Of a stretch of DNA of 64,000 nt, positions 1-64,000 are shown piece after piece; the first letter of the stretch is position 1, and each line of letters starts with the position of its first letter. The DNA lies in the IMG/VR virus record IMGVR_UViG_3300002138_000190, positions 26,516 through 90,515 of that record. The stretch is one strand, 5' to 3'. Position numbers and translations under genes: made by a program. The notes beneath the pieces were generated by a model. It was not told the DNA's origin. It did no database searches and was given only the letters and a program-made list of their open reading frames with translations. The stretch is from a virus.

Positions 1-666
1 ATTAGGATGATCCATAGTAGGGCAACCAGAAACTGTAATTGTATCCCCTACTGAAAAATTTGGAAGATTGTCAACCCATCCATAAGAATTATTTGGACTA
101 ATCCATAATTGTATGGAGCCTTGTAATGCACTCTCTGGAATATATGTTGTATCTCCTTGCCATCCACTTATAAAAGAAACAAATGATTTGCATGAAGACC
201 AACCATCAAAGTATTTATTTGGTTGAATTTCAGGTTCAACTATTACTCCATTAGATGAAGATATTGTAAAACCACTTTGCAATGGTACATTATACGAGCC
301 ACAAAACCATTTAGAAAAAGGTGCACATAGGTTACAAACATAAGCATCATCATCATTTTCAGCAACATTAGGAAAATTTTCATCACCGTAATAAATTGTA
401 GCAGGGTCAACCTCATCACCATAGTATACAACTTGGACAGTTCTTTTATTTCTTGGAACATTTAAAACAAGAGATTTGTAAAGATTTAAAGCTTCTTTGC
501 CACAACAGGTAATTATGTCATTGTTTTTAACAGGATGAGATATTCCTGCTATATAAAATTCTTGATTTTTTAGTCTATATAAAGTATTTTCTAATGTGTC
601 AGGAAGTAAATCCCCAATTATTGATTGTCCTGTAGATACCTTAAATGTAATCATTGGATATGACAT
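1..666 (-). CDS. Hypothetical protein, probably virion-associated; runs off the window edge and is missing from the ORF track
   Basis: Manual translation from ATG at 666 (RBS AAAAGGA) is open for 222 codons to base 1: MSYPMITFKVSTGQSIIGDLLPD...GDTITVSGCPTMDHPN. It lies downstream of the major capsid gene. Confidence 0.75.
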   Translation of the reverse strand, partial: MSYPMITFKVSTGQSIIGDLLPDTLENTLYRLKNQEFYIAGISHPVKNNDIITCCGKEALNLYKSLVLNVPRNKRTVQVVYYGDEVDPATIYYGDENFPNVAENDDDAYVCNLCAPFSKWFCGSYNVPLQSGFTISSSNGVIVEPEIQPNKYFDGWSSCKSFVSFISGWQGDTTYIPESALQGSIQLWISPNNSYGWVDNLPNFSVGDTITVSGCPTMDHPN

Positions 667-725
667 AACATTCCTTTTACGATGTATAAAATTTTTCGAT
701 ATATTATTTAGTTTTTAAGTACATG

Positions 726-733
726 TATTTATA
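726..733 (-). promoter_or_regulatory. TATAAATA, T4-type late-promoter-like motif
   Basis: Exact T4 late consensus about 60 nt upstream of the ATG at 666; a second TAAATA sits at 705-710. AT-rich context makes a chance match possible. Confidence 0.35.
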
Positions 734-779
734 TTTTTTTTAAAATTATTTTTTATATATTTACAACCAATAAATCAAA

Positions 780-1022
780 TTATGTAAAAATAAGTTTCTT
801 AGAAGTTTTACATTTATGACAATAATAAAACTTATTCTTCATAATGTTTTCTTGAGCTTTATGTTTTTGAATAGTTTTATCTAAGTTGCAGTTTTTACAC
901 TTAATAACAATGATATTTCTGGAGCCAATAGAACAATAGGCTTCTCTGAATTTTGACAAGTTCATTTTATTTCTCTTTGTTTTTTTTATCCCCTTAAACA
1001 TTATAATAAAATTTTTTAACAT
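780..1022 (-). CDS. Small Zn-ribbon protein (CxxC...CxxC), possibly a homing-endonuclease remnant
   Basis: CKNC and CHKC motifs. The likely start is ATG at 965 (MNLSKF), because 1022 abuts the terminator. Confidence 0.45.
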   Translation of the reverse strand: MLKNFIIMFKGIKKTKRNKMNLSKFREAYCSIGSRNIIVIKCKNCNLDKTIQKHKAQENIMKNKFYYCHKCKTSKKLIFT

Positions 1023-1028
1023 GTCAAT

Positions 1029-1060
1029 AAAAAAACTCGCCTGTTTCCAGACGAGTTTTT
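1029..1060 (-). terminator. Rho-independent terminator after the major capsid gene
   Basis: Minus strand ACTCGTCTG-GAAA-CAGGCGAGT followed by a T-run: 9-bp stem with one G-U pair and a GNRA loop, about 25 nt after the gp23 stop. Confidence 0.8.
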
Positions 1061-1085
1061 GTTTTTTAAAATTATTGTGAATTTT

Positions 1086-2516
1086 TTACACAATAAAGTT
1101 TGCAATGGATAACCTAGCATAAAACTTGCTACCTTCACGCAAAAGTTTCTTACCATAACGAGTAAGAATACCTCGTCTTGGACAGAAGCTCTCAGGATCA
1201 AGAACGGTAGGAGTTTGTGTCAAAGGTACATATGGGCAGTAGAAATAACCGCTATCCATGTAACTATCACCCTTGTAGCCCATCAACAACTGATTGGTTG
1301 GGAACAATGGGTCTTTATATAATCTCCAGCGATTATTAATCGTACCAACATACTGTACACCTAAAGAAGAGGTGAAAGTTTCAGAAGGTGCAGGAGCGAA
1401 ACCAGCAGTTGCGGTTTCAAATACGCTTGCAACTTCAGGGGATGTTACGATAAAATTCGCTCCACCACGAAGAGTTTTACGATGAATAACATTAGATACT
1501 TCAGTTACCTTAACATATAAGGATTCATACTTTTCTTTAACGGTTTCGCCAAGAGCAGTAGAATAATCCCAAGCTGCAACAGTACCAGCATTGTTTCTAA
1601 GGTCAGTCAAAATTTCACGATCAATTTCAAGATTGATTTCTTGTGCCAATACAGCTGTCAATTCAGCTTCAGCATCAAGATTGTGTTGGCTACGAAGATC
1701 TTGTTGAGCTTCATAAGACCACACAGCTTTGAGCTTACGAGTCTTAGCAGCAATTTCTTCAGATTCAATAACAAGATTGATTTCAGGAAGATCCTGATTA
1801 CATTCCATGTTATATTCATAGCTAATAGTGGTATTATGTGTGCCAGGTGTACCACTCCAAGTAAAGCTAACAAGACCAGTAGCTAAATCTAAAGTAGCAG
1901 CTGTCACAGTTTGTGCTGGCGAGCCAATAGTTACTGGTATAAATACACCATTAGAACTAAAGCTAAAGGTTTGTGACATTGTTCCAGCAAGATAAATACT
2001 TCCAGTAATAGTACCAGCAAGAACTGGTGTGTGTTCTAATACAAAAGTAGTTGCAGCAGCAGCACCAGCATCAGGATGGTTTTCGTTTTGAACGAATTGG
2101 CTACTGTAATAGATGCTCAAGTTAGCAGTACCATCTGCTAATTGTTGCAAACTATTTGCATCATCGCCAGGAAAGCCACCATTGTTGGAAGCTCCACGGA
2201 TAGACCCCTTGTTAGAGGAATAACGGAACCTAAGATAGTATACTAATCCTGTAGGCCCAAGAAGGGGTTGTACAGAAACAATTTTATTAGCAATTAATTG
2301 GGGATAGATTCTTCTAACCAATGGAATGCTAATGCGTTTGAACTGAGCAACATCACTTGTGTCAGTTGAAACTTCGTTAATAAGTCTTTGGTTCTCAAGA
2401 AGCACAGCTGTAGCAGAACGGAGATAACGATCACCGATCCCATCAAGAATGCCAGTTGAGGACCAACGAGATTCGAGTTCTTTAGACTCGTTTAAAAATT
2501 TTGAAATAGTATTCAT
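1086..2516 (-). CDS. gp23: Major capsid protein, T4 gp23-like
   Basis: Motifs IPLVRR, SVQPLLGPTGLVYYLR, KTRKLKAVWSYEAQQDL, EINLEIDREI, GYKG, YCPYVPL, GILTRYG. Confidence 0.97.
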   Translation of the reverse strand: MNTISKFLNESKELESRWSSTGILDGIGDRYLRSATAVLLENQRLINEVSTDTSDVAQFKRISIPLVRRIYPQLIANKIVSVQPLLGPTGLVYYLRFRYSSNKGSIRGASNNGGFPGDDANSLQQLADGTANLSIYYSSQFVQNENHPDAGAAAATTFVLEHTPVLAGTITGSIYLAGTMSQTFSFSSNGVFIPVTIGSPAQTVTAATLDLATGLVSFTWSGTPGTHNTTISYEYNMECNQDLPEINLVIESEEIAAKTRKLKAVWSYEAQQDLRSQHNLDAEAELTAVLAQEINLEIDREILTDLRNNAGTVAAWDYSTALGETVKEKYESLYVKVTEVSNVIHRKTLRGGANFIVTSPEVASVFETATAGFAPAPSETFTSSLGVQYVGTINNRWRLYKDPLFPTNQLLMGYKGDSYMDSGYFYCPYVPLTQTPTVLDPESFCPRRGILTRYGKKLLREGSKFYARLSIANFIV

Positions 2517-2535
2517 TTTGTTTTAGCCTTTTAAA

Positions 2536-3438
2536 TTAAAGTTTTTTAATGCCAGATAAAACTAGCAATTCGTTGTTTTCGTCACCTTTTCCAGAGTTAT
2601 ATTCCGCAATAACCTGTACTTTATTGGTATCGACATGACCTCTCCCCGATACATTCTTTGCTTTCTCAGTTCTTTCTTTCTGTTCGCTGATAAATTTGTT
2701 TCTTTTATCAGATTTCGATTCACTATTGTTTTTGTTTTCATTAACATAATGATTGAATTTTTTAACCGATTCATGAAGTTTAGTGTTGTCTGTCGAAAGT
2801 CTAATATTTCTAGCTTCCAACAAACGAACTTGATTTCTTAATTCTTCAATAGATTTAGAAGCTTCATTTAATTTAGAAGAAGTAGCAAAAGTACATTCTT
2901 CGTTCTTTAAATAGCTAGAAGTAATATCAGCAATTTTGTCCAAGGCAAGCTTGTGTTCTACAAGTGCTGGATCGCTGAGGATATCTTTCTTAGCTTGTTC
3001 GTAAATTTCTACACCCTTTTGTTGCAAGAATTGATCAACTTTTTCTACAATATAGTTTTTCATTTCTGCAAGTTTACCATCATATTCTTCATAAAGTTCG
3101 GTTTCGATGTCTTTATTTTTTTCTCTTTCTGAAAGTAACATGCTATATGCTTCTTCATATCCTTCTTCAAGAGTTTTGTTAAACTCTTCAGATTGGAGTT
3201 CAAGTCTATTTCTGAGATCAGAAATAATAGCATATGCTTCTTGGTATCCTGTGTAAGCTGTTTTTTCAGCACTTTCCAAATCTTGAGAAAGTTGTGAATA
3301 TGCATCTTCAAGATTTTTGTTATATTCTTTTTCCATTTCTTCTTTAGCTGAACCTAACATATCCTGTACAGCTGAAGAAACTTCGTTGAATTGATTTTCA
3401 GGAAGTAATTTTTTCAAAGCTTCTGTAATTTTGTCCAT
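2536..3438 (-). CDS. Prohead core/scaffold protein (gp22-like position)
   Basis: Acidic coiled-coil protein of 300 aa located between the prohead protease and the major capsid gene. Confidence 0.75.
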   Translation of the reverse strand: MDKITEALKKLLPENQFNEVSSAVQDMLGSAKEEMEKEYNKNLEDAYSQLSQDLESAEKTAYTGYQEAYAIISDLRNRLELQSEEFNKTLEEGYEEAYSMLLSEREKNKDIETELYEEYDGKLAEMKNYIVEKVDQFLQQKGVEIYEQAKKDILSDPALVEHKLALDKIADITSSYLKNEECTFATSSKLNEASKSIEELRNQVRLLEARNIRLSTDNTKLHESVKKFNHYVNENKNNSESKSDKRNKFISEQKERTEKAKNVSGRGHVDTNKVQVIAEYNSGKGDENNELLVLSGIKKL

Positions 3439-3440
3439 TC

Positions 3441-4094
3441 CTAACCTCTCTTTAAATTGGAAGTATAATTATTGATAATCCCGCCTAACGCAGCAATTAA
3501 CGCATCTTTGTTAACTTTATCTATGCTTGAAGATGTATTTTTTACTGAATAATTTGGAATAAATTGTGGAGAATGTGAAAAACCTTCTCCAGTAATTTTT
3601 TGCTGAAACGCTCCGTGAGTTGATGGATCAGCAACAACATCAAATGTTATAAGCTTATATCCTTCAGATATAACCAAATGACCTTGTTCGTTTGTTTTAC
3701 CGCTACCAACACCACGACTACTTATTCCTGGTGGAATACCGTCTTCTAATAAAGCACGAAGGGTTCTCCCATATGGAGTGTTTAAAGTTTCTCCTTCGCC
3801 CATTAAATTATTGCCATCCCACCAAAGTTTAGTAATAACATGAGAAGCTTTTTCATAATGAACAATAGAATCAGTTGGATGATCAAGTTCACCAACTAAA
3901 CCTCTTTTTTTTATCAAATCACTTAAAGCTTCAACATTTTGCCTTAAAACATTTTCGCTGTATATTCTGCCATTTTTGTTAACTTCATTTACGGCTTGAA
4001 ATTTACCACGAAAACGCATTCTGCCATTAGAACCTTCGTTAATTTGCATATTAACATTATTATTTTGACAAGAATCTACAAGTAGCATGCTCAT
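3441..4094 (-). CDS. gp21: Prohead maturation protease, T4 gp21-like
   Basis: NKNGRIY, GELDHP (His), GISSRGVGS (Ser), ITFDVVADPS (Asp). Confidence 0.95.
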   Translation of the reverse strand: MSMLLVDSCQNNNVNMQINEGSNGRMRFRGKFQAVNEVNKNGRIYSENVLRQNVEALSDLIKKRGLVGELDHPTDSIVHYEKASHVITKLWWDGNNLMGEGETLNTPYGRTLRALLEDGIPPGISSRGVGSGKTNEQGHLVISEGYKLITFDVVADPSTHGAFQQKITGEGFSHSPQFIPNYSVKNTSSSIDKVNKDALIAALGGIINNYTSNLKRG

Positions 4095-4105
4095 ATAAAT
4101 CTCCT

Positions 4106-5803
4106 TTACTTTTCACTATCGTTAAGATGTTTAAAGCTTTGATCTAGTGTCATACCATTTTTTGGAAGATATGGGTTAGATAAATTAGGCCAAGTGTCAT
4201 TGCCCTGATTGGTAGCTAAATTATCAGAATCTGTAACATTTGGACTATCATCATTAATTTTTGGTTTTACATCTTTTAAGATGTATGGGTTTGAAAGATT
4301 TGGGAATATGTCTTTGCCACCAGATGTATGTGCGGAACCCATTTCAGCATCTAAATTTCCCGAATAGGATTTTCCGTCAGAAACAGGAGCAGCAGATTTC
4401 CAATCGCCATTGTATTTGCTTGGGAAAGCATCAACTTTAGCTAGTTTATCTGTATAAGGATTGCTTCCGTTTACACTTGTATGAACTTTGTCAGACACAT
4501 TCCAATCTTTTTGTGCCAAGGGAACATTAGATTCTACGATTGATGTTAAAATATTATTTGCTTCAACAAGAACATTGAAATCAATGTTTCTTTCTTTGTT
4601 TAAAATTTCTTCAACAGATTCTAGAACATTTTCAAGTCTAGCTTTAACAAGCTTATCATTTAAGCTAGAAGCAATTTTATGTGCATCAACTAAAGATGAG
4701 AAAGCATCATGAAACGCAGTTATTTCTCTGCGATAATCTTCATCAATTTTAGGATAAACAATTTCACTTACTTCAGCAAACTTTTCGTAATCATTGCTAT
4801 TTTCTAAACCAGCAGTTTTGAAAACTTTAGCTACACGGTCTTCGTAGATATTGTGAGCAGTACGAAGAATAGCATCAGCCATAAATTCACAACTTGAATC
4901 GTCATAATTGTGAGCGTTTGCGTTGTTTAAGCATTCTTTTACGATGCCAGATAATTCTCTTTTTGTAAAATAAACAATACTTGGCCAAGCACTTACAATA
5001 TTTTCTAAAGTTGCTTCAATAAGAGCAACATCAGAAATTGCATTTGCATGACGAAGATCATTCATAGCCTTGGAAAAAATATTTTCTTTGACTACCTTTT
5101 TCATTTTTGATCGTTGGTAGGTAATTTCAGAACTTGGAACTTTCCAGTCAAAAGAAAGAATTTTTCCTTCATTTCTTATTTTTAGAGTTGGAATTTTTAC
5201 TGAAACAATATTGTTTTCGTTGTCTTCATTTACCTTAACCATATTTTTCAAAGGAGAACCCTTTTTATAGTTAATTAGTTCTGCAATGTTTTCGCAAACA
5301 GCTTTCCATTCAACAAGTTTTCTTTTGTTAATATTTTTGCTGAATTGAGAAAACTCATTGATTTTTTCATTTTGTTTGGTTTCGACAATTTTATTTCTTT
5401 TTCCTCTTATGCTTTCTCTGAAAACTTTTTTATTCAAAGGAAGTTTGATATAGGAATTGAAGAAACTGTCAGCATTTTCATTTTTATCATCAATTATTGA
5501 CTCAAGCATGGATGATAAACTTTGCAATGAAGATATTCTCTGACTTTCTTCATTTACAATTAATTCTTTTATGTTTTCCAAAAGAAGATTTTGATTATCT
5601 ACTTTATAAGAAGCGTGAACAAAGTTACTGTCTGGTGTTACAAATGTAACTTCATTTTCATTAATACAATGTACAGTCAAACTTTCTACCTTCAATTTTT
5701 CGGCAATTATTTCAGCAGCTTCGTTTATTTCTTTCAAAGCTACATTAATAGATCTTTTTTCTAAGCCGTTAATAACATCTATGTCTATTAGTTTTCTCTT
5801 CAT
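4106..5803 (-). CDS. Probable prohead core or internal head protein
   Basis: Long ORF directly upstream of gp21; ATG at 5803 with RBS GGGAG (track start 5821). The C-terminus has repeated PNLSNPY motifs. Confidence 0.6.
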   Translation of the reverse strand: MKRKLIDIDVINGLEKRSINVALKEINEAAEIIAEKLKVESLTVHCINENEVTFVTPDSNFVHASYKVDNQNLLLENIKELIVNEESQRISSLQSLSSMLESIIDDKNENADSFFNSYIKLPLNKKVFRESIRGKRNKIVETKQNEKINEFSQFSKNINKRKLVEWKAVCENIAELINYKKGSPLKNMVKVNEDNENNIVSVKIPTLKIRNEGKILSFDWKVPSSEITYQRSKMKKVVKENIFSKAMNDLRHANAISDVALIEATLENIVSAWPSIVYFTKRELSGIVKECLNNANAHNYDDSSCEFMADAILRTAHNIYEDRVAKVFKTAGLENSNDYEKFAEVSEIVYPKIDEDYRREITAFHDAFSSLVDAHKIASSLNDKLVKARLENVLESVEEILNKERNIDFNVLVEANNILTSIVESNVPLAQKDWNVSDKVHTSVNGSNPYTDKLAKVDAFPSKYNGDWKSAAPVSDGKSYSGNLDAEMGSAHTSGGKDIFPNLSNPYILKDVKPKINDDSPNVTDSDNLATNQGNDTWPNLSNPYLPKNGMTLDQSFKHLNDSEK

Positions 5804-5988
5804 AATTTTTTTACTCCCCAATAGGTTTCAACAATAATTAATTCTATATATTGAAGAAATCTTTAATTTTCTTACAAAATAAATGATTTTTGTGATTTAT
5901 AATCTTTTCAAATATATTTTAAATTCTAAACAGTAAATAACTTGAAATCATATAAAGTTACAATATGTATTAGTGAAAGTTATAATTT

Positions 5989-6297
5989 ATGACATCTTTT
6001 AAAAATTTTTTAAATTGTAGAGAAGCATTTCAAGTTGGAGTTGAAAAAGATTACCAATATGACATGGAAGAAATATTTCAAGCAGCTAAATTTTATATTG
6101 TTAAAAATCCAAAAAAAATGAAAGATTTTTTAACTAAAGAAGCAGAAAGAGATGATGACTTGAAAAGCAATATTCACTTTTCATCTTTATTAAATAAAAA
6201 TAAAAATACTGAAGATAATCCTATTAAGCCTTTAGGAGATTTTGTTGGTTATGATATGGGTAAGCCAACACAATCTCCCATAGGGGATTTAGATTAA
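5989..6297 (+). CDS. Hypothetical protein with an internal-protein-like N-terminus (MTSFKNFL)
   Basis: 102-aa ORF in a gap, converging on 6294..7502. Confidence 0.6.
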   Translation: MTSFKNFLNCREAFQVGVEKDYQYDMEEIFQAAKFYIVKNPKKMKDFLTKEAERDDDLKSNIHFSSLLNKNKNTEDNPIKPLGDFVGYDMGKPTQSPIGDLD

Positions 6298-7502
6298 CTT
6301 CCTTTTATGGAAGCAATTTCTTGTAATATTTTTGAAATATTATTTTCATTTGACTTTAAAATGTTTTTAATCAAAGGCAATTCTTTTTCAATTTCTTGAT
6401 ATTGAAAAACTGTTTGGATGTTATTCTCCGATAAAAACAAGATAACATCTTTTCTTTTTGTTTTTTGGTGAAGTCTACCGTTTGGAAATTTATCACACAT
6501 TGGGAATGCAAGTTTAAAGATTTCTGGCTGTGATAAATTATAAGAAACCATTGGATTTCCTGGTATTTTAGTAATTTCCTTCTTATTCAATTTGTAGAAT
6601 CCTTTGTATTGACTAAAAGAAAATATTTTATTCTCTCTTAAAAGACAAAGAAAATCTTCAAGTGAAATTATTTCCTTGTGTTTAACTCTATCTTTGCCCC
6701 ATACCAAATCTAGAAATTCTGAGAATTTTATCTTATTGATTCTGTGAAAATTAAGATTGATCTTGTGATCAGGATTATTTTTCATGTAATCTTTGAAGTG
6801 CTTTGTAGATGTAATATTATTACTTAAGAAAATATCTTTTATTTCATCAATTGATGAAGTTTTAATTCTGTGAGGAAAATATTTATCGAAGAAATCGGAT
6901 TCTCCCATGTTAAATCTATCCCAAGGCCTTGAGGGAATAGAAATAGTATCTTTGTTTTCAAGATAAAACTTTCGGTGCATTCTACTGGAACATAAATTAT
7001 TATCTTGCATTATTTTTATTAATTCATCATCTGACACTTTATATTCTTTTTCACTCTTTTTAATTTTTGCTCTATCAGGTATTGCTAAGTCTAGAAAATC
7101 CCATGCTGGCATGTTGTATTTTATCCAAGGATTAGCATAAACACCATTTAAGTTGTCTTTGTTTTCGGTGTAGAATTTTTGGTAGTCTTTGATTGTATAG
7201 ATTTTATTTGATCTTATTATTTCAAAATGATCTTCAATACTTAACCTAGTTTTCTTAATGTAAATTGATTTGTTCCTAGTTGGGAAAATTTTATTAAAGA
7301 ATTGAATGCATGAGATATTATCTTGATTTAACAACCAAGGTTTTCTTGGTAATTGTTTCCCATCAATTTTACCTTCATTTTCCACACAAAACTTTAAATA
7401 TTTTCTGTGGTTATGTAAATTCTTTTCCAGCAGAATATTAATAATTTCTTCTATTGAAAAATCACTACTGTTTTTGTTAAAAATATGATTTCTGCTTGAC
7501 AT
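6294..7502 (-). CDS. Protein of about five tandem repeats resembling the phage-integrase repeat unit; putative DNA-binding protein
   Basis: Repeated units such as YQKFYTENK...YANPWIKY, HRKFYLENK...PSRPWDRF and YKGFYKLNK...PGNPMVSY. Confidence 0.55.
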   Translation of the reverse strand: MSSRNHIFNKNSSDFSIEEIINILLEKNLHNHRKYLKFCVENEGKIDGKQLPRKPWLLNQDNISCIQFFNKIFPTRNKSIYIKKTRLSIEDHFEIIRSNKIYTIKDYQKFYTENKDNLNGVYANPWIKYNMPAWDFLDLAIPDRAKIKKSEKEYKVSDDELIKIMQDNNLCSSRMHRKFYLENKDTISIPSRPWDRFNMGESDFFDKYFPHRIKTSSIDEIKDIFLSNNITSTKHFKDYMKNNPDHKINLNFHRINKIKFSEFLDLVWGKDRVKHKEIISLEDFLCLLRENKIFSFSQYKGFYKLNKKEITKIPGNPMVSYNLSQPEIFKLAFPMCDKFPNGRLHQKTKRKDVILFLSENNIQTVFQYQEIEKELPLIKNILKSNENNISKILQEIASIKGS

Positions 7503-7552
7503 TTCTTCTCCTTTGATTTAAAAGTAATAGTGTTATTATTGCAGAAATAATA

Positions 7553-8788
7553 TCAAATAGCAAGTAGTTCTTTTGATAATTCTGCAAAATGTGGAAAAGA
7601 AGTCCATTCTCCTTTGAAAAACTGTGATTTTCCTGCAAGATGGTAAATTAATAATATTTTTAAAAATTCATCTGTAAACAAACATGAGCTATTTGATTCT
7701 TTTGAATAAAAAGTTCTAACGAAATTTTTAATTTCATCATAATCTTCGTTAAAATCAGTATTTTTTAAATTGTTGTTTAATAATTGATTTTTAATAAAAA
7801 ACTCAGGTGTTCCTGAAAATCCAGCAAGTAAAGTACTCTTACAAATAATTTTATTTTCCATTATAATAAAAGGAAAATAAAAATGTCTCATCAGGGTGTA
7901 ATTTTTATCTTTGTGATTTTTCAAAAAACTTAAATCTTCTGTTTCAAATTTAAAATTTCTCAAAACACTTTCTGAGTAAAAACTAAGAGGTAAATAACAA
8001 CATAATAAATGTTGATTTTTAGAAAATCCACAAAATTCAAAATGGGCATGAGTAATAAATTCTGCAAAAGCATTGTGAATTGCTTTAAATTGTAATTGAT
8101 TGTTGTTTAAAATTTGCAAAGCTGATGTTGATGCTACAAAATCTAAATCGGTTTCATCCACATTGTCGCCTTCAACTTCTTTTTTAAACAATCGTTCACA
8201 AATTCTTTCAACAGCATGCTTGGAAAAATGAATTTCATACTTTTTGCCATCGGCTTCTATATTTTTAAAATGTTGATATGTTGTTCCAAATTCTGATTTT
8301 GTTGTTTCAAGCTTTAGAAATTTAAAATATAAATTTCTATTTAAAAATCCCATTATGTAAAAATATTTTGGGAAATGATTTTGAAATCCTGTTTTATTCC
8401 AAACAAAATTTTTAAAAAAGTTGATGATTGTTTGTGTACAGAAAAAATATAAATCTTTTTTTATTTTTATTTTTGTATGTTTTGAAAGCAATTCTACAAT
8501 TGGAAGTTCTAATATTTTTTCTAATTCATAGCTTTTAATAAAACAAGGATTGATATTATTTTTCTTAATGTGTTTTAGAAATTCATATGCTAATTTTTCT
8601 TGAACATTCTTTTCTTTTTTTGAATTAAGTTTAATTAAAAAATTTCTATAAAGCTTTTTAATTTGTAGATGTATTTTTTCTGGTGCATTCTCTATTGAGA
8701 ATACTTCTAGGTTTGGAAATTTATTAAGAATTTCATTTTCATTTTTTTCTTTTTTTAATTTAGCTAGTCTATCCTTTGACATAAGCAT
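7553..8788 (-). CDS. Hypothetical protein with an HAxER motif
   Basis: 411-aa ORF with RBS GGAG; central IHFSKHAVERICERL segment. Confidence 0.7.
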   Translation of the reverse strand: MLMSKDRLAKLKKEKNENEILNKFPNLEVFSIENAPEKIHLQIKKLYRNFLIKLNSKKEKNVQEKLAYEFLKHIKKNNINPCFIKSYELEKILELPIVELLSKHTKIKIKKDLYFFCTQTIINFFKNFVWNKTGFQNHFPKYFYIMGFLNRNLYFKFLKLETTKSEFGTTYQHFKNIEADGKKYEIHFSKHAVERICERLFKKEVEGDNVDETDLDFVASTSALQILNNNQLQFKAIHNAFAEFITHAHFEFCGFSKNQHLLCCYLPLSFYSESVLRNFKFETEDLSFLKNHKDKNYTLMRHFYFPFIIMENKIICKSTLLAGFSGTPEFFIKNQLLNNNLKNTDFNEDYDEIKNFVRTFYSKESNSSCLFTDEFLKILLIYHLAGKSQFFKGEWTSFPHFAELSKELLAI

Positions 8789-8848
8789 CTCCTTGATGAT
8801 AAATTTTTGTTTATATTACAAAAAAATAACTTAAAATCAAGGATTTAA

Positions 8849-11389
8849 TTAGAAATATTCTTCTTCGCTGAAATCTATTTCTTCGTTGTCTTGTTCGGCT
8901 GCGTAATCTTCAATGCCCATGTCGAATAATTCTATTTCTTCAGGAGTTGGGTCTGGCAATGAACTTGGTTGGTTTGACTTTCCTGAACTTTGTTTGCCTA
9001 TTTCAGGAACAGAAGGCAATTCTGATTCTTTGTCATTCAAAGCTGGCAATTCTCCTTCAGGAGATAAATCTGGATTTGGCCCTTCTGGTGTTGCTCCAAT
9101 TTCTGGATTTTCTTTTGATTGTTCATCTGCTGGAATTCCAATTCCTAGCAATTGAGGATTTTGTCCTAATATTTGCATTTTGGCATCTTCAAGTTTTTGA
9201 ATTTTGAGCCTTGCTAACATTTCTTGAGTATCATCTATAGAATACTTTAAATATTTTGTTATGATGTCGTAATCAGATAGCAGTAAGGAAGATTTTATTG
9301 TTGATGCATTTGTAATTCTTGCAGTTATAACATCTGCTCTGCTTAATTCTCTCCAATCACTTGGAGGTGTCATTTTAATCATAAGGTCATTATAGCTTTC
9401 CTTGGGATAGCCTTTAAGCCTTAAATGTCTATGAGCTATTTCCCAAATGCCATCTTCTACCGCTGATTGAAATCTTTCAACAAGTCTAGCAAATCTGCTA
9501 TCTTGAGAACTCAATGTCATTTTAGTTATTGAGAAATCATTTGCTTGAAAATAACTTAAGGGGAAATTCAAGGAAATAAATAATTTTTCTTTGAAGTAAT
9601 TAACATCAGATACCTCACCAAGATTAGTAGCTCCTGGTAGTGTTTCAATTTTAGTTTGTGAATTAGGTCTTGTGGGTAGCCAAAAATCTTCGTCAATTGC
9701 AGGAGCATGCCATCTTTCATCTATGGATGATGCACCACCTCCACCAAGATTACTTGTTGTAGCTTTTCGTTTTCTAAACTGTGATTTCATTCTTTCAATA
9801 AAAGCTTCCGCTTTAAATGGTGGTAAAGTGCCAACATCTATATAAAAAATTCTTCTCTCAGTACTTCTGGATAATCTATAAACTAACATTGCATCTTCGC
9901 ATAACCGTAATTGTTGTGCTGGCCCTCTTGCTGGCTCAATTACACTTACACCATATGGATAAAATGTTTTTCTGTCTTCTCCAATTCGCAAATGAACAAT
10001 CTGTTCTGGAGCAAATCGTATCGCAGTTGCACTCATTAATTTTGCATCATCTGTGTCAACAACAGGAGAGGAAAGTAAAGATGTGTAATCTGGCCCTTCT
10101 TTACTTTGTTGGAACTCTATGCAATTTCCTTTTGTTGTTTCAATTCTGTACATAGAATCTGCTGGCAATCCTGTTATTTTGTAAATACCTTCTGTGGGAT
10201 TTTCTTGATTAATAATAATTTCCCAAAATAAATCTCCATGAGCTAAAAGATTTTTAAAATCAGACCATAATCTACGATTCATATTCAACATGCTTCTGTG
10301 AAAAAACAAAAAGTTCAACTCTTCTTTTACATCTTGATTTTCACAACGAATATCAAAAACATTGTTATCGTTGTTTCTTTGGCAGTTGTGTACAATAATC
10401 GAATCTGTTGCAAAATTATGATGTTTTTCAACAGTTAGATCATATACTTCTTGGATAGAACCTTTTTCTATACTTAAAACTTTTCTTCTGTCTTTAAATG
10501 TTTTTAAATATTTGATTTCCTTAAATGAAAAACCATGATTTTTCAATCTGTATTGAGTAGTTCGTCTGTGAACCTTTGTTTTCATTGAGACATCTTTTAT
10601 TTTCATGCCAGCAGATATCAATCTGGTGGTCATATTAATAAGATCATATTTATCAATGTCTTTTTCGGCTTTGAATTCATCAACAAATTGTCTTTCGTGA
10701 ATCCAGCCTTTATTGTGAGTGAAAATTCTTGGATATTGTGAAATTTTTGATTGTGTTAAATCTTGATTAGGTTTTATTCTATAAAAAGGCATGATTTCAT
10801 CAAATGGTTTGATTTTACCAGCTTCTATCCAACTTCCATCTCTTTTTAATATTTTGTGATCTTCTGTACATTCTAAAAAGGAAGCATTGTCAAAATAAAC
10901 TTTAATAGTTTGGCTAGTTTTTGTAATTCTTGGATCATATGCCCAACCCAATGTGTAATCTTTTTTCTCAGAATCATAACAATAAACTAAAAATTTTTCA
11001 TTTTTTTTTGTTTCGTAAAGTTCCTTCATAGTCTTTAAGCCAAAAGGAGTTGAAATTTTTGTATCACCTGAAATACAAGCTTCATCAGAATAAATGTTTA
11101 AAACAGTTTCTATTTCTGGCATGGCTCTTAAACGATCATACTCTTTGTAACGAGACATTCTATTTGCAATAGTTGATAAATCAATAAAATCATTGCTTTC
11201 TCTGAATCTAACTATTCTTTGATCTTGAGAGCCGTAAAACCCACCATCTGGGCTTAATGAAGGAACTGAATCAGGTTGTGAAATCCCTGCACCAATAATA
11301 TCTTTGGTTGCTATTTTTTTAGTCAAAGGGTCTTCGGAAAAAGCATATGTGAATGTTTTATAAAAATCAGCCCAAATTGGAGATGGCAT
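8849..11389 (-). CDS. gp20: Portal protein, T4 gp20-like, intein-containing
   Basis: RYKEYDRL, EQIVHLR, YGVSVIEPAR, EDAMLVYRLSRSTERRIFYIDVGTLP, EDFWLP, IETLPG. About 615 aa after intein removal. Confidence 0.95.
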   Translation of the reverse strand: MPSPIWADFYKTFTYAFSEDPLTKKIATKDIIGAGISQPDSVPSLSPDGGFYGSQDQRIVRFRESNDFIDLSTIANRMSRYKEYDRLRAMPEIETVLNIYSDEACISGDTKISTPFGLKTMKELYETKKNEKFLVYCYDSEKKDYTLGWAYDPRITKTSQTIKVYFDNASFLECTEDHKILKRDGSWIEAGKIKPFDEIMPFYRIKPNQDLTQSKISQYPRIFTHNKGWIHERQFVDEFKAEKDIDKYDLINMTTRLISAGMKIKDVSMKTKVHRRTTQYRLKNHGFSFKEIKYLKTFKDRRKVLSIEKGSIQEVYDLTVEKHHNFATDSIIVHNCQRNNDNNVFDIRCENQDVKEELNFLFFHRSMLNMNRRLWSDFKNLLAHGDLFWEIIINQENPTEGIYKITGLPADSMYRIETTKGNCIEFQQSKEGPDYTSLLSSPVVDTDDAKLMSATAIRFAPEQIVHLRIGEDRKTFYPYGVSVIEPARGPAQQLRLCEDAMLVYRLSRSTERRIFYIDVGTLPPFKAEAFIERMKSQFRKRKATTSNLGGGGASSIDERWHAPAIDEDFWLPTRPNSQTKIETLPGATNLGEVSDVNYFKEKLFISLNFPLSYFQANDFSITKMTLSSQDSRFARLVERFQSAVEDGIWEIAHRHLRLKGYPKESYNDLMIKMTPPSDWRELSRADVITARITNASTIKSSLLLSDYDIITKYLKYSIDDTQEMLARLKIQKLEDAKMQILGQNPQLLGIGIPADEQSKENPEIGATPEGPNPDLSPEGELPALNDKESELPSVPEIGKQSSGKSNQPSSLPDPTPEEIELFDMGIEDYAAEQDNEEIDFSEEEYF
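10385..11077 (-). mobile_element. Intein (231 aa) in the portal gene
   Basis: Block A CISGDTKI, block B ECTEDHKIL, block F VYDLTVEKHHNF, block G IIVHN followed by Cys+1. No LAGLIDADG motif visible. Confidence 0.93.
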
Positions 11390-11429
11390 ACTAAATTTCC
11401 TCTTGTGTACTTAACTATCATATATATGT

Positions 11430-12038
11430 ATGCTATATTTTAACAGAAAAAAAGTGATTTTACTAATATCCCATTATGGATGTCATGTTCTTGATTTGTA
11501 CAACATTATGTTGTATCATTCGAGAATTAATGGGTTTTTCAATAATAATCCTGAAAGAACTGTGGATTACAATAACCCAACTTGTTCGTTTCTTAAGAAA
11601 AAAGATCATACATGGCAAGGAAAAGATAAAATTTACTTAGATACAATTTTTTTTAATTATAAAATTGGATGCAAAAGTTTATTTAAAAATGAGGATGTTG
11701 AATTTTTATTTTATTTGGGAAATGGAATTGAAACTCTTGATAAAATAAACAAACAAACAGGCTATAACGCTGATGTAGCAAAAAGATATTATTCTTTTAG
11801 GTTAAGAAGAATTTGTGAAATTATGTGTCAAGTTCAAAATCCCAATGTTTACATAGAAGGTTATTCTGATAGTAAAAAATTGTGTTCTTATATTAATCAA
11901 AAATACAAGTTGTTTCCATCTTTAGATTTCATATTAAAATACGAAAAGGAAACACATGGAATTCCAGAAAATTGTTTTGAGAGATATTTTTCTTTTATGA
12001 TTAGAATGAAAGAAATGAAAAAAATTAATATTTTTTAA
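11430..12038 (+). CDS. Hypothetical protein
   Basis: 202-aa ORF on the opposite strand between portal and terminase; start uncertain. Confidence 0.6.
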   Translation: MLYFNRKKVILLISHYGCHVLDLYNIMLYHSRINGFFNNNPERTVDYNNPTCSFLKKKDHTWQGKDKIYLDTIFFNYKIGCKSLFKNEDVEFLFYLGNGIETLDKINKQTGYNADVAKRYYSFRLRRICEIMCQVQNPNVYIEGYSDSKKLCSYINQKYKLFPSLDFILKYEKETHGIPENCFERYFSFMIRMKEMKKINIF

Positions 12039-12355
12039 TCTAATAAAATATTATTTGGAGTTGATGTGAAATTTTTTTCTATTTTTTTATTTAAAAAATC
12101 AGATTCTTTTTTTATTAAAGCATCTATTGTTTTTAAATTACCTTTTGTATTCTTTGGATCTTCTTTTGCACTTTCTTTTTTCTTTTTCAATTTATTTTTT
12201 TGTTTTAATTCGTTTATTTCAATTATTTGAAAAGCTTTTTGCAGTAGAGGTATAACATCTTTGTTTTCTCTCATGGAAAGATTTACGGCTAATTTTAAAA
12301 CATTTTTAAGTTGATTGTTATTCATGAACGCACCTTTAAAGTATTTGATTTGCAA
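12035..12355 (-). CDS. Small basic hypothetical protein downstream of terminase
   Basis: 106-aa Lys-rich ORF overlapping the end of the terminase gene. Confidence 0.6.
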   Translation of the reverse strand: MQIKYFKGAFMNNNQLKNVLKLAVNLSMRENKDVIPLLQKAFQIIEINELKQKNKLKKKKESAKEDPKNTKGNLKTIDALIKKESDFLNKKIEKNFTSTPNNILLD

Positions 12356-14177
12356 TATTGGCTAAATATACATTAATTGTAATTAAAATACTCCAGCCAA
12401 ATTCTTTCAGTATATCATTCTTATTTCTGTATTTGTTTATTAGCATTTCTTTTGTTTGTTCATCTAGATCATTTGAATCGTTATCAAAATCAAAATTGTC
12501 ATCATGGAAAACAATCATTTTGTTCAAGCTTTCTTTAAGCTCTTCCCTTAATTGATTAATAGTTTGGCTCTGAACAACAACATTACCTAAATTTGGTGAC
12601 TTAATGTTAAAAGCAGAAATGTTATTGAACATGCTATCTCTTGCATATAAAGCTAAAGCAGTAGCCATGATTGCATCGTCATGTTTTCCTCTTTGTGCTT
12701 GTGCCTTTTTTGAAATTACATTGTATTCAAAAGTTTTTAATTCATTAACAAGCCTCATAGAATTTATTTTCAAAGAATCATTATAAATTTTTTGTTGAAA
12801 TGTTTGAAGTATAATAGGTCTGTTTTGAACAGTTATTTTAACACCAGGTTTAGGATTTTTACTTGTGTGAGCGTTATTGTAAAATAAGTTTTCGTAAAAA
12901 TATTCATGTAATAAAGAATTTAGTATAGCACCACCTGTACTCATGTCTTCAACTACAATTAATGCCTTGTTATAAAAACTAGCAATTTCTTTTGATACTT
13001 GAGCAAATTCATGAGTTGGAATGTTATTACTGTAAAATTCAGCTACTTGTTCTAATGTGTTTTGATTTATAATTTGCAAGCAAGAATTATCTCCACCATC
13101 TCCAATTCCTTCAGCCGAATCCAATCCAGCTATGTATTCTTGTCCATCAACAGGTTCTTTCCAAATCCACAAAGCACCTTTTCCCATGTCATTTTCAGAT
13201 ATATCGGATCTATTTGCCCAACTAGGAAGTATTTTTTTATATGGTATCTTCTTTTTGGTAGTTCTATCTAATTCAGTAAGTTTATTACTTGAAATATAAG
13301 TTTCACCAGATCCTAGAAATACTCTCAAAACTTCCTGTAGAAAACCTCTTTCTCCTAATTGTGCTTTTTGTTCTATTGACCAGTTAGGATTTTTTGAATC
13401 ACAGTAATCAGGATGCTCCCAATAATCTAAATCAATAACATTAAACATATTTAGTTTTTCTTTAGCAGCAGAATATGTTTCTTCATACCAATTACCAACA
13501 CCATTTACAGTTGAAATAACTACGCAATTACCCCCTGTGCTAAGTACAGGCCACATAGCTTTCCAATGTGTTTCCATGTCAGGGATAAATGCTGCTTCGT
13601 CAATTATAAGCAAGCTTGTTGCTTTACCTCTGGCTGCTTCTGGAGAATAAAACATCATGTTGCCTCCAGTTTCCATAAATTGTTTTAAATGGTCATTCCA
13701 CTTGCCACTATCTTTATTTGGCTTCAACCATTCAGGCAAATATTCAACTGCACGATCTACAATCATACCGATAATAGTGGCTTCTCTATCTGTTTTTGAC
13801 AATAACATGATTTGTTGATCAAGTTTAAACATGCACCGCCACATTCCATACAACAATGTAACAGTAGTCAAACCACCCTGTCTAAATTTACTTATAATGT
13901 TAAATCTTGAACTTTCATATTCTTGAATGCATTTGTTTTGATATTTGTATATTATAAACGGTATTAATCCTTTTGTTGGATGTAATATTTTTACATATTT
14001 GTGGCAAAAGTAACTAAAGCTTTGAGTGCATTTTAAAATTTCTTTTTGTTGATTTTCAAAACTTAAATTATTTAAATCTTGTAAAGTTTCAGTTGTTGGG
14101 ATTTCAAATTGATTGAAATCAAAGTGGAAAAAATTTTTATCGTATTTTTTTAAATAATTAGTCTTGAAATTTACCAT
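12336..14177 (-). CDS. gp17: Terminase large subunit, T4 gp17-like
   Basis: Walker A variant SKFRQGGLTT, Walker B LLIIDEAAFI, coupling motif STVNG, nuclease motifs GLDSAEG and HDDAIMA. Confidence 0.95.
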   Translation of the reverse strand: MVNFKTNYLKKYDKNFFHFDFNQFEIPTTETLQDLNNLSFENQQKEILKCTQSFSYFCHKYVKILHPTKGLIPFIIYKYQNKCIQEYESSRFNIISKFRQGGLTTVTLLYGMWRCMFKLDQQIMLLSKTDREATIIGMIVDRAVEYLPEWLKPNKDSGKWNDHLKQFMETGGNMMFYSPEAARGKATSLLIIDEAAFIPDMETHWKAMWPVLSTGGNCVVISTVNGVGNWYEETYSAAKEKLNMFNVIDLDYWEHPDYCDSKNPNWSIEQKAQLGERGFLQEVLRVFLGSGETYISSNKLTELDRTTKKKIPYKKILPSWANRSDISENDMGKGALWIWKEPVDGQEYIAGLDSAEGIGDGGDNSCLQIINQNTLEQVAEFYSNNIPTHEFAQVSKEIASFYNKALIVVEDMSTGGAILNSLLHEYFYENLFYNNAHTSKNPKPGVKITVQNRPIILQTFQQKIYNDSLKINSMRLVNELKTFEYNVISKKAQAQRGKHDDAIMATALALYARDSMFNNISAFNIKSPNLGNVVVQSQTINQLREELKESLNKMIVFHDDNFDFDNDSNDLDEQTKEMLINKYRNKNDILKEFGWSILITINVYLANIANQIL

Positions 14178-14226
14178 GTTATATTATATTATATTTCAAA
14201 TAATTATATTTTATTAAGGAATAATT

Positions 14227-14670
14227 ATGCACAATGACGAATTAATTGAAATTTTAAAACAAGATTTGAAAAATGAAAGAAAACACATGTTGTTTTATCT
14301 TACTCATGCAAGTACGATAACAGGCAACAATAGGATAAGTCTTAGAAATTTCCTTATGGGTGAAGCAGCATCAGAAATGAAGCATGTGCAAGAATTTCAG
14401 GATTTTATTATTGGAATGAATGGCAAATTAGAAGATTCTGATGTTGAATTCGTAGATTTTCCAGTATTAACTGATGCTGAGCAAATAATCAGATATGCTT
14501 ATAATATGGAAATGGAAGTTGTTAGAAATTATTGTAATAGATTAAAAGATGCCGAATCACTAAATGACTTTGCATCTTTTAAATGGCTTGAAGTATTTCT
14601 TGAGCAACAAATTGAACATAGTAGATCAGATGCGGATAATTTAAAACAAATTTTATCAAATTTTAAATAG
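14227..14670 (+). CDS. bfr: Bacterioferritin-like protein
   Basis: E17, Y24, E50-M51-K-H53 (EMKH), E95 and H131 align with the Bfr ferroxidase residues and heme Met. The E127 equivalent appears to be Gln. RBS AAGGA. Confidence 0.75.
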   Translation: MHNDELIEILKQDLKNERKHMLFYLTHASTITGNNRISLRNFLMGEAASEMKHVQEFQDFIIGMNGKLEDSDVEFVDFPVLTDAEQIIRYAYNMEMEVVRNYCNRLKDAESLNDFASFKWLEVFLEQQIEHSRSDADNLKQILSNFK

Positions 14671-14700
14671 ATAAGTTAAGTTTACTAAAAGGAAAATAAT

Positions 14701-15519
14701 ATGGCATTTTTTCAAAATCCGTTTGAGTTTACATTTAATGGGTCTTTGTTTGGAATTGGCCCTCAATATACTATTTCGTATAATATAGGGGCAAACAGAA
14801 ATAGCCCAAGTTATATTGCTGCTTATAATTTAGAGCCTTATGATTTATCTGAAGGTGCTGATTTGGTATTTAATGTTGCAACAGATCCTGAAATGTTGCA
14901 TTTTCATCCTTTTGCAGTAACTTTAACAGGAAGTACAATTGCTGCTGTTACTGCTGCGGAAATTGTATCAGTATTAAATGCAAATAGTCAGTTTGCAGAA
15001 TTTTTTAGTGCTAGATCTATCAAATTTAATTCTTCGGATGCAAAAAATACTGTTTTGATAGTTGCAAAAAATAGAACTTTCTTTAAGTGTTACATTTCTA
15101 ACAAAGATGCTTGTTTTCCTCTTGCTATAAACAAATATGCACCAGTAAAAGAATTACCTGATTTATTTCAACAATATTCAATTCAGAATATTTATAGTTA
15201 TTTAAATTTAGGAACTCAAAGAATTCTTTATCTTGATCCTTTAGATGAAGATGATGCCAAGGTAATTACAAATGCAGGATTTGATCCTCTTTCTCAAACC
15301 CCAGATTGGAAATTATTGGCAAGTGCTTCTCCATTTTATACATTTACTAAAACTGTTTATTCTAGTGGAAGTATTGTTGATTATAAGCTTGCTTATAATG
15401 CTGGATCAAAAGTTGGACAGATGTGCAAAAAAACAGTTTATCAATATGCAGGGGCTAACATTACTGGTGTTTTAGAAATACCTTATATTTTACAAGAAAG
15501 TGATTTAATTGAACCGTAG
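14701..15519 (+). CDS. Hypothetical protein, possibly virion structural
   Basis: 272-aa ORF with RBS AAGGA; beta-rich composition with a VTAAEIVSVLNA segment. Confidence 0.7.
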   Translation: MAFFQNPFEFTFNGSLFGIGPQYTISYNIGANRNSPSYIAAYNLEPYDLSEGADLVFNVATDPEMLHFHPFAVTLTGSTIAAVTAAEIVSVLNANSQFAEFFSARSIKFNSSDAKNTVLIVAKNRTFFKCYISNKDACFPLAINKYAPVKELPDLFQQYSIQNIYSYLNLGTQRILYLDPLDEDDAKVITNAGFDPLSQTPDWKLLASASPFYTFTKTVYSSGSIVDYKLAYNAGSKVGQMCKKTVYQYAGANITGVLEIPYILQESDLIEP

Positions 15520-15521
15520 TT

Positions 15522-16043
15522 TCAAATTAAATCATCTCCCCATTTAGATCTTATTTTATCTATAAGTTCTTTTTCCATTCTTTCAACACTAGCATTTTTC
15601 TTTTGTAATTTTTCTTCATTTACTTTTTTAAGTCTTTCTATACTTCTGATAAAAATAGCTTCAACAGAAGACTCCCATTCTTTTTCAGGTATGTAAGATA
15701 ATAAATCATTAGATAATTCATGATATTTAACATATCCTTTATAATAAAGCTTAATTTCATTTTCATTTATTAAGTATTTTATTTCTAAATGATTTCCCAA
15801 GTTTACACCATCATAAAAATATCCTAATAGACAACTTGTATGATCTTCTGAAAATGTTTCAAATTGATTTTTTTCTTCAATATCACCATAAACTAAATCT
15901 GTTTGATCTCTTCCAAAATAATCTTCAATTATGGAATTCCCAAACATTTGACAGATAATAGATAGTTTGCCTTGTGGCCCGAAAAAATTTTTATTAAGTG
16001 CTAAGGCTAATCTTTGTTCTTTTATTTTATTTTCAATGTTCAT
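15522..16043 (-). CDS. Hypothetical protein
   Basis: ORF track 15522..16112; start moved to ATG at 16043 so it does not overlap the divergent protease start. Confidence 0.6.
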   Translation of the reverse strand: MNIENKIKEQRLALALNKNFFGPQGKLSIICQMFGNSIIEDYFGRDQTDLVYGDIEEKNQFETFSEDHTSCLLGYFYDGVNLGNHLEIKYLINENEIKLYYKGYVKYHELSNDLLSYIPEKEWESSVEAIFIRSIERLKKVNEEKLQKKNASVERMEKELIDKIRSKWGDDLI

Positions 16044-16089
16044 AATAGATACATTAGTAATATTTTTTAAATTTGAAAAAGGAAATTCT

Positions 16090-17661
16090 ATGTTTAAAAT
16101 TTGCAATATCATATTTAATTATGTTAAAAGATTTTTTACTTTTAAAAAGCCCATGTGTGTTAATGCAACAAGTAAGTTAACTTTACATTACATAAATGAT
16201 CCTTCAACCCCAAACATAAAAGAAAATGTTAATTTGCCTGTTAATAACTTCATGAAATTAAAAGTAAACAACATGACTGATGTTGGCGGTTCTGTTTTAG
16301 GATCAGTACAATGGCAAGCTGATAATGCATATATTTCTTTAACAAATTGTTTGAACTCATTACAAAAATTTTTCCCATCAAATATAAAAAAATGGGCAGC
16401 AACAAATAATTTAGTTGTTTATCCAAGAGCAGGAAAAGATGCAAATGCTTATTACGATAGAAGTTCTTTAAAGTTTTTCTATTTTAATTCTTACGCTGAT
16501 GGAAAATTAATTTATTCTGTCGAATCAAGTGATATTGTAACGCATGAATTAGGACATGCAATATTAGATGCAATAAGACCAGATTTTTGGAATGCTGCTG
16601 CATTTGAAATAGGTGCGTTTCATGAATCTTTTGGTGATTTGATAGCACTTTTAAACATTTTGCAATATGACACAGTAATTAACACCATTTTAATTGATAC
16701 AAAAGGAAATTTGAGGCAAAATAATTTTGTCTCGGAGTTAGCAGAGCAATTTGGAAGTGCCTTGGAAATTCCTCATGGACTTAGAAATGCTTTTAATTCT
16801 GAAAGTTATGTTAATCCTGATTTTCTTCCATCTGATGGAAAAGGTTTAATAAAAGAAATTCATAGTTTTAGTGTTGTTTGGACAGGTGCTTTTTATGATA
16901 TTTTTGTTTCAATATATGAAAAATTAGGAAAATCAAAAGCTTCTTTGATTCAAGCTAGAGATATAGTAACTAAACTTTTATTTGAATCTGTAACAAAAGT
17001 TCCTGCAACTGTGAAGTTTTTTAATTCGTTGGCAAAATGTATGATTGCTACTGATAAGAAAATAAATGGAAAGTTGTACAGTTCTATACTTATAGATGTT
17101 TTCAAGAAAAGAAACATTTTAACTGCTTCTGATGTGCAGCAAATGAGTCTTTCCAACATATCGATTTTATCAGAAGAAAAAGAAAATTATTTGTTTACAA
17201 GTAACAAAGAAATTTTTGTAAATTCAAATAACAACAAAATAAAAGTACAGTTGGCATGCGATTCATTTCATGATAATGAAAAAAACAAATTAAATGCCCT
17301 TTCAATTTTTAGTGATGATATTGATTCTTATCAAGAAGCTGAATCTTTTGTTAATTATCTTTTTTCTAAAGATTTAATTGGCAATGACAAAAAGCATAAT
17401 TGGTTTATTGATAAAGATAATGACAATAAATTAACAAGAATTAAAATGCAAAGTGATTTTGGTTTTATAAACAACTGTACAATAAAAGGTCAACCTGAAT
17501 ATAAAAAATGCTGGAAGCCAGATAATAATTCGGGTTGTTGTCCTTATGGATGTCCGAAAACAGAAAATGAAGAGCCAACTAATTATAAGTCTTGTGCTGT
17601 TCGTTATTCTGCTTGTAACAATAATGTTACTAGTTCTAGTTGCAATAATAAAATTTTATAA
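16090..17661 (+). CDS. Zinc metalloprotease, thermolysin (M4)/fungalysin (M36)-like, with a Cys-rich C-terminus
   Basis: NAYY, HELGH (HExxH), GAFHESFGD (third Zn ligand), EIHSFSVVWTGAFYD. ATG at 16090 has an AAGGA RBS (track start 15967). Confidence 0.85.
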   Translation: MFKICNIIFNYVKRFFTFKKPMCVNATSKLTLHYINDPSTPNIKENVNLPVNNFMKLKVNNMTDVGGSVLGSVQWQADNAYISLTNCLNSLQKFFPSNIKKWAATNNLVVYPRAGKDANAYYDRSSLKFFYFNSYADGKLIYSVESSDIVTHELGHAILDAIRPDFWNAAAFEIGAFHESFGDLIALLNILQYDTVINTILIDTKGNLRQNNFVSELAEQFGSALEIPHGLRNAFNSESYVNPDFLPSDGKGLIKEIHSFSVVWTGAFYDIFVSIYEKLGKSKASLIQARDIVTKLLFESVTKVPATVKFFNSLAKCMIATDKKINGKLYSSILIDVFKKRNILTASDVQQMSLSNISILSEEKENYLFTSNKEIFVNSNNNKIKVQLACDSFHDNEKNKLNALSIFSDDIDSYQEAESFVNYLFSKDLIGNDKKHNWFIDKDNDNKLTRIKMQSDFGFINNCTIKGQPEYKKCWKPDNNSGCCPYGCPKTENEEPTNYKSCAVRYSACNNNVTSSSCNNKIL

Positions 17662-17670
17662 GGAGGTTTT

Positions 17671-17805
17671 ATGTTAAATATTTTGTTTTGGGTTGGTGTT
17701 GGCTTGGTAATAGGATGGCATGTACCTCAGCCTTTTTGGGTAAAATTTCTTTTTGAAAAAGTATTGGATTTAGTAAAACAAAAGATTTTTGGCTTTAAGA
17801 AATAA
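17671..17805 (+). CDS. Small membrane protein (44 aa), missing from the ORF track
   Basis: RBS AAGGAGG then ATG; MLNILFWVGVGLVIGWHVPQPFWVKFLFEKVLDLVKQKIFGFKK. Confidence 0.8.
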   Translation: MLNILFWVGVGLVIGWHVPQPFWVKFLFEKVLDLVKQKIFGFKK

Positions 17806-17893
17806 ATTAAAATTTATTTCTTAAATTTATATTTGTATTTTTAAAAAATAATAATAAAATATATAAGGTGTTTATTTTTCAAAAGGAGAAATT

Positions 17894-18217
17894 ATGCTTT
17901 TGTCATTTAATATTGATAATAAAGAAAAATTGTCTTTGTATTACCAAGAAGTCAATAGTTACAATAGCGAAAGTGATTTTAACGATGACGATTGGGAAAA
18001 TTTAGATAAAGATGATGAAGACGATGATGAAGATGAAGACGATGAAGACGATGATGAAGATGAAGACGATGATGACGATGATGAAGATTATGAAGACGAT
18101 GACGATTGGGATAATTTAGACGATGAAGACGATGAAGACGATGAAGACGATGAAGACGATGAAGACGATGAAGACGATGAAGACGATGAAGACGATGAAG
18201 ACGATGAAGACGATTAA
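17894..18217 (+). CDS. Extremely acidic D/E-rich protein
   Basis: RBS AAGGAG; the C-terminal ~80 residues are almost all D/E, with two W-x-N-L-D motifs. Confidence 0.75.
   Translation: MLLSFNIDNKEKLSLYYQEVNSYNSESDFNDDDWENLDKDDEDDDEDEDDEDDDEDEDDDDDDEDYEDDDDWDNLDDEDDEDDEDDEDDEDDEDDEDDEDDEDDEDD
18119..18208 (+). repeat. Perfect 9-bp tandem repeat (GACGATGAA)x10
   Basis: Counted directly; encodes (DDE)10 and is followed by GAC GAT TAA. Confidence 0.95.
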
Positions 18218-18238
18218 TTGTTTTCGCTGTCTGCAAAA

Positions 18239-18424
18239 TTAATAACAAGCCTTTCTGTTTGCAGGAAGGCTTGTTTTACGCTTATCTTTTTTTGTAGGTG
18301 GTTTATTGCCCCAATCCTTATTTAAGGCTTGACCATCACCAATATCACCAATTGATTTAGTACCATCAGGACTATTATAAGAACTTGTAGCAACTTCTTT
18401 TAAATATTGATAAAATGTTAGCAT
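18239..18424 (-). CDS. Small protein with a capsid-targeting-like N-terminus (MLTFYQYLKE)
   Basis: 61 aa; TAAATA at 18435-18440 just upstream of the ATG. Confidence 0.55.
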   Translation of the reverse strand: MLTFYQYLKEVATSSYNSPDGTKSIGDIGDGQALNKDWGNKPPTKKDKRKTSLPANRKACY

Positions 18425-18441
18425 TAATTGTATATATTTAC

Positions 18442-18957
18442 ATGACTAATAAAGATTTAAAAAATTGGCATGGAATTTTAAAAATAGATGAGTTTACTGT
18501 TTTTGACAATAAAAAAATTATTTATCAAGAAAAAAATATTCACAACATGCTGCACCAACAAGGTGAGCTTTTAATACTAAATACTGTTTTTACAGGAAAT
18601 AGTGCTCCAACTTCATTTTATATTGGGTTAGACAATAGAAATACATTGGGATTTACTGATACTTTAAGTAATTTGATAGATGAGCCACTTGGTAGTGGTT
18701 ATATTAGGCAACAAATCTTACCGATACAATTGAACATTAGTTTAACATCTGGCAATAATTATCAAGTTTCTGGCCCAGTTGTAAATTTCTCAGCAACAAC
18801 AGGAATATGGGGTCCAGTTCAAAATTTATTTTTAACAACTGTGAGTTCAGAAAGCGGTGGAGTTTTAATTTCTTCTGCAAGATTATCTGAGTCACTAACT
18901 CTTAGTCCACCTAATGTTGCTAGTTTGAAATTTTCTTTTGCTTTGTCAAATTGTTAA
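18442..18957 (+). CDS. Probable virion structural protein (beta-rich, tail/baseplate accessory type)
   Basis: ATG at 18442 (track start 18415); FYIGLDNR, EPLGSGYIRQ and WGPVQNLFL segments. Confidence 0.6.
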   Translation: MTNKDLKNWHGILKIDEFTVFDNKKIIYQEKNIHNMLHQQGELLILNTVFTGNSAPTSFYIGLDNRNTLGFTDTLSNLIDEPLGSGYIRQQILPIQLNISLTSGNNYQVSGPVVNFSATTGIWGPVQNLFLTTVSSESGGVLISSARLSESLTLSPPNVASLKFSFALSNC

Positions 18958-19333
18958 AAGAAAAGTAAAAACTTTCAATTAATTCATCTTTAAATAAAAA
19001 ATTTATCATGTGTATGAAATTTACATTATTTTTTTCAACTTTATAAGTATTTAAACATTTTAAAGGTAATTGTTTTTTTAAAATATTTGTTTTTTTTAAA
19101 TTTATACAATAGTGATTATCATTGCAGCTAACAGTTTCTTTAATTGATTCATCAAATTTAATTGTGTATTGAGTAAAAATTTCAGGTATTTTATTTTCTT
19201 GTTTTATCATTAAAGAATTTGTTTCACTTAAAATACCATAAGCAATAAAACTTTGTTTGTTTTTTAATAGATCAAGGCCTATTTCATCAATCAAAATCGA
19301 ATGGTTAATTATATTAACAAAATTTGTTTTCAT
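18920..19333 (-). CDS. Hypothetical protein
   Basis: 137-aa ORF coupled to the nuclease gene by a 4-bp overlap. Confidence 0.6.
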   Translation of the reverse strand: MKTNFVNIINHSILIDEIGLDLLKNKQSFIAYGILSETNSLMIKQENKIPEIFTQYTIKFDESIKETVSCNDNHYCINLKKTNILKKQLPLKCLNTYKVEKNNVNFIHMINFLFKDELIESFYFSFNNLTKQKKISN

Positions 19334-20094
19334 GATTTATAATAAGGACAAATATCATTGTAGTCACAAAACTTACAATGGTTTCCCACATTTGCTTTTG
19401 CCTTTTCTGGTTCTTTAGTTTTAATTTCTTCAAAAGTTTCTAATAAAGTTTTTTTACATTCATCTAATGTTTTATCGTTAAAGCTTACTGATATCATATT
19501 TCCACCTTCAAGATAAAACAAAGCTAATATTATTTTATCTCCTGAAATATTAAATTTATCTCTTACAACTAAACTATAAGCTTGCATTTGCAAATCTTTT
19601 TTTATTGTATTTTTGTCTTTTCTATAAGGCCCAGTTTTAGTTGTTTTGTAATCTATGACAAAAAATTTTTCATTTTTCTTAAGAATTCTATCAATGTAGC
19701 CTTTGAGTATTGTGTTATTTGGTGGATTTAAATCATGTTTAAATTCAAATTCAGTATCACCATCAAAGCCTAAGAAATCAGTTATTTTTTTTAATTGTCT
19801 AATGTGGCTTGTTATTTTTTCATAATAACTTGTAGGCAGAGAAATTTTTGATGCTGGTTTAAATTTATCCAAGCTAATATTGCCAGTTAATATCTCTTTG
19901 GTAAAATACTCAAGTGTCTGAGATCCTTTTGAAGCAACATAAAGTTCAGCTGCTTTGTGTATTACTTGGCCATATGTGAAAAATATTTGTTGAGGTTTGT
20001 TTGAAATTACTTTAAGATGATACTTGTACTTATATTGTTGTTGGCAAGTATCCCAACATTGTTTTCTACTAACACTTAGATAATCTATTTCCAT
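19330..20094 (-). CDS. PD-(D/E)XK nuclease, Cas4/AddB-like, with predicted Fe-S ligands
   Basis: GYIDRI, VIDYKT and QMQAY motifs; N-terminal Cys plus C-terminal CKFCDYNDIC (C-x2-C-x5-C). Confidence 0.88.
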   Translation of the reverse strand: MEIDYLSVSRKQCWDTCQQQYKYKYHLKVISNKPQQIFFTYGQVIHKAAELYVASKGSQTLEYFTKEILTGNISLDKFKPASKISLPTSYYEKITSHIRQLKKITDFLGFDGDTEFEFKHDLNPPNNTILKGYIDRILKKNEKFFVIDYKTTKTGPYRKDKNTIKKDLQMQAYSLVVRDKFNISGDKIILALFYLEGGNMISVSFNDKTLDECKKTLLETFEEIKTKEPEKAKANVGNHCKFCDYNDICPYYKS

Positions 20095-20122
20095 ATATTA
20101 TTTTATGTAATGAGAAAGTAAA

Positions 20123-21127
20123 ATGCAAATTGATTCTGAAGCTTTTATAAATTGGGCAAAATCTAGATTTGATAAAGTAATTATCAAAGGTGATGAAATC
20201 AGGTTAAATTCTTTTTTTGCAGAAAAAGACAATAAATTTCATTTATGGTGTAATCCTAAAGGTGGTAAAAAAAACATTGGTTTTGGAGTATATCATTGTT
20301 TTAAAACAGATAAAAAAGGCACTTTGTTAAATTTAGTCATGGATGTTGAAAAATGTGATTTTTCAAAAGCATTGAAAATACTTAAAGGAACAATTCGAGC
20401 ATCAGATAAAAATTTAAATCAAATTTTTAATTATCAAGAAACAGATTACAGTTTGAGAAACAAAAAAATAGAAATAAAAATTCCTGATAATTGTGAAATT
20501 ATTGATGATTCTGATGATTATTATAAAAAATTAGCTAGAGATTATTTGACAAGTAGAAAAATTAATTACAATAACTTTTTTGTTTGCACTAATGGAAAGT
20601 ACAAAGGAAGGATAGTAATTCCATATTTTGATTTTGATTTTTCTTCTTTGATTTATTTTAATACAAGAGCTTTATACGATACAAAATTAAGGTACTTAGG
20701 GCCATCAAAAACAATCGGAGTTGGAAAAGAAGATGTTTTGTATTTGCCTAAAAGAATTAAAACTAACAAGATATACTTAACGGAAGGTGAGTTTGATGCC
20801 TGTTCATTAAGTTTGGCAGGATTTGATGCTATGGCTTGTGGTGGTAAAAATTTATCTGATATACAAGCTGCTATGATTGCTAATTTTGAAGTTTGTTTGT
20901 GTCTTGACTTGGATAGTGCTGGAACTCAAGCTATAAAAAACATGAAAACAAAATTAAATGCTTATAATTTAACAGGCAAAAGTGATAGATTGACTATAAT
21001 AAGACCAGCAGTTGGTTTTAAAGATTGGAATGAAATGCTTGTTAAGCATTCATCTAATATCTTGAAAACATATGTTATTAAGAATGAAAAACCCTTGGAA
21101 AATTTAGATTTTTTAAATATATTATGA
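20123..21127 (+). CDS. DNA primase (DnaG/TOPRIM type)
   Basis: GRIVIPY, YLTEGEFDA, DLDSAG and KDWNE motifs. Confidence 0.9.
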   Translation: MQIDSEAFINWAKSRFDKVIIKGDEIRLNSFFAEKDNKFHLWCNPKGGKKNIGFGVYHCFKTDKKGTLLNLVMDVEKCDFSKALKILKGTIRASDKNLNQIFNYQETDYSLRNKKIEIKIPDNCEIIDDSDDYYKKLARDYLTSRKINYNNFFVCTNGKYKGRIVIPYFDFDFSSLIYFNTRALYDTKLRYLGPSKTIGVGKEDVLYLPKRIKTNKIYLTEGEFDACSLSLAGFDAMACGGKNLSDIQAAMIANFEVCLCLDLDSAGTQAIKNMKTKLNAYNLTGKSDRLTIIRPAVGFKDWNEMLVKHSSNILKTYVIKNEKPLENLDFLNIL

Positions 21128-21369
21128 ATACAAACTTAAGTTTTTTTGTCGATAAAGTGTGCACTATATTTGTTGGCAAGACAAATAGAAATTTTACAGA
21201 AGATCAAAATTTAGCTTATTTTATAGGCAAAATTTTAAGCATAAGTGATTCTGGCATTTTAACAGAACATCCTGGTACTAAATGTAAAACTTATTTCAAC
21301 ATGCATTCTGTAATTTGTATTGCAGAAGAAAAAGTTGTAATGCAGAAGCCAGAAGTAAAAAATAATTAA
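21124..21369 (+). CDS. Small hypothetical protein, possibly Sm-like beta fold
   Basis: 81 aa, coupled to the primase gene by an ATGA overlap; alternating beta-strand pattern. Confidence 0.6.
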   Translation: MNTNLSFFVDKVCTIFVGKTNRNFTEDQNLAYFIGKILSISDSGILTEHPGTKCKTYFNMHSVICIAEEKVVMQKPEVKNN

Positions 21370-22184
21370 TTAAGTAAGAATTTTATTTCTTTAACATCAC
21401 CAGAATTAATCAAATCAATAAAACTACCATTTCTTTTTGATTTTAAAATTCTTGTTATTTTTTCTTTCGCATCATCCGTAATTACTATTCCCAAGTTTTC
21501 TATTTCTTGTGTAATTAAATCTAATTCATCTTGGAAATTATTTGGAATTTCTGCTTCTTTGGGAACATCTATAGATGATGGCTTAGGAACATCTATAGAT
21601 GATGGCTTAGGAACTCTTATAGATGCTGGTTTAGGTACTCTTATAGATGATTTAGGAGCTTCTATAGGAGATTGCTTAGTTCTTTTTTTATCTGGTATAA
21701 ATTCTGGTTTCTTTTGGGGATTTTCCTGTGAAATAAAATCCATATAACTAGGTTTATCTTGACTGGCAATTTTCAAAATATTGTTTAATTCGCTCTGAAT
21801 GTAATTTACATCAAAATTAAATTTTGTTTTGTAATTGTAGATGAATCCTTTTTTCCAAGTTGAAAATATATTTTTTACTTGTTCAAGACTTTCTTTGTCG
21901 CATATTGCTTCACTTAAAAGATTTGCTTCTTCATTTATAAATTTAAATTCTTCTAAATTTATATTTCTGTTTTCGCCTAAAAACTTATGATACCAATTTT
22001 TTATCTTGTCAAAAAAAGTTTTTTTTGCGTATGTTTTATTGTCTTTGTTTGTGCAGTAATTTAAAAAATTTTGAAAAAAATCATTTTCATCTTCAGATGT
22101 AAATATATTATCTGATTGTCTTTTCATTTTTTCAAGTTTTTCATTGATTTTACCAATGATGTTTGCAATTTTAGAAGTTTCCAT
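21366..22184 (-). CDS. Hypothetical protein with a Pro-rich 8-aa repeat
   Basis: 272 aa; contains SSIRVPKP/ASIRVPKP/SSIDVPKP/SSIDVPKE. Confidence 0.7.
   Translation of the reverse strand: METSKIANIIGKINEKLEKMKRQSDNIFTSEDENDFFQNFLNYCTNKDNKTYAKKTFFDKIKNWYHKFLGENRNINLEEFKFINEEANLLSEAICDKESLEQVKNIFSTWKKGFIYNYKTKFNFDVNYIQSELNNILKIASQDKPSYMDFISQENPQKKPEFIPDKKRTKQSPIEAPKSSIRVPKPASIRVPKPSSIDVPKPSSIDVPKEAEIPNNFQDELDLITQEIENLGIVITDDAKEKITRILKSKRNGSFIDLINSGDVKEIKFLLN
21562..21657 (-). repeat. 24-bp coding tandem repeat, about 4 copies
   Basis: On the plus strand, two identical GGAACATCTATAGATGATGGCTTA units plus two diverged units. Confidence 0.85.
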
Positions 22185-22192
22185 AAAAGTAG

Positions 22193-22648
22193 TTATTTTT
22201 TATGTCTCAAAAAACTTCCTATCTTTTTCAAAGACATTAGTTTTGAATCAAAATTGTGAAATTCACTATTGGCATATTGTAGGTTTAAGTCTTGAAATTG
22301 ATCGTTTTCTTCGTTTGAAAAGATTTCAAAAAAATAACTTTTTCCTTTTCTGCCTAATATTCTGAATTTATGCATTAACAAATATGCTGCTGCACCTAAA
22401 TCTGTAACATAATATTTAGATTCAATTGGATGATTGAAATCTTCTAATTTTTTAATTCCCATCAAACAATGATCAAAATAATGAAATTCACTTACAAGAT
22501 AGCTTATTTTTAGTTCGTCAAATTTTCTTTCATCGTTTTGATCTACTTCAAAATGAAAATCTTTTTCTTTTTTGCCTAATAAATCATATCCTTGCATCAA
22601 AATATATGCTGCTACACCTAAGTCTGAAACTGTTTTTGTAATTTTCAT
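22193..22648 (-). CDS. Protein with two tandem DUF5659-like domains (putative small DNA-binding fold)
   Basis: Internal duplication VSDLGVAAYILMQGY / VTDLGAAAYLLMHKF. ATG at 22648 overlaps the actin-like gene stop (ATGA). Confidence 0.65.
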   Translation of the reverse strand: MKITKTVSDLGVAAYILMQGYDLLGKKEKDFHFEVDQNDERKFDELKISYLVSEFHYFDHCLMGIKKLEDFNHPIESKYYVTDLGAAAYLLMHKFRILGRKGKSYFFEIFSNEENDQFQDLNLQYANSEFHNFDSKLMSLKKIGSFLRHKK

Positions 22649-23652
22649 TTGGTGGACATCTCCGCAGCTATTAAACACCCTCTTGCTACTGAAAACAGAG
22701 GATCATGAGGTCTGATTACTTTTCCAATTGGAATGCTTAATTCAGCACTTTTGATTACTTCTTCAAAAACTTCTGTGAAACCATCAATACTTGAAGTTCC
22801 TCCAGCAATAATAAAATCAATTGGATCAGATATTCTTACAGACTTGCCAGCATTTGCCAGTCCGTTTTTTATCATAGTTACTGTTTTTTCTATCATTAAC
22901 TTATATTGTGTTTGAATAGCTCTTTCGATTAAATTTTTTGGATCTTTGTTCAAGCTAACTTTCATTTTTTCTTTGTTTATAAAAGTAGCACTTTCCCCAG
23001 TAGCTCTTGCAGCTTGTTTATCAATCCAATCTCCAGAATTTACAATGGCAAATTGAAAAATTGGATTTCCATACATTGCAAAGCAAATATTAACCATCCC
23101 CCCACCAAAAGATGCTGAAATGGCAGTATAGTTCTTATCTGCTGCTTCTGCATATACAAGAGCTAATGCTTCATTAATTGGTCTTGCTTCTATCTTATTG
23201 CCATTAGTGCTTTCATAAGCATTAAATATGGCTTCTAATACCTTACTGTGATAATCAGCATCAGTTTCTTGATTTATTGCATTAGATGGGATACAGTAAT
23301 ATAATAATCCATTATCATCTAAGTCACCAATTAAACTATGAATCATAATGCTTAAAATTTGAAAAGCATCTTTTTCTTTTGGATTTACACAGCCATCTGA
23401 CATGGGTCTTTTTAATTCTAAACTTGGTAAAGTATATGCCATGTTTACTGCTGCTTCTCCTAAAGCATATGCTACCTTATCCTTTTCAATAAGGGGCACT
23501 CCTGCATTTTTCATCATGTTAAAGACAAATTTATTTTCAGTTGGGAGTTCTAAAAAAGCATTGATTTCTTTTTTATAAGAAAAATTATTTTCTTTGTTTC
23601 TATGACAACAAACTAAATTGTAAGTTCCAACATCAAAAGATATTATTTTCAT
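22645..23652 (-). CDS. Actin-like ATPase (ParM/MreB/MamK superfamily)
   Basis: Phosphate-1 SFDVGTYN, connect-1 INEALA, phosphate-2 SFGGGMVN, adenosine IAGGTS. Likely ATG at 23652 (track start 23682). Confidence 0.85.
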   Translation of the reverse strand: MKIISFDVGTYNLVCCHRNKENNFSYKKEINAFLELPTENKFVFNMMKNAGVPLIEKDKVAYALGEAAVNMAYTLPSLELKRPMSDGCVNPKEKDAFQILSIMIHSLIGDLDDNGLLYYCIPSNAINQETDADYHSKVLEAIFNAYESTNGNKIEARPINEALALVYAEAADKNYTAISASFGGGMVNICFAMYGNPIFQFAIVNSGDWIDKQAARATGESATFINKEKMKVSLNKDPKNLIERAIQTQYKLMIEKTVTMIKNGLANAGKSVRISDPIDFIIAGGTSSIDGFTEVFEEVIKSAELSIPIGKVIRPHDPLFSVARGCLIAAEMSTK

Positions 23653-23665
23653 CTTGACACTTCTT

Positions 23666-23905
23666 TCATTCTTGCTTTCCAAATTTTACTTTGTCTTTGT
23701 TTTTTATAGCTGAAAAATCTGGTACTTGCCAGATAGTTTTTTCTTCTTCTGTTTTTAATATAGTTTCTTCATTGGTTTTTTTCAAGTAACCAGATGAATT
23801 AAATTCTCCATTCATATTTACATTTAAGTCAATACTCAGATGAATTTTAATTTCTCCATCTTTTGTGATTATTTTTATGTTGTCATGATTAATATATGAT
23901 GCCAT
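23666..23905 (-). CDS. Small hypothetical protein, first gene of the actin-like operon
   Basis: 79 aa; RBS AGGA and TAAATA at 23923-23928. Confidence 0.65.
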   Translation of the reverse strand: MASYINHDNIKIITKDGEIKIHLSIDLNVNMNGEFNSSGYLKKTNEETILKTEEEKTIWQVPDFSAIKNKDKVKFGKQE

Positions 23906-23912
23906 AGATTTC

Positions 23913-24869
23913 CTAAATATTATATTTATCTAGTAATAAGTTTATTTTATCTGTTATTTCTTCTTCTGTAATCATAGTCATGCATGGTTTTTGAGGGGTA
24001 TCATGAGGAATTGGACAATTAAAATAATTCCAACAAGGCCCACCACATGGCCAGTTATTATTTTTTCGGTGTTTTTGAATTAATATGCAATCGTAATATT
24101 TACAATAAATATCTCCGTCAATATATCCAAAAATACCCAAAAGTGGCTTTTTTAGACCACCAGCACAATGTAGATGACCAGTATCAACTGATATTACTGC
24201 ATCTGCTAAGTGATGTGTTGCTATTACATCTTTGAAATTGTTAACAGTTAAAATAGGATAATTTTTATCATAAAGTCTTAAATCTTTTTGATCGTGAAGA
24301 ACCAAACAATTTATTTTTATTTTTTCTAAAAAACTAATAATAAAGTTTATTTGAAAATCGGGTAAATCTTTTGCTTGATTTGCTGAAAAAGGACAAAAAA
24401 TTATTGTTTTTCCGTTTTTAAATTTTTTAACTTCTTTCATTAATGTTTTCATTTTGTCTATGGATTCTATATTTGGATTCAAATGCATATTGTGATTTTT
24501 CAATTCAATTCCACATTTTTTAGCCCAAATATCACTTCTGTGTACAAAACATTCTTTTTTGTGTACTGATTCATAAGTAATGCATATGTCGCTTAAATTT
24601 ATTGAATTAATATAATTTTTTCTGTTGATTTTTTCATAATCTATTATTTCATCAACATAGGGATGGCTTGCAATAGAATGGTATTTAACAGGAATTGCCC
24701 AATGAATTGAGAATTCTGGATAAGTTTTTTTAATGTCTTCAAAAATCATTCTCATCATTAATATATCCCCAAAACCTCCTGTTCTTCTTCGGAACAAAAT
24801 TTGTTTACTTTTTTTGCAATAATTTTCTAAGTTAATGTCTTTTTCAAAAGTGTTTTTAAATAATGTCAT
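23913..24869 (-). CDS. Glycosyltransferase family 9 (heptosyltransferase-like, GT-B fold)
   Basis: GGFGDILM, VISVDTGHLHCAGGLKKP and the C-terminal C..PC....C...PCM..I motif. Confidence 0.88.
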   Translation of the reverse strand: MTLFKNTFEKDINLENYCKKSKQILFRRRTGGFGDILMMRMIFEDIKKTYPEFSIHWAIPVKYHSIASHPYVDEIIDYEKINRKNYINSINLSDICITYESVHKKECFVHRSDIWAKKCGIELKNHNMHLNPNIESIDKMKTLMKEVKKFKNGKTIIFCPFSANQAKDLPDFQINFIISFLEKIKINCLVLHDQKDLRLYDKNYPILTVNNFKDVIATHHLADAVISVDTGHLHCAGGLKKPLLGIFGYIDGDIYCKYYDCILIQKHRKNNNWPCGGPCWNYFNCPIPHDTPQKPCMTMITEEEITDKINLLLDKYNI

Positions 24870-24881
24870 GATCTAAAATAG

Positions 24882-24912
24882 AAAAAGAGTGCAAATAGAT
24901 TGCACTCTTTTT
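24882..24912. terminator. Rho-independent terminator after 24931..25497
   Basis: Perfect 13-bp inverted repeat AAAAAGAGTGCAA / TTGCACTCTTTTT with a 5-nt loop. Confidence 0.8.
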
Positions 24913-24930
24913 ATTTATTTTTAATTAAAA

Positions 24931-25497
24931 TTAACAGTCTATATTAACACCAGCAATAATTTGAATAGAAGCTCCAGCTGCTGTTGCTGCATTAAATGCA
25001 ATAGAAGAAACATTAATGTCACCATTGTTGAATACTTGAGTGGCACTTGCATCAATTGAAAATACAGCTGCTGTAGATCCATTTAGTTTCACATTTATTG
25101 CGGATGCTCCATTGTTGGTAATTTGGATAAAATTAGCAACACCATTGAAATTTGTTATGTAATCTACAGCGGTTACAAAACTTGTGGTAACAGTTGAAAC
25201 AGCTGTTACAATTGGAATACTGTATGGTTCATTATTTATGCAAACACCACCATCATCCTCCATAATTTCTAGGAAAGATGTTTCTTCAGTTGCAGTTCCT
25301 ATTGGTGCTGATACAAACTGTTTGTAATAATTGCTTCCGTAGAATTCAGTACCATCTGCCATTTCCATAATCTTCCCACTACAAGAAGTAATGTATGCAG
25401 TTCGTTGAATACTGGTATTAAGTTGTATATTTGTAGCTGAATTAAGATCGAGCTTGCCTTGAACACTATTATTTAATTTAACTTTGAAAAGACTCAT
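24931..25497 (-). CDS. Probable virion structural protein (beta-sandwich C-terminus)
   Basis: 188 aa, Ala/Thr/Ser/Asn-rich; strong RBS AAGGAG, upstream TAAATA and its own terminator suggest high expression. Confidence 0.7.
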   Translation of the reverse strand: MSLFKVKLNNSVQGKLDLNSATNIQLNTSIQRTAYITSCSGKIMEMADGTEFYGSNYYKQFVSAPIGTATEETSFLEIMEDDGGVCINNEPYSIPIVTAVSTVTTSFVTAVDYITNFNGVANFIQITNNGASAINVKLNGSTAAVFSIDASATQVFNNGDINVSSIAFNAATAAGASIQIIAGVNIDC

Positions 25498-25548
25498 ACA
25501 TTTCTCCTTTAATAATTTTATATTATCGTATAACTCTATTTATTGTAA

Positions 25549-26142
25549 TTAATTTAAAATTTCATGATTTGGAAACAGTTTTTTGTAAAGATTTATACTT
25601 GTTGATTTTTCATTAAATAAAAATGTTGGTATTCCATAAAAAGCTGCTGCAAATAACTCTGGTGATTCAATTCCTGTGATAGCACCTATTTCTTGTTTAT
25701 TGTTAACTTTTTCAACAATTTCATAACCTTTTTTGCACATTTCATTTTTTATTTTTGTAATTTCTAAATCTGTCAAAGACTTATTTATTGAATTTTTAAC
25801 TAATAAACATTTTTTTGAAATTTGTTTTTTAATTTCAAAATAAAAATCAAATTTTTCAAAATTAATTAAATTTTCAATTGGATTTGATATAAAATTTTCT
25901 TTTAAATCAAAAACATAACCAAACATTTGATTTTCTTGCAAAAAGGTTTTAGAAATTACATTTTTTTTACTTTTGAATTTGTCATAAATTTTTGTGTTAT
26001 AACAATAATAAATATTTAAATTTTCGTATGTTTTTTCTAATAAATCTCTTAAATTAGATAATATTACAGGATAAATAAAATTATCACCTAAATATGAAAT
26101 ACAGTAGTTTTTATAAATGTTTTTGTAATTTGATAATATCAT
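25549..26142 (-). CDS. Eroded GT9-like protein
   Basis: GAITGIESPELFAAAFYGIPTFLF resembles the GT9 vGvDSGpmHlAaAlgvPtv motif without the D-S-G and His residues. Confidence 0.45.
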   Translation of the reverse strand: MILSNYKNIYKNYCISYLGDNFIYPVILSNLRDLLEKTYENLNIYYCYNTKIYDKFKSKKNVISKTFLQENQMFGYVFDLKENFISNPIENLINFEKFDFYFEIKKQISKKCLLVKNSINKSLTDLEITKIKNEMCKKGYEIVEKVNNKQEIGAITGIESPELFAAAFYGIPTFLFNEKSTSINLYKKLFPNHEILN

Positions 26143-26155
26143 GAGTTAAAATAAT

Positions 26156-26329
26156 ATGGAAGACAATATTTTAAAAGACACAGCATCTAATTTTTTAGAT
26201 GCTGCAAATGCATTAGAAGAATTTTTAAATAATTTTGAAATAGACAGCATTGATAAAGATCAAACTGTCCAAGAAATTTTTAAAAATATTAAAAAAAATA
26301 AAAATTTACTTTTTAAAGAATTGGAATAA
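26156..26329 (+). CDS. Small hypothetical protein (57 aa), missing from the ORF track
   Basis: MEDNILKDTASNFLDAANALEEFL...KELE; its stop abuts the next ATG at 26330. Confidence 0.6.
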   Translation: MEDNILKDTASNFLDAANALEEFLNNFEIDSIDKDQTVQEIFKNIKKNKNLLFKELE

Positions 26330-26689
26330 ATGCAAAATTTTTTATACATGCCTAGAAGAGATAGAAAAGGAATGATACTTGTAATGGTGTTTGATGGAGA
26401 AAAAGTTACAAGAACCAGCATTAAAAACTTTGCAATTATTGGATTAAATAGTGAAAAAACAAAAACTTTAGAAGATTTTTATAAGCCTTATCGCATGAAT
26501 TATGATTTTGTAATAGAATCTGCTGTTGATTTTGACACTTTAAAAAAAAGACTTTTAGAAAAGGGATTTAGAAATTTACCTATTACAAATAGGCCAGTTT
26601 TTTCAAATTGGCAAAAAGAAAATCCAAAAAACTTTTTACAATCTCAAAAAATAATGTTGCAAAAAAAGAATTTGTTTGATATAAAATAA
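26330..26689 (+). CDS. Hypothetical protein
   Basis: 119-aa ORF. Confidence 0.65.
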   Translation: MQNFLYMPRRDRKGMILVMVFDGEKVTRTSIKNFAIIGLNSEKTKTLEDFYKPYRMNYDFVIESAVDFDTLKKRLLEKGFRNLPITNRPVFSNWQKENPKNFLQSQKIMLQKKNLFDIK

Positions 26690-26734
26690 TCTGGTGAAAG
26701 AATTACCCCTTTAATAGGATTGCAGGAGAAAAAT

Positions 26735-27334
26735 ATGCAAGAGACTATTTCAACGGTTAATGCTGGTTCTTGTTCTATTGGAAATCCAACCAATGTTTCA
26801 AAAGAACAAGGGCAGAAGAACTATCAAACATCAGTAAAAAACCAAGAAGATTATTATAAAAATTTAATAATATCTATATTGGCATTTTGCGTTATCGCAT
26901 TAGCAGCATTTGCTATTTTCCAAAACAATAAAATTGAAGGATTAAGTTTGGTCAATTCAGTTAATTCTGCTGGTGGAAAGCTAAACGATGATAACTTTAG
27001 AGAAGTTTATTATAATTTGCTAATGGACATTAGGAATAACAACAGGCAATCTGATGTTGAAAACAGTAAAAATGCTGGCAGGGTGGATGGAATTTTGTCA
27101 GTTATTTCCAACCAAAAACCTGATTCTAATGATTTTACTAAAATTTGGCATGAAGGATATTATCGTGGCATGAATCAATTGGAAGATGCAAGAGTTGCAG
27201 AATATGTTCGAGGTTATCATGCAGCATGTGATGATCTTAATTGTCCTTCAACTGCAAAAGAAAAAGCTTATAATGGAATTAATAATAAAATTGGTGTTGA
27301 TAACTCTGAGATACCAGTTGAAATTAAAAAGTAA
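26735..27334 (+). CDS. Single-pass membrane protein
   Basis: Hydrophobic LIISILAFCVIALAAFAIF segment; ATG at 26735 after AGGAG (track start 26720). Confidence 0.75.
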   Translation: MQETISTVNAGSCSIGNPTNVSKEQGQKNYQTSVKNQEDYYKNLIISILAFCVIALAAFAIFQNNKIEGLSLVNSVNSAGGKLNDDNFREVYYNLLMDIRNNNRQSDVENSKNAGRVDGILSVISNQKPDSNDFTKIWHEGYYRGMNQLEDARVAEYVRGYHAACDDLNCPSTAKEKAYNGINNKIGVDNSEIPVEIKK

Positions 27335-27345
27335 CCATTAATTTA

Positions 27346-27387
27346 TTATTAAAAAAGCACTATTAAAATTTAGTGCTTTTTTAATAA
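27346..27387. terminator. Bidirectional terminator between convergent genes
   Basis: Perfect 17-bp inverted repeat TTATTAAAAAAGCACTA / TAGTGCTTTTTTAATAA with an 8-nt loop. Confidence 0.75.
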
Positions 27388-27695
27388 CTTTTATGTTTTG
27401 TGTCATTTTCTTCAATTGAAAAAATTCCCTTTTTCGTCTTTATTGTTAGAATATTATTTACAGATTCAATTATTGTTCCACCATTTTTTCTAAAACATTT
27501 TGCTATTTCAAATATGTTTCCCTCATGAACTTCTATTTTTTCAATTAAAATTGAAAATTTTATTTTTGAATATACTTTTTCTGAAATGTTTTTTTCATTT
27601 TCGTTTATGGAATTTTTTTTCAACCATTTGTCAAAACCATCATAAGATAAAAAATTATTGTTGTTCATGAAAATCTTCTTTAAATTCCTCTTCAT
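27381..27695 (-). CDS. Hypothetical protein
   Basis: 104-aa ORF; likely start at 27668. Confidence 0.6.
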   Translation of the reverse strand: MKRNLKKIFMNNNNFLSYDGFDKWLKKNSINENEKNISEKVYSKIKFSILIEKIEVHEGNIFEIAKCFRKNGGTIIESVNNILTIKTKKGIFSIEENDTKHKSY

Positions 27696-28581
27696 TTATA
27701 TAGGTTGCATAATAAAAACTTTTATCAATTCCAAAATATTTTATTTTTGTTTCTGGTTTGTTTTTCATAAACCAAAATATATTTGCGTTGATAATTTCGT
27801 CTGCTAGAATTTGTTGAGGATATTGATACATGTTATTTTTTAAAATTGCACCATTTTTATTTTCTTTGTAGCCATCAGAACAAGACATTAAGTAAATATT
27901 CTTGGCATTGCCATAATAACAATTTATTAAAGCAGCACAAATAGGATTTCTATAATCATCTATGTGCTTTGAATAATCATTTTTTATTGGTGCTTGATAA
28001 TTTTTATTGGGAGTAGAATGATAAACATATAATCCTGCTCCGTAATTGTAATTTTTAAAAAACTCTGGATGAGTTTTAGTACTTGCCAACAATCTTGGAA
28101 ATATTCTTTTGTTTATGCTGCTTAAACAATCTTTGTAGGGATTATTTATTACAAAAAGACTTGGCAAATACTTGTTCTTATTCCAAAGTTTTAGTGAATT
28201 GTTTGTTAAAATAATATATGGATTGCGTATTTTTACAGAATTAATTAAATTTAATGTTTTTTCAAATTCAAAACCATCAGATACTATAAATACTGTTTTA
28301 TCAAATAAATTTTCAGCTTCGTAAGTAGAATTCTTGTGATAACTATTGATAATTTCATTATTGATAATCGTACTAATTTCATGCTCTAAATAAAAATTGT
28401 TTAAATCTAAAGCAGAAGCATGGTTTATACCAAAATCTCTTACCCAAATTTTTTTATTATCTGTTAAAGCATATTGATTTCCCGAATGATGATTGCGAAT
28501 TGAAATTTTAAATTTTTCATTTCTTGTTTTTACATGGTATGATTGCAAAACACGGATAGTCTTCTCCATTTTCATCTCCAA
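27655..28581 (-). CDS. DUF115/Maf (MptE-like) fold protein, diverged; possibly sugar-transfer related
   Basis: TVFIVSDG, YIILTNNSL and AALINCYYGNAKNIYLMSCSDGY parallel the DUF115 pattern (ivGnGPSL ... lGak.I.LlG.D). Confidence 0.45.
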   Translation of the reverse strand: MEMKMEKTIRVLQSYHVKTRNEKFKISIRNHHSGNQYALTDNKKIWVRDFGINHASALDLNNFYLEHEISTIINNEIINSYHKNSTYEAENLFDKTVFIVSDGFEFEKTLNLINSVKIRNPYIILTNNSLKLWNKNKYLPSLFVINNPYKDCLSSINKRIFPRLLASTKTHPEFFKNYNYGAGLYVYHSTPNKNYQAPIKNDYSKHIDDYRNPICAALINCYYGNAKNIYLMSCSDGYKENKNGAILKNNMYQYPQQILADEIINANIFWFMKNKPETKIKYFGIDKSFYYATYINEEEFKEDFHEQQ

Positions 28582-30928
28582 GGATTTTTTTATAGTCTAA
28601 CTCAATTTTAACTTCAATTGGACTGCCTTTGTATACCATTTCAATTTCTGGATTTTCAGGCATTTTTAAGTTTATTTCTGATGGTATTGATCCTCTTATT
28701 TCAATAAAATCAGGAATTCCAGTAATACTGATTGATTGAGGAATATTTCCAATATCAAACTTAATCATGCATGGCAATTCAATGTCACTCTCTAATCTAA
28801 TAATACTTGGTATATTTTCTGATTTTAAAAATATAGTATTTGGCATGTTCCCAGCATCTATTTGGATAATACTAGGAAAATCACTTACAATTTTAATTTC
28901 AGTTGGAAGTTTGTCTTCAAGTTTTATTTTTATGTCTTTTATTTCGGGCATTTGTATCTGAATGTATTCAGGAATATCATGTAATACTTGAATGTCTCTA
29001 ATTTCAGGTACTATTAAGTTAATTTCTTTTGGAATACCATTTGTATCGTAATCCATTTCCATTCTTAAATCAGTAAAATTTAATTTATCGGAATCTCCAT
29101 GCAATGAATTTTTTGCATTATTGGCTGCATACAAAGCAGAAGATGGACATACAATGTTTACAGTACATTTAACTACTGGGGGAGTACCCCAGTAAACACT
29201 AATCATTGGCGGGCTATTATAATTAAGATTAATTGTATTAGGAATACTACTGCCACCAGCTATTATGATTGTATCTGGTATTTTAGAATCTGTAAAACTA
29301 ATTATAGATGGAATTGTTTGCCCAATTAAAATAATTTCACTTGGGAAACAACCACCAACAACAGATATGACAGATGGAATAGTGCCTTCAATTTTTATTG
29401 TAGATGGAACATTAACAGGGCCAAATGAAATTGGGCCGAAAGATGGAGCAGGGCCAAATAGAATTGGGCCTAAAGCTGGAGTAGGGCCAAAAACAACTGG
29501 GCCTAAAGATGGAGCAGGGCCAAAAACAATTGGGCCTAAAGATGGAGTAGGGCCAAAGTTAATTGGGCCTAAAGATGGAGCAGGGCCAAAGTTAATTGGG
29601 CCTAAAGCTGGAGCAGGGCCAAAGTTAATTGGGCCTAAAGCTGGAGCAGGGCCAAATGTAATAATTGAAGGCAATGTAACACCAACAAGTGTAATAATTG
29701 AAGGTATTGTCGGTGTAAGGCTAATAATGCATGGTATTATAGGTGTAAGGCTAATAATGCATGGTATTATAGGTGTAAGGCTAATAATGCATGGTATTAT
29801 AGGTGTAAGGCTAATAATACTTGGTATTATCGGAAAATTAGCAAAAGATATAATACTTGGTATTATTGGTATATTTGTGAAAGATATAATACTTGGTATA
29901 TTTATTGGGGAAAAACTAATAAATGAAGGTATGTTTACTGGACCAAAAGAAATTATACTAGGTATGGGTGGTACTATGCTAATTATGGATGGAACATTTA
30001 TATAAATACTTGGAATAGATGGAAAACTAGGAACATTTATGCAAGGAAAAACAATTGGAGGTATGTTTATGCTTCCAACTGGAATATTAGGGTTTGGTAT
30101 AGAAAAATTAGGTATGGCAGGACAAGATGGGATAGTTAAATTTAAGGTTTGTTGTTGTTGTGCTATTCTAGGTTCTGATGGATTTGCCCTTTGCAAAGCA
30201 GTTTGTACAGTTGTACATTTAGGGGATAATACTGTTACAACAGGATCAATACTAGAAGACAAAGCATATATTTTTCTTCCTGACAAAGTACTCGTTGTAC
30301 TATCCCCATCGCCAAAATCAATAGTAAATGATGTATAAACACCATTTATTTGCAAATTGTAACTTGCTAAAATACCAGTATTTAAATTAGTTTCCAAAAT
30401 TGTAAATGTGAAATTGATTTCAGGACATCCATAATCATCTAAAATTGGAGGTGTTAAAAATAAGTTTCTAATTTTCCAATCTAAGGTTGTTTGATCTATG
30501 TCAAAGTCAATTCCTATAAATTTTTCTAAATTAACAATTGCTTTTACTAATTGATTGTGATGTTCAGCTACAACAAATCCTCTGATTGAAGTTCCAGCTT
30601 TATTAAAACGACTTGGTTCTCCACCTAAGTTTCTTATGCAATTTTTTAATGCAATTATTTTACCAGTTACATATTCTTTTTCTACATTGTTGTAATATAA
30701 TAATTCACCGTTAATTGTAGCAAAACCATTAATTGGCCAAGGATCTTCTGTTAGATATTTATTTGTATACGGCAAAATGTAAATTATTTCAGACCATGCA
30801 AAGTTATCTGATGCCAAAAATGATTCTGTGGTATTTTTTACTTTAAATAGAGTATAGTCTGTGTCAATTCCGTAAGGATACACAGGTTGTGGTATAAAAT
30901 TTTGATTTTGATTGCTTAATTCACCCAA
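28517..30928 (-). CDS. Virion appendage protein with a shared N-terminal domain, a PKD-like domain and long Pro/Ile-rich repeats
   Basis: TTG start with RBS AAGGTG; AEHHN motif; DFGDG; repeats IPSIISF, IISLTPIIPC and FGPAPALGPIN. Confidence 0.75.
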   Translation of the reverse strand: MGELSNQNQNFIPQPVYPYGIDTDYTLFKVKNTTESFLASDNFAWSEIIYILPYTNKYLTEDPWPINGFATINGELLYYNNVEKEYVTGKIIALKNCIRNLGGEPSRFNKAGTSIRGFVVAEHHNQLVKAIVNLEKFIGIDFDIDQTTLDWKIRNLFLTPPILDDYGCPEINFTFTILETNLNTGILASYNLQINGVYTSFTIDFGDGDSTTSTLSGRKIYALSSSIDPVVTVLSPKCTTVQTALQRANPSEPRIAQQQQTLNLTIPSCPAIPNFSIPNPNIPVGSINIPPIVFPCINVPSFPSIPSIYINVPSIISIVPPIPSIISFGPVNIPSFISFSPINIPSIISFTNIPIIPSIISFANFPIIPSIISLTPIIPCIISLTPIIPCIISLTPIIPCIISLTPTIPSIITLVGVTLPSIITFGPAPALGPINFGPAPALGPINFGPAPSLGPINFGPTPSLGPIVFGPAPSLGPVVFGPTPALGPILFGPAPSFGPISFGPVNVPSTIKIEGTIPSVISVVGGCFPSEIILIGQTIPSIISFTDSKIPDTIIIAGGSSIPNTINLNYNSPPMISVYWGTPPVVKCTVNIVCPSSALYAANNAKNSLHGDSDKLNFTDLRMEMDYDTNGIPKEINLIVPEIRDIQVLHDIPEYIQIQMPEIKDIKIKLEDKLPTEIKIVSDFPSIIQIDAGNMPNTIFLKSENIPSIIRLESDIELPCMIKFDIGNIPQSISITGIPDFIEIRGSIPSEINLKMPENPEIEMVYKGSPIEVKIELDYKKILGDENGEDYPCFAIIPCKNKK
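29417..29656 (-). repeat. 33-bp coding tandem repeat, 7 copies plus a partial copy
   Basis: Plus-strand units like AGGGCCAAAGTTAATTGGGCCTAAAGCTGGAGC; encode FGP(A/T)P(A/S)LGP(I/V)x. Confidence 0.93.
29703..29822 (-). repeat. 30-bp coding tandem repeat, 4 copies
   Basis: Plus-strand unit GGTATTATAGGTGTAAGGCTAATAATGCAT; encodes IISLTPIIPC. Confidence 0.93.
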
Positions 30929-30949
30929 ATTTTCACCTTTTCCATAATG

Positions 30950-30957
30950 TATTTATA
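30950..30957 (-). promoter_or_regulatory. TATAAATA late-promoter-like motif
   Basis: Exact T4 late consensus about 22 nt upstream of the TTG at 30928. Confidence 0.5.
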
Positions 30958-30966
30958 ATAGTTGTA

Positions 30967-33198
30967 TTAATAATTACCCATATACCATTGTTTTAATCTT
31001 GTTCTATTTGGCAAAGAAGAAAAAGTTAAATCTATGTTGTTGAATTTAATAAATGTTTTAGGACTATAATCATAAGATATATATGCTAAATGATCATTAT
31101 CAGATGTTGCTAATAAAGTATTATTTTCATTATTAAAGCCAATTACATTTTTATCTTGTAGTGAAACAAATGAAACAGAGTTGTTGCCTGTGCCAGCAGT
31201 ATACCAAACACTTCCAATATCATCAAAAACTGATATAGCTCCAGAATTATTAAAGAAAAATAGCCCATTGCTCATATTTACTAAATCACCTTCAAGCTTA
31301 ACTGAGCCAGCAATATCTGTTAATTTTCTTAATCCACTAATTGCATTTCCAACTGTTGCTATAGTTCCATAAAAGCTAAAAATTCTTAAATTCGTTCCGC
31401 TAATGATATTTCTCAATATATATCCTGCATTATTTTTCCATGTTGTTCTGTAAATAGAAAAATCACCAGTTAAATTTTCACCTGTTGAAGGGTTAAAACT
31501 ACTTGGATTTACTGTTAAGTCTAATGCTGTTCCTTGAAAATTTGAACTATTAAATGTTGTATTTGAAACAGATTGAGTTGTTAAATTAAAAACTTGTAAA
31601 TTTAAATTAGTTGGAGATGAAAAAGGAACAGTTGCTGTATTGGGCAAGCCAAACATAAAATAAGCAAACGAACCAGTATTTAGAAAAGTCCAGTTGTATG
31701 GTCTTAAAAAACTAGTTTGAGTACTATATGTTTTTTCAAACCCATTAAATATATTAACATTTATTTCTTCAACTGTTCGAGGTTCTATATTTGTTCTTCC
31801 ACTAGCCCAAAACAAATAAGAATTTCCTGAAAATCCACTAGTTTGATAGGTAGCTGGACAAAATCCTACATTTCTTGCAAATTCATATTTTTGAATATCT
31901 TCATTTGCTGTTCCATTCAAAAAAGAATTGTCTGTTCCTAAGTTTAATATTGGTGTTTGTGGTGTTTTAAATGTTTCTGAGATTAGACCAAATTCAGTTA
32001 CTTGTACTTGGGATGTAGATTGATCACCATATAATAACAATGTGTAAAGCCACATCCAAATATTTTTGTTTTCTATAATATCAATTGCATCGTTAACAGT
32101 TGTAATCCTAAAAGAATTTGATAATGTGTCACATCGTAGTATGACATCAAAAATGCCACCTGTATCATACAAAGCAGTAGTGACAATATCGTTTCCATGT
32201 GTTAAATCATCAGAAAAATTCCAGTTATAAAATTCAATAGGATCAATTGGATTTCCATATTGATCTACTTCTTCTCCAGCATAGGTTCTGCCAGTAGAAG
32301 GATTTATTCCAGATGGAATGCGAAAATAAATTAAACTGTTTGTAGGTGCTCTAACAGTTAATCCTGTAGTGGATTGATATGGTTGTTCGTCAATATATAT
32401 TTTTGCAATATCTGGTGCTGGAAATCTTGCATCAATTAAATCTTCAAAAATTAAAGAATCGCTGCCAAATTTATTTTTTATTGTGTATTTTACAGTATAA
32501 ACACCACTTATTTCATAAGTTTTTGTAATTATTTGATTTGAACTTAATGTTTCGTCTGAATCATTTTTGTAATTGAATGTTTTTATATCTCCATCACCAA
32601 AATCCCAAGTAGTTTTTATAGCATTATCAGCATTGTCAGTTGCTGTCCTAAAGCTTAAATCTGTAAAATCAACAGTAAAAGGTACAATTCCTATTTTTTT
32701 ATTTGCTGATATCCAAGCTTTTGGCTTCAACGCAACACTTCTCAAATAATTTATTCTTTCTTCTAAAGATCCTACTTTTGGAATTAATCCAACATCTCCA
32801 TAAATGCCAGAAAATTTTTCAATATTTACAATTGAGTCTTTAATAGCGTTGTGATGTTGTGCTACAACATTCATTATTAGGGTTGTTATTTTTGCTTTTT
32901 TAGAAACATTTGGAAAGCCTTCTAATATTTCAATATTGTTGAAAGTGCTAGTAGCATTATCTTTTGAATTGTAGAAAAAACTAATAGCTCTTTCATCAAT
33001 TTCTGCACATTGATCTGTTAGTGTTATGATACCACTTGGTGGAAACATGGCCATTTCTGTTGCAGAAGCATTTGAAACTATTGTTTTGTCACCAACATTG
33101 TAATCTTTAGCTAAGCTTGTTACTAATGAGTCTTTAACAACATAAGTATTAGTATCTGTGTCAATTATATCTGGATATGTAATTTTTGGTAATGTCAT
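30967..33198 (-). CDS. PKD-domain virion appendage or receptor-binding protein
   Basis: Shared N-terminal domain (VVAQHHN), PKD motifs WDFGDG and WNFSDD, and a beta-rich C-terminal half. Confidence 0.75.
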   Translation of the reverse strand: MTLPKITYPDIIDTDTNTYVVKDSLVTSLAKDYNVGDKTIVSNASATEMAMFPPSGIITLTDQCAEIDERAISFFYNSKDNATSTFNNIEILEGFPNVSKKAKITTLIMNVVAQHHNAIKDSIVNIEKFSGIYGDVGLIPKVGSLEERINYLRSVALKPKAWISANKKIGIVPFTVDFTDLSFRTATDNADNAIKTTWDFGDGDIKTFNYKNDSDETLSSNQIITKTYEISGVYTVKYTIKNKFGSDSLIFEDLIDARFPAPDIAKIYIDEQPYQSTTGLTVRAPTNSLIYFRIPSGINPSTGRTYAGEEVDQYGNPIDPIEFYNWNFSDDLTHGNDIVTTALYDTGGIFDVILRCDTLSNSFRITTVNDAIDIIENKNIWMWLYTLLLYGDQSTSQVQVTEFGLISETFKTPQTPILNLGTDNSFLNGTANEDIQKYEFARNVGFCPATYQTSGFSGNSYLFWASGRTNIEPRTVEEINVNIFNGFEKTYSTQTSFLRPYNWTFLNTGSFAYFMFGLPNTATVPFSSPTNLNLQVFNLTTQSVSNTTFNSSNFQGTALDLTVNPSSFNPSTGENLTGDFSIYRTTWKNNAGYILRNIISGTNLRIFSFYGTIATVGNAISGLRKLTDIAGSVKLEGDLVNMSNGLFFFNNSGAISVFDDIGSVWYTAGTGNNSVSFVSLQDKNVIGFNNENNTLLATSDNDHLAYISYDYSPKTFIKFNNIDLTFSSLPNRTRLKQWYMGNY

Positions 33199-33199
33199 T

Positions 33200-34225
33200 T
33201 CAACTCACAATTAATTCTTGTTGGAGATAAACACTTTTTACATTTTGTGATTCAAGAGTATCCAAAAGATAAGGTTGGTATTTGCCAGGTTCTTGATATT
33301 GATAAGTTACAACATGGATATTTGGATCTATATAATTTTCAGTTGTGCCATCACCAAACGAAAAAAATCTGTTTGTTATATTTAAATTTGTTTGATCAAC
33401 AAAAATAAAGGTAGTTGGAGCAATATTTAATTTTTGGGCAGTTGATTTTGAAATACCGCCAACTCTAGGTAAAACATAAAAGAAAGGAGCTTTTTGTTCA
33501 ACATTTGAATTTATATAATTTGCTTTTGTGATAATTCCTTGTCCACCTAAGCTATTAATAACATTTAATTGAACAGTAAATAAGCCTTCTTCTGTATAAG
33601 TATGAATTGGGTTTTCTTCTGAAGAAGTAGAAGTATCGCCAAAATCCCAAAAATATTTATTACCTTTGCCAAGTGTGTAATTTTTAAAATTAACTTTAAA
33701 TGGAGGGGAGCCAGATATAGGATATGCTCTAAATATTGGTTTTGGGTTTAAAATAGTTGTTTCTAATGAATTCAAAATGCCATTTAAAGATTGTTCTAAT
33801 GGTTCTGATTTTTTACCTAATTTATTTTCAATGTTCAACACAGCATCTTTGATGGAATTATGATGTTCTGCAAAAACCCCTGAATAAACTGGTGTGTCTT
33901 TTGGCCATTGTAAAATTCTACTGTTTTGAAATCCTCTAACAAGATCCATAAATGTATTGTCTGTTTTTTTAAAATAATAAACAAACTCACTTATTCCATC
34001 TTTTGATTTTAAAGATCCTATTTTTAAAATTCCTTGAGATGGAAAATTAGTGGCATCTTCAATTGTGATTTTTTTAGAACCCATGCCTATACCAATTTTC
34101 AATTTTCCTTCAGCTAAATTTCTCGCTTCAAATAATGTTTGATACGAATCAATATTTGAAGGGAAGTCAGACAAATATCCTGTTTGGTAATATGGATCAT
34201 ATGATGATATTTTTTGTAACGACAT
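33200..34225 (-). CDS. PKD-domain virion protein
   Basis: AEHHN motif; PFKVNFKN...YFWDFGD...NPIHTY...G.FTV.L is a canonical PKD pattern; second PKD motif FSFGDG. Confidence 0.8.
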   Translation of the reverse strand: MSLQKISSYDPYYQTGYLSDFPSNIDSYQTLFEARNLAEGKLKIGIGMGSKKITIEDATNFPSQGILKIGSLKSKDGISEFVYYFKKTDNTFMDLVRGFQNSRILQWPKDTPVYSGVFAEHHNSIKDAVLNIENKLGKKSEPLEQSLNGILNSLETTILNPKPIFRAYPISGSPPFKVNFKNYTLGKGNKYFWDFGDTSTSSEENPIHTYTEEGLFTVQLNVINSLGGQGIITKANYINSNVEQKAPFFYVLPRVGGISKSTAQKLNIAPTTFIFVDQTNLNITNRFFSFGDGTTENYIDPNIHVVTYQYQEPGKYQPYLLDTLESQNVKSVYLQQELIVS

Positions 34226-34229
34226 AATA

Positions 34230-34237
34230 TATTTATA
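34230..34237 (-). promoter_or_regulatory. TATAAATA late-promoter-like motif
   Basis: Ends 4 nt before the ATG at 34225 with no SD. TAAATAGAGTT at 34242-34252 also occurs at 25532-25542. Confidence 0.5.
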
Positions 34238-34254
34238 TTTAAACTCTATTTAAT

Positions 34255-34935
34255 TTAATTGGTTTTTGTGTTTTCTTTGTTAACTTGCACAAGCTTGTCT
34301 TGTATGTTTTTTAATGAATTTACAAGTTGAAGTTTTATTTGATTGTTATCTGGCAAAGCTAAAACAGTTTTGCAAAGTTCTAAATCAGTTGGTAGGTTTA
34401 ATAACAATCTCAAATTAATTTCTGATCCTAATTTTGCAGACCAAAGTTCGTTTTGAAGATTAAAATCATCCCAATTTTTAATTTTTTCTATTTTTTCTAA
34501 TTCAGAAAAGTTTTTAACAAAGAAAATTAGCTCTTCTTCAATCATTCTTTTCTTTTTGAGTAGTTTTTCTTTTATTATATCTTTTTTATTGTTTGTTCTT
34601 TCTAGTCTTTTCTTCTTTATTTCAATAATTTTAGATTTAAGGTGATTATTTTCAATTTTAATGTTTTTATTTAAATTTTTAATCTTACTTTCTAAAATTT
34701 TAATTTTTACTTCAAGTATTTCGTAATTTTCATCAAAATGTATGATTTCTTCTTCTAATGATATTAAAGTTTCTAATCTAGGTGATATTTCTCTAACACA
34801 TTGCCATAGCTTAGATTGAATTGTTGGTTCTTTTCCCAACACAAAATGTCCTAGTTGGTAATAAGAATGCCTATCTTTAAGATCAACTGTTTTAAGAATA
34901 TTTTCAGCTTGATCAGTTACTGTTAATTCGTTCAA
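34255..34935 (-). CDS. Coiled-coil hypothetical protein
   Basis: 226 aa with a long E/K/I heptad region. Confidence 0.7.
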   Translation of the reverse strand: MNELTVTDQAENILKTVDLKDRHSYYQLGHFVLGKEPTIQSKLWQCVREISPRLETLISLEEEIIHFDENYEILEVKIKILESKIKNLNKNIKIENNHLKSKIIEIKKKRLERTNNKKDIIKEKLLKKKRMIEEELIFFVKNFSELEKIEKIKNWDDFNLQNELWSAKLGSEINLRLLLNLPTDLELCKTVLALPDNNQIKLQLVNSLKNIQDKLVQVNKENTKTN

Positions 34936-35483
34936 AATTTAACTCCCACTATTGATTTAAAAGTTCCACCAAGTTTAATTGCACCATTTGCCCATAATAG
35001 CTTAATAACATCTTCAGGATTTTCTTTGCCGAAAAATCCAATTTCATTGTAAAAATTTTTATTTATAAGCAAACATTCAATTGGGTTTTTAAAAAAATCC
35101 CATAATCTGTTTTTAACAGGAAAGATTATATCTTTTTCAGATTCAACAAAATCTGAAAATTTTCTTATAATTGATTTTGGCAAATGCAATCCACTTAATA
35201 CTATGAAACACCAATCTTTGGTACTTTGGGTAATTGCTTTGTCAAACAACACAAATTTTTCTTTGCTTTGTACAACTGTAAGTTTAAAATCACAATCAAT
35301 TTCTGTATTAGTAATTATTTGTTTGTCATATTCTGCAAAAATATTTTTGTGGTGGAACAATGTTTCTTTAATGCTATTTTGATTACCATCTAAAGAAACT
35401 ACTGAAATACAAACATCTAATTTTTTTGGCCAATTAATCATAATAATTCCTTTTAATTTCTTATTATAATTGATTGGCAACAA
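34932..35483 (-). CDS. Eroded GT2-like (GT-A fold) protein
   Basis: KAITQSTKDWCFIVLSG (DxD position lost) and LLINKNFYNEIGFF...LLWANGAIKLG resemble GT2 core motifs. Confidence 0.4.
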   Translation of the reverse strand: MLPINYNKKLKGIIMINWPKKLDVCISVVSLDGNQNSIKETLFHHKNIFAEYDKQIITNTEIDCDFKLTVVQSKEKFVLFDKAITQSTKDWCFIVLSGLHLPKSIIRKFSDFVESEKDIIFPVKNRLWDFFKNPIECLLINKNFYNEIGFFGKENPEDVIKLLWANGAIKLGGTFKSIVGVKF

Positions 35484-35497
35484 TAAATCAATATGAT

Positions 35498-36289
35498 TTA
35501 TGGAATTAATGACACATCAAAATCAATTTTGATTACATCATAAGGAGATAATTCATATTCTAAATAAAAACCAATTAAATCTACATCAACAGTAAATTTG
35601 TTAGATGTCCATGTGTTAATAGTATTTGGGTCATAAGAAGGTCTATAATTTTCAACATCACTATAAATTTGAACACCATTTACGAAAACTCTTAGTGAAT
35701 TTTCCATTATTGGCTTTGATAATCCAGTAGTATAGTTTCTATAATCAGGTATTAAATATTTTGCTGTTGGAGTAACTGCATAGTAATGTTGATGTGCAGC
35801 TTCTTTAGGGAACTTAAGTTCTGCTGTAATATTATTTGGGCTTGTAACTATCCATTCTAATGAATTGCTATTATTAAATTTTATATTTCCACTTGGAAAA
35901 TAAACGGCATTGCTAATGCTTTCAAATTCTATTGTTAATTTATTTGCTTCACCTTGAATTAAATTTAATTTTTGTCTTTCAGATAATTCCATTCTTACAT
36001 AATCAACATCATTATAGCTTCCATCTGTATGGTGTCCAATATTGTGAAGTGTATTGTTAACTTCAGACACGATTAAATTTCCATTAGCTGTTAAGCTTTG
36101 ATTTAATCTAGATGTTAAGTCTAATCTACTGCCAGCAGAAAAATTTAAAATTTCGGTATTTCTATCAACTGCATCACTAATTACATCTTCACGAATTGCA
36201 ATAGTTGAAATTGGAAGATTGTCATAAAGAAAGTGGTATGGTTCAATACCAGTAAATGTCGGTATCGGGAATAAATTAATATTTGGCAT
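35498..36289 (-). CDS. Probable tail/baseplate structural protein
   Basis: 263 aa within the tail operon; LRVFVNGVQI beta motif; TAAATA 4 nt upstream of the ATG. Confidence 0.65.
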   Translation of the reverse strand: MPNINLFPIPTFTGIEPYHFLYDNLPISTIAIREDVISDAVDRNTEILNFSAGSRLDLTSRLNQSLTANGNLIVSEVNNTLHNIGHHTDGSYNDVDYVRMELSERQKLNLIQGEANKLTIEFESISNAVYFPSGNIKFNNSNSLEWIVTSPNNITAELKFPKEAAHQHYYAVTPTAKYLIPDYRNYTTGLSKPIMENSLRVFVNGVQIYSDVENYRPSYDPNTINTWTSNKFTVDVDLIGFYLEYELSPYDVIKIDFDVSLIP

Positions 36290-36318
36290 ATTTTATTTAT
36301 TACTTTTGCTTAAATAAA

Positions 36319-36828
36319 TTACAAAATATTGATATTCCAACTGAATGTAATTTGAATTTGACTTGTTTTTGCTATTCCACTAAAAGTTGATAACGAATAC
36401 AAATCATTACTTCCCATTTGCAACCCAATTTCACTAATTGAATATCCATTGCCATCATTAAAGCCTAGTACTGCTGTAAAAATTGCTTGGCTTGAATTGT
36501 TTGGGTTTATCAAAGAATTAACTTGTTTTGTTGCTACTGTAATTCCGTACATGCCATTTTGATTTGCATTTACTGCTCTTGGAACACCGCCAACTTCACC
36601 ACCGTTTCCAAAAAGCATGTTTTTTACGAAAAAAGGAAAAGCATACTCAAACTGCCCACTTGTGTTAGAACAAGCTTGTAGGGTATGAGTTAAGGCCTTA
36701 ATGATTGCTTCCCTGCCAGTTTTTAAAATGGCATTTTTGAAAGGCTTTATTGTTTTATTGCCATTCTTATCTTCGATGGTAATTTCTCCATAGCCTATTG
36801 ATTGAATGTTAGAATTAATTTCGTTCAT
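36319..36828 (-). CDS. Tail fibre/collar-type baseplate protein
   Basis: FTAVL...NG..ISEIGL...LYS..TF..IAKT...ITFSWNI pattern, typical of fibre-attachment domains. Confidence 0.65.
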   Translation of the reverse strand: MNEINSNIQSIGYGEITIEDKNGNKTIKPFKNAILKTGREAIIKALTHTLQACSNTSGQFEYAFPFFVKNMLFGNGGEVGGVPRAVNANQNGMYGITVATKQVNSLINPNNSSQAIFTAVLGFNDGNGYSISEIGLQMGSNDLYSLSTFSGIAKTSQIQITFSWNINIL

Positions 36829-39800
36829 GTTAAATTTCCTTCAAATGTTTGGCCATCAACTGTTTCTATTTTAAAACCAATATTTTCTTCTTGCTTTATA
36901 ATATCATTGATCTTGCTATTTTCCCCTTGTTTTTCCAAAGAAGAAATAAAATTTGCTCCGAATGCAAATGAACTTGAATTACAAATGTTTAGCACCATAT
37001 TATTTTCATCAACACCAGTTATTTCATCAAAACCAGTTTTATCTACGGAACAAACAGTAGAATTTTCTTGTGTGCTGTATTCATAGTCAATTTCAAAAAA
37101 ATAATTTGTAGGTATGCTGCTCCAAGAAAATAAAATTTGGCCTGTGGAAAATACAATTTCTCCAGATATTACCCTAGAATAATTTGTATTAACATCGTTA
37201 AATTTAAAAATTCCAGAAGGACTTATTGAAAAAGTTTGAATCATTGATTGCCTGTAATATATTCTACCATTTACGCTTCCTGCTACAACAGGAGTATTTT
37301 TTAATGTGACATTGGTAATTTTATTGGTGTGATTTGCTTGAAAAGATTCATTTACAACTTTTTTATATTTATTATTCTGAAATGCATACTCATTTTTTGT
37401 CAATTGAATTGAGTTGACAGAAAGAGATGTTCCACCAGCTAATTGTGTAGTTAAATCTAATTTTAGACCACCTAATATCAAATAATCTGTAACTCCTTCT
37501 GAATAATAATCTTCTATTTTATATAAATTATCATCGATTACCAATATAAAGTTCTCTTTGAATTGATTGTTTTCAACAGCATCCACAGAATTAGGATTTT
37601 CAATTTCTAACATACTGGTAGGTTTTTCAATAACCATGCCTTTATAACTTAAATTACCAGTTGTTTCTTCTACAATTCTATTTAATACCTTGCCAGATTG
37701 ACCTATAACATTTCCATTATTCCAAGAACAAACCACAAATACATTTTCTTCAAAACCATATTCTATAATTTGATATTGTTCATTTAGTAGAGAATAATAA
37801 AAGTAATTTCCAATTTTCAATCTTTCTATAGCATTGCCAAAATTACCATCGTTAATTGTTACTATTCCATTGTTGAAGCAAAATAAAGTTCCGTCAAATG
37901 AAGTGTAAATGGAATCATTATTTGAATTTAATAGTTCATAGTTAATATTGTTTATACTTAATGATTGTGTAAGTGGTGGCAATGTATTGTCATCTTTCAG
38001 CACAACACTTCCATCAGTATTAATTGCACTTATAATGTAAACATTATAAGCACTTGGATAAGATGTGTAATATTTTATTTTCCAAGGATTTAATGGGTTT
38101 GTTTCTTCTGATTCAACATTATTGTCCGATATGGAATTTTTCAAGAAAACATCAGAGAATATGAAAATATTTCTTTGTGTGACATTTATGTCTGTGCCAG
38201 AATAAATTGCATTGCTTAATCTATATGCAAATTGAGATTGGTTTATTGGTTGTGTTAATAAAGCTTGTTCGTAAATTTCAATGTAATTCTTTTCTGGATT
38301 TAATACAGTATAAACTCCTTGATTTGGAGAAGGTGATAAAATTTCCAAATATGTATTTGGTCTATTAGTAACAGTCAAACTTGCAAAATTAATCAAGGGA
38401 GAATAAAGAACAATTTTCTGATTGAAACCTATAACTGAATCAGTTCCTAAGTTGATTTGTGTAGCAAGTACGGATCTGGTTACTTGTCTTGTTGTTAAAC
38501 CTAAAAACATATCTCTGTTAAAAAGTGTTTGTGGATAATTAGCTAAAAGATTTTCTGCACCAAAATAACTTATTAATATTTCAATGTTTTCTTCTGGAGG
38601 AAGAATGTATTCATTTAATAATCCAGAATAATTCAATGAATGTAATATTGCATGAAAAGGCTTGTTTTCTTTTATTACTTGCAGAGCTTCATTAATTCTT
38701 TCGGGATTTAAATCTTCAATAGTCAAATCACAATTGAACAATGTTGTAATAAAACCACTACAAGGATCAATGAAATTTTTATCTATGTCACATGGGTTAT
38801 TACTATCTCGCAAGGAACCATTATATTCATCCATGTTGTAAATGTTTTCAGAATAAGCAAAATCAGTTCTAACTTGACCAAAAACTATTGGGTCGTTAAA
38901 AGGATTTTTAGTTGGAATAACTTCATTTAAGAAAACATCATCTTCTGCTATAACTTTCGCATTCCAATTTTTAGGAGGATAGGTAATGTTTAAATCATCC
39001 CTGAAATCTGCTAGAGATAAAGATCTCAAATAATTTTCTATAGTTTGCTCAACAGGATCAGCAATTTGTTTTATTTGATATAGTATTTTTATTGTGTCAT
39101 TATTTTTAAGACTTGGCCCATTCCATGTTAAAATACTTACAAAATTAAATGTCTCAATGCTGATGTAATTTAAAGGTTGTTCAATGAATTCTCCAGAGCC
39201 TTCTCTGAGATGTACTTTAAAATTATCAGAATTTATTGGCAAACTTACTTTAGATAATTCAAATTCACTTTGAGTATTTAAAATATAAAAGACATCTGTC
39301 CAAGTATATCTTGAATATACTTGATACAATTGTGTGAGTTTTTCTAAATTTATTCCAGCATCTCCTAGTGCTGATTTTAATCCTTTTAATGTTCCCTTCA
39401 TTTTAAAATTAGGAACTGCTTTTGCTATTTGTCTTCTCCATCTAATTGGATCATTTGATGAAAAACTTAACCTGTAAAGGTTTCCTAAATATGCAAGAAA
39501 ATATTCTGGAATTAAGTTGTAATCCAGTAATCCAGAAATGTTATTTGCTAAATTTTCTAATACAGCAAAAGAATCTCCAACTGCTAAATTAAAATTATTT
39601 AAAACTTCTGGAGATATATCTGTAGGACTTAATTGTTGTTTGTAAACTTCTGGCATATACTTGTTTAACAAATCAGGATATTTGTTTTTATCTGTTATAA
39701 AATTAGCTGGAATTAAATATTTGTAAGAATCAGAAGATAAAGAAAAAAACAAACTAGATGATAATTTTTGTAGAGAAACATTAGGTCGCCAATTCCAAGC

Positions 39801-40301
39801 TAAAAAATAATCTCCTTCTCTCAAATTATCTTTTTTAAATTTTAATCTAAAGTGACCATAGATTATATTGCTGTCAACATCATTGACTTTGTAAAGAATA
39901 GAATCATTTGGATTACTTGATTCCCATACTGGATTTTCTTCTGAGCCGAAAACAGCAACAGCAATCAAGTTGTCAAATTGCAAATTTGAAAAATTATTTG
40001 AATTTAAAAGTAATTTTTTAGCTGTTTTTAATTCATCTGCATAATCAGAATTTTCTGGATTAGTACAAACTAATTGTGCTTTTTCTAAGTAATTTTTTTC
40101 TAATTCTGGTGAAACAGTATTAGCAGATATCTGTGTATGAAAATCATTGCTGAAATTTCTTTCAACAAAGTAAACTTTTACATTTACAATTTCAAATGGA
40201 TCAGCATTAAAACAACAATTTACATCTGGAGTGTAAATGTCAAAAATTATTGTGTCAGAAACTTTAGGTTTTTCGTAATAATATTTTTCGTTCATTTTCA
40301 C
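36825..40301 (-). CDS. Large baseplate wedge protein (gp7/P2 I-like) carrying a copy of the capsid insertion domain
   Basis: 1158 aa; LLNKYMPEVY, FLAYLGNLY and KMKGTLKGLKSAL; directly downstream of the gp6/J-like gene. Confidence 0.75.
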   Translation of the reverse strand: MKMNEKYYYEKPKVSDTIIFDIYTPDVNCCFNADPFEIVNVKVYFVERNFSNDFHTQISANTVSPELEKNYLEKAQLVCTNPENSDYADELKTAKKLLLNSNNFSNLQFDNLIAVAVFGSEENPVWESSNPNDSILYKVNDVDSNIIYGHFRLKFKKDNLREGDYFLAWNWRPNVSLQKLSSSLFFSLSSDSYKYLIPANFITDKNKYPDLLNKYMPEVYKQQLSPTDISPEVLNNFNLAVGDSFAVLENLANNISGLLDYNLIPEYFLAYLGNLYRLSFSSNDPIRWRRQIAKAVPNFKMKGTLKGLKSALGDAGINLEKLTQLYQVYSRYTWTDVFYILNTQSEFELSKVSLPINSDNFKVHLREGSGEFIEQPLNYISIETFNFVSILTWNGPSLKNNDTIKILYQIKQIADPVEQTIENYLRSLSLADFRDDLNITYPPKNWNAKVIAEDDVFLNEVIPTKNPFNDPIVFGQVRTDFAYSENIYNMDEYNGSLRDSNNPCDIDKNFIDPCSGFITTLFNCDLTIEDLNPERINEALQVIKENKPFHAILHSLNYSGLLNEYILPPEENIEILISYFGAENLLANYPQTLFNRDMFLGLTTRQVTRSVLATQINLGTDSVIGFNQKIVLYSPLINFASLTVTNRPNTYLEILSPSPNQGVYTVLNPEKNYIEIYEQALLTQPINQSQFAYRLSNAIYSGTDINVTQRNIFIFSDVFLKNSISDNNVESEETNPLNPWKIKYYTSYPSAYNVYIISAINTDGSVVLKDDNTLPPLTQSLSINNINYELLNSNNDSIYTSFDGTLFCFNNGIVTINDGNFGNAIERLKIGNYFYYSLLNEQYQIIEYGFEENVFVVCSWNNGNVIGQSGKVLNRIVEETTGNLSYKGMVIEKPTSMLEIENPNSVDAVENNQFKENFILVIDDNLYKIEDYYSEGVTDYLILGGLKLDLTTQLAGGTSLSVNSIQLTKNEYAFQNNKYKKVVNESFQANHTNKITNVTLKNTPVVAGSVNGRIYYRQSMIQTFSISPSGIFKFNDVNTNYSRVISGEIVFSTGQILFSWSSIPTNYFFEIDYEYSTQENSTVCSVDKTGFDEITGVDENNMVLNICNSSSFAFGANFISSLEKQGENSKINDIIKQEENIGFKIETVDGQTFEGNLT

Positions 40302-41845
40302 ACATATGTAAAAGAAATGGTAGTGTTTTCTGGTCTTATTATCTCATAATATTTTGTTGTAACTAATTTTAAATTAGATTCAGAAATTGTATTGAATGAA
40401 ATTTCAAAACTTTTTGGTTGTTTGAAATCTGAAAGAGATTGTATTATATCTACATCACTTAAAGATTCGCCATAATCCCAATTGTTCAAGTTGAAAAAGA
40501 TGTCAATTTTAGATTGCATTGATGCTTTTAATTCATCTTCAAATTTTTTGTAAAATCTATCTACTGTAACCTCTATTAAAACATCAACTAGAAAAATTTC
40601 TCCATCTTTGATACAAATAGAATCTGTAAGCATTTTAACATCATCTAAAGCATCTGTAAGTTCAGATTTAAATTGACTATTGGCTGGCTGTAAATTATTT
40701 GATCCTGATTTAACTAAAACAAAATAGTCAATTATATTTGCAGCACAACCATAATTTCTTAAAACAGGATTGCATTTTCCCATAACACCATTGAAATTTG
40801 TTCTAAAAAGATTGCCATAAGATTTGTAATCTTGACCTGAAACTGTTCTATTTTGAGTTCTTAAATAAAGAGGAATTTTTTCCCTTATGTCTTCAACAGT
40901 ATCTCCTGATGATCCAAATTGACCAGCTGTATAGTTTGTAAATGTAACAGGAACACTAGATGGTACACCTTCAGGATTTACTAATGCTTCTATTGTTGCA
41001 TAATTTGTTACAATGTCTCCATTTATTGAACCACCAATTCTAAACTGAACAGAAATTTTAGTTCCTAAAGGTGGAATTAATCCACCCTTGCCAGTTCCAA
41101 ATATAACATTGGCACTATAATCAGAATTGTATTCAATAATAAATTCTTTGTTTGCAATTCCAGATGTGAAGAAATCAACATTTTGCCATTCTTGTCCATC
41201 TATGAAAACTCTCACAGAATTATCAATTATATTTGTGTAATTTAAAATTAATACTTGATTTATTTCACCTGTTGATGTATATAAATTTGTAGTTGTTTTT
41301 CCAGCAATCCCTACAATATTTGAATTAATTAAAGAGCCAGCTTTCAATACTATAGGTTCATCATAAATTGGCCTGTTTAAAGAATCGGCAGGATATAATT
41401 CATATGTTAATGGTGCTTCATTTGATACAAGATTAAAATTATAAGGTGCTTCAATTACTAAATCAGCAGTTTGAATATTTGTAATTCTTGCTGTGAATAA
41501 AGCTTTAGAACCAATTGGCCCTTGTGGTTTGTATCCAACTAATTTTGCCAATCTAAAAATATTATCAAGTTCTGTTACAGTATCAATAAAAATTTCATTT
41601 GCAATTTGATCCATTTTAAAAGACAAAGTATCTGCTAGAAATGCAAAATTTTCAATTAGCATAATGGCTAAACTAGATTCAACAAAATCATTAAAATTAT
41701 TTCCAAATTTTTCTTTTACAAAATTTATTAACCTAGCTTTCATTGAGTAAAAGTCTTGATTGGTATAATTCAAGTTAACAATTTTTGTTTGTTGTGGTAT
41801 ATCACCAATATCATAAGGATTGACAATTTCACATTTTTCTTGCAT
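40298..41845 (-). CDS. gp6: Baseplate wedge protein, gp6/baseplate J-like
   Basis: YTNQDFYS, FNDFVESS, DQIANEIFIDT, AKLVGYKP, FGTG..G.IP and TQNRTVS.QDY. Confidence 0.88.
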   Translation of the reverse strand: MQEKCEIVNPYDIGDIPQQTKIVNLNYTNQDFYSMKARLINFVKEKFGNNFNDFVESSLAIMLIENFAFLADTLSFKMDQIANEIFIDTVTELDNIFRLAKLVGYKPQGPIGSKALFTARITNIQTADLVIEAPYNFNLVSNEAPLTYELYPADSLNRPIYDEPIVLKAGSLINSNIVGIAGKTTTNLYTSTGEINQVLILNYTNIIDNSVRVFIDGQEWQNVDFFTSGIANKEFIIEYNSDYSANVIFGTGKGGLIPPLGTKISVQFRIGGSINGDIVTNYATIEALVNPEGVPSSVPVTFTNYTAGQFGSSGDTVEDIREKIPLYLRTQNRTVSGQDYKSYGNLFRTNFNGVMGKCNPVLRNYGCAANIIDYFVLVKSGSNNLQPANSQFKSELTDALDDVKMLTDSICIKDGEIFLVDVLIEVTVDRFYKKFEDELKASMQSKIDIFFNLNNWDYGESLSDVDIIQSLSDFKQPKSFEISFNTISESNLKLVTTKYYEIIRPENTTISFTYV

Positions 41846-41849
41846 TTTT

Positions 41850-42275
41850 CTATCTTTCTGTTGGCAATTCTAAAACTAAAACTTCAACATAACTAATATT
41901 ACTTGGATCGAAAAATTTTATTAAAATTTTCAATACATGATCGTTATCGTTTAACTCAGATTCATTCTGCGTTCTTGTACTATCATTATAACCATTACTT
42001 ATTTCAATTTGAGACACTACTATCCTTGGTTCCCATAAAGTAATAGCTTTTTTAATCAAATTTTCAGCTTCCATCCTAACATATTCATCATTTGGCTTGA
42101 ATAAAAGCTTTCTTAATCCTGTTCCATAATTAGGCAACATGACTCTTTCAGTAGGATTTGTCAATAATAATTGAATTAAATCCGATTTTAAAGTAGATAT
42201 TCCTTCTTGGGAAAACAAGTATCCAAGGGAATTTTTAGATATCGGATAAGGAGCACCTTTTAGTATAAAACTCAT
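41850..42275 (-). CDS. gp25: Baseplate wedge / sheath-initiator protein, gp25-like
   Basis: LLLTNPTERVMLPNYGTGL and ITLWEPRI. Confidence 0.9.
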   Translation of the reverse strand: MSFILKGAPYPISKNSLGYLFSQEGISTLKSDLIQLLLTNPTERVMLPNYGTGLRKLLFKPNDEYVRMEAENLIKKAITLWEPRIVVSQIEISNGYNDSTRTQNESELNDNDHVLKILIKFFDPSNISYVEVLVLELPTER

Positions 42276-42390
42276 ATGTCTTTATTTAGGTAAAATTTAG
42301 GTAAAAAGTTAATAAATTGTTAATTTATTTAACTTAAATGTATATGTTTTATTATAGTACCTCATTAATATTTTGTGCCATTCCTGTTCT

Positions 42391-44610
42391 TTATGTTGTT
42401 GTATTTTGTGTTGGACTAACAATATCGCCTAGTTCATCATTGGTTTGAGTTTCTTGGTTTTCTTCATCTTGTTCACCATTATCATCACCAAACATTTGTG
42501 AAATTGGTGCTATCATAGTGAAATTAACTAGTGCAGCATCTAAACTGCAACTCGCAAAAACACGATCACTTATTCTTAATTTACCACCTAAATAAACAAT
42601 AATTGGTGCTAAACAAAATGTATCTTCTCCTTCTGGAGTTTTACAATCACCTAAACCAGCCAATATAAATGCATATCTGTTGGACATGTTGAAGAAATAT
42701 TCATTTGCTCGTATGTCCATGTTCTCTGTACTGCAAAATCTATCTTTTGTAACTAAACTGATCTTATCTGATGGGTTTTCTGTAGGTTCTCCTACAACTT
42801 CAATAGTTTCGTCATAACTTGTATGAACATAATATCCCCCTGCTCTTAAATAAATATAACCTGGCCCTTCGGGTATTTCTTGAAAAATCTCAAAATGTGG
42901 CCCTCTTTTTTTATTGTCTATTTGAGGTGCAAGTATTCTAATAAATTGTTTTTCTGTTTTTGTTTGATCGTAAAAATCAGCCATAAAAATTTCTAGTCCA
43001 TATCCACTTCTGCATTGAATGTATGCTTTTTTAGAATTATTATTTGGTATTGCTCCTTCTGTTCTACATGGTTCTTGTTGATCAACAGTTTCATCACACA
43101 TTCTGAAAAGATGTCTGGAAGTAGATTTAATATGCACACCTCTTTCAGATCCCCCTAATCCAGGGCATGTGCTTTCTGTATGATCCGAAAGAAATATTTC
43201 ATTTCCCAACGCAGTTTTCAAATTTATGCCATTTAATTTATTTCTTACTTTAGATGGTTCTTCATAATCAACCATTGAAATTGCATGGCCAGTAGCACTT
43301 TTCCAATAACTTCTTCCTAAATATTTGTCATTACAGCCAAAATCAAAACTTTTTAAACTTCTTTCCCAATCAGGAATGCCTCTTGGTTCTTCAACACTAT
43401 CATCCATTACAAAAGAATGACCTGAAATAGAAAGAAATTGAATTCCAGATTGAGGTAAATCACATTTGTTGTTTTGTGGAGTGCCTGGTCCTCTATATGG
43501 TCTACATTCATTTTTAGCTTTAAAATATGGATTGCTGCCATCTTGAGATTCTTCGTATTTAGTGCCTTTAGGAGTATCTGGATGTCCTCCAATTACAGTT
43601 GAAGAGGTAACTTCACCATCACAAGGAACACCTTTTTCTTCTTTTTGTGGAGAATTGTAATAACCCTCATCAAAATAACTAAAAGTTTGCCTTGTATCTG
43701 CTGTTCTTTGTAATTCTTCTAAAGATATATTAAATGTTTGCTTGGTAACATCTTCAGAAGGATTTGGATCTGTTGCATTTTCAATGCAATTTGTACTACC
43801 ACCTCTAGAACAATCTTTAAATGCCCATTGTCCACCATAATGTAAATGATCATCTTTAAAACACATCCATGCACCACATCCTGACATTAATTCCATTCGT
43901 TTCCACTTGCGATTACATTTGGCATCCCCATCAACCATTTTCAACATGTGTTTTTCTGGTGTTTTAAAACCATAAATGTTTGGGAAAGTCATTCTTCTTG
44001 CAGCATTTACATTTAAATCTATGTCTGTTGTACTGTTTATATCATACCCATTGTAACTTTCTGTATTCCACGGTGGAAAAACTTGTGATCCATCATCTGG
44101 CCCAACAAAATAATTGCTTCTTTTCCCTGAATATAATAAATCCCATTCAGGAACAGAAATTCCAAAATTTTGACCATTTGGTCCTCTGTCTCTAACCCAA
44201 GTTGTTCCAAGATAATAAGCAGCTTTTCTATTTCCATGCTCAAATATTAAACAAACACATGAACCAGCAGGGGGAACCCAATTTACACCTGAATCATCAA
44301 ATCCACCAAAAGTACTAATGGGAAATGCCCAAGGCAATTGTCTTATTTTAACTGTTGCTGGATTATGTAAAATTGGTGTGAAAAATCTTACTCTGTTTTG
44401 TTTCCAAATATCAAATGTATCAATAACTAATGCTAAATAAAGTCCTTCCAAAGTTACATTTTGCTGAATTGTATTATAATTCCTAGCAATAGATGCTTGA
44501 ATGTTGGTTCCTAGCATTTCATTAGATTTTGACAGATTCTTTTCTAAAGATATAATTCTTTCATCATGATCAAAAACTGTTTTTCCCAAGCCTTTATTTT
44601 CACTTGCCAT
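42391..44610 (-). CDS. Baseplate central spike, gp5/VgrG-like
   Basis: OB-fold motifs YLALVIDTFD..KQNRV, PWAFP and VPPAGS.V.LIFEHG...YYLG; beta-helix-like S.SGHSF.MDD and SATGH.I segments. Confidence 0.8.
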   Translation of the reverse strand: MASENKGLGKTVFDHDERIISLEKNLSKSNEMLGTNIQASIARNYNTIQQNVTLEGLYLALVIDTFDIWKQNRVRFFTPILHNPATVKIRQLPWAFPISTFGGFDDSGVNWVPPAGSCVCLIFEHGNRKAAYYLGTTWVRDRGPNGQNFGISVPEWDLLYSGKRSNYFVGPDDGSQVFPPWNTESYNGYDINSTTDIDLNVNAARRMTFPNIYGFKTPEKHMLKMVDGDAKCNRKWKRMELMSGCGAWMCFKDDHLHYGGQWAFKDCSRGGSTNCIENATDPNPSEDVTKQTFNISLEELQRTADTRQTFSYFDEGYYNSPQKEEKGVPCDGEVTSSTVIGGHPDTPKGTKYEESQDGSNPYFKAKNECRPYRGPGTPQNNKCDLPQSGIQFLSISGHSFVMDDSVEEPRGIPDWERSLKSFDFGCNDKYLGRSYWKSATGHAISMVDYEEPSKVRNKLNGINLKTALGNEIFLSDHTESTCPGLGGSERGVHIKSTSRHLFRMCDETVDQQEPCRTEGAIPNNNSKKAYIQCRSGYGLEIFMADFYDQTKTEKQFIRILAPQIDNKKRGPHFEIFQEIPEGPGYIYLRAGGYYVHTSYDETIEVVGEPTENPSDKISLVTKDRFCSTENMDIRANEYFFNMSNRYAFILAGLGDCKTPEGEDTFCLAPIIVYLGGKLRISDRVFASCSLDAALVNFTMIAPISQMFGDDNGEQDEENQETQTNDELGDIVSPTQNTTT

Positions 44611-44628
44611 TTTTTAATTCCTTAATTT

Positions 44629-46218
44629 CTAAATATTTTCTAAGAAATCTGAACCATTCATTTTCTGTAATTTTAAAGTAGTAATAAAGTTGCCTTTAGT
44701 GATATTGTGAGAGGCTTCAGATACCATGTAAGCACCAGAAAGAATTTGATTCACAGGTGGTTCTGCTAAAAATTCACAATCTCCGTTTGATCCATTTTGT
44801 TTGATGCAAAAAGGATTTATAAATATAACTTGAATAAACATTTCTTGTATTATATTTAAAACTCCTGTGTAAAAAGGATCTCCAACTATTTCCATAGTTG
44901 CGGTAATAGGTGGAAGTCCTTCGATAACCTCAGATGCAGCTAAATTAACAGAAACAGATGAGGTTAATTGATTTACAACTTGACTTGGGCCTCTAAAATT
45001 TAAATCTCCAGAATTTGTTGGTATTTCTGTTTGTCTTCCGTTTGAAGAAGGTCTTTGTCTGTTTTCAGAATTTCCAGTTTGTTCATCAAGATTTACTTCG
45101 CAAATATTTATTCTTTCGGGAATAGTTGAAAAAGCATTTGGGCCACCACCACCTCTGCCAGCAAATTGTTTATCATCATCATCTTCTGCTGACTCATCTA
45201 TTTGGCTTAAGTTTAATCCATTTATTTCTGGTGTGAATTTTAAAACTTTGGTGCAATCTCCAGCATTTACAATAAAAGTTTTAACAGGGCATCTTCTTTT
45301 TTCCCCGAAACAAGGATTTGGATTAATATCTTCAAGAACTACCATAGATGGATTTTTTGTTTGATTTGGGAAAACAAAAGAAGTTGCTTTGTCTTTGTTC
45401 GTTACAAAAGAAAGCATGATTTTTCTTGCAGCATCTGTGTTGATTAATTGATCTGGATTCCAAACACCATATGGGCCTAATCTTCCACCATCTGACTTTC
45501 TGAAATCCCATTCTGAAAACCCTTTGCCATCAGCATTTAATCTTAATTTAAGTAAGCTTAAATTGGCTGGACTTTCATCACATCTTTTGCCAACCATAGT
45601 TGTAAGTGAAGGCCATAATTTTTGCTTTTGATCATCTGATCCTTCTACAACTTCGTTTCGGAATAAATCCATAGAGTCTGCAACAAAGGTAAAATCTAAT
45701 TCAATTTTGTAATAACCCTCTTCAAATTGAAATTTCCCAGTAGAAAAAATACAATAAAGATATGGCCCTAAGTCTTCTTCATCAACATCTTCATACTCAA
45801 TAATTGCTGCATTATTTGATGTGCTAATGTCATTTTTAGATGTAATTCCAGTATCACAATCATGAAAAATCCATCCAACATTGAGATATCCTTCTAAGGC
45901 TCCCAAATAATTTTCATCATAATAACATTGACTTGATGGAATTAATCCTAATAAGCTTTCCACATCAGTATAATCACAGGTAACAATTGTAATTGTTCCT
46001 GCCATCCCACCTTCCTTACCACCCATAACATGTAAATTACAAGATTCAATAACTGCTTGATTGACTGCTCCTTCATTTCCTACTTGGAAGTGTTTGCCTT
46101 TAAAAACTAATTCAACAAAAGGTGTATAGACAGCATAGTTGGGTGGTTGCTGAACATCACCTATTCCACAAGTTACACCAGACTTTAGTGCCAAAAACTC
46201 AAAACTTCCACATGCCAT
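44629..46218 (-). CDS. Baseplate hub protein (gp27-like)
   Basis: Position next to the spike gene; ATMEIVGDP and Y.VSEASHNIT.GNFITTL.L motifs. Confidence 0.65.
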   Translation of the reverse strand: MACGSFEFLALKSGVTCGIGDVQQPPNYAVYTPFVELVFKGKHFQVGNEGAVNQAVIESCNLHVMGGKEGGMAGTITIVTCDYTDVESLLGLIPSSQCYYDENYLGALEGYLNVGWIFHDCDTGITSKNDISTSNNAAIIEYEDVDEEDLGPYLYCIFSTGKFQFEEGYYKIELDFTFVADSMDLFRNEVVEGSDDQKQKLWPSLTTMVGKRCDESPANLSLLKLRLNADGKGFSEWDFRKSDGGRLGPYGVWNPDQLINTDAARKIMLSFVTNKDKATSFVFPNQTKNPSMVVLEDINPNPCFGEKRRCPVKTFIVNAGDCTKVLKFTPEINGLNLSQIDESAEDDDDKQFAGRGGGGPNAFSTIPERINICEVNLDEQTGNSENRQRPSSNGRQTEIPTNSGDLNFRGPSQVVNQLTSSVSVNLAASEVIEGLPPITATMEIVGDPFYTGVLNIIQEMFIQVIFINPFCIKQNGSNGDCEFLAEPPVNQILSGAYMVSEASHNITKGNFITTLKLQKMNGSDFLENI

Positions 46219-46221
46219 GTA

Positions 46222-46542
46222 TTATCCTATCGCTGGAATTCTAATTGTTATGCCTGATTTAAATTCCTTTATGTCTTTTATTCCATTAAATTCCATAATT
46301 CTCCACCAATAATCAGAAAAACCATAGGCAACTTGAGATACTAAATCAGGTCTGTACTCGTTGCTGGAATTAAGCTTAATAAATTTATCTCTACTAGTGG
46401 CACTAATTGTTTTTCTTTTATAAGTTGTAAATGTGGTTTTTTGATTATCCCCATAAAATATAACTTTTGATTTTGCGTATCTACTTAAAAAATCTATAAA
46501 TCTTCTAGCTTTTAATTTAGTATATGTGATTTTATTGGCCAT
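46222..46542 (-). CDS. Baseplate wedge gp53/LysM-like protein
   Basis: YRPDLVSQVAYG...WWRIMEFNGI.D...G..IRIP. Confidence 0.8.
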   Translation of the reverse strand: MANKITYTKLKARRFIDFLSRYAKSKVIFYGDNQKTTFTTYKRKTISATSRDKFIKLNSSNEYRPDLVSQVAYGFSDYWWRIMEFNGIKDIKEFKSGITIRIPAIG

Positions 46543-46543
46543 T

Positions 46544-47083
46544 TTAACCTCCTGTACTTATTATTTTATTTGCACCTGGCAATGATGAATTTGAATATAC
46601 AACCTCAAATTGTAAGTCAACATCAAATTTTATTGGAATAAAAGATGTTTCATCACCACTTACTGAATGCCAAACAACATCTGTTGGAAATTTAACACTA
46701 TAACTTTTCAAAATAACACACACTTCATCATCTGCAATTATTTTACCACATTTTATTTTGGCTATCTTAGGTGGAACAACAGGTAGAGAATCACCTACAT
46801 CAGGATAAGTTAAGCTTTCTAAAATTCTTAAATTTTGTAAATTTGCTACAATTCTTTCTTCATCTTCTCCGTAAAAATGAACAGTCCACCCAATTTGCCT
46901 AGATTCACCATGTGAGAAAACTTTTATTGGCATTGATCTACCAATACCATTCATATCTGCATATGCTGCTGTTTTTCCATCAGTTATGTCTGGAAGAATG
47001 TACATATAGATGAATGTGTCATTAACTTTTATGTAACAATCATTTAAATCTACTAATTTTCCTGTTGCCGTTGTAGCTTTCAA
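46544..47083 (-). CDS. Tail tube initiator / baseplate-tube junction protein
   Basis: PDITDGKTAAY, GRSMP..VFS, LESLTYP and PP.IAKI. TTG at 47083 after AGGAG; the track start 47260 overlaps the HNH gene. Confidence 0.7.
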   Translation of the reverse strand: MKATTATGKLVDLNDCYIKVNDTFIYMYILPDITDGKTAAYADMNGIGRSMPIKVFSHGESRQIGWTVHFYGEDEERIVANLQNLRILESLTYPDVGDSLPVVPPKIAKIKCGKIIADDEVCVILKSYSVKFPTDVVWHSVSGDETSFIPIKFDVDLQFEVVYSNSSLPGANKIISTGG

Positions 47084-47123
47084 TTTTTCTCCTGTTTTAA
47101 TATTTATTAGTATAAAATAAATT

Positions 47124-47417
47124 ATGGATAACTTTAAGATAATAAATAAAAAAAATTTTAAGAAATATATCAAGAAATGTTTTTTTTGTAATGAAGATAA
47201 TTCTAGTCTTTTGGACATCCATAGAATATTTGAAGGTAAAGATGGTGGCACATATGACACAATTAATGTTTTAGTTGTTTGTTCTAACTGTCATCGAAAA
47301 ATACATTCAAATCAAATTAAAGTTATTAAAAAGCATAAAGCTTACAATTCAAAGTGTAACTTTATTGTAGAGTGTTTAATTAATGGAGAAAATTTTTGGT
47401 TAGATTGTGATTATTAA
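47124..47417 (+). CDS. Free-standing HNH endonuclease
   Basis: CFFC...LDIHRI...GG.Y...N..VVCSNCHRKIH. Confidence 0.85.
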   Translation: MDNFKIINKKNFKKYIKKCFFCNEDNSSLLDIHRIFEGKDGGTYDTINVLVVCSNCHRKIHSNQIKVIKKHKAYNSKCNFIVECLINGENFWLDCDY

Positions 47418-47419
47418 AC

Positions 47420-50400
47420 TTATGCAAATCCACCTGTAGCTGGTGCTATTGTATTATTGCCCTTAATATAATCAGATCTATTCATAGTTCCAGTTTGTAA
47501 TTTAGCTGAGAATTTTCCTTTGTAATCTTGCAAATTACTATTTTGATCAAATGGACTTTGATCAGTATTATTTCTAGAGGGAACTGATATGTTTAATGCT
47601 TTTAATATATTGCCTAAAACATTGATAATATCAGTTTGTTTTCCATTTATTTCATCATTAATATCAGTAAGTTCTGATAATTCATCAATATTTTCTGTGC
47701 TTGGCTTAGAAGATTCTTGCATTTGTAAGTTTTGGGAAAACATATCTGTACTTTTGTTCTCAGGCATTTCTGCATTAGTAGCTGTAGAAACTTCTCCATT
47801 GTTTATTTTTATATTTCCCAAAGAATTAATTTCATTTATTTTGCTAACATTTTCTGTCATTAATTGAAGTATTTTGTCTAATTGTTCTCCAAAATTTGTC
47901 AATGCATTTTCTAAAGGACTTAAACTAATGGCTTCTATGTCAATGTCCTTGAATATATTTGTTAATGCAGAAACATCAAATGCTGGCATTTCGTTCATTG
48001 TTAATTTGTTGATGTTATCTTGCATTGTGTTGATGATTCCATCTAATTGCAATCCAAGATTTACCATTGCATTTTCTAAAGGATCAGCATTAATAGCATT
48101 TGTGTCAACATCTTTGAATATATTTGTTAATGCTGATACATCAAATGATTTAATTTGATCTATTAATTTTTCAAGTGCTAAAAGTTTTTCGAGATTTTGA
48201 ATTGTTCCATCAGAAATACTAACAAAAGTTCCCTTGAAGAAATCATTATTAAATATTTCAGCTAACTGACTAATCTTTTCAGAAGCATCGTCACCATATT
48301 TTGTGTCTATGTAATTTAAAAGTTCTTCCATGCTGTTGAAAAATCCAATAAATATTGGCCCTAAATTTGAACATAAAGTAGCCAAAGAACTAATCTGAGA
48401 TGATGCTTTTGCCAATAATTTAGGACTTGCTGAAACCATCAACAAAGGTACAACTACTCCCTGCATGATAAAGCTTAACAAACCAATAAAAACTGTTCTG
48501 AAAGATTCGCCTTTTGCTCCAAGTTTTGCACCTAAAGATGCATCAACCGATTCTAAGTTTTTCATTAAATCAGGTAGCTTAGTACTTAAATTTTCAATTA
48601 AACTTGGTAATGCATTTACAATGGTTGCAATACTTGTGATTTTCTTTGCTATTTTATCAAGAGATTTGCTTGAAATAGGTATTGCAGCAAGTGGTATAAT
48701 AAAATTATTGTATAAACTAACAACAAATTCAGGTAATTGCTCTCCAAATTCTTCAAGTTTAGAACTTACATCTTGTATGAAAGTAAGATTGCTATTATCT
48801 ACTTTCATTAATTTTCCAATGCAATCATTAACATTGGTTATCAAAACAGGCAAATCCTTTGCTATAGTACTAACAGATGTTAGTATTGCAGCTGTTTTTG
48901 TAAGTTTCTTAGGATTTGTAACTTTATTTAAAATTGAAAGTGGTTCAATAACATTTTGTATCAATGCTATAACAAAATCTGCTATCAAATAATTTACTGG
49001 CCCACTATTTTTAAGCTCGCCATATAAGGTTTGTACATTGGGGCCAACTTCTTTTAACTTTCCAATTTGAGTTGATGCTGCTTTTATTGTGGCAGGATCT
49101 AGGTCTGTTCCCAATATAGTAAACAATGAAGTCAATGCAGAAATTGCTTCACTTGTAGCTTTAAGTATTTTTGCAATTCTTTCAACTTTTTTAGGATTGA
49201 TACTAATTGTAGATTTACTAAATGGTTCTATTAAATTTTTGATTATGAAATTTGGCAAGCTTGACATTATTTGGCCAAAGTCACTTGTTCCTTTATCTGA
49301 AAGAACATCTTTTAAATAATTAGCAACAGATACAGCTTTTTTAATTCCTTGCGAGTCTATTGTAATAACTTCATCGTTTAAGTTTGATGCAATTATTCCC
49401 ATGCTTTCTAGTAAACTAGAAACTTCTCTTATTATTGTTCCGTATCCACCTAGTATTTTTGTTGCTTCAGTAAAATCTTTTTCACTTATGTTAATTTTTT
49501 TAAATCCTGAAACAATTTCAGAAAACTTTGTAAGCAATGGAACAAAATCACCATCGAAAAATTTTCTAATAGCGGTAATGTTTTCAGCTATGGTTGGTAA
49601 TTTCTTTTCTATTGCTGCAACAGGAGTAGAGGTTTGGCTGTTTCCAGAAGGATAAACTTGTTCTGTTTTTGCAACCTCTTGTTTTGCTTCATTTAAAAAA
49701 GCAAAACAAGAAGTGAATTGATTTATAACAGTAGAAATAGCTTTGGAAAAAGCAATAAACGAAGTAAAATCTAATTTTGGAATGTTAGGAATTCCACCAA
49801 TAAAACCTTCAATTTCTGAGAAAAAAGAATCATCTAATATAGAACTTTTAATATTTGCAATTGAAGTTTGTATTGATTTTTTAATGTTTTCTAAATCTGC
49901 TAATTCTATAGGCTTAAAGTTTTTGATAGTTTGAAGAAAATTAGCATCGAATATAGTAATTAAATCTTTGAACGAACTCATGCTTTTGGTTACTAACATT
50001 AATTTATCACCAAGCTTAGATATTTTGCCTGATGCATCTTCCCCACCAGCTTCAGTAGTTAATTCTGTAATTGCTACATTCAAATCTCTATTCATGTATA
50101 TTATTGTTTTTAATGCTCGCCATGTATTTTCTGATGCTTCTGAAAATGCTTCACCATCGGCATAATATTTTCTTGCAAACATTGCCTTGTTTTCTGTAAC
50201 AAAATTAATACTTGGCATAATTTCTTTTTGAAATAATGTAAAAAACTCTCCAACTTTTTGAAAGTTTTTTGACACTAACATTAACTTGTCACCAACACCA
50301 GATATTTTTCCTGATGCATCTTTTCCAGTCTCTTCTTTAAATAATGTATCGAATGCTACATTTAAATCTCTATTGATATACATCAGGGTTACTAACACTT

Positions 50401-53400
50401 TCCATATGTTATTTGATGCATCAGAAAATCCAATTTTATTACCAGCTTCATCTACTACATCAGAATAATATTGGGTTGCAAACATTGCCTTGTTTTTTTC
50501 AACAAAATCAAGACTAGGCATAATATCTTTTTGAAATGATGTGAAAAACTCTCCAACCTTTTGAAAGTTTTTTGATATTATTGCTAGTTTGTCATAAACT
50601 TTATCTAGAGAATTGCTTTTATCGGGATTCATTCCTACTAAATTACCAATTTCAGTATTTATAATATTATTGATGGCAATTAAATTTTTAAAGAGCAGAG
50701 AAAAGTTTTCCACTAATTCAGATTGCTCTTTAGAAAACTTTTCTACTTTTGTACTGCTCCAACAACCATGCCACTTAGTTGAGGTTGTGGTTTTTGTATA
50801 TTCACCCATCATTAACATTTCTTTACTTTTTTCAAATTCCTTCATTGGCCCTGCAATATCATTGTTGAAGATGTTTATTAAAGTCTTCAAAGAAATCATT
50901 AATTTACCTAAATTTTCAGCCATTGCAGTAACAGGCCCAATTGAAACTACATTTACATCTTTGTATTTCTTTGAAATTTCAATTAAGGCTTTTGAATTAT
51001 CTAAAATATTTTCATAGAATTTGGTTAGTTTTGATTCAATTTGTTTTGTTCCAATTTCTTTGGTTGCAACATTTTTTGGAACAGCTACTGGTTGTTCTGA
51101 TACTCTGCCTCTATAGCTACCATCTGTGTTGTACATTTCATCGCCAATGGTAAAGCCATATTGTTTTTCTTTCTTGGGTTCTATTTTTATTGGTTTCAAA
51201 GCATCTTGTTTGTCAATTCCACCCATCAAGGTATTTATTTGTCTCATAGATTCAGCTGAACTTGCAACTGCTTTTGTCAAAACTGCTATTTGTTCAATTT
51301 TGCTGGCTGTTGATTTCAAATCTATATTTGATATTTTATATTTTCTTGTAACATTTAAACTTGCTTCAACATTTCTAAAAACATTATCTAACACTTTTGG
51401 CAAACTGTCATTGCCAAGACTTTTATTTAATTCTTCTAGGTTTTTAGTATTTAAATTTTTACCAAATTCACTTGAGTTTCCAGTAAATTCAGAAAAGATA
51501 TCTGCCATAGATTTAACAAGGTCTAAACTTTCTTTTACTTTAGCTAAAGGAATATTTTTAGTAGTTTCATACATTTCATGTGAAATAGTTGCAGTTGCAA
51601 TAATAACTGATGTTATGGAAGATTTAACATTTTCTATTATTTTTGCAGCCTTGGCAAAAGATGCTTGTGCATTTTCAATTGTGTCAAAAGATGAACTGTT
51701 TACAATTTGGTCTAATGAAGCAAGACCATTAAACAACGGTAGTGCTGTTGAAGAAAACGCATTAACAAATTCATTTAATTTTTTAAAATTTGAAGGATCT
51801 ATGTTTTGTAAAGAAGACAATAATTTAGGACTTGCTATAGCAAGGCCAGCTATTACAGCAAAACAATTTTCTAAATGTCCTGCAACTACTTCTGGTGTGT
51901 CAGCTTGTCCAATTGAATTTGATGCAGTTTTTAAACTTTGATATCCTGGTGCTAAAGCAATTGCTTCATCTGCTATTGCTTTAATTGCTTTGCCTAAACC
52001 TTTTGGGGATTCTGAATATTTTTCTAGTGTTGTAGCACTTTGTTTAATAATTTCAGGAGAAATTCTATATTTACTTTCTAAGTTTTTTATTACTTGTGGC
52101 ACTTCAGAAAGAACTGAAAACAAACTATTGATGACAGCTTTTATGGCAGCAATTGGGCTTGCCATATTATCCCCACCAGTAAACAGTTGCATTACCCATC
52201 CAATGCCTTGGCCAATTCCAACAGCAACACCACCTACAAGGCCACCAACGCTAACACCAGCTAATCCTGCTGCTGCTGCTGCTACATAGCCTATTAATTT
52301 TGCACCAGGCCCAAGAATTGCCGATAAGCTGTCTACAGCTTTAATTAGTTCACTTGGACTTACTGGCATTTTACTTATTGCATCTACTCCACTTTTTCCA
52401 ACTTCTCCAATCCATTCAACCATTCTGCTTATTGAAGCTGCTACTCCAAATCCTGGTAGGAATGATACAATCTTATCAAGCCCAACAGATAAAGTTCCAA
52501 TTAAACCACCAGCAAATCCTGCTAATACAGCAGTTCCTGCTGCTGCTAATGCAACTGAAAATTTAGCAATAGTATAAAATATAGAAGTGCATTCAGCAGA
52601 TGTTTTTTCAATTAATGGTATGTCCATTGAACTAGTAGTATCTGCTAATTCTTCTATCCCCATAGCCAATCTCAAAAGAACTCCAGATAAAACTATAAAT
52701 AGCACAGCCCCTATTGCTAAAGCAGCAATGAGTGTTCCACTAGTTCCTATTACACCATATCCCAAGGCAGTCATTGGTGCAGCTGCTGCAATCATAACTA
52801 AAGACAAAACACCAACACACGCAAATAAAATGCTTAATTTTTTAGTGGTATCTATAAGTTTATTTTCATCTATTCCTAATTGATCTACTACTCCAGATAG
52901 GTAAACTAATCCCGATCCTAAAATTCCAACAGCAACACTCATAAGTACAAAAGTTCCTGCTCCTGCTGCTAAAGTTGCAAAATCTCCTTTGCCAAAAACA
53001 TTCATCATTTTTTGCATTGTTTTTAGAATTAAAGAAAATGCTAATATTTCTGTTGATAGAAATATTGTGGCAGCAAAAAGAATTCCTATTTTCTTAGTTA
53101 CTGCAATTATTTTTTGTTCATTTATGTCAATACCTGTTTTTTGAAGCAACATCATTGCACCAAATATAATTCCAGCTGCAAGTAAAAGACCTCCTAGTCC
53201 AAGTGCAAAATTTCCTGCATATCCTTTAAATGCTCCACCATTAATAACACCGCTTTTAGGTGGATTTGCTGAAGCAGCTGATATTTTTCTCGCTGGCATA
53301 TTTCCAGATTTTTTACTTACTCTTGTTGTTGCTGCTGGTTTCTTTAATTTATCTGCTCCTATTAATGCAGCATTTGCTGCACCTTTTCCAAATCCATTCC

Positions 53401-55411
53401 TTGCATAGCTACTAGCAGCTATTATTGCTACACTCGTAGCAATAACTCCTAAAACACCAGCAGAACTCATAAAGGCAGATATGGTTCCACTAGTGCCTTT
53501 CATAATTTCTGTTTTTATTTCTTGTAAATATTGATTTGTTTCAGTAAGTGCATCTAGTTGAGTTTTTTGTTTAGTTGCATTAGTTGTTTCAGCTTTTGAT
53601 AATTTCGCAGTTAATTCTCTAAAAGAAGCTGGATTATCTAATGCTTTTTCAATTTCTGAAGATGTAATTCCTAAATTTTTCTTAGTTGCAGTTTCAATTC
53701 CTTTTATTGCTTCTTGTAAAGCACCTCTAATAACTTCTTTATTTGTTCCTTTTAGTCCTAAAGATTGCAAATCTTTTTCAAATTCTTTTCTTCTTTCACC
53801 AAACTTTGAAAGAGCTTCATCCATGTTCTTAGCCCCAACTGCTGCTTTATCAAGTACAGTAAGAGTTTCTAAAGATTTATTTGTAGCTAGTCTTCTTTTT
53901 TCTTCTAATGCAGATGTTTTTTCTTCCAAAGTTAAATTTGTTTTTAATCTTTTTTCAATATCGGCAACTCTATCACCATAGCCTTTACCAGCTTCGGTAA
54001 GTGATTCAACCACACCTCTTACTTCACCTAATTCAAGTCCAAATGCAGCTTTTAAGTTCAAATTAAGCTTCATTTTTGCAAAATCAGAAAGGTTGTCGAT
54101 TGCATCAATGCTTTCAACACCAAATCTTTTAAGTACATTTGTAACACCTTCGGCCAATGCTTTGATGCCTTCTTTGCTTCTTGTTAGAACACCTTTTTGC
54201 AAATCCCCAATTTTTCCAACACTTGCAGCAGCACTAAAAAGTAAACTTTTTGTTTGATTTGATGCTGTAAAGAATAAATTAGTGGTACTACTTGCAGCTT
54301 CCAATAAAGTTTTTGCTTGCTCTGTTACTCCAAGTTTTTCTGCTGCTGCTATGCCTTGTGTTACATTTTTTACTGCTGTAGCTGTTAAGGTAGATGCTTT
54401 TCTCATAACATCTATGATTGATTGTGACGAACTCATTGCCTGTTGTAGATTTTTACCTGTTAAGCCAGTTTGTTTGGCTATATCTCTCATTCCTCTGCCA
54501 ACATCTGCCAATTCCCCTTCTGTCAATCTTCCAACTTGATAAAGATGATTAAAGGTATCAAATAGGTCACCAGCTTCTAGCCCCAATTGTTTTTCTGTTG
54601 ACAATTGTGCTTCTGTTAAATTAACTAATTTTTCTTTGTATTTAACTGCATTGCCATCAAGTTTAACACCAGCCTTCATGTATTTAATTAAATTTTCTTG
54701 AGCTTGTTCTTGAGATGCACCAGTAACTTTAGTTATATTTTCTAAATCTTCTAAGGTTTTAAATAAGTTTTGGTTTGCTGATGTAACATTTCCAGTTTCA
54801 TAAAGTGCTGCTCTTACTTCTTGTGTGTATTTTACTTGAGCACCTACACCTTCTAAAACTGTACCAACTAATCCTCTATATCCAGTATTTAAATTTACAA
54901 GTTGTTCGGCAGCATATTTTAAATTAGTTACTAGCCCTTCCATCAAATTTTCATTTCCAACAAACAATTGATTTCCGCTTTCAAAATTCAATTTTGTTTT
55001 GCCTGTTGATTCAGGTTTAGTTGATACAGGTTTAGATGATCTTTCACGACCCATTCTTGGGTCACCATAGCTTCTAGGTTTTTGGCTTTTTCTAAATGCA
55101 TCTCTCAGTTTATTGTTTGGATCATTTTTTTGAACTTTATTATGATCTTTAGATTTCTTAATAGGATTGGCTTCTTTGGTTGCAGTATTATTTAACTTTT
55201 TAATTACTTCTGCTACTTTTTCAACATACTTTTCTGATTTTTTCATTTCAACAAGAACATCTCTGTTTACTTTAAGTAGTTCTTCTAGTAAAGCTTTAAC
55301 TCCAAGATTAGCTGGATTAGCTTGTGGTTGAGCTTGAGGTGGTGAAACACCACCAAGAATTTGCTGCATTACTGCATTTACATCAATAGGGCCAAGAGGT
55401 TGTTTTGCCAT
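47420..55411 (-). CDS. Tape measure protein (2663 aa)
   Basis: Very long Ala/Lys/Ser-rich helical protein upstream of the tube initiator and hub genes; multiple hydrophobic segments around 52200-53500. Confidence 0.88.
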   Translation of the reverse strand: MAKQPLGPIDVNAVMQQILGGVSPPQAQPQANPANLGVKALLEELLKVNRDVLVEMKKSEKYVEKVAEVIKKLNNTATKEANPIKKSKDHNKVQKNDPNNKLRDAFRKSQKPRSYGDPRMGRERSSKPVSTKPESTGKTKLNFESGNQLFVGNENLMEGLVTNLKYAAEQLVNLNTGYRGLVGTVLEGVGAQVKYTQEVRAALYETGNVTSANQNLFKTLEDLENITKVTGASQEQAQENLIKYMKAGVKLDGNAVKYKEKLVNLTEAQLSTEKQLGLEAGDLFDTFNHLYQVGRLTEGELADVGRGMRDIAKQTGLTGKNLQQAMSSSQSIIDVMRKASTLTATAVKNVTQGIAAAEKLGVTEQAKTLLEAASSTTNLFFTASNQTKSLLFSAAASVGKIGDLQKGVLTRSKEGIKALAEGVTNVLKRFGVESIDAIDNLSDFAKMKLNLNLKAAFGLELGEVRGVVESLTEAGKGYGDRVADIEKRLKTNLTLEEKTSALEEKRRLATNKSLETLTVLDKAAVGAKNMDEALSKFGERRKEFEKDLQSLGLKGTNKEVIRGALQEAIKGIETATKKNLGITSSEIEKALDNPASFRELTAKLSKAETTNATKQKTQLDALTETNQYLQEIKTEIMKGTSGTISAFMSSAGVLGVIATSVAIIAASSYARNGFGKGAANAALIGADKLKKPAATTRVSKKSGNMPARKISAASANPPKSGVINGGAFKGYAGNFALGLGGLLLAAGIIFGAMMLLQKTGIDINEQKIIAVTKKIGILFAATIFLSTEILAFSLILKTMQKMMNVFGKGDFATLAAGAGTFVLMSVAVGILGSGLVYLSGVVDQLGIDENKLIDTTKKLSILFACVGVLSLVMIAAAAPMTALGYGVIGTSGTLIAALAIGAVLFIVLSGVLLRLAMGIEELADTTSSMDIPLIEKTSAECTSIFYTIAKFSVALAAAGTAVLAGFAGGLIGTLSVGLDKIVSFLPGFGVAASISRMVEWIGEVGKSGVDAISKMPVSPSELIKAVDSLSAILGPGAKLIGYVAAAAAGLAGVSVGGLVGGVAVGIGQGIGWVMQLFTGGDNMASPIAAIKAVINSLFSVLSEVPQVIKNLESKYRISPEIIKQSATTLEKYSESPKGLGKAIKAIADEAIALAPGYQSLKTASNSIGQADTPEVVAGHLENCFAVIAGLAIASPKLLSSLQNIDPSNFKKLNEFVNAFSSTALPLFNGLASLDQIVNSSSFDTIENAQASFAKAAKIIENVKSSITSVIIATATISHEMYETTKNIPLAKVKESLDLVKSMADIFSEFTGNSSEFGKNLNTKNLEELNKSLGNDSLPKVLDNVFRNVEASLNVTRKYKISNIDLKSTASKIEQIAVLTKAVASSAESMRQINTLMGGIDKQDALKPIKIEPKKEKQYGFTIGDEMYNTDGSYRGRVSEQPVAVPKNVATKEIGTKQIESKLTKFYENILDNSKALIEISKKYKDVNVVSIGPVTAMAENLGKLMISLKTLINIFNNDIAGPMKEFEKSKEMLMMGEYTKTTTSTKWHGCWSSTKVEKFSKEQSELVENFSLLFKNLIAINNIINTEIGNLVGMNPDKSNSLDKVYDKLAIISKNFQKVGEFFTSFQKDIMPSLDFVEKNKAMFATQYYSDVVDEAGNKIGFSDASNNIWKVLVTLMYINRDLNVAFDTLFKEETGKDASGKISGVGDKLMLVSKNFQKVGEFFTLFQKEIMPSINFVTENKAMFARKYYADGEAFSEASENTWRALKTIIYMNRDLNVAITELTTEAGGEDASGKISKLGDKLMLVTKSMSSFKDLITIFDANFLQTIKNFKPIELADLENIKKSIQTSIANIKSSILDDSFFSEIEGFIGGIPNIPKLDFTSFIAFSKAISTVINQFTSCFAFLNEAKQEVAKTEQVYPSGNSQTSTPVAAIEKKLPTIAENITAIRKFFDGDFVPLLTKFSEIVSGFKKINISEKDFTEATKILGGYGTIIREVSSLLESMGIIASNLNDEVITIDSQGIKKAVSVANYLKDVLSDKGTSDFGQIMSSLPNFIIKNLIEPFSKSTISINPKKVERIAKILKATSEAISALTSLFTILGTDLDPATIKAASTQIGKLKEVGPNVQTLYGELKNSGPVNYLIADFVIALIQNVIEPLSILNKVTNPKKLTKTAAILTSVSTIAKDLPVLITNVNDCIGKLMKVDNSNLTFIQDVSSKLEEFGEQLPEFVVSLYNNFIIPLAAIPISSKSLDKIAKKITSIATIVNALPSLIENLSTKLPDLMKNLESVDASLGAKLGAKGESFRTVFIGLLSFIMQGVVVPLLMVSASPKLLAKASSQISSLATLCSNLGPIFIGFFNSMEELLNYIDTKYGDDASEKISQLAEIFNNDFFKGTFVSISDGTIQNLEKLLALEKLIDQIKSFDVSALTNIFKDVDTNAINADPLENAMVNLGLQLDGIINTMQDNINKLTMNEMPAFDVSALTNIFKDIDIEAISLSPLENALTNFGEQLDKILQLMTENVSKINEINSLGNIKINNGEVSTATNAEMPENKSTDMFSQNLQMQESSKPSTENIDELSELTDINDEINGKQTDIINVLGNILKALNISVPSRNNTDQSPFDQNSNLQDYKGKFSAKLQTGTMNRSDYIKGNNTIAPATGGFA
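47830..48150 (-). repeat. Internal ~165-bp (55-aa) duplication in the tape measure gene
   Basis: FDVSALTNIFKD..PLENA occurs twice; TTGAATATATTTGTTAATGC recurs 165 nt apart. Boundaries approximate. Confidence 0.8.
49980..50600 (-). repeat. Internal ~300-bp (~100-aa) duplication in the tape measure gene
   Basis: KNFQKVGEFFT.FQK.IMPS...NKAMFA...NRDLNVA...DASGKIS..GDKLMLV occurs twice, with DNA-level similarity. Boundaries approximate. Confidence 0.85.
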
Positions 55412-55413
55412 AA

Positions 55414-55848
55414 TTAATTATTCTCATTAATTTCTTTTACTTTTACATTAGTCTTTCTATTTATTTGTTTGTCAACATCTTCTTTTATTTCCTTATTTTG
55501 TTTTGTTTTCATTATTGCTTTCAATCCCATCATTTGAAGCATTTTGTCACAATCCAAATATTTTAAACTCTGAACACCATTTCCTTTATAAACTCTAAAT
55601 CCTTTAATTATATATGCTTTACCCTTTAGCAAAGGATAACCAAGTGCTTTATTTTTACATGCATTTATTTCTTTTGGCGATAACAATCTTTTAATGTCGT
55701 TATAAGTTAAATAATGAATGTTTATTCCAACTAATACATTGTTCTTGTTATCAACTTTAGTTACCATGACTGTTGGGTTAGGGTCATGCTTGAAAAAACT
55801 ATATTTAAAGGAAACAATGCTTCCAACTTTAATTTGGTTAATTGCCAT
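55414..55848 (-). CDS. DNA end protector (T4 gp2)-like protein
   Basis: VSFKYSFFKHDPNP and VGINIHYLT match the gp2-like F.Y...D..P...GlNlHYL pattern; shorter than T4 gp2. Confidence 0.55.
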   Translation of the reverse strand: MAINQIKVGSIVSFKYSFFKHDPNPTVMVTKVDNKNNVLVGINIHYLTYNDIKRLLSPKEINACKNKALGYPLLKGKAYIIKGFRVYKGNGVQSLKYLDCDKMLQMMGLKAIMKTKQNKEIKEDVDKQINRKTNVKVKEINENN

Positions 55849-56351
55849 TAATTTTTAGAATATATTTGATTGGAATAAGAATTACTTGCATCCATGTTTC
55901 TGACTACAATAGAGCCAGCTTTATCACTACCACTAGTTCCATCAATTACTTTGCCCATCAAATCATCTTCTGCTACTTTACTTTGCATAAAGAAATGTCT
56001 CACTAATTTAGCTACTTCTTTAACCAAAGTTTCCATAGCTTTTTCTTGATTGGGTTTTATTTCTTTAATTTGAAAGAACATATCATTTACTGGTAATTCT
56101 CTTGGAGTGCCATAGGGCAAAGTATTTTTGTTTTTTGAAGTTTGAAATGACATGGTAGAGCCATTTTCAGATATTTTAATTCCTTCAAAGCTTAAGTTAT
56201 TAAGTGGTGTATAACAAAACAAATATGGTTTCACATCATCAACAATTTCTTCACACTTAAGTCCATCTTTTTCAAGACATTTTTTAATAAGCTGAAGTTT
56301 AATTCTGCTTTCTTCAGTTTTTGCATAAGAATATTCTAAAAATGTACCCAT
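55848..56351 (-). CDS. Hypothetical protein
   Basis: 167 aa, RBS AAGGA, 1-bp overlap with the next gene. Confidence 0.7.
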   Translation of the reverse strand: MGTFLEYSYAKTEESRIKLQLIKKCLEKDGLKCEEIVDDVKPYLFCYTPLNNLSFEGIKISENGSTMSFQTSKNKNTLPYGTPRELPVNDMFFQIKEIKPNQEKAMETLVKEVAKLVRHFFMQSKVAEDDLMGKVIDGTSGSDKAGSIVVRNMDASNSYSNQIYSKN

Positions 56352-56361
56352 GTTTCCTTTC

Positions 56362-57702
56362 TTAACAATTACGCATTAAAATTTCAGGTGTGGATGGAAT
56401 GCATCGACTTAAAAACTTCAAGTCAGAAGGATTGCCATTGTAAGGTATAGTTTTAAAATTAATTCCATTGTAGGAAGATGAGGCTTCTTTGATAATATCT
56501 TTAGAAGCGTTTAGAATTAACATGCCATCTCTTCTTGTAATGAATTCAACTTGTTCTTTTAGGGATTTGCCGAATTCATCTAGTTGACCAGTATCTTTTT
56601 GGAATAAAATTTTAATATCTGCTAAAGGAACAATATTTCCTTTTTCGTCAATTGTTGCTTCTGAATTAGAGTTTACATATGTGACAACTACAATTTTGCC
56701 GTCATTATATGCACCTTTAAGAAATGTAGATAAATCCAATCCAATTAAATTAACTGATCCATCTTCACCTACAACATTAACAATAAAGGCTCTTTTTCTA
56801 AAAAAGTTTGAAATGCTATCTATGATAATTCTTTTTTTCAAAATATCTTTTTCTTCAGGACTTCCTGATTCCATTCTTTCAATTTCTGAATCAGACAAGT
56901 ATTTATTTGGTTCATCAACTGTCATATACCATTTGCCAATATCAATAGCACCAAATCTTGCATTCATTCTAGTTGATATCTTAACTGAGTATTCTTTTTG
57001 ATTAAGAATTAAATCTTCATTTACTCCACCGCTGCCAACTTGTATTGCACATAGCAAAGATGCTATAAATTTTCTATGTAGATCACTTTTTAAGCTGTAT
57101 AGTCCATTTAATTTTATAAAAACATTTGATATTTCTGGATACTTTTGTAAAACATTGAAAATATGATTTGTCAAAGAATTAGCAGGGTTTGCATTATCCA
57201 TTTCTTCTCTTATGAGTTTTCTTATTTCATTGGAAACATTTTCAATGTTTGCTTGTTGCCTTAAATAACAAATCTGCAAGTTATCTTCTACGAATTTTCT
57301 TCTATAGGGATCAATGTTTAAATCTCTTACTTGGTTTATCAAGCTCATTAATTTGTTAATATCACTTTTTGATGATTCTTTAAAAAATTCTGATCTCCAC
57401 TTATCAAAGTCAACATTACTTGCTTCTTCAGGCATATCAGGATATTCAGGATCAAAGGAACTATCTGGCTTGTTACTTGGTTTATATTGTTCAGGACTTG
57501 TATTGTTAGATGATTTATTTAGGTTGGTAATACTTGTTCCTTTGGACATGGGATTACTCATGCCACCAGAACCACCAGAAAAATTAGGATCTTTGGCACT
57601 ATCAGATGGTACTCCAGCTAAAGGGTCAGGCCCACCACCAAAAGTTGGATCTTGTTCGTTAATAAGCCAATTTTCAATCACCCAATAATTTTTCATTTTC
57701 AT
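56362..57702 (-). CDS. Hypothetical protein with a low-complexity P/G/S N-terminus (possible internal virion protein)
   Basis: 446 aa; WLINEQ followed by a disordered segment. Confidence 0.75.
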   Translation of the reverse strand: MKMKNYWVIENWLINEQDPTFGGGPDPLAGVPSDSAKDPNFSGGSGGMSNPMSKGTSITNLNKSSNNTSPEQYKPSNKPDSSFDPEYPDMPEEASNVDFDKWRSEFFKESSKSDINKLMSLINQVRDLNIDPYRRKFVEDNLQICYLRQQANIENVSNEIRKLIREEMDNANPANSLTNHIFNVLQKYPEISNVFIKLNGLYSLKSDLHRKFIASLLCAIQVGSGGVNEDLILNQKEYSVKISTRMNARFGAIDIGKWYMTVDEPNKYLSDSEIERMESGSPEEKDILKKRIIIDSISNFFRKRAFIVNVVGEDGSVNLIGLDLSTFLKGAYNDGKIVVVTYVNSNSEATIDEKGNIVPLADIKILFQKDTGQLDEFGKSLKEQVEFITRRDGMLILNASKDIIKEASSSYNGINFKTIPYNGNPSDLKFLSRCIPSTPEILMRNC

Positions 57703-58075
57703 CCTCTTTGCTATTTAAATCTTCTTTTATTTTTTCTTCTCGCAAAGCTTCAATAATTGATCTTCTATTGATATTTATTGGAGAATTGTTATTTGTTGTT
57801 ACTTTTAATTGGTTTTTTTGTTTTATTTTCAATGATGTGAGCAAATCAGCAACTTTAGTTTTTTTGTCTAAAATATCAGATTTTATTTTTGCAAGATTAA
57901 CAACTGATTCTTTTGAGGAACTACTAACATCCCCGCCATTGAACACCATATCCGTAAAATTTTGCAATAAATTGTCTACTTCAATACGATCATTTTTAAT
58001 TTCTGCTAATAATTCCATATACAAACCCATTAAAAGTTCATCTGTAATTAATTCTTCTTTTGATATATTTTCCAT
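57674..58075 (-). CDS. Helical hypothetical protein
   Basis: ATG at 58075 with strong RBS AAGGGGA (track start 58165); TAAATA at 58090-58095. Confidence 0.7.
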   Translation of the reverse strand: MENISKEELITDELLMGLYMELLAEIKNDRIEVDNLLQNFTDMVFNGGDVSSSSKESVVNLAKIKSDILDKKTKVADLLTSLKIKQKNQLKVTTNNNSPININRRSIIEALREEKIKEDLNSKEDENEKLLGD

Positions 58076-58145
58076 GTATCCCCTTATCTTATTTAGATTT
58101 AAATTAATAAATAACTTTTTTTTATTAATGTTAAATAAATAAAAT

Positions 58146-58589
58146 ATGGGAATTAAAAATAACAATGAAGAAAATAATGCTGATAACTTTCAGATTAACA
58201 GTTATATCCTTGAAATTCATGATTTAACTACAAGAGTTGATGAAAGGGTAAAAACTGTTTTCAAGCAATTAAGTGAAACTGATAAGAAACTTGAAAAAAT
58301 TAGAGATAATTATGCTGCATTAATAACTAAAATTAATGCCATAGAATTTCACGAAATTCCCTGTATTGCCAAAAAAATAGATCAAGTTAAAAATGATTTA
58401 GATTCTTTTGAAGATGAATTTGAAAAACATGTTTCTAAGTTACAAAGATATGAAAACTATACTAAAGAACTTAAATCATTTAAAAAAACAACTGAAGAAA
58501 AGTTAAAATCAACATTTGATATTGTTTTCAAAGTAATCATGACCCTAGTTTCAGCATATATAATTTATTCGTTAGGATGGAACAAATAA
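58146..58589 (+). CDS. Coiled-coil protein with a C-terminal transmembrane helix (holin/XhlA-like architecture)
   Basis: DLTTRVDERVK coiled coil; C-terminal IVFKVIMTLVSAYIIYSLGW. Confidence 0.6.
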   Translation: MGIKNNNEENNADNFQINSYILEIHDLTTRVDERVKTVFKQLSETDKKLEKIRDNYAALITKINAIEFHEIPCIAKKIDQVKNDLDSFEDEFEKHVSKLQRYENYTKELKSFKKTTEEKLKSTFDIVFKVIMTLVSAYIIYSLGWNK

Positions 58590-59848
58590 TGGAAGACATA
58601 ATACCAAAAATTAAATTAAATAAAAAATCACAAAGTGATATATTAAAACCTTTGACGATAGATCATGAAAATCATCCATCTCTCCAAAGAATTGTTGATG
58701 CTTTTGAAAATTCTGACAAAGTAACTTTGGGTTACTCAACTTTGGACAAAGATGATAGTATGTCCAAGCCTTCATTGAAAAAGAAACTAATCTATTTAAC
58801 TGGTGCATCTTTAAGAGATCATCTATTCAATAAAACATTTCAAAAGTATGAATTAGTTACCAATGCAACTCCTGAAGAAATAAGAATGATCTTAAATTTT
58901 TATAAGTTTAGTGAATTTAAGCCTTATGATAAAAAAAATTCAAGTAAGTACTCCAAACTTGAAGCAACATCTATGAATCCTTTTAAATATTATGCTAGTA
59001 AGTGGGATTCATATGGTAACGAAATGGGCTTTGAAATTATTGTTAGAAATCAAATTTTACATCTTGATACCTTGGATAAAAATCCAAAGTATCTTTTAGA
59101 ATCCCCAAATTTAAGAAAATTTACATCTTCTGTTCATGATGATGCTATGTCAAGAGATATTTCAGTAAATGCAATTTATTTGAAATTAAAAAATTCTGAT
59201 GGCGAAAATACAGAATTATATGACCCAATTAGAGGGGTTCATGATATTATTCATGGTGAAATCAATCTTATAGGAAAAGATCATAATAAATTTGAAGAAA
59301 ATCCTGATTTGATGTTTAAATTAGTTGAAGCAAGTACAAGGTTTTCTGATAACAATAAATTGTCTGAAAACAATTTGAATACTATTAAATCAAACTATAA
59401 AAAAGTTAAAAATTTACCTAAATTATTTAAAAAAAGTTATACTTCTGCTATCAGTAATGAAGATGTTCCTACTTATCATTATCTTAAAAACTTATATGTG
59501 TCTGGTCTTTTGTTTAAATTATTTCCAAAATTGAAAATAACCCCACCTAATATGAGTTTATTTGATGATTATGTTTTTATTACAGCATATATTCTACAAA
59601 ACAACAATGATGGACTTATATTTAGTTCTTTGACTAGTATGGATTGGAATAAGTTTGAAATTAAAGAAATTGTTTTTGTCAAGTCTTTAATTGATTGGGC
59701 TAAAAATAATGATGAAGACTTATTAAAGAAAATTCTGATTCAGTTTACAGACATTCCTGTTAAGAAAACAATTGATTTCATGAAAATTTTCAATAAAGAA
59801 AAAGAATTTAAAAGATTATTAGAGAAATATTCTTCTGGTGTTATTTAA
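58577..59848 (+). CDS. CCA-adding enzyme / poly(A) polymerase homolog with degenerate catalytic motifs
   Basis: YLTGASLRD, (K-Y-E)LVTNATPEEI, DDAMSRDISVNA and YDPIRGVHDI...I.LIG...F.ENP. The fold is recognisable but DxD, RRD and EDxxR are altered. Confidence 0.8.
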   Translation: MEQIMEDIIPKIKLNKKSQSDILKPLTIDHENHPSLQRIVDAFENSDKVTLGYSTLDKDDSMSKPSLKKKLIYLTGASLRDHLFNKTFQKYELVTNATPEEIRMILNFYKFSEFKPYDKKNSSKYSKLEATSMNPFKYYASKWDSYGNEMGFEIIVRNQILHLDTLDKNPKYLLESPNLRKFTSSVHDDAMSRDISVNAIYLKLKNSDGENTELYDPIRGVHDIIHGEINLIGKDHNKFEENPDLMFKLVEASTRFSDNNKLSENNLNTIKSNYKKVKNLPKLFKKSYTSAISNEDVPTYHYLKNLYVSGLLFKLFPKLKITPPNMSLFDDYVFITAYILQNNNDGLIFSSLTSMDWNKFEIKEIVFVKSLIDWAKNNDEDLLKKILIQFTDIPVKKTIDFMKIFNKEKEFKRLLEKYSSGVI

Positions 59849-59855
59849 TTAGTAA

Positions 59856-60689
59856 GTGAAATTCATAACAATAGTTGAAAATGTGCCATTTTATCAATGG
59901 CAAATAGAACTTTTAATACAATCCTTTAAAACATATAATTTACAGGATGATCTATATGTTTTTTTAATTGGTGAAAACAATAAAATGTTTTTTAAAAATA
60001 TTGATCAGTTTGAAAATTTGTATTACATTAAAGAAAACTCTAAAAGATTTGGATTTAATTATTTTGATTTTTACGAATCAATTATTTATTTCAAACAAAA
60101 TAATCCAGATGAAGATTTTTGCATAATTGATCCTGATTGTATTTTGAACAAAAATGATTTTTCTTTTTTCAACGATAAAAATATATTTTACCAAGCAGAA
60201 ATCATTAAAAAAGATTATATAGACAAAGCTTTAGTAGGATTAATTCTTAAAACAGTACAACAAATTTGTTCTGTTTTTTATTTTTCAAAAGATATTAGTA
60301 TTGATTTCTTTAAAAAAAGTTTATACGCAACTGAAGAATTTATAATTGAAATTTTGAAAACCAATGAAATAGATGTTGTTGCAAGTGATTACAATATTTT
60401 TAAATATGGATTATTATTAGTTGCAATTTTAGACGAAAAAACTATTTCCGCATCTTTTGATTCAGTAATTTTCCCACAAAACAATCATTCAGATGCCATT
60501 TTTCTTTCTTACAAACACAGCATTATGCCTTTTTTTAAAAAAAATGATTTCAAGTTTGATAGAAATAACATTATAATTATGCATCCTGAAAGTCCATTTG
60601 AAAATTTAATGGAACTTCCTGATTTCCCCAATTGTATTCCATTGAAGAAAATTGCAATATCTTATGAGAAAAAATTAGATGAAATATGA
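59856..60689 (+). CDS. Putative GT-A glycosyltransferase resembling plant HPAT/SGT1 protein O-glycosyltransferases
   Basis: GTG start; N-terminal YQWQIELLIQSF and a DxD motif in FCIIDPDCIL. Confidence 0.5.
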   Translation: MKFITIVENVPFYQWQIELLIQSFKTYNLQDDLYVFLIGENNKMFFKNIDQFENLYYIKENSKRFGFNYFDFYESIIYFKQNNPDEDFCIIDPDCILNKNDFSFFNDKNIFYQAEIIKKDYIDKALVGLILKTVQQICSVFYFSKDISIDFFKKSLYATEEFIIEILKTNEIDVVASDYNIFKYGLLLVAILDEKTISASFDSVIFPQNNHSDAIFLSYKHSIMPFFKKNDFKFDRNNIIIMHPESPFENLMELPDFPNCIPLKKIAISYEKKLDEI

Positions 60690-61761
60690 TTATATTGTCT
60701 GTGGATCAGGATTAGTAGGTGCTGTCTTTGCAAGAAAAATGCATGATAATAAAAAAACTGTTTTAGTTATCGACAAAAGAAAACATGTTGCTGGCAACTG
60801 TTACACAGAGAAAATAAATGGAATTAATGTGCATAAGTATGGATGTCATATATTTCATACAAATAAAGAAAATGTTTGGGATTTCTTAAACCAATTTTCA
60901 AAATTTAATAATTATAGGCACAAAGGCATTGTGAATTATAATGGTAAAATCTTTAGCTTTCCATTAAACCTAATGACATTTTCACAATTGTGGAATGTTA
61001 AAACTCCTGATGAAGCTATTAAAAAAATAGAAACAGAAAAAATAAAAATTGAAAACCCAAAAAACTTAGAGGAATGGTGTCTTGCAAATGTTGGAAAAGA
61101 AATATATAAAATTTTTATAAAAGAATATACAAGTAAACAATGGAACAAAAATCCAAAAGATTTGCCTATAAGCATAATAAAAAGAATTCCAATTAGATTT
61201 GACTTCAATGATGATTATTTCCATACATCAAATTATCAAGGCATACCAGAGAATGGATATACAAATTTAATAAATAATATTCTAGATGGTATTAGAGTTG
61301 AATTAAATACTGATATTTTTAAAACTAATTGGAAAAGTTATGCTAATAAATTAATATATTGTGGTGCAATAGATCAATATTATGAATATTGCTTTGGAAA
61401 ATTAGAATATAGAAGTCTGCGTTGGGAACACAAAGAAGTAAATGGAGATTTTCAAGGACATTCTGTTGTTAACTATACAGACAGTAAAACAAAATTTACT
61501 AGAATCATAGAACACAAACATTTTGATAAACTTAAATTTGATAAATCAATTGTAAGTTATGAATTTCCTCAAGATTTTAAAGATAAAAATGAGCCATACT
61601 ATCCAATAAATGACGAGAAGAATAATTTAATTTATTCAAAGTATAAGAAAATTCATAATCCAAATGTTGTTTTTACAGGAAGATTAGGAATTTACAAGTA
61701 CATTGACATGGATGATGCTGTTTCTTTAGCTTTTAAAAATGCAGAAAATGAGCTAACTTAA
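60679..61761 (+). CDS. glf: UDP-galactopyranose mutase
   Basis: FAD motif CGSGLVG, HVAGNCY, HKYGCHIFHT, YQGIP..GYT, LEYRSL, TRIIEHKHF, EPYYP and GRLG.YKY.DMD. Confidence 0.95.
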   Translation: MKYDYIVCGSGLVGAVFARKMHDNKKTVLVIDKRKHVAGNCYTEKINGINVHKYGCHIFHTNKENVWDFLNQFSKFNNYRHKGIVNYNGKIFSFPLNLMTFSQLWNVKTPDEAIKKIETEKIKIENPKNLEEWCLANVGKEIYKIFIKEYTSKQWNKNPKDLPISIIKRIPIRFDFNDDYFHTSNYQGIPENGYTNLINNILDGIRVELNTDIFKTNWKSYANKLIYCGAIDQYYEYCFGKLEYRSLRWEHKEVNGDFQGHSVVNYTDSKTKFTRIIEHKHFDKLKFDKSIVSYEFPQDFKDKNEPYYPINDEKNNLIYSKYKKIHNPNVVFTGRLGIYKYIDMDDAVSLAFKNAENELT

Positions 61762-62541
61762 TTTTTTTATTTTTAAAATAGGGTTTAAAATACTTAAGTT
61801 TTTTGACGAGCCAGTAAAACTTATACAAGGTATTTTCCATACAATAAATATTAAAACTTCTAAGAACAATATGAAATAAAAATTAATGTATTTTTCAAAA
61901 TGTTTTTTTTCTAGCTCAAAAACATTTATTGTTTTTTTCATTTGACGAGCTAAATTTTTATTATCTAAAAGAATTTTGAAAGTTGTATCTTTGCAAATAA
62001 ATAATTTTTTATAAAAGCATATGAATGCAAATAAGTATTCATATTTTTTCTTGAAAAAACAAGTTTCTACTTTTTTTGAGAATGCTTCAAAAAGTACAAC
62101 TCTGCTAATTGCAAAATAATAAGTATTAGATGCATGTGTTTTGTACAAGTTACAATTTATTTTATGGTAGAATCTTGGCTCTTCAGTTATAATTTGTTTA
62201 AAAGCACTACAACTAGTAGTAAAATCAATAATTCCTGCTTTTTCTTTATATTTTCCATAGTACCAAGAAGTTCTTTCTATTGTCTCTAATAAATATTTTT
62301 CATCAGCAGAAATATTTACAAATAAAAATTGTTTGTGGGTTTTTTTAAAAGCTATTCGTTCTAGTATTTTATTCATGTACTTAGATTTTACATTTATTAA
62401 TTTTTTACTTTTACAATCAAGTTCTTTTCCAAAGTTTAAAAACAAAAAACTTATTTTGTTGTTTTTGCAAAGATGTAATAGTTTTTTGTTTATTTTTTCT
62501 TTTTCGTTTCTTACGAATATTATCATCGTTTCATCAAGCAT
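61753..62541 (-). CDS. Hypothetical protein
   Basis: 262-aa ORF coupled to the upstream gene; hydrophobic C-terminus. Confidence 0.55.
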   Translation of the reverse strand: MLDETMIIFVRNEKEKINKKLLHLCKNNKISFLFLNFGKELDCKSKKLINVKSKYMNKILERIAFKKTHKQFLFVNISADEKYLLETIERTSWYYGKYKEKAGIIDFTTSCSAFKQIITEEPRFYHKINCNLYKTHASNTYYFAISRVVLFEAFSKKVETCFFKKKYEYLFAFICFYKKLFICKDTTFKILLDNKNLARQMKKTINVFELEKKHFEKYINFYFILFLEVLIFIVWKIPCISFTGSSKNLSILNPILKIKKLS

Positions 62542-63307
62542 TAAAAAGATCCTTATTTTTTACTGGATGAACCACACATGTTTTTTCAGTTAATTCATTT
62601 TTTTTAATAGATGGTTGAAATCTCATTCTGTAAAAGTTACTCATCCCTGTGTATTTCTCAACTTTTTTCGAGCATAAATTAAAAACCCCATGTTTTAGCA
62701 CCATGCAAGCAGTTGGTATAAAAACTTCTGCCATGTCATATTGGAAAAAATTTGGGTAATTATAGCAGTCAGGTATTAAAGTTGAATAATTTAAAAAATC
62801 TGGAAGTAATTTTTCACACAATTGTTTCATGAAAACACTCCCAATAAAGTAACAACATCCCAACATGCAAAAATGAGTACGAATAACTTTCTTAAAGAAT
62901 TTTTGAAACAAATAACCATCACAAAAAATACCTCTAAAATCAGAAGTTACTAATTGATAATTTTTATTAAGCAAACTTAAATCTTTTTTTATTGTGTCAT
63001 TTAAAATAAAATTATCATACTCGCAATAGCAGTACCATTTTTTATCTGGAAATTTCTTATAAGTTTCAATTAAGTTATAAAAAACATTTCTGTATGGATT
63101 TCTTCTAAAATTATGTTTAAATCCTTTTATTATTGTAACATCTTTGAATTTATCTAAAGGCCAAGAATCATATCCAGATTCTTCTATTAGCATGTGTATG
63201 TTTTCAGTTAGATTCATTTGCAAAAGATTTACATTTGTCCTTACTATAAAAGGATCAGCATGCACATTAAGAGCAACCGCAATGTCTTCAGATAACACCA
63301 TATACAA
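62534..63307 (-). CDS. Putative GT-A-fold glycosyltransferase
   Basis: PDKKWYCYCEYDNFI (DxD-like ExD after an aromatic strand); lies next to glf. Confidence 0.4.
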   Translation of the reverse strand: MYMVLSEDIAVALNVHADPFIVRTNVNLLQMNLTENIHMLIEESGYDSWPLDKFKDVTIIKGFKHNFRRNPYRNVFYNLIETYKKFPDKKWYCYCEYDNFILNDTIKKDLSLLNKNYQLVTSDFRGIFCDGYLFQKFFKKVIRTHFCMLGCCYFIGSVFMKQLCEKLLPDFLNYSTLIPDCYNYPNFFQYDMAEVFIPTACMVLKHGVFNLCSKKVEKYTGMSNFYRMRFQPSIKKNELTEKTCVVHPVKNKDLFNA

Positions 63308-63800
63308 AATCCCATCTGCTATTTTTGATCAAATTGCCTTTATTGACATTTTCTAAATAATAATAAATTTCATTCCATGAATTAAAAAATATTTCATGTT
63401 TCATAAAACCATAATACCATATTGGGATATTTTCTTTCCCTTCAGGACAAATTAACATAACAGGTTTTTTCATATTATTTGCATTTATTATTTCATTGTG
63501 AGTTCCAACTGTTGGAACTTTATATGGCAAGTAAGCAATTAAAGCATCACAACGATCAACCATAGTCAAATCTTTCCTAACAAATTTATTTGCAATTTCA
63601 GTTAATTTATTGAAATTTTTTTCTTCTTTGTATTGATTGATTTTATCAATCCATTGTTGTTTTGGATCAGAAAATGGATCAAAAACATTAATGTTAAATT
63701 TTACTTTTAAATTTTCAATAACATCTTTTCTCCAATTGATTTCACTTCCAAATTCTATTGGGCCTGATAAATAAAAGTTACTGTTTTTTAAATAATTCAT
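63288..63800 (-). CDS. Nucleoside 2-deoxyribosyltransferase / N-glycosidase-like protein
   Basis: FYLSGPI, VFDP, DLTMVDRCDALIA and GTHNEII (catalytic Glu). ATG at 63800 (track start 63848). Confidence 0.8.
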   Translation of the reverse strand: MNYLKNSNFYLSGPIEFGSEINWRKDVIENLKVKFNINVFDPFSDPKQQWIDKINQYKEEKNFNKLTEIANKFVRKDLTMVDRCDALIAYLPYKVPTVGTHNEIINANNMKKPVMLICPEGKENIPIWYYGFMKHEIFFNSWNEIYYYLENVNKGNLIKNSRWDFVYGVI

Positions 63801-63910
63801 GAAACTTCCCTTTAATTTAAATTTAACAATATTTCTTGTGAAAATCAATTAAAAAAAAAAATTATTACTATTTTGAATAATAATAATATAAACTTAGAAA
63901 GGCAAATAAA

Positions 63911-64000
63911 ATGATTGTATTACCGTTAGATATTAAGCTTCAATGTACTTTTGGTGTTGTTGATACAGAAACCAATTCGATTATTAAAAAAGAAGGTTTT
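63911..64000 (+). CDS. N-terminus of a gene truncated by the window edge
   Basis: RBS GAAAGG, ATG at 63911, open to the end: MIVLPLDIKLQCTFGVVDTETNSIIKKEGF. Confidence 0.55.
   Translation, partial: MIVLPLDIKLQCTFGVVDTETNSIIKKEGF

Follow-up and report, generated by a model that had tools for sequence, protein, structure and literature searches.

A beta-sandwich domain shared by the major capsid protein and a baseplate wedge protein of an uncultured huge phage

The 64,000-nucleotide stretch of viral DNA analysed here (the window) encodes a gp23-type major capsid protein and a baseplate wedge protein that share one homologous domain of about 100 amino acids. Its family is broad and unnamed and comprises widely reused surface modules, and the baseplate protein acquired its copy once, in a small subclade of a large huge-phage baseplate family. 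Taking the evidence together, we consider it probable that a capsid I-type sandwich was inserted once in the baseplate protein, where it would act as an exposed accessory module. The features on which this account is built are collected in Table 1.

Table 1. Location of the two domain copies, their genes and the surrounding baseplate locus in the window.
Feature	Coordinates	Strand	Details
gp23-type major capsid protein gene (P0001)	1086..2516	(-)	476 aa; Pfam Gp23 E 2e-87; PHROG major head protein E 8e-84; T4 gp23 structures E ~3e-33
I-domain linker 1 of capsid protein	2079..2180	(-)	residues 113-146; GFPGDD..SLQQLA..IYYSSQFVQNE motif; precedes the sandwich
Beta-sandwich I-domain of capsid protein	1797..2078	(-)	residues 147-240; hypervariable part; family profile E 5e-38
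Baseplate wedge protein gene, P2 gpI / T4 gp7 type (P0002)	36825..40301	(-)	1158 aa; weak Tail_P2_I match, residues 241-318, E 0.0026
Inserted beta-sandwich domain of baseplate protein	37059..37388	(-)	residues 972-1081; core match 982-1080 = 37062-37358; profile E 7e-30
Conserved C-terminal tail of baseplate protein	36828..37058	(-)	residues 1082-1158, 77 aa, downstream of the insertion
169-aa gene downstream of baseplate gene, possibly fibre/collar related	36319..36828	(-)	Phage_tail_fib N-terminal match weak, E 4e-4, below cut-off
Tract of about 1.3 kb, ~99% identical to IMG/VR locus L017	36100..37400	.	surrounding region 94-96% identical; sliding-window nucleotide identity
gp6 / P2 gpJ-like baseplate wedge subunit	40298..41845	(-)	515 aa; phrog_219 E 1.5e-28, phrog_6 E 9e-10; syntenic in 65 related loci
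gp25 / gpW-like baseplate wedge subunit	41850..42275	(-)	Pfam GPW_gp25 E 8e-17; phrog_43
Baseplate hub/spike protein with OB domain	42391..44610	(-)	Pfam Phage_base_V E 1.3e-6

An earlier note on this DNA had counted 28 identities over 78 gapless positions between capsid residues 158-235 (nt 1812-2045) and baseplate residues 998-1075 (nt 37077-37310), and a recount returns exactly this figure. BLASTP carries the gapless match further, to capsid 142-240 and baseplate 982-1080, where 33 of 99 columns are identical (61.6 bits, E-value 6e-14). It is significant by shuffling: under Smith-Waterman alignment the two proteins score 150, where 300 shuffles of the capsid sequence average 45.7 +/- 6.6 (z 15.8), and the domain alone scores 148, versus 27 +/- 4.9 over 2000 shuffles (z 24.9). 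These tests, together with conservation across the domain family, rule out a chance or compositional similarity. At the nucleotide level, the two copies are 49% identical, and 42% at third codon positions, so that they represent an old homology at the protein level and not a recent DNA duplication. The same nucleotide identity rules out that the copies exchanged sequence recently inside this genome, as does the finding that the baseplate copy matches the capsid proteins of other phages better (72 bits) than the window's own. An assembly chimera is ruled out by the presence of diverged carriers in independent assemblies and samples: the baseplate protein with its insert recurs in six more protein clusters (P0170-P0175; ENA and Logan assemblies), where the inserts have diverged, and in two IMG/VR contigs from different samples. 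Searching the 115,879-bp record, ~23% of the genome by CheckV, with two profiles in six frames yielded no further copies of the domain.

The capsid copy sits where the earlier note had placed it, at the position of the T4 gp23 I-domain: the flanking residues 56-102 and 236-456 align to residues 23-69 and 184-423 of mature T4 gp23, and the block is inserted between the N-terminal strand and the part of this gp23-family protein that holds the E-loop equivalent and the spine helix. The comparison extends to the wider gp23-family I-domains (P1 gp23, the S6 capsid protein, T4 gp23/gp24), in that the window's capsid copy occupies the same place in the HK97-like fold as in T4 and is preceded by a linker, which we call linker 1 after the usage for T4 and P1 (PMC9546572, PMC12810830). 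The window's second copy differs from this arrangement, residing in a non-capsid protein and lacking the linker. Linker 1 is conserved at 82% among capsid homologs, and over 60 further proteins of the family have its motif ahead of the domain as well. The sandwich that follows is far more variable, with a mean identity of 52% across 119 homologs, versus 92% for residues 241-476. In T4, the I-domain lies over an adjacent subunit within its capsomer and strengthens it (PMC9546572), while the P1 I-domain has been described as protruding from the capsid (PMC12810830). The capsid domain of the window probably acts in the same way, as a surface protrusion that braces the adjacent subunit.

AlphaFold2 predicts the baseplate insert to be an eight-strand beta-sandwich with a pLDDT of 95.9, set in a region that is otherwise poorly modelled (pLDDT 59 for the last 299 residues of the protein outside the insert). 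Its closest solved structure is a capsid I-domain, that of P1 gp23 (9ukm, residues 200-305; Z 9.2, rmsd 2.9, 93 aligned residues, 19% identity), which bears out the earlier reading of the block as a beta-sandwich. P1 gp23 is the sole chain among 48,161 with a Z of 8 or more, and is followed by the capsid protein of jumbo phage S6 (7x30, Z 7.9); the C-terminal domain of T4 gp9 scores Z 7.3. The chains of T4 gp23/gp24 are not among the top 50 structural matches of the model, and Foldseek against the PDB gives no match below E 0.001. At the level of sequences and profiles, the family profile finds only the P1 I-domain in the PDB, weakly (E 0.27), and T4 gp23 and gp24 gave no significant match; hhalign aligns only a 9-residue TGT(V/I)YL motif with these two proteins, at the right place, with a probability below 1%.

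The earlier note had proposed a transfer specific to head and baseplate, and this part did not hold up: by profile search the domain occurs in 202 clusters at the 50% identity level, in a family that is centred on the window copies because these two seeded the profile, and it is built into many architectures that include bacterial surface proteins, a breadth that the note itself had taken to tell against specificity. Its members range from small phage proteins, tandem arrays and truncated paralogs of the capsid protein to secreted enzymes and giant bacterial surface proteins, and the proteins that bear it also have fn3, PPC, cadherin, RTX, GH81 or phospholipase C domains. No name for the domain came from Pfam, PHROGs or the ESM Atlas. 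Identity with a named phage Ig-like family (I-set, fn3, Big_2 and relatives) was rejected, as Pfam gives nothing for the window domain, even with the E-value limit raised to 1; of 38 family members, just one shows an Ig-type match, a weak one to Big_3_5. Pfam DUF7015 (PF22839) was rejected as well, with scores below its 35.2-bit cut-off (22.3 bits for P0020), overlap in one of the 38 members and no match of the model to the window's contig.

In the baseplate protein, the block is a true insertion relative to the protein's own family. Two insert-free homologs, P0176 and P0177, which are 72-74% identical to the window protein, align to residues 3-971 and 1082-1158 and skip residues 972-1081, and a group of relatives at 55-57% identity has about 23 residues at the insert site. 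The insert, 104-110 aa long among carriers, thus lies between a conserved body (1-971) and a 77-aa tail that aligns to the C-termini of insert-free homologs at 57-61% and 29-34% identity. Within the baseplate family, the domain is found in only 7 of 67 clusters and in 2 of 73 IMG/VR loci. Because the baseplate copies form one clade (support 100/96, and 99 in another tree), we attribute them to a single insertion event. Following this acquisition, the insert diverged much faster than the rest of the protein, as it is 34-41% identical among carriers whose bodies are 73-77% identical. The monophyly of the copies also disfavours repeated cassette swapping as the cause of this divergence.

Where the insert came from is less firmly indicated. 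A direct copy from capsid to baseplate is plausible from the sequence comparisons, because the best pairwise matches of the baseplate copies are capsid domains: once matches within the baseplate group are set aside, seven of eight score highest against a capsid I-domain, with a margin of 10-18 bits. The trees leave this undecided. In one, the clade of baseplate copies falls in a polytomy together with capsid lineages; in others, made with FastTree or quick ML, the baseplate copies stand beside those of giant bacterial proteins and not beside the capsid copies. Neither a place with the bacterial copies nor one with the capsid copies is supported, and an AU test on the capsid-to-baseplate origin does not separate the alternatives (p 0.40). 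The domain is present in all capsid proteins of the clade but in few of the baseplate proteins; therefore, any direct transfer ran from capsid to baseplate. As donor, a capsid-type I-domain from the phage's own lineage is the most likely candidate.

The identity of the receiving gene is indicated by a match below the Pfam cut-off together with its homologs and its neighbourhood. On the window protein, PF09684 (Tail_P2_I) scores 18.1 bits against a cut-off of 20.6, and precomputed hits show that more than half of its 66 homolog clusters carry this domain. The Phage_base_V, GPW_gp25 and phrog_219/phrog_6 matches lie directly upstream, giving the gene order hub/spike, gp25/W, gp6/J, I and then fibre genes, which is kept in 64-65 loci. 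The protein resembles P2 gpI, T4 gp7 and T6SS TssG in its N-terminal region, which appears to be that of the family, and in the canonical order gp25, gp6/J, I, and differs from P2 gpI in being far longer, with a large C-terminal extension and, in its subclade, the extra sandwich.

The insert, the C-terminal tail and the 169-aa gene fall together inside the ~99% identical tract, and dS, which is 0.20 across the gene body, drops to 0.03 within the insert and to 0 in the tail. This sequence pattern indicates that the insert and the 169-aa gene are co-inherited in a recent recombination tract and that the 3' end of the baseplate gene is recombination-active. Such co-inheritance would suit a structural clamp, in which the insert would rest against a neighbour (the next wedge, or the fibre/collar-like protein of 169 aa) and reinforce that contact or change its specificity, much as the I-domains of T4 and P1 brace adjacent subunits (PMC9546572, PMC12810830); T4 gp9, whose C-terminal domain has the similar sandwich mentioned above, is a fibre connector. 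We nonetheless regard the clamp as unlikely. The 169-aa gene and the gene order are kept in 64 loci whether or not the insert is present, which argues that no partner depends on it, a fixed interface would not usually diverge in sequence as strongly as the insert does, and the ~99% tract could reflect a single chance recombination event.

The domain is instead most likely an exposed accessory surface module, judging by analogy with other phage add-on domains. In the baseplate protein, it would be a dispensable module at the periphery of the wedge, near the fibre genes, its exposure being judged solely from its variability and dispensability. We expect that it would work like other Ig-like additions to phage proteins, either binding cell-surface polymers as a weak adhesin or serving as a spacer. 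The insert is presumably under diversifying or relaxed selection, its dN/dS coming from one near-identical pair with 4 substitutions. Dispensability in close relatives, confinement to a small subclade and fast divergence would equally be expected of a neutral passenger, a stable, self-folding domain that drifts without a role in a tolerant loop near the C-terminus. This is quite improbable, given that seven diverged lineages retain the insert unbroken and with every hallmark residue of the family, and that no truncated or decayed copies were seen among its carriers.

We find it very improbable that the capsid I-domain was copied to the baseplate so that head and baseplate share a docking site (for a decoration protein, a fibre or a glycan) or a glycosyltransferase acceptor, as the earlier note suggested. 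The idea draws on the homology of the copies, on the capsid domains being the best pairwise matches of the baseplate copies, and on the richness of both in Ser/Thr (28% and 21%, versus 16% and 14% in the rest of each protein), and it is countered because each copy evolves far more quickly than the protein that holds it, and the two show no mutual homogenisation: they are just 33% identical, with about two thirds of the identities at family-consensus positions by manual count; the weaker match to the window's own capsid protein than to those of other phages argues that they are not kept alike; each diverges quickly among close relatives, some of which have no baseplate copy; and Ser/Thr richness is a trait of the whole family. 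Were it true, the Ser/Thr-rich sandwich would be a common acceptor or docking surface, through which a huge phage coats two parts of its virion alike by reusing one domain.

Promiscuous Ig-like modules on virions are already well known as a phenomenon. Fraser and colleagues reportedly described them in 2006, with T4 Hoc as an example and with BIG2, FN3 and I-set additions to capsid, tail and baseplate proteins. The domain of the window is likewise a small beta-sandwich found on unrelated structural proteins of head and tail, variable and common to bacterial cell-surface proteins, and its baseplate copy is likewise dispensable in close relatives. It differs in being an internal insertion and not appended to an end, and in matching none of the named Pfam Ig-like families; the capsid copy differs further, as a fixed and universal part of the capsid protein rather than an optional add-on. 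Baseplate and receptor-binding proteins, as well as Ig-like domains, are over-represented in recent mosaicism (Smug et al. 2023, PMC10684548). The insertion of a shuffled domain and the recent recombination tract at the distal end of the baseplate gene follow the same pattern, with the difference that the other holder of the domain is here the major capsid protein, a class that the text of that paper does not name among those in which mosaicism is common (PMC10684548). The case is one of ordinary phage domain shuffling and not a special link between head and tail.

What the window offers is a clean, datable internal domain insertion in a conserved baseplate protein, with relatives that are 72-77% identical and have or lack the insert. 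On the head and baseplate of these uncultured phages, the domain would mark the fastest-evolving surface patches. It also ties the capsid I-domain of a large huge-phage clade, hitherto deemed capsid-specific, to a broad family of extracellular sandwiches in phages and bacteria, a link that may serve as a lead on the origin or the onward spread of gp23-type I-domains.

The observation of a domain shared by the capsid protein (gp23-type) and the baseplate wedge protein (P2 gpI/T4 gp7 type) is confirmed, and the interpretation that the earlier note gave it is supported in part. The block reported there translates to capsid residues 158-235 and baseplate residues 998-1075, and a recount of this gapless alignment gives exactly the claimed 28/78 identities. 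BLASTP aligns the two proteins without gaps over 99 columns, 33 of them identical (E 6e-14), and the match survives shuffle tests (z 15.8 for whole proteins, z 24.9 for the domains). At the DNA level, the copies share 49% nucleotide identity and 42% at third codon positions, so the relationship is old and detectable in protein only.

Coordinates of the capsid and baseplate features
Feature	Position	Strand	Length	Remark
Capsid protein gene	window 1086-2516	-	476 aa	
Conserved linker motif	capsid residues 113-146			precedes sandwich
Capsid I-domain sandwich	window 1797-2078; residues 147-240	-		hypervariable compared with the rest of the capsid protein
Baseplate protein gene	window 36825-40301	-	1158 aa	

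The window comes from a 115,879-bp IMG/VR virus record (28% G+C, estimated completeness 23%) and carries a T4-like structural module, among whose products are a prohead protease, a portal with an intein and the gp23-type capsid protein. Because the nearest named record, the uncultured phage LR756511.1 (capsid protein 75-78% identical to that of the window), measures 595 kb and related contigs reach 511-673 kb, we assign it to a huge phage with such a module. The portal gene (Portal_T4, E 7e-72; window 8849-11389, minus strand) has its intein splicing domain at residues 119-335 (E 4e-12).

In the capsid protein, residues 56-102 and 236-456 align to T4 gp23 structures and the shared block falls in between, as the earlier note had it, in the interval that the I-domain (insertion domain) and its linkers occupy in T4 gp23 (PMC9546572). 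By position the block would correspond to the T4 I-domain; profile comparison to T4 gp23 and gp24 gives no match to the domain. In a protein that is otherwise very conserved, the sandwich stands out as hypervariable: across 119 close homologs, 78-93% identical overall, it averages 52% identity to the window copy against 92% for residues 241-476, and one homolog that is 93% identical overall is just 72% identical in residues 132-241 (linker end and sandwich).

The baseplate protein has a weak Tail_P2_I match (PF09684 is found in most of its 66 homolog clusters), and its gene comes after those for a hub/spike protein, gp25 and a gp6/J-like wedge subunit, the canonical P2 order. Its copy of the domain is an insertion relative to the family, since alignments of the relatives P0176 and P0177 (72-74% identical) cover residues 3-971 and 1082-1158 but not residues 972-1081, hereafter the insert. 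Homologs in a 55-57% identity group have ~23 residues in its place, and alignments to more distant ones end past about residue 970. Carriers within the family are only the window protein, six homolog clusters (P0170-P0175), the C-terminal fragment P0010 and 2 of 73 IMG/VR loci; neighbouring gene order is kept in 64-65 loci, with or without the insert. Identity between carriers is 34-41% in the insert, compared with 73-77% in the protein body, and the baseplate copies form a single clade (support 100/96), which points to one insertion followed by rapid divergence rather than repeated swapping. P0177 and a further homolog, P0225, are ~1500 aa long and bear an intein (LAGLIDADG/splicing domain; PF14528, PF14890) after the residue aligned to 495 of the window protein, which is itself intein-free.

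A tract of ~1.3 kb holding the insert (about window 36100-37400) is ~99% identical to the IMG/VR locus L017, with flanks at 94-96%, and dS is 0.03 in the insert versus 0.20 in the gene body; together these mark recent recombination at the insert-bearing end of the gene. A second ~99% tract lies at window ~34000-34600, making the tail-gene region a mosaic within 92-96% identical sequence, a sign that members of the phage population have recombined recently.

An AlphaFold2 model of baseplate residues 982-1080 (38-row alignment; pLDDT 95.9) has eight strands and agrees with the proposed beta-sandwich. Searched against all representative chains, its best solved match is the phage P1 capsid I-domain (9ukm_A residues 200-305; Z 9.2, rmsd 2.9 over 93 residues), the sole chain with Z >=8. 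It is followed by the capsid protein of jumbo phage S6 (Z 7.9) and by phage tail and tailspike sandwiches; further inspection showed the T4 gp9 C-terminal domain at Z 7.3, and generic V-set Ig domains match at Z 5-6. The best BFVD matches are uncultured-phage capsid proteins and baseplate wedge proteins.

Where the baseplate copy came from is less clear-cut. Outside their own group, seven of the eight baseplate copies find their best match, by a margin of 10-18 bits, in a capsid I-domain of the same phage clade. In FastTree and quick ML trees, the baseplate clade groups with copies from giant proteins; in a careful mixture-model tree it shares a polytomy with capsid lineages, and a clade of baseplate plus capsid copies is compatible with the AU test (p 0.40). 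From these comparisons we lean slightly towards a capsid-type donor. A direct transfer, if there was one, must have gone from capsid to baseplate, since all members of the clade have the capsid copy and few the baseplate copy.

A transfer specific to head and baseplate, however, is not borne out. A family profile built from the two window copies and scored against 1.84 billion representatives (E <=0.001) found the domain in 202 clusters of 75-4508 aa, in some of which as many as seven stretches match (re-scoring gives four to seven), and this variety of holders makes the capsid-baseplate pairing non-specific. Holders include small linker-plus-sandwich proteins, tandem arrays, truncated capsid paralogs (I-domain, capsid A-domain region and C-terminus), a second Tail_P2_I protein with the domain close to its N-terminus, giant proteins that also carry fn3, PPC, cadherin-like, RTX or GH81 domains, and phospholipase C proteins bearing a planctomycete extracellular motif. 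Between one and four copies occur in related huge-phage genomes.

Many of the 100-150-aa members (P0017, P0029, P0049, P0108 and others) share a conserved start, MKN[YH]WL.K (MKNYWL in some), and some a conserved end, NW[IL]KEGF (such as NWIKEGF), around the linker-sandwich unit. The metagenomic truncated paralogs (P0016, P0114, P0005, P0030, P0041 and others; 260-440 aa) have one or two linker-I-domain units followed by a counterpart of capsid residues ~304-414, whereas the N-arm and residues ~241-300 are missing. P0016, P0114 and P0005, the three read fully, end in RLSIANFI as the capsid protein does. Such paralogs may have arisen from the capsid protein and be associated with the capsid. 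In the complete 511-kb phage genome G001, a 429-aa protein (locus L090, 1614-2903, minus strand) has the sandwich in its C-terminal half and, judged by eye, a small heat-shock (alpha-crystallin)-like N-terminal half. LR756511.1 encodes a free-standing 123-aa copy (L013, 1492-1863, plus strand) that adjoins a C39-type peptidase-like gene (by eye) and lies upstream of beta-rich genes that may be fibre-like. It also encodes a 186-aa protein that combines a Cys-rich N-terminus with the domain (L014, 1501-2061, minus strand), and a third copy near 306.6 kb is broken by a stop codon.

As to function, the insert most likely serves as an exposed accessory module, for adhesion or as a spacer. Close relatives persist without it, which marks it as dispensable; it lies near the C-terminus of the wedge protein, beside fibre-like genes, and contains 21% Ser/Thr versus 14% elsewhere in the protein. 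Ig-like add-ons on phages were reportedly treated by Fraser et al. in 2006. Dispensability, fast evolution, Ser/Thr richness, position and recombination all fit such add-ons and baseplate mosaicism, both known phage behaviour (PMC10684548). Downstream of the baseplate genes, 341-aa and 743-aa proteins with PKD domains (E 6e-19 and 6e-9; window 30967-34225, minus strand) are probably fibre or surface-binding proteins. The main rival to an adhesion or spacer role is that the insert would act as a clamp, as capsid I-domains do. Shared docking or shared glycosylation of the head and baseplate copies is disfavoured by their low identity, by the failure of two copies within one genome to homogenise, and by the rapid, independent divergence of each.

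The domain adds a new, unnamed member to the known class of promiscuous virion sandwich domains. Two things set it apart: it ties the gp23-type I-domain to that class, and its insertion in the baseplate protein is unusually clean.

Follow-up and report, generated by a model that had tools for sequence, protein, structure and literature searches.

A phage glycosyltransferase with a predicted fold nearest to the plant SGT1/HPAT enzymes, encoded beside a UDP-galactopyranose mutase

In plants, HPAT enzymes use UDP-L-arabinofuranose as the donor, and L-arabinofuranose and D-galactofuranose (Galf) have a common ring stereochemistry. UDP-galactofuranose is made by the UDP-galactopyranose mutase Glf. 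Viral precedents are provided by mycobacteriophages with glycosylated virions (Freeman 2023, as cited in PMC12619734) and by giant viruses that glycosylate autonomously (PMC4691112, PMC10117803), and the galactosylation of 5-hydroxycytosine has been proposed for Rhizobium phage RL38J1 (PMC13326640). Here, we describe a phage glycosyltransferase (GT) of a previously unnamed family, GT277, the 277-aa product of the ORF at 59856-60689, whose predicted shape is nearest to those of the plant cell-wall-protein glycosyltransferases and whose gene lies beside glf.

Source phage and gene layout

The window, i.e., the whole 64,000-nt stretch analysed, lies in a 116-kb record with a CheckV completeness of 23%. 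It derives from a T4-like freshwater phage of huge size (roughly 0.5 Mb), whose capsid protein is 75% identical to that of LR756511.1, a 595-kb phage record. Since the fragment represents about a quarter of the genome, a priming transferase, a flippase, a prolyl hydroxylase (P4H) and a ThyA homologue may lie elsewhere. This closest 595-kb relative lacks both the GT277 family and Glf; hence, the system is dispensable.

The original prediction placed four tightly coupled plus-strand genes in a late operon behind a TAAATA motif. The four co-directional ORFs were borne out, and their junctions are, in order, a 13-nt overlap, a 7-nt gap, and an 11-nt overlap (Table 1). The late timing found no sequence support: the window contains 158 copies of TAAATA, where 165 would be expected, and the hexamer precedes 17 of the 115 starts, with other A4T2 hexamers ranging from 14 to 25; sigma-70-like sites are fewer than the shuffle mean, with no promoter enrichment; and a sequence scan found no intrinsic terminators. 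The hexamer was also rejected as a T4 late box, which is TATAAATA.

Table 1. Features at the GT277-glf locus (window coordinates)
Feature	Position	Strand	Basis or remark
TAAATA hexamer, proposed late promoter	58132-58137	+	indistinguishable from chance
147-aa coiled-coil-like protein	58146-58589	+	first gene of the plus-strand run, conserved across the lineage
PolyA-polymerase/CCA-enzyme-like protein, 423 aa	58577-59848	+	PF01743 E 1e-13
GT277, soluble GT-A glycosyltransferase, GTG start	59856-60689	+	predicted structure
Glf, UDP-galactopyranose mutase	60679-61761	+	PF03275 E 1e-67
262-aa GT-like protein, C-terminal membrane helix	61753-62541	-	predicted structure, low confidence
257-aa ExD-type GT-like protein	62534-63307	-	feature matches, invariant ExD
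Nucleoside 2-deoxyribosyltransferase-fold protein	63288-63848	-	PF05014 E 1e-8, PF15891 E 2e-8

The first gene had been described as encoding a membrane-anchored coiled coil, in agreement with the coiled-coil-type noise matches of its product and a single C-terminal hydrophobic segment (residues 125-143); orthologues with 24-28% identity occur in L009, L014 (also in L013, which overlaps it), L015, L017, and L026. The second product, previously called a pseudo-CCA enzyme, indeed has a PolyA_pol head domain in which, as read from the alignment to E. coli PAP I, the catalytic DxD is replaced by K-Y-E and the GG by GA; distant lineage members retain D[FY]D and GGAVRD. Judging from these positions, the 423-aa protein is probably not an active nucleotidyltransferase in the sub-lineage.

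Fold and distribution of GT277

The AlphaFold model of GT277 (pLDDT 79, pTM 0.84) adopts a clear GT-A fold, as the original prediction had expected for this ORF, and contains no predicted transmembrane segment. The predicted Y13-Q-W15-Q16...S23-F24 and D92-P-D94 motifs are present, and W15, Q16, S23, F24, D94, Y219, and K229 are near-invariant in the family; the N-terminal Y..WQ...S-F motif is presumably that of the plant HPAT/SGT enzymes, as the original prediction proposed. In the Swiss-Prot AlphaFold library, the best match is Arabidopsis SGT1 (GT96, E 4.6e-7), followed by PLENTY, HPAT1-3, RDN1/2, and NOD3. These matches span residues 2-276 of GT277 with TM-scores of 0.56-0.63 and E-values from 4.6e-7 to 3.5e-5, compared with TM-scores of 0.39-0.51 for other GT-A enzymes in the library. 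HPAT-like entries are also found among the AFDB cluster matches, the closest of which (TM 0.80, 23% identity) is named only as a "nucleotide-diphospho-sugar transferase" domain protein.

The proposed HPAT/SGT identity therefore stands at the level of the fold, where these enzymes are the best full-length reviewed matches, but not at the level of sequence: GT277 has no Pfam match, including to PF23452, PF01501, or PF03407, and PF23452 gives weak matches to just 2 of the 147 family members. The likeness to the plant enzymes (TM about 0.6, 11-14% identity) is a property of the modelled fold and says little about the acceptor. Among the solved structures, glycogenin gave a VIA Z of 13.9, and enzymes of GT8/GT77 type stand in the top rows. 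These predicted-structure matches make GT277 a probable retaining enzyme of the GT8/GT77/GT95/GT96 type.

The family comprises at least 185 clusters with members all of about 250-300 aa, and every member with a readable context lies on a phage-like contig of the same lineage. Its atlas neighbours are 97-100% viral, and no member was found in the INPHARED phage records. Wherever the PolyA_pol-like gene could be located, GT277 is close to it, in a fixed position beside it that borders the tail/baseplate block.

Glf, its partners, and the glycan island

The assignment of Glf is confirmed by PF03275 and NAD_binding_8 matches and by full-length matches to the solved mutases 4mo2 (E 3e-114) and 1i8t (E 2e-107). 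The specific coupling between GT277 and Glf, however, was not upheld, since the GT277 family keeps its PolyA_pol-like neighbour also in relatives where Glf is not adjacent. On a 546-kb contig, 147 kb separate the GT277 homologue from Glf, which stands beside the homologue of the 257-aa protein. L007 and L008 carry Glf on the opposite strand, in a single run with the 262-aa and 257-aa orthologues. The 11-nt GT277/glf overlap recurs in a ~52% identical relative reached via P0012, and in the P0005 relative glf directly adjoins the GT277 gene with no overlap. In each of the three arrangements seen, Glf is a neighbour of the 257-aa gene, and in the two from relatives (L007, orthologue at 48% identity; L025, 29% identity) both genes point the same way. 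Since in relatives Glf travels with the 257-aa gene rather than with GT277, the overlap in this phage is derived, and the 257-aa protein is the better candidate galactofuranosyltransferase. As originally predicted, this converging-strand product is of ExD type, with invariant E96-x-D98, as well as an invariant H247. Its atlas feature matches (0.97-0.98) are to a "Glycosyltransferase family protein" and to DUF3405/DUF707 clusters, and Pfam, PDB, and hhalign gave no support. In the Glf-linked clade, GT277 remodels three otherwise near-invariant sites (H92D, H218S, and G222D/S).

The cassette forms the start of a ~25-kb island whose glycan enzymes are soluble; the original prediction overlooked that it only heads an island, which extends beyond the window end. 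In addition to Glf, the island holds at least eight GT-like genes, together with a 4,6-dehydratase, DegT aminotransferase, WbqC, acyltransferase, SDR enzymes, and a radical-SAM enzyme, sulfotransferase, and methyltransferase. No flippase, polymerase, ligase, or lipid-carrier priming transferase was found in it (no polytopic membrane protein, no Bac_transf). The 262-aa GT-like gene had also been overlooked. Its product, fast-evolving (29% identity to the L007 orthologue), yielded a model with a pLDDT of 60.6, in which the N-terminal ~158 residues resemble an NDP-sugar-transferase/GT2 domain; the VIA Z values of 7.4-9.7 are all to GT-A or sugar-nucleotidyltransferase folds, and the atlas shape matches to GT2 have TM-scores of 0.35-0.46. 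With a transmembrane segment at residues 217-235, it is, at low confidence, a candidate membrane-tethered glycosyltransferase. The nucleoside 2-deoxyribosyltransferase-fold gene is syntenic in relatives and lies 7 kb from Glf in L007.

Possible acceptors and comparison with known systems

The best reading of the locus, which we put forward tentatively, is the cytoplasmic glycosylation of phage proteins. GT277 would be a soluble cytoplasmic GT-A enzyme fixed beside the PolyA_pol-like gene, directly behind which the island would have been inserted in the sub-lineage. Glf would supply UDP-galactofuranose, with the 257-aa ExD protein, its evolutionarily conserved partner, as the likelier Galf-transferase, and a flip of glf in this phage would account for its translational coupling to the HPAT-like GT277. 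A complex glycan, probably bearing sulfate and methyl groups, may be assembled directly in the cytoplasm on the phage's own (virion) proteins, with GT277 as a candidate for the protein-priming step. Such direct build-up is the most likely route because the island lacks a priming enzyme, flippase, polymerase, and ligase, and a GT9 gene inside the structural block supports the link to the virion. Against the phage-protein reading, GT9, WbqC, DegT, and sulfotransferases typically belong to LPS/capsule pathways, host machinery could provide the lipid carrier and export, and the 262-aa protein is membrane-tethered; moreover, to our knowledge, the target of the "LPS-like" islands in aquatic T4-like phages has never been identified.

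It is possible, if doubtful, that the island instead remodels the host envelope, adding residues at the cytoplasmic face to undecaprenyl-linked LPS, capsule, or S-layer intermediates from phage-made nucleotide sugars, with host flippases and ligases completing the work; such a change of the cell surface during infection could, for instance, prevent superinfection or the adherence of progeny. The O-antigen/capsule-type content (GT9, WbqC, DegT, 4,6-dehydratase, sulfotransferase, and GT2) and the weak likeness of the membrane-anchored 262-aa GT2-like protein to ArnC/GtrB-type enzymes are consistent with such remodelling, but the missing priming and export genes count against it, the GT277 family is fixed beside the tail/baseplate block rather than in a host-like locus, and serotype conversion profits a lytic huge phage less than a temperate one.

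Unlikely, in our judgement, is the strict form of the original prediction, in which GT277 itself uses the UDP-Galf of Glf to transfer the furanose to Ser/Hyp of a virion protein. The recurrent GT277/glf overlap, the SGT1/HPAT matches, the stereochemical analogy of UDP-Galf to the HPAT donor, the remodelled sites of the Glf-linked clade, and a Pro/Ser-rich "IPS" repeat fibre gene in the structural block argue for it, but the orthologues without adjacent Glf, the 147-kb separation, the opposite-strand Glf of L007/L008, the absence of a PF23452 match, and the failure to find a prolyl hydroxylase (PF13640) in the fragment argue against it.

Quite improbable is the glycosylation of a modified phage DNA base, or of RNA: one phage Glf has been linked with a pathway for glycosylating DNA (PMC13326640), GT-A-fold DNA glycosyltransferases are known in phages (bioRxiv 10.1101/2023.12.21.572611), a nucleoside 2-deoxyribosyltransferase-fold gene lies inside the island, and, for RNA, GT277 is constantly near a tRNA-nucleotidyltransferase-like gene, but no thymidylate-synthase homologue was found in the 116-kb fragment, the known DNA enzymes are GT-B or JGT/TarP-like GT-A with R...DDD...EDY/F motifs whereas GT277 best matches GT8-, GT77-, and GT95/96-type enzymes, and twenty-odd glycan-tailoring enzymes, sulfotransferases included, exceed any known DNA modification.

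Compared with the plant peptidyl-serine alpha-galactosyltransferase SGT1 (GT96) and the hydroxyproline O-arabinosyltransferases HPAT1-3/RDN/PLENTY (GT95, PF23452), GT277 shares the GT-A-type fold and an acidic x-P-D motif, but it lacks the type-II membrane anchor and is thus predicted to be cytoplasmic, whereas the plant enzymes are Golgi-located; unlike the plant HPAT system, no prolyl hydroxylase accompanies it in the fragment. The retaining GT8/GT77 enzymes (glycogenin, LgtC, Skp1 AgtA, and the WbbM C-terminal domain) align over 210-225 residues with Z of 12.9-13.9, and the position of their second metal/phosphate ligand is Ser in GT277 and His in most of its family. RL38J1 is likewise T4-like and encodes Glf together with GTs (PMC13326640), but its GTs are GT-B enzymes whose genes cluster with those for nucleotide kinases and a ThyA homologue; the fragment here yielded none of these. 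As in the aquatic T4-like phage islands and the clusters of giant viruses and mycobacteriophages, nucleotide-sugar enzymes and soluble GTs occur without export machinery; unlike in these clusters, the set belongs to a huge-phage lineage, includes sulfotransferase, radical-SAM, and GT47-like genes, and has an SGT/HPAT-like GT family at its head.

Gene arrangement, promoter motif and phage lineage

The cassette at the head of the ~25-kb run of glycan genes (the island) consists of four tightly packed plus-strand ORFs facing a converging set of minus-strand genes, so that the arrangement in the original prediction was borne out, the promoter motif excepted. Direct reading of the junctions showed that the gene for GT277, the 277-aa product whose homologues we call the GT277 family, ends in a TGA stop codon (60687-60689) and overlaps by 11 nt with glf, whose ATG is at 60679, and that the stop ends of glf and the 262-aa gene overlap by 9 nt.

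Cassette genes and other features discussed here (window positions unless another frame is named)
Gene or product	Position	Strand	Feature
GT9 (heptosyltransferase-family) gene	23913-24869	-	Pfam 28.4 bits against a cut-off of 22; in virion structural block
Maf-like gene	27655-28581		no PF01973 match
803-aa repeat protein	28517-30928	-	structural block
2,663-aa protein	47420-55411	-	about 11 predicted hydrophobic segments
147-aa ORF	58146-58589	+	ORF of tightly packed plus-strand run
423-aa ORF	58577-59848	+	PolyA_pol head domain, PF01743 E 1e-13
GT277, 277 aa, GTG start	59856-60689	+	no match in Pfam or PHROGs
Glf, 360 aa	60679-61761	+	PF03275
262-aa ORF	61753-62541	- (converging)	no match in Pfam or PHROGs
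257-aa ORF	62534-63307	- (converging)	no match in Pfam or PHROGs
186-aa ORF	63288-63848	- (converging)	nucleoside 2-deoxyribosyltransferase fold (Pfam)
Leucine-rich-repeat protein	genome 103743-104627 (L003:14244-15128, a stretch of the same record)	-	LRR_14 E 4.5e-21; amid glycan genes
IS605 OrfB/TnpB (Cas12f-like) gene	L025:14468-15619 (stretch of the 546-kb contig)	+	4 kb from the Glf cluster

The TAAATA late promoter proposed for this operon did not hold up: shuffles predict 165 copies of the motif in the window, which contains 158, and it lies at most 45 nt upstream of 17 of the 115 ORF starts, within the range (14-25) of hexamers of the same composition. The sequence at the proposed promoter, GTTAAATAAATAAAAT, differs from the T4 late box, sigma-70-like sites are rarer than in shuffles, and a search of the sequence for intrinsic terminators found none; neither the promoter nor the terminator scans carry a signal of expression timing, and the predicted late timing is left without footing. 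Across the 116-kb record, TAAATA ends exactly 4 nt before the start codon in five genes, the one at 58146 included, with no enrichment upstream of genes overall. Sequences resembling glf (window 60721-61203) at about 94-96% identity, from a related strain, are present in one lake-water metatranscriptome run; these matches are contigs only and are therefore uninformative on timing or co-transcription.

The record (115,879 bp; CheckV completeness 23%) encodes portal, capsid, terminase, and baseplate genes of T4 type, with the major capsid protein at window 1086-2516; its capsid protein and that of the uncultured 595-kb phage LR756511.1 share 75% identity. Metagenomes of lake, freshwater, and estuary origin, from 11 studies in all, contain DNA of the phage, and GT277-family members are located on contigs of 217, 420, 546, and 587 kb. 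The 'Moraphage' (PMC12619734) belong to a different lineage with genomes of at most 307 kb. In nine of ten independent contexts, a homologue with 20-54% identity to GT277 lies within a few genes of a PolyA_pol-like gene; in the tenth, a 54-kb contig, this gene was not found in the stretch examined. The glycosyltransferase adjoins a conserved minus-strand block that encodes a giant protein of 2,300-2,760 aa followed by proteins of about 160, 165, 440, and 160 aa. The giant protein of the window (2,663 aa) is a possible tape-measure or ejection protein; each lineage member seen has a counterpart at the same place. LR756511.1 retains the block of 447-aa, 147-aa, coiled-coil, and PolyA_pol-like genes, and both the GT277 family and Glf are absent from its whole record, in a search whose positive control worked.

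Fold and family of GT277

We built a model of GT277 by AlphaFold with 12 homologues and obtained a confident structure (pLDDT 79, pTM 0.84), a single Rossmann-like α/β/α domain that superposes on solved GT-A enzymes and thus belongs to that superfamily. Foldseek against the PDB gave 258 matches at E<=1e-3, and those listed all belong either to the GT-A enzymes or to the sugar nucleotidyltransferases. In the exhaustive structural alignment (VIA), glycogenin ranked first (Z 13.9), and the other top rows (Z 12.9-13.4) included chondroitin polymerase, human glycogenin-1, Skp1 α-galactosyltransferase, LgtC, and the GT8 domain of WbbM; retaining GT8/GT77-type enzymes are therefore prominent among the matches. 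The acidic motif D92-P93-D94 follows the strand 88-91, in keeping with the place of the GT-A DxD-type motif behind the fourth strand. The GT-A fold expected for this gene is accordingly confirmed by both structure searches.

In the Swiss-Prot AlphaFold library, the top match is the Arabidopsis peptidyl-serine α-galactosyltransferase SGT1 (Q8VYF9; E 4.6e-7, TM 0.58). PLENTY and HPAT1 are within the top four, and RDN2, RDN1, NOD3, HPAT2, and HPAT3 rank lower, interleaved with other GT-A enzymes. The SGT1/HPAT-type matches align to residues 2-276 with TM 0.56-0.63, compared with 0.39-0.51 for GT8 enzymes, glycogenin, CrtQ, and others, so that GT277 appears structurally nearer to the HPATs (HPAT1, HPAT2, RDN1, and others, TM 0.58-0.63) than to other GT-A families in this comparison of predicted models against predicted models. 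HPAT-like entries are also among the matching AFDB clusters, of which the best (TM 0.80, 23% identity) is labelled just as a 'nucleotide-diphospho-sugar transferase' protein. At the level of sequence profiles, PF23452 (gathering score 23.9 bits) gave no match to GT277 and 11 close relatives even at E<=10, matched two of the 147 family members weakly (best E 0.012), and returned nothing useful from the phage's own genome and the three MAGs holding family members. The GT277-family profile found no match among PDB sequences, and a second homologue search with it returned family members only. The likeness to HPAT/SGT, originally read from a Y-x-W-Q...S-F motif, stands insofar as SGT1 and the HPATs are the closest characterised structural relatives, and fails as regards PF23452 membership; the models point to a likeness that is genuine at the fold level.

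An exhaustive profile search (E<=1e-3) defines the family as 185 clusters, every one of about 250-300 aa. Over 147 members, W15, Q16, L19, L20, S23, F24, D94, Y219, P225, F227, K229, and P247 are near-invariant, and the 'DxD' takes the form (H/D/E)-P-D, with D94 kept in 130. Positions 92 and 218 co-vary, being H/H in 75 members and D/S in 16; the clade of the window has D/S in 13 of 13 members and replaces G222, which is 99% conserved elsewhere. The ESM Atlas neighbours of GT277 are 97-100% viral, and megablast and tblastn searches of the INPHARED phages with the cassette, GT277, and P0168 gave no match. A scan of MAG assembly contigs yielded three members only, on contigs of 546 kb with the lineage gene block, 48 kb with part of it, and 54 kb with no lineage gene seen nearby. 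The 48-, 54-, and 546-kb contigs (L017, L018, and L019) were binned as Chloracidobacterium, Neisseriaceae, and Bacteriovoracaceae, respectively, which reflects either mis-binning or a weak hint of the host. The GT277 family is an unclassified GT-A family, so far found, where the gene context was readable, only on contigs of one huge-phage lineage.

Glf and the other cassette proteins

Glf matches PF03275 (E 1.1e-67) and PF13450 (E 2.9e-18), carries the N-terminal FAD-binding Rossmann motif, and is similar over residues 3-359 to the solved mutases 4mo2 (E 2.9e-114) and 1i8t (E 2.1e-107). Its assignment as a UDP-galactopyranose mutase is thus upheld by domain and full-length similarity. The specific coupling of GT277 to Glf is not. 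Glf adjoins the glycosyltransferase only in the clade of the window and in a clade at about 33% identity (L007 and L008), where it is encoded on the opposite strand as part of a run that also contains the orthologues of the 262- and 257-aa genes. In the 546-kb contig, the glycosyltransferase occupies its usual place (L026) and a Glf 57% identical to that of the window is 147 kb distant, pointing the same way as a homologue of the 257-aa gene and neighboured by a GT2, two sulfotransferases, and a methyltransferase. From this recurrent association, the partner that Glf has conserved is the 257-aa ExD protein. The GT277/glf overlap is a derived arrangement, and comparative genomics makes the 257-aa protein the likelier Galf-transferase. 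The TnpB gene near the Glf cluster of the 546-kb contig is accompanied by a ParB-like gene and an RlaP-type RNA-repair nucleotidyltransferase.

Language-model neighbours of the 257-aa protein are named glycosyltransferase or DUF3405/DUF707, and its E96-x-D98 and H247 are invariant; its profile found no match in the PDB. An hhalign comparison with the GT277 family gave no support for a relationship (probability 0.4%), and a scan of viral contigs for its gene recovered only a 98% identical copy. The model of the 262-aa protein is poor (pLDDT 60.6), and therefore only its N-terminal half is usable; residues 1 to ~158 of this model resemble NDP-sugar-transferase folds only (Z 7.4-9.7). Its shape neighbours are GT2 proteins and its C-terminal end is one membrane helix. 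In the 423-aa protein, the head domain is recognised and the catalytic GG...DxD carboxylate pair of class II nucleotidyltransferases is missing: compared with E. coli PAP I, D-F-D is replaced by K-Y-E and GG by GA. Distant lineage members retain D[FY]D and GGAVRD, and the pseudo-CCA reading applies to the sub-lineage of the window. The 186-aa gene is kept inside the island in both sub-lineages, odd among glycan enzymes, and is possibly a hint of nucleotide or nucleic-acid chemistry.

The glycan island and its candidate acceptors

Glycan genes continue past the window end to genome position about 109,200. They encode an RmlD-like protein, two GT2_4-like proteins, a sulfotransferase, a PhyH dioxygenase, a hexapeptide acyltransferase, a xylose-isomerase-like TIM barrel, a GT47-like protein, an SDR, a radical-SAM enzyme, a MOSC protein, a DegT aminotransferase, a GT2, an LRR protein, a TauD dioxygenase, WbqC, a 4,6-dehydratase, and a GT9-methyltransferase fusion. 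Each of these has at most one hydrophobic segment, no island protein has three or more, and Pfam scans of 20 island ORFs found soluble enzymes only, with no Bac_transf priming enzyme. In relatives, the islands vary and include pyruvyl-, sulfo-, and methyltransferases. Glycan islands encoded by viruses are widespread among aquatic phages, and we know of none for which the decorated structure has been identified.

A virion-protein target, as originally proposed, remains a candidate. It is favored by the soluble enzymes and the absence of export machinery, by the location of the glycosyltransferase at the edge of the structural block, within which the GT9 gene lies, by protein O-glycosyltransferases being the closest characterised relatives of GT277, and by precedents for glycosylation in mycobacteriophages and giant viruses; against it, the gene set resembles LPS or capsule loci and one glycosyltransferase is membrane-tethered. 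The 803-aa structural-block protein contains a 270-residue core of 'IPSIISF'-type and 'FGPAPALGPIN' repeats, with 65 Ile, 54 Pro, and 35 Ser among 275 residues, and could speculatively serve as an acceptor; a complex prediction of GT277 with a segment of this fibre scored 0.00, which is evidence neither way. We consider it very unlikely that GT277 is a cytoplasmic phage counterpart of the plant extensin glycosyltransferases, priming Ser (or hydroxylated Pro) of a Pro/Ser-rich fibre such as the 803-aa protein with a furanose that the island then extends to a sulfated, methylated glycan, to give an extensin-like glycoprotein coat. A hydroxyproline acceptor would depend on a prolyl 4-hydroxylase; the family PF13640 had no match in the 116-kb record, which is ~23% of the genome, and oxygenases of PhyH and TauD type are present in the island.

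DNA as the target is consistent with the NDT-fold gene, with a phage Glf tied to a DNA glycosylation pathway (PMC13326640), and with the existence of GT-A DNA glycosyltransferases (bioRxiv 10.1101/2023.12.21.572611), but the island is far richer than known DNA pathways, the best matches of GT277 are enzymes other than JGT/TarP, and a ThyA homologue (PF00303) had no match in the fragment, with three quarters of the genome lying outside it.

The locus offers a compact, testable entry point, with a small soluble glycosyltransferase family bearing clear catalytic-site signatures, a genuine Glf, and a comparative argument on which glycosyltransferase uses the furanose donor. Should the likeness to SGT/HPAT indeed reflect transfer to protein, a type of protein O-glycosylation described chiefly in plants would be shared by bacteriophages, and the view that huge phages add sugars to their own particles, as giant viruses do, would gain support. 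If the target is instead the host envelope or DNA, the GT277 family would still be an unclassified GT-A branch worth a CAZy family.

Compared with known systems, GT277 differs from the HPATs, which belong to PF23452 and act in the secretory pathway with a type II membrane anchor, in lacking both the profile match and any hydrophobic segment. SGT1 (GT96) carries out Ser O-galactosylation of Pro-rich proteins, and the likeness of GT277 to it is structural, between predicted models. In the case of phage DNA hypermodification, a GT-B or JGT/TarP-like glycosyltransferase works with a source of hydroxylated pyrimidine, either a ThyA homologue or a TET-type oxygenase; JGT/TarP enzymes are not among the best matches of GT277. 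Wzx/Wzy- or ABC-dependent loci comprise a priming polyprenyl-phosphate transferase, a flippase or transporter, and a polymerase or ligase, a set that the island does not present. As a system, the island is of a known kind, a phage glycan island, and what is particular to it is the unclassified GT-A family at its head.
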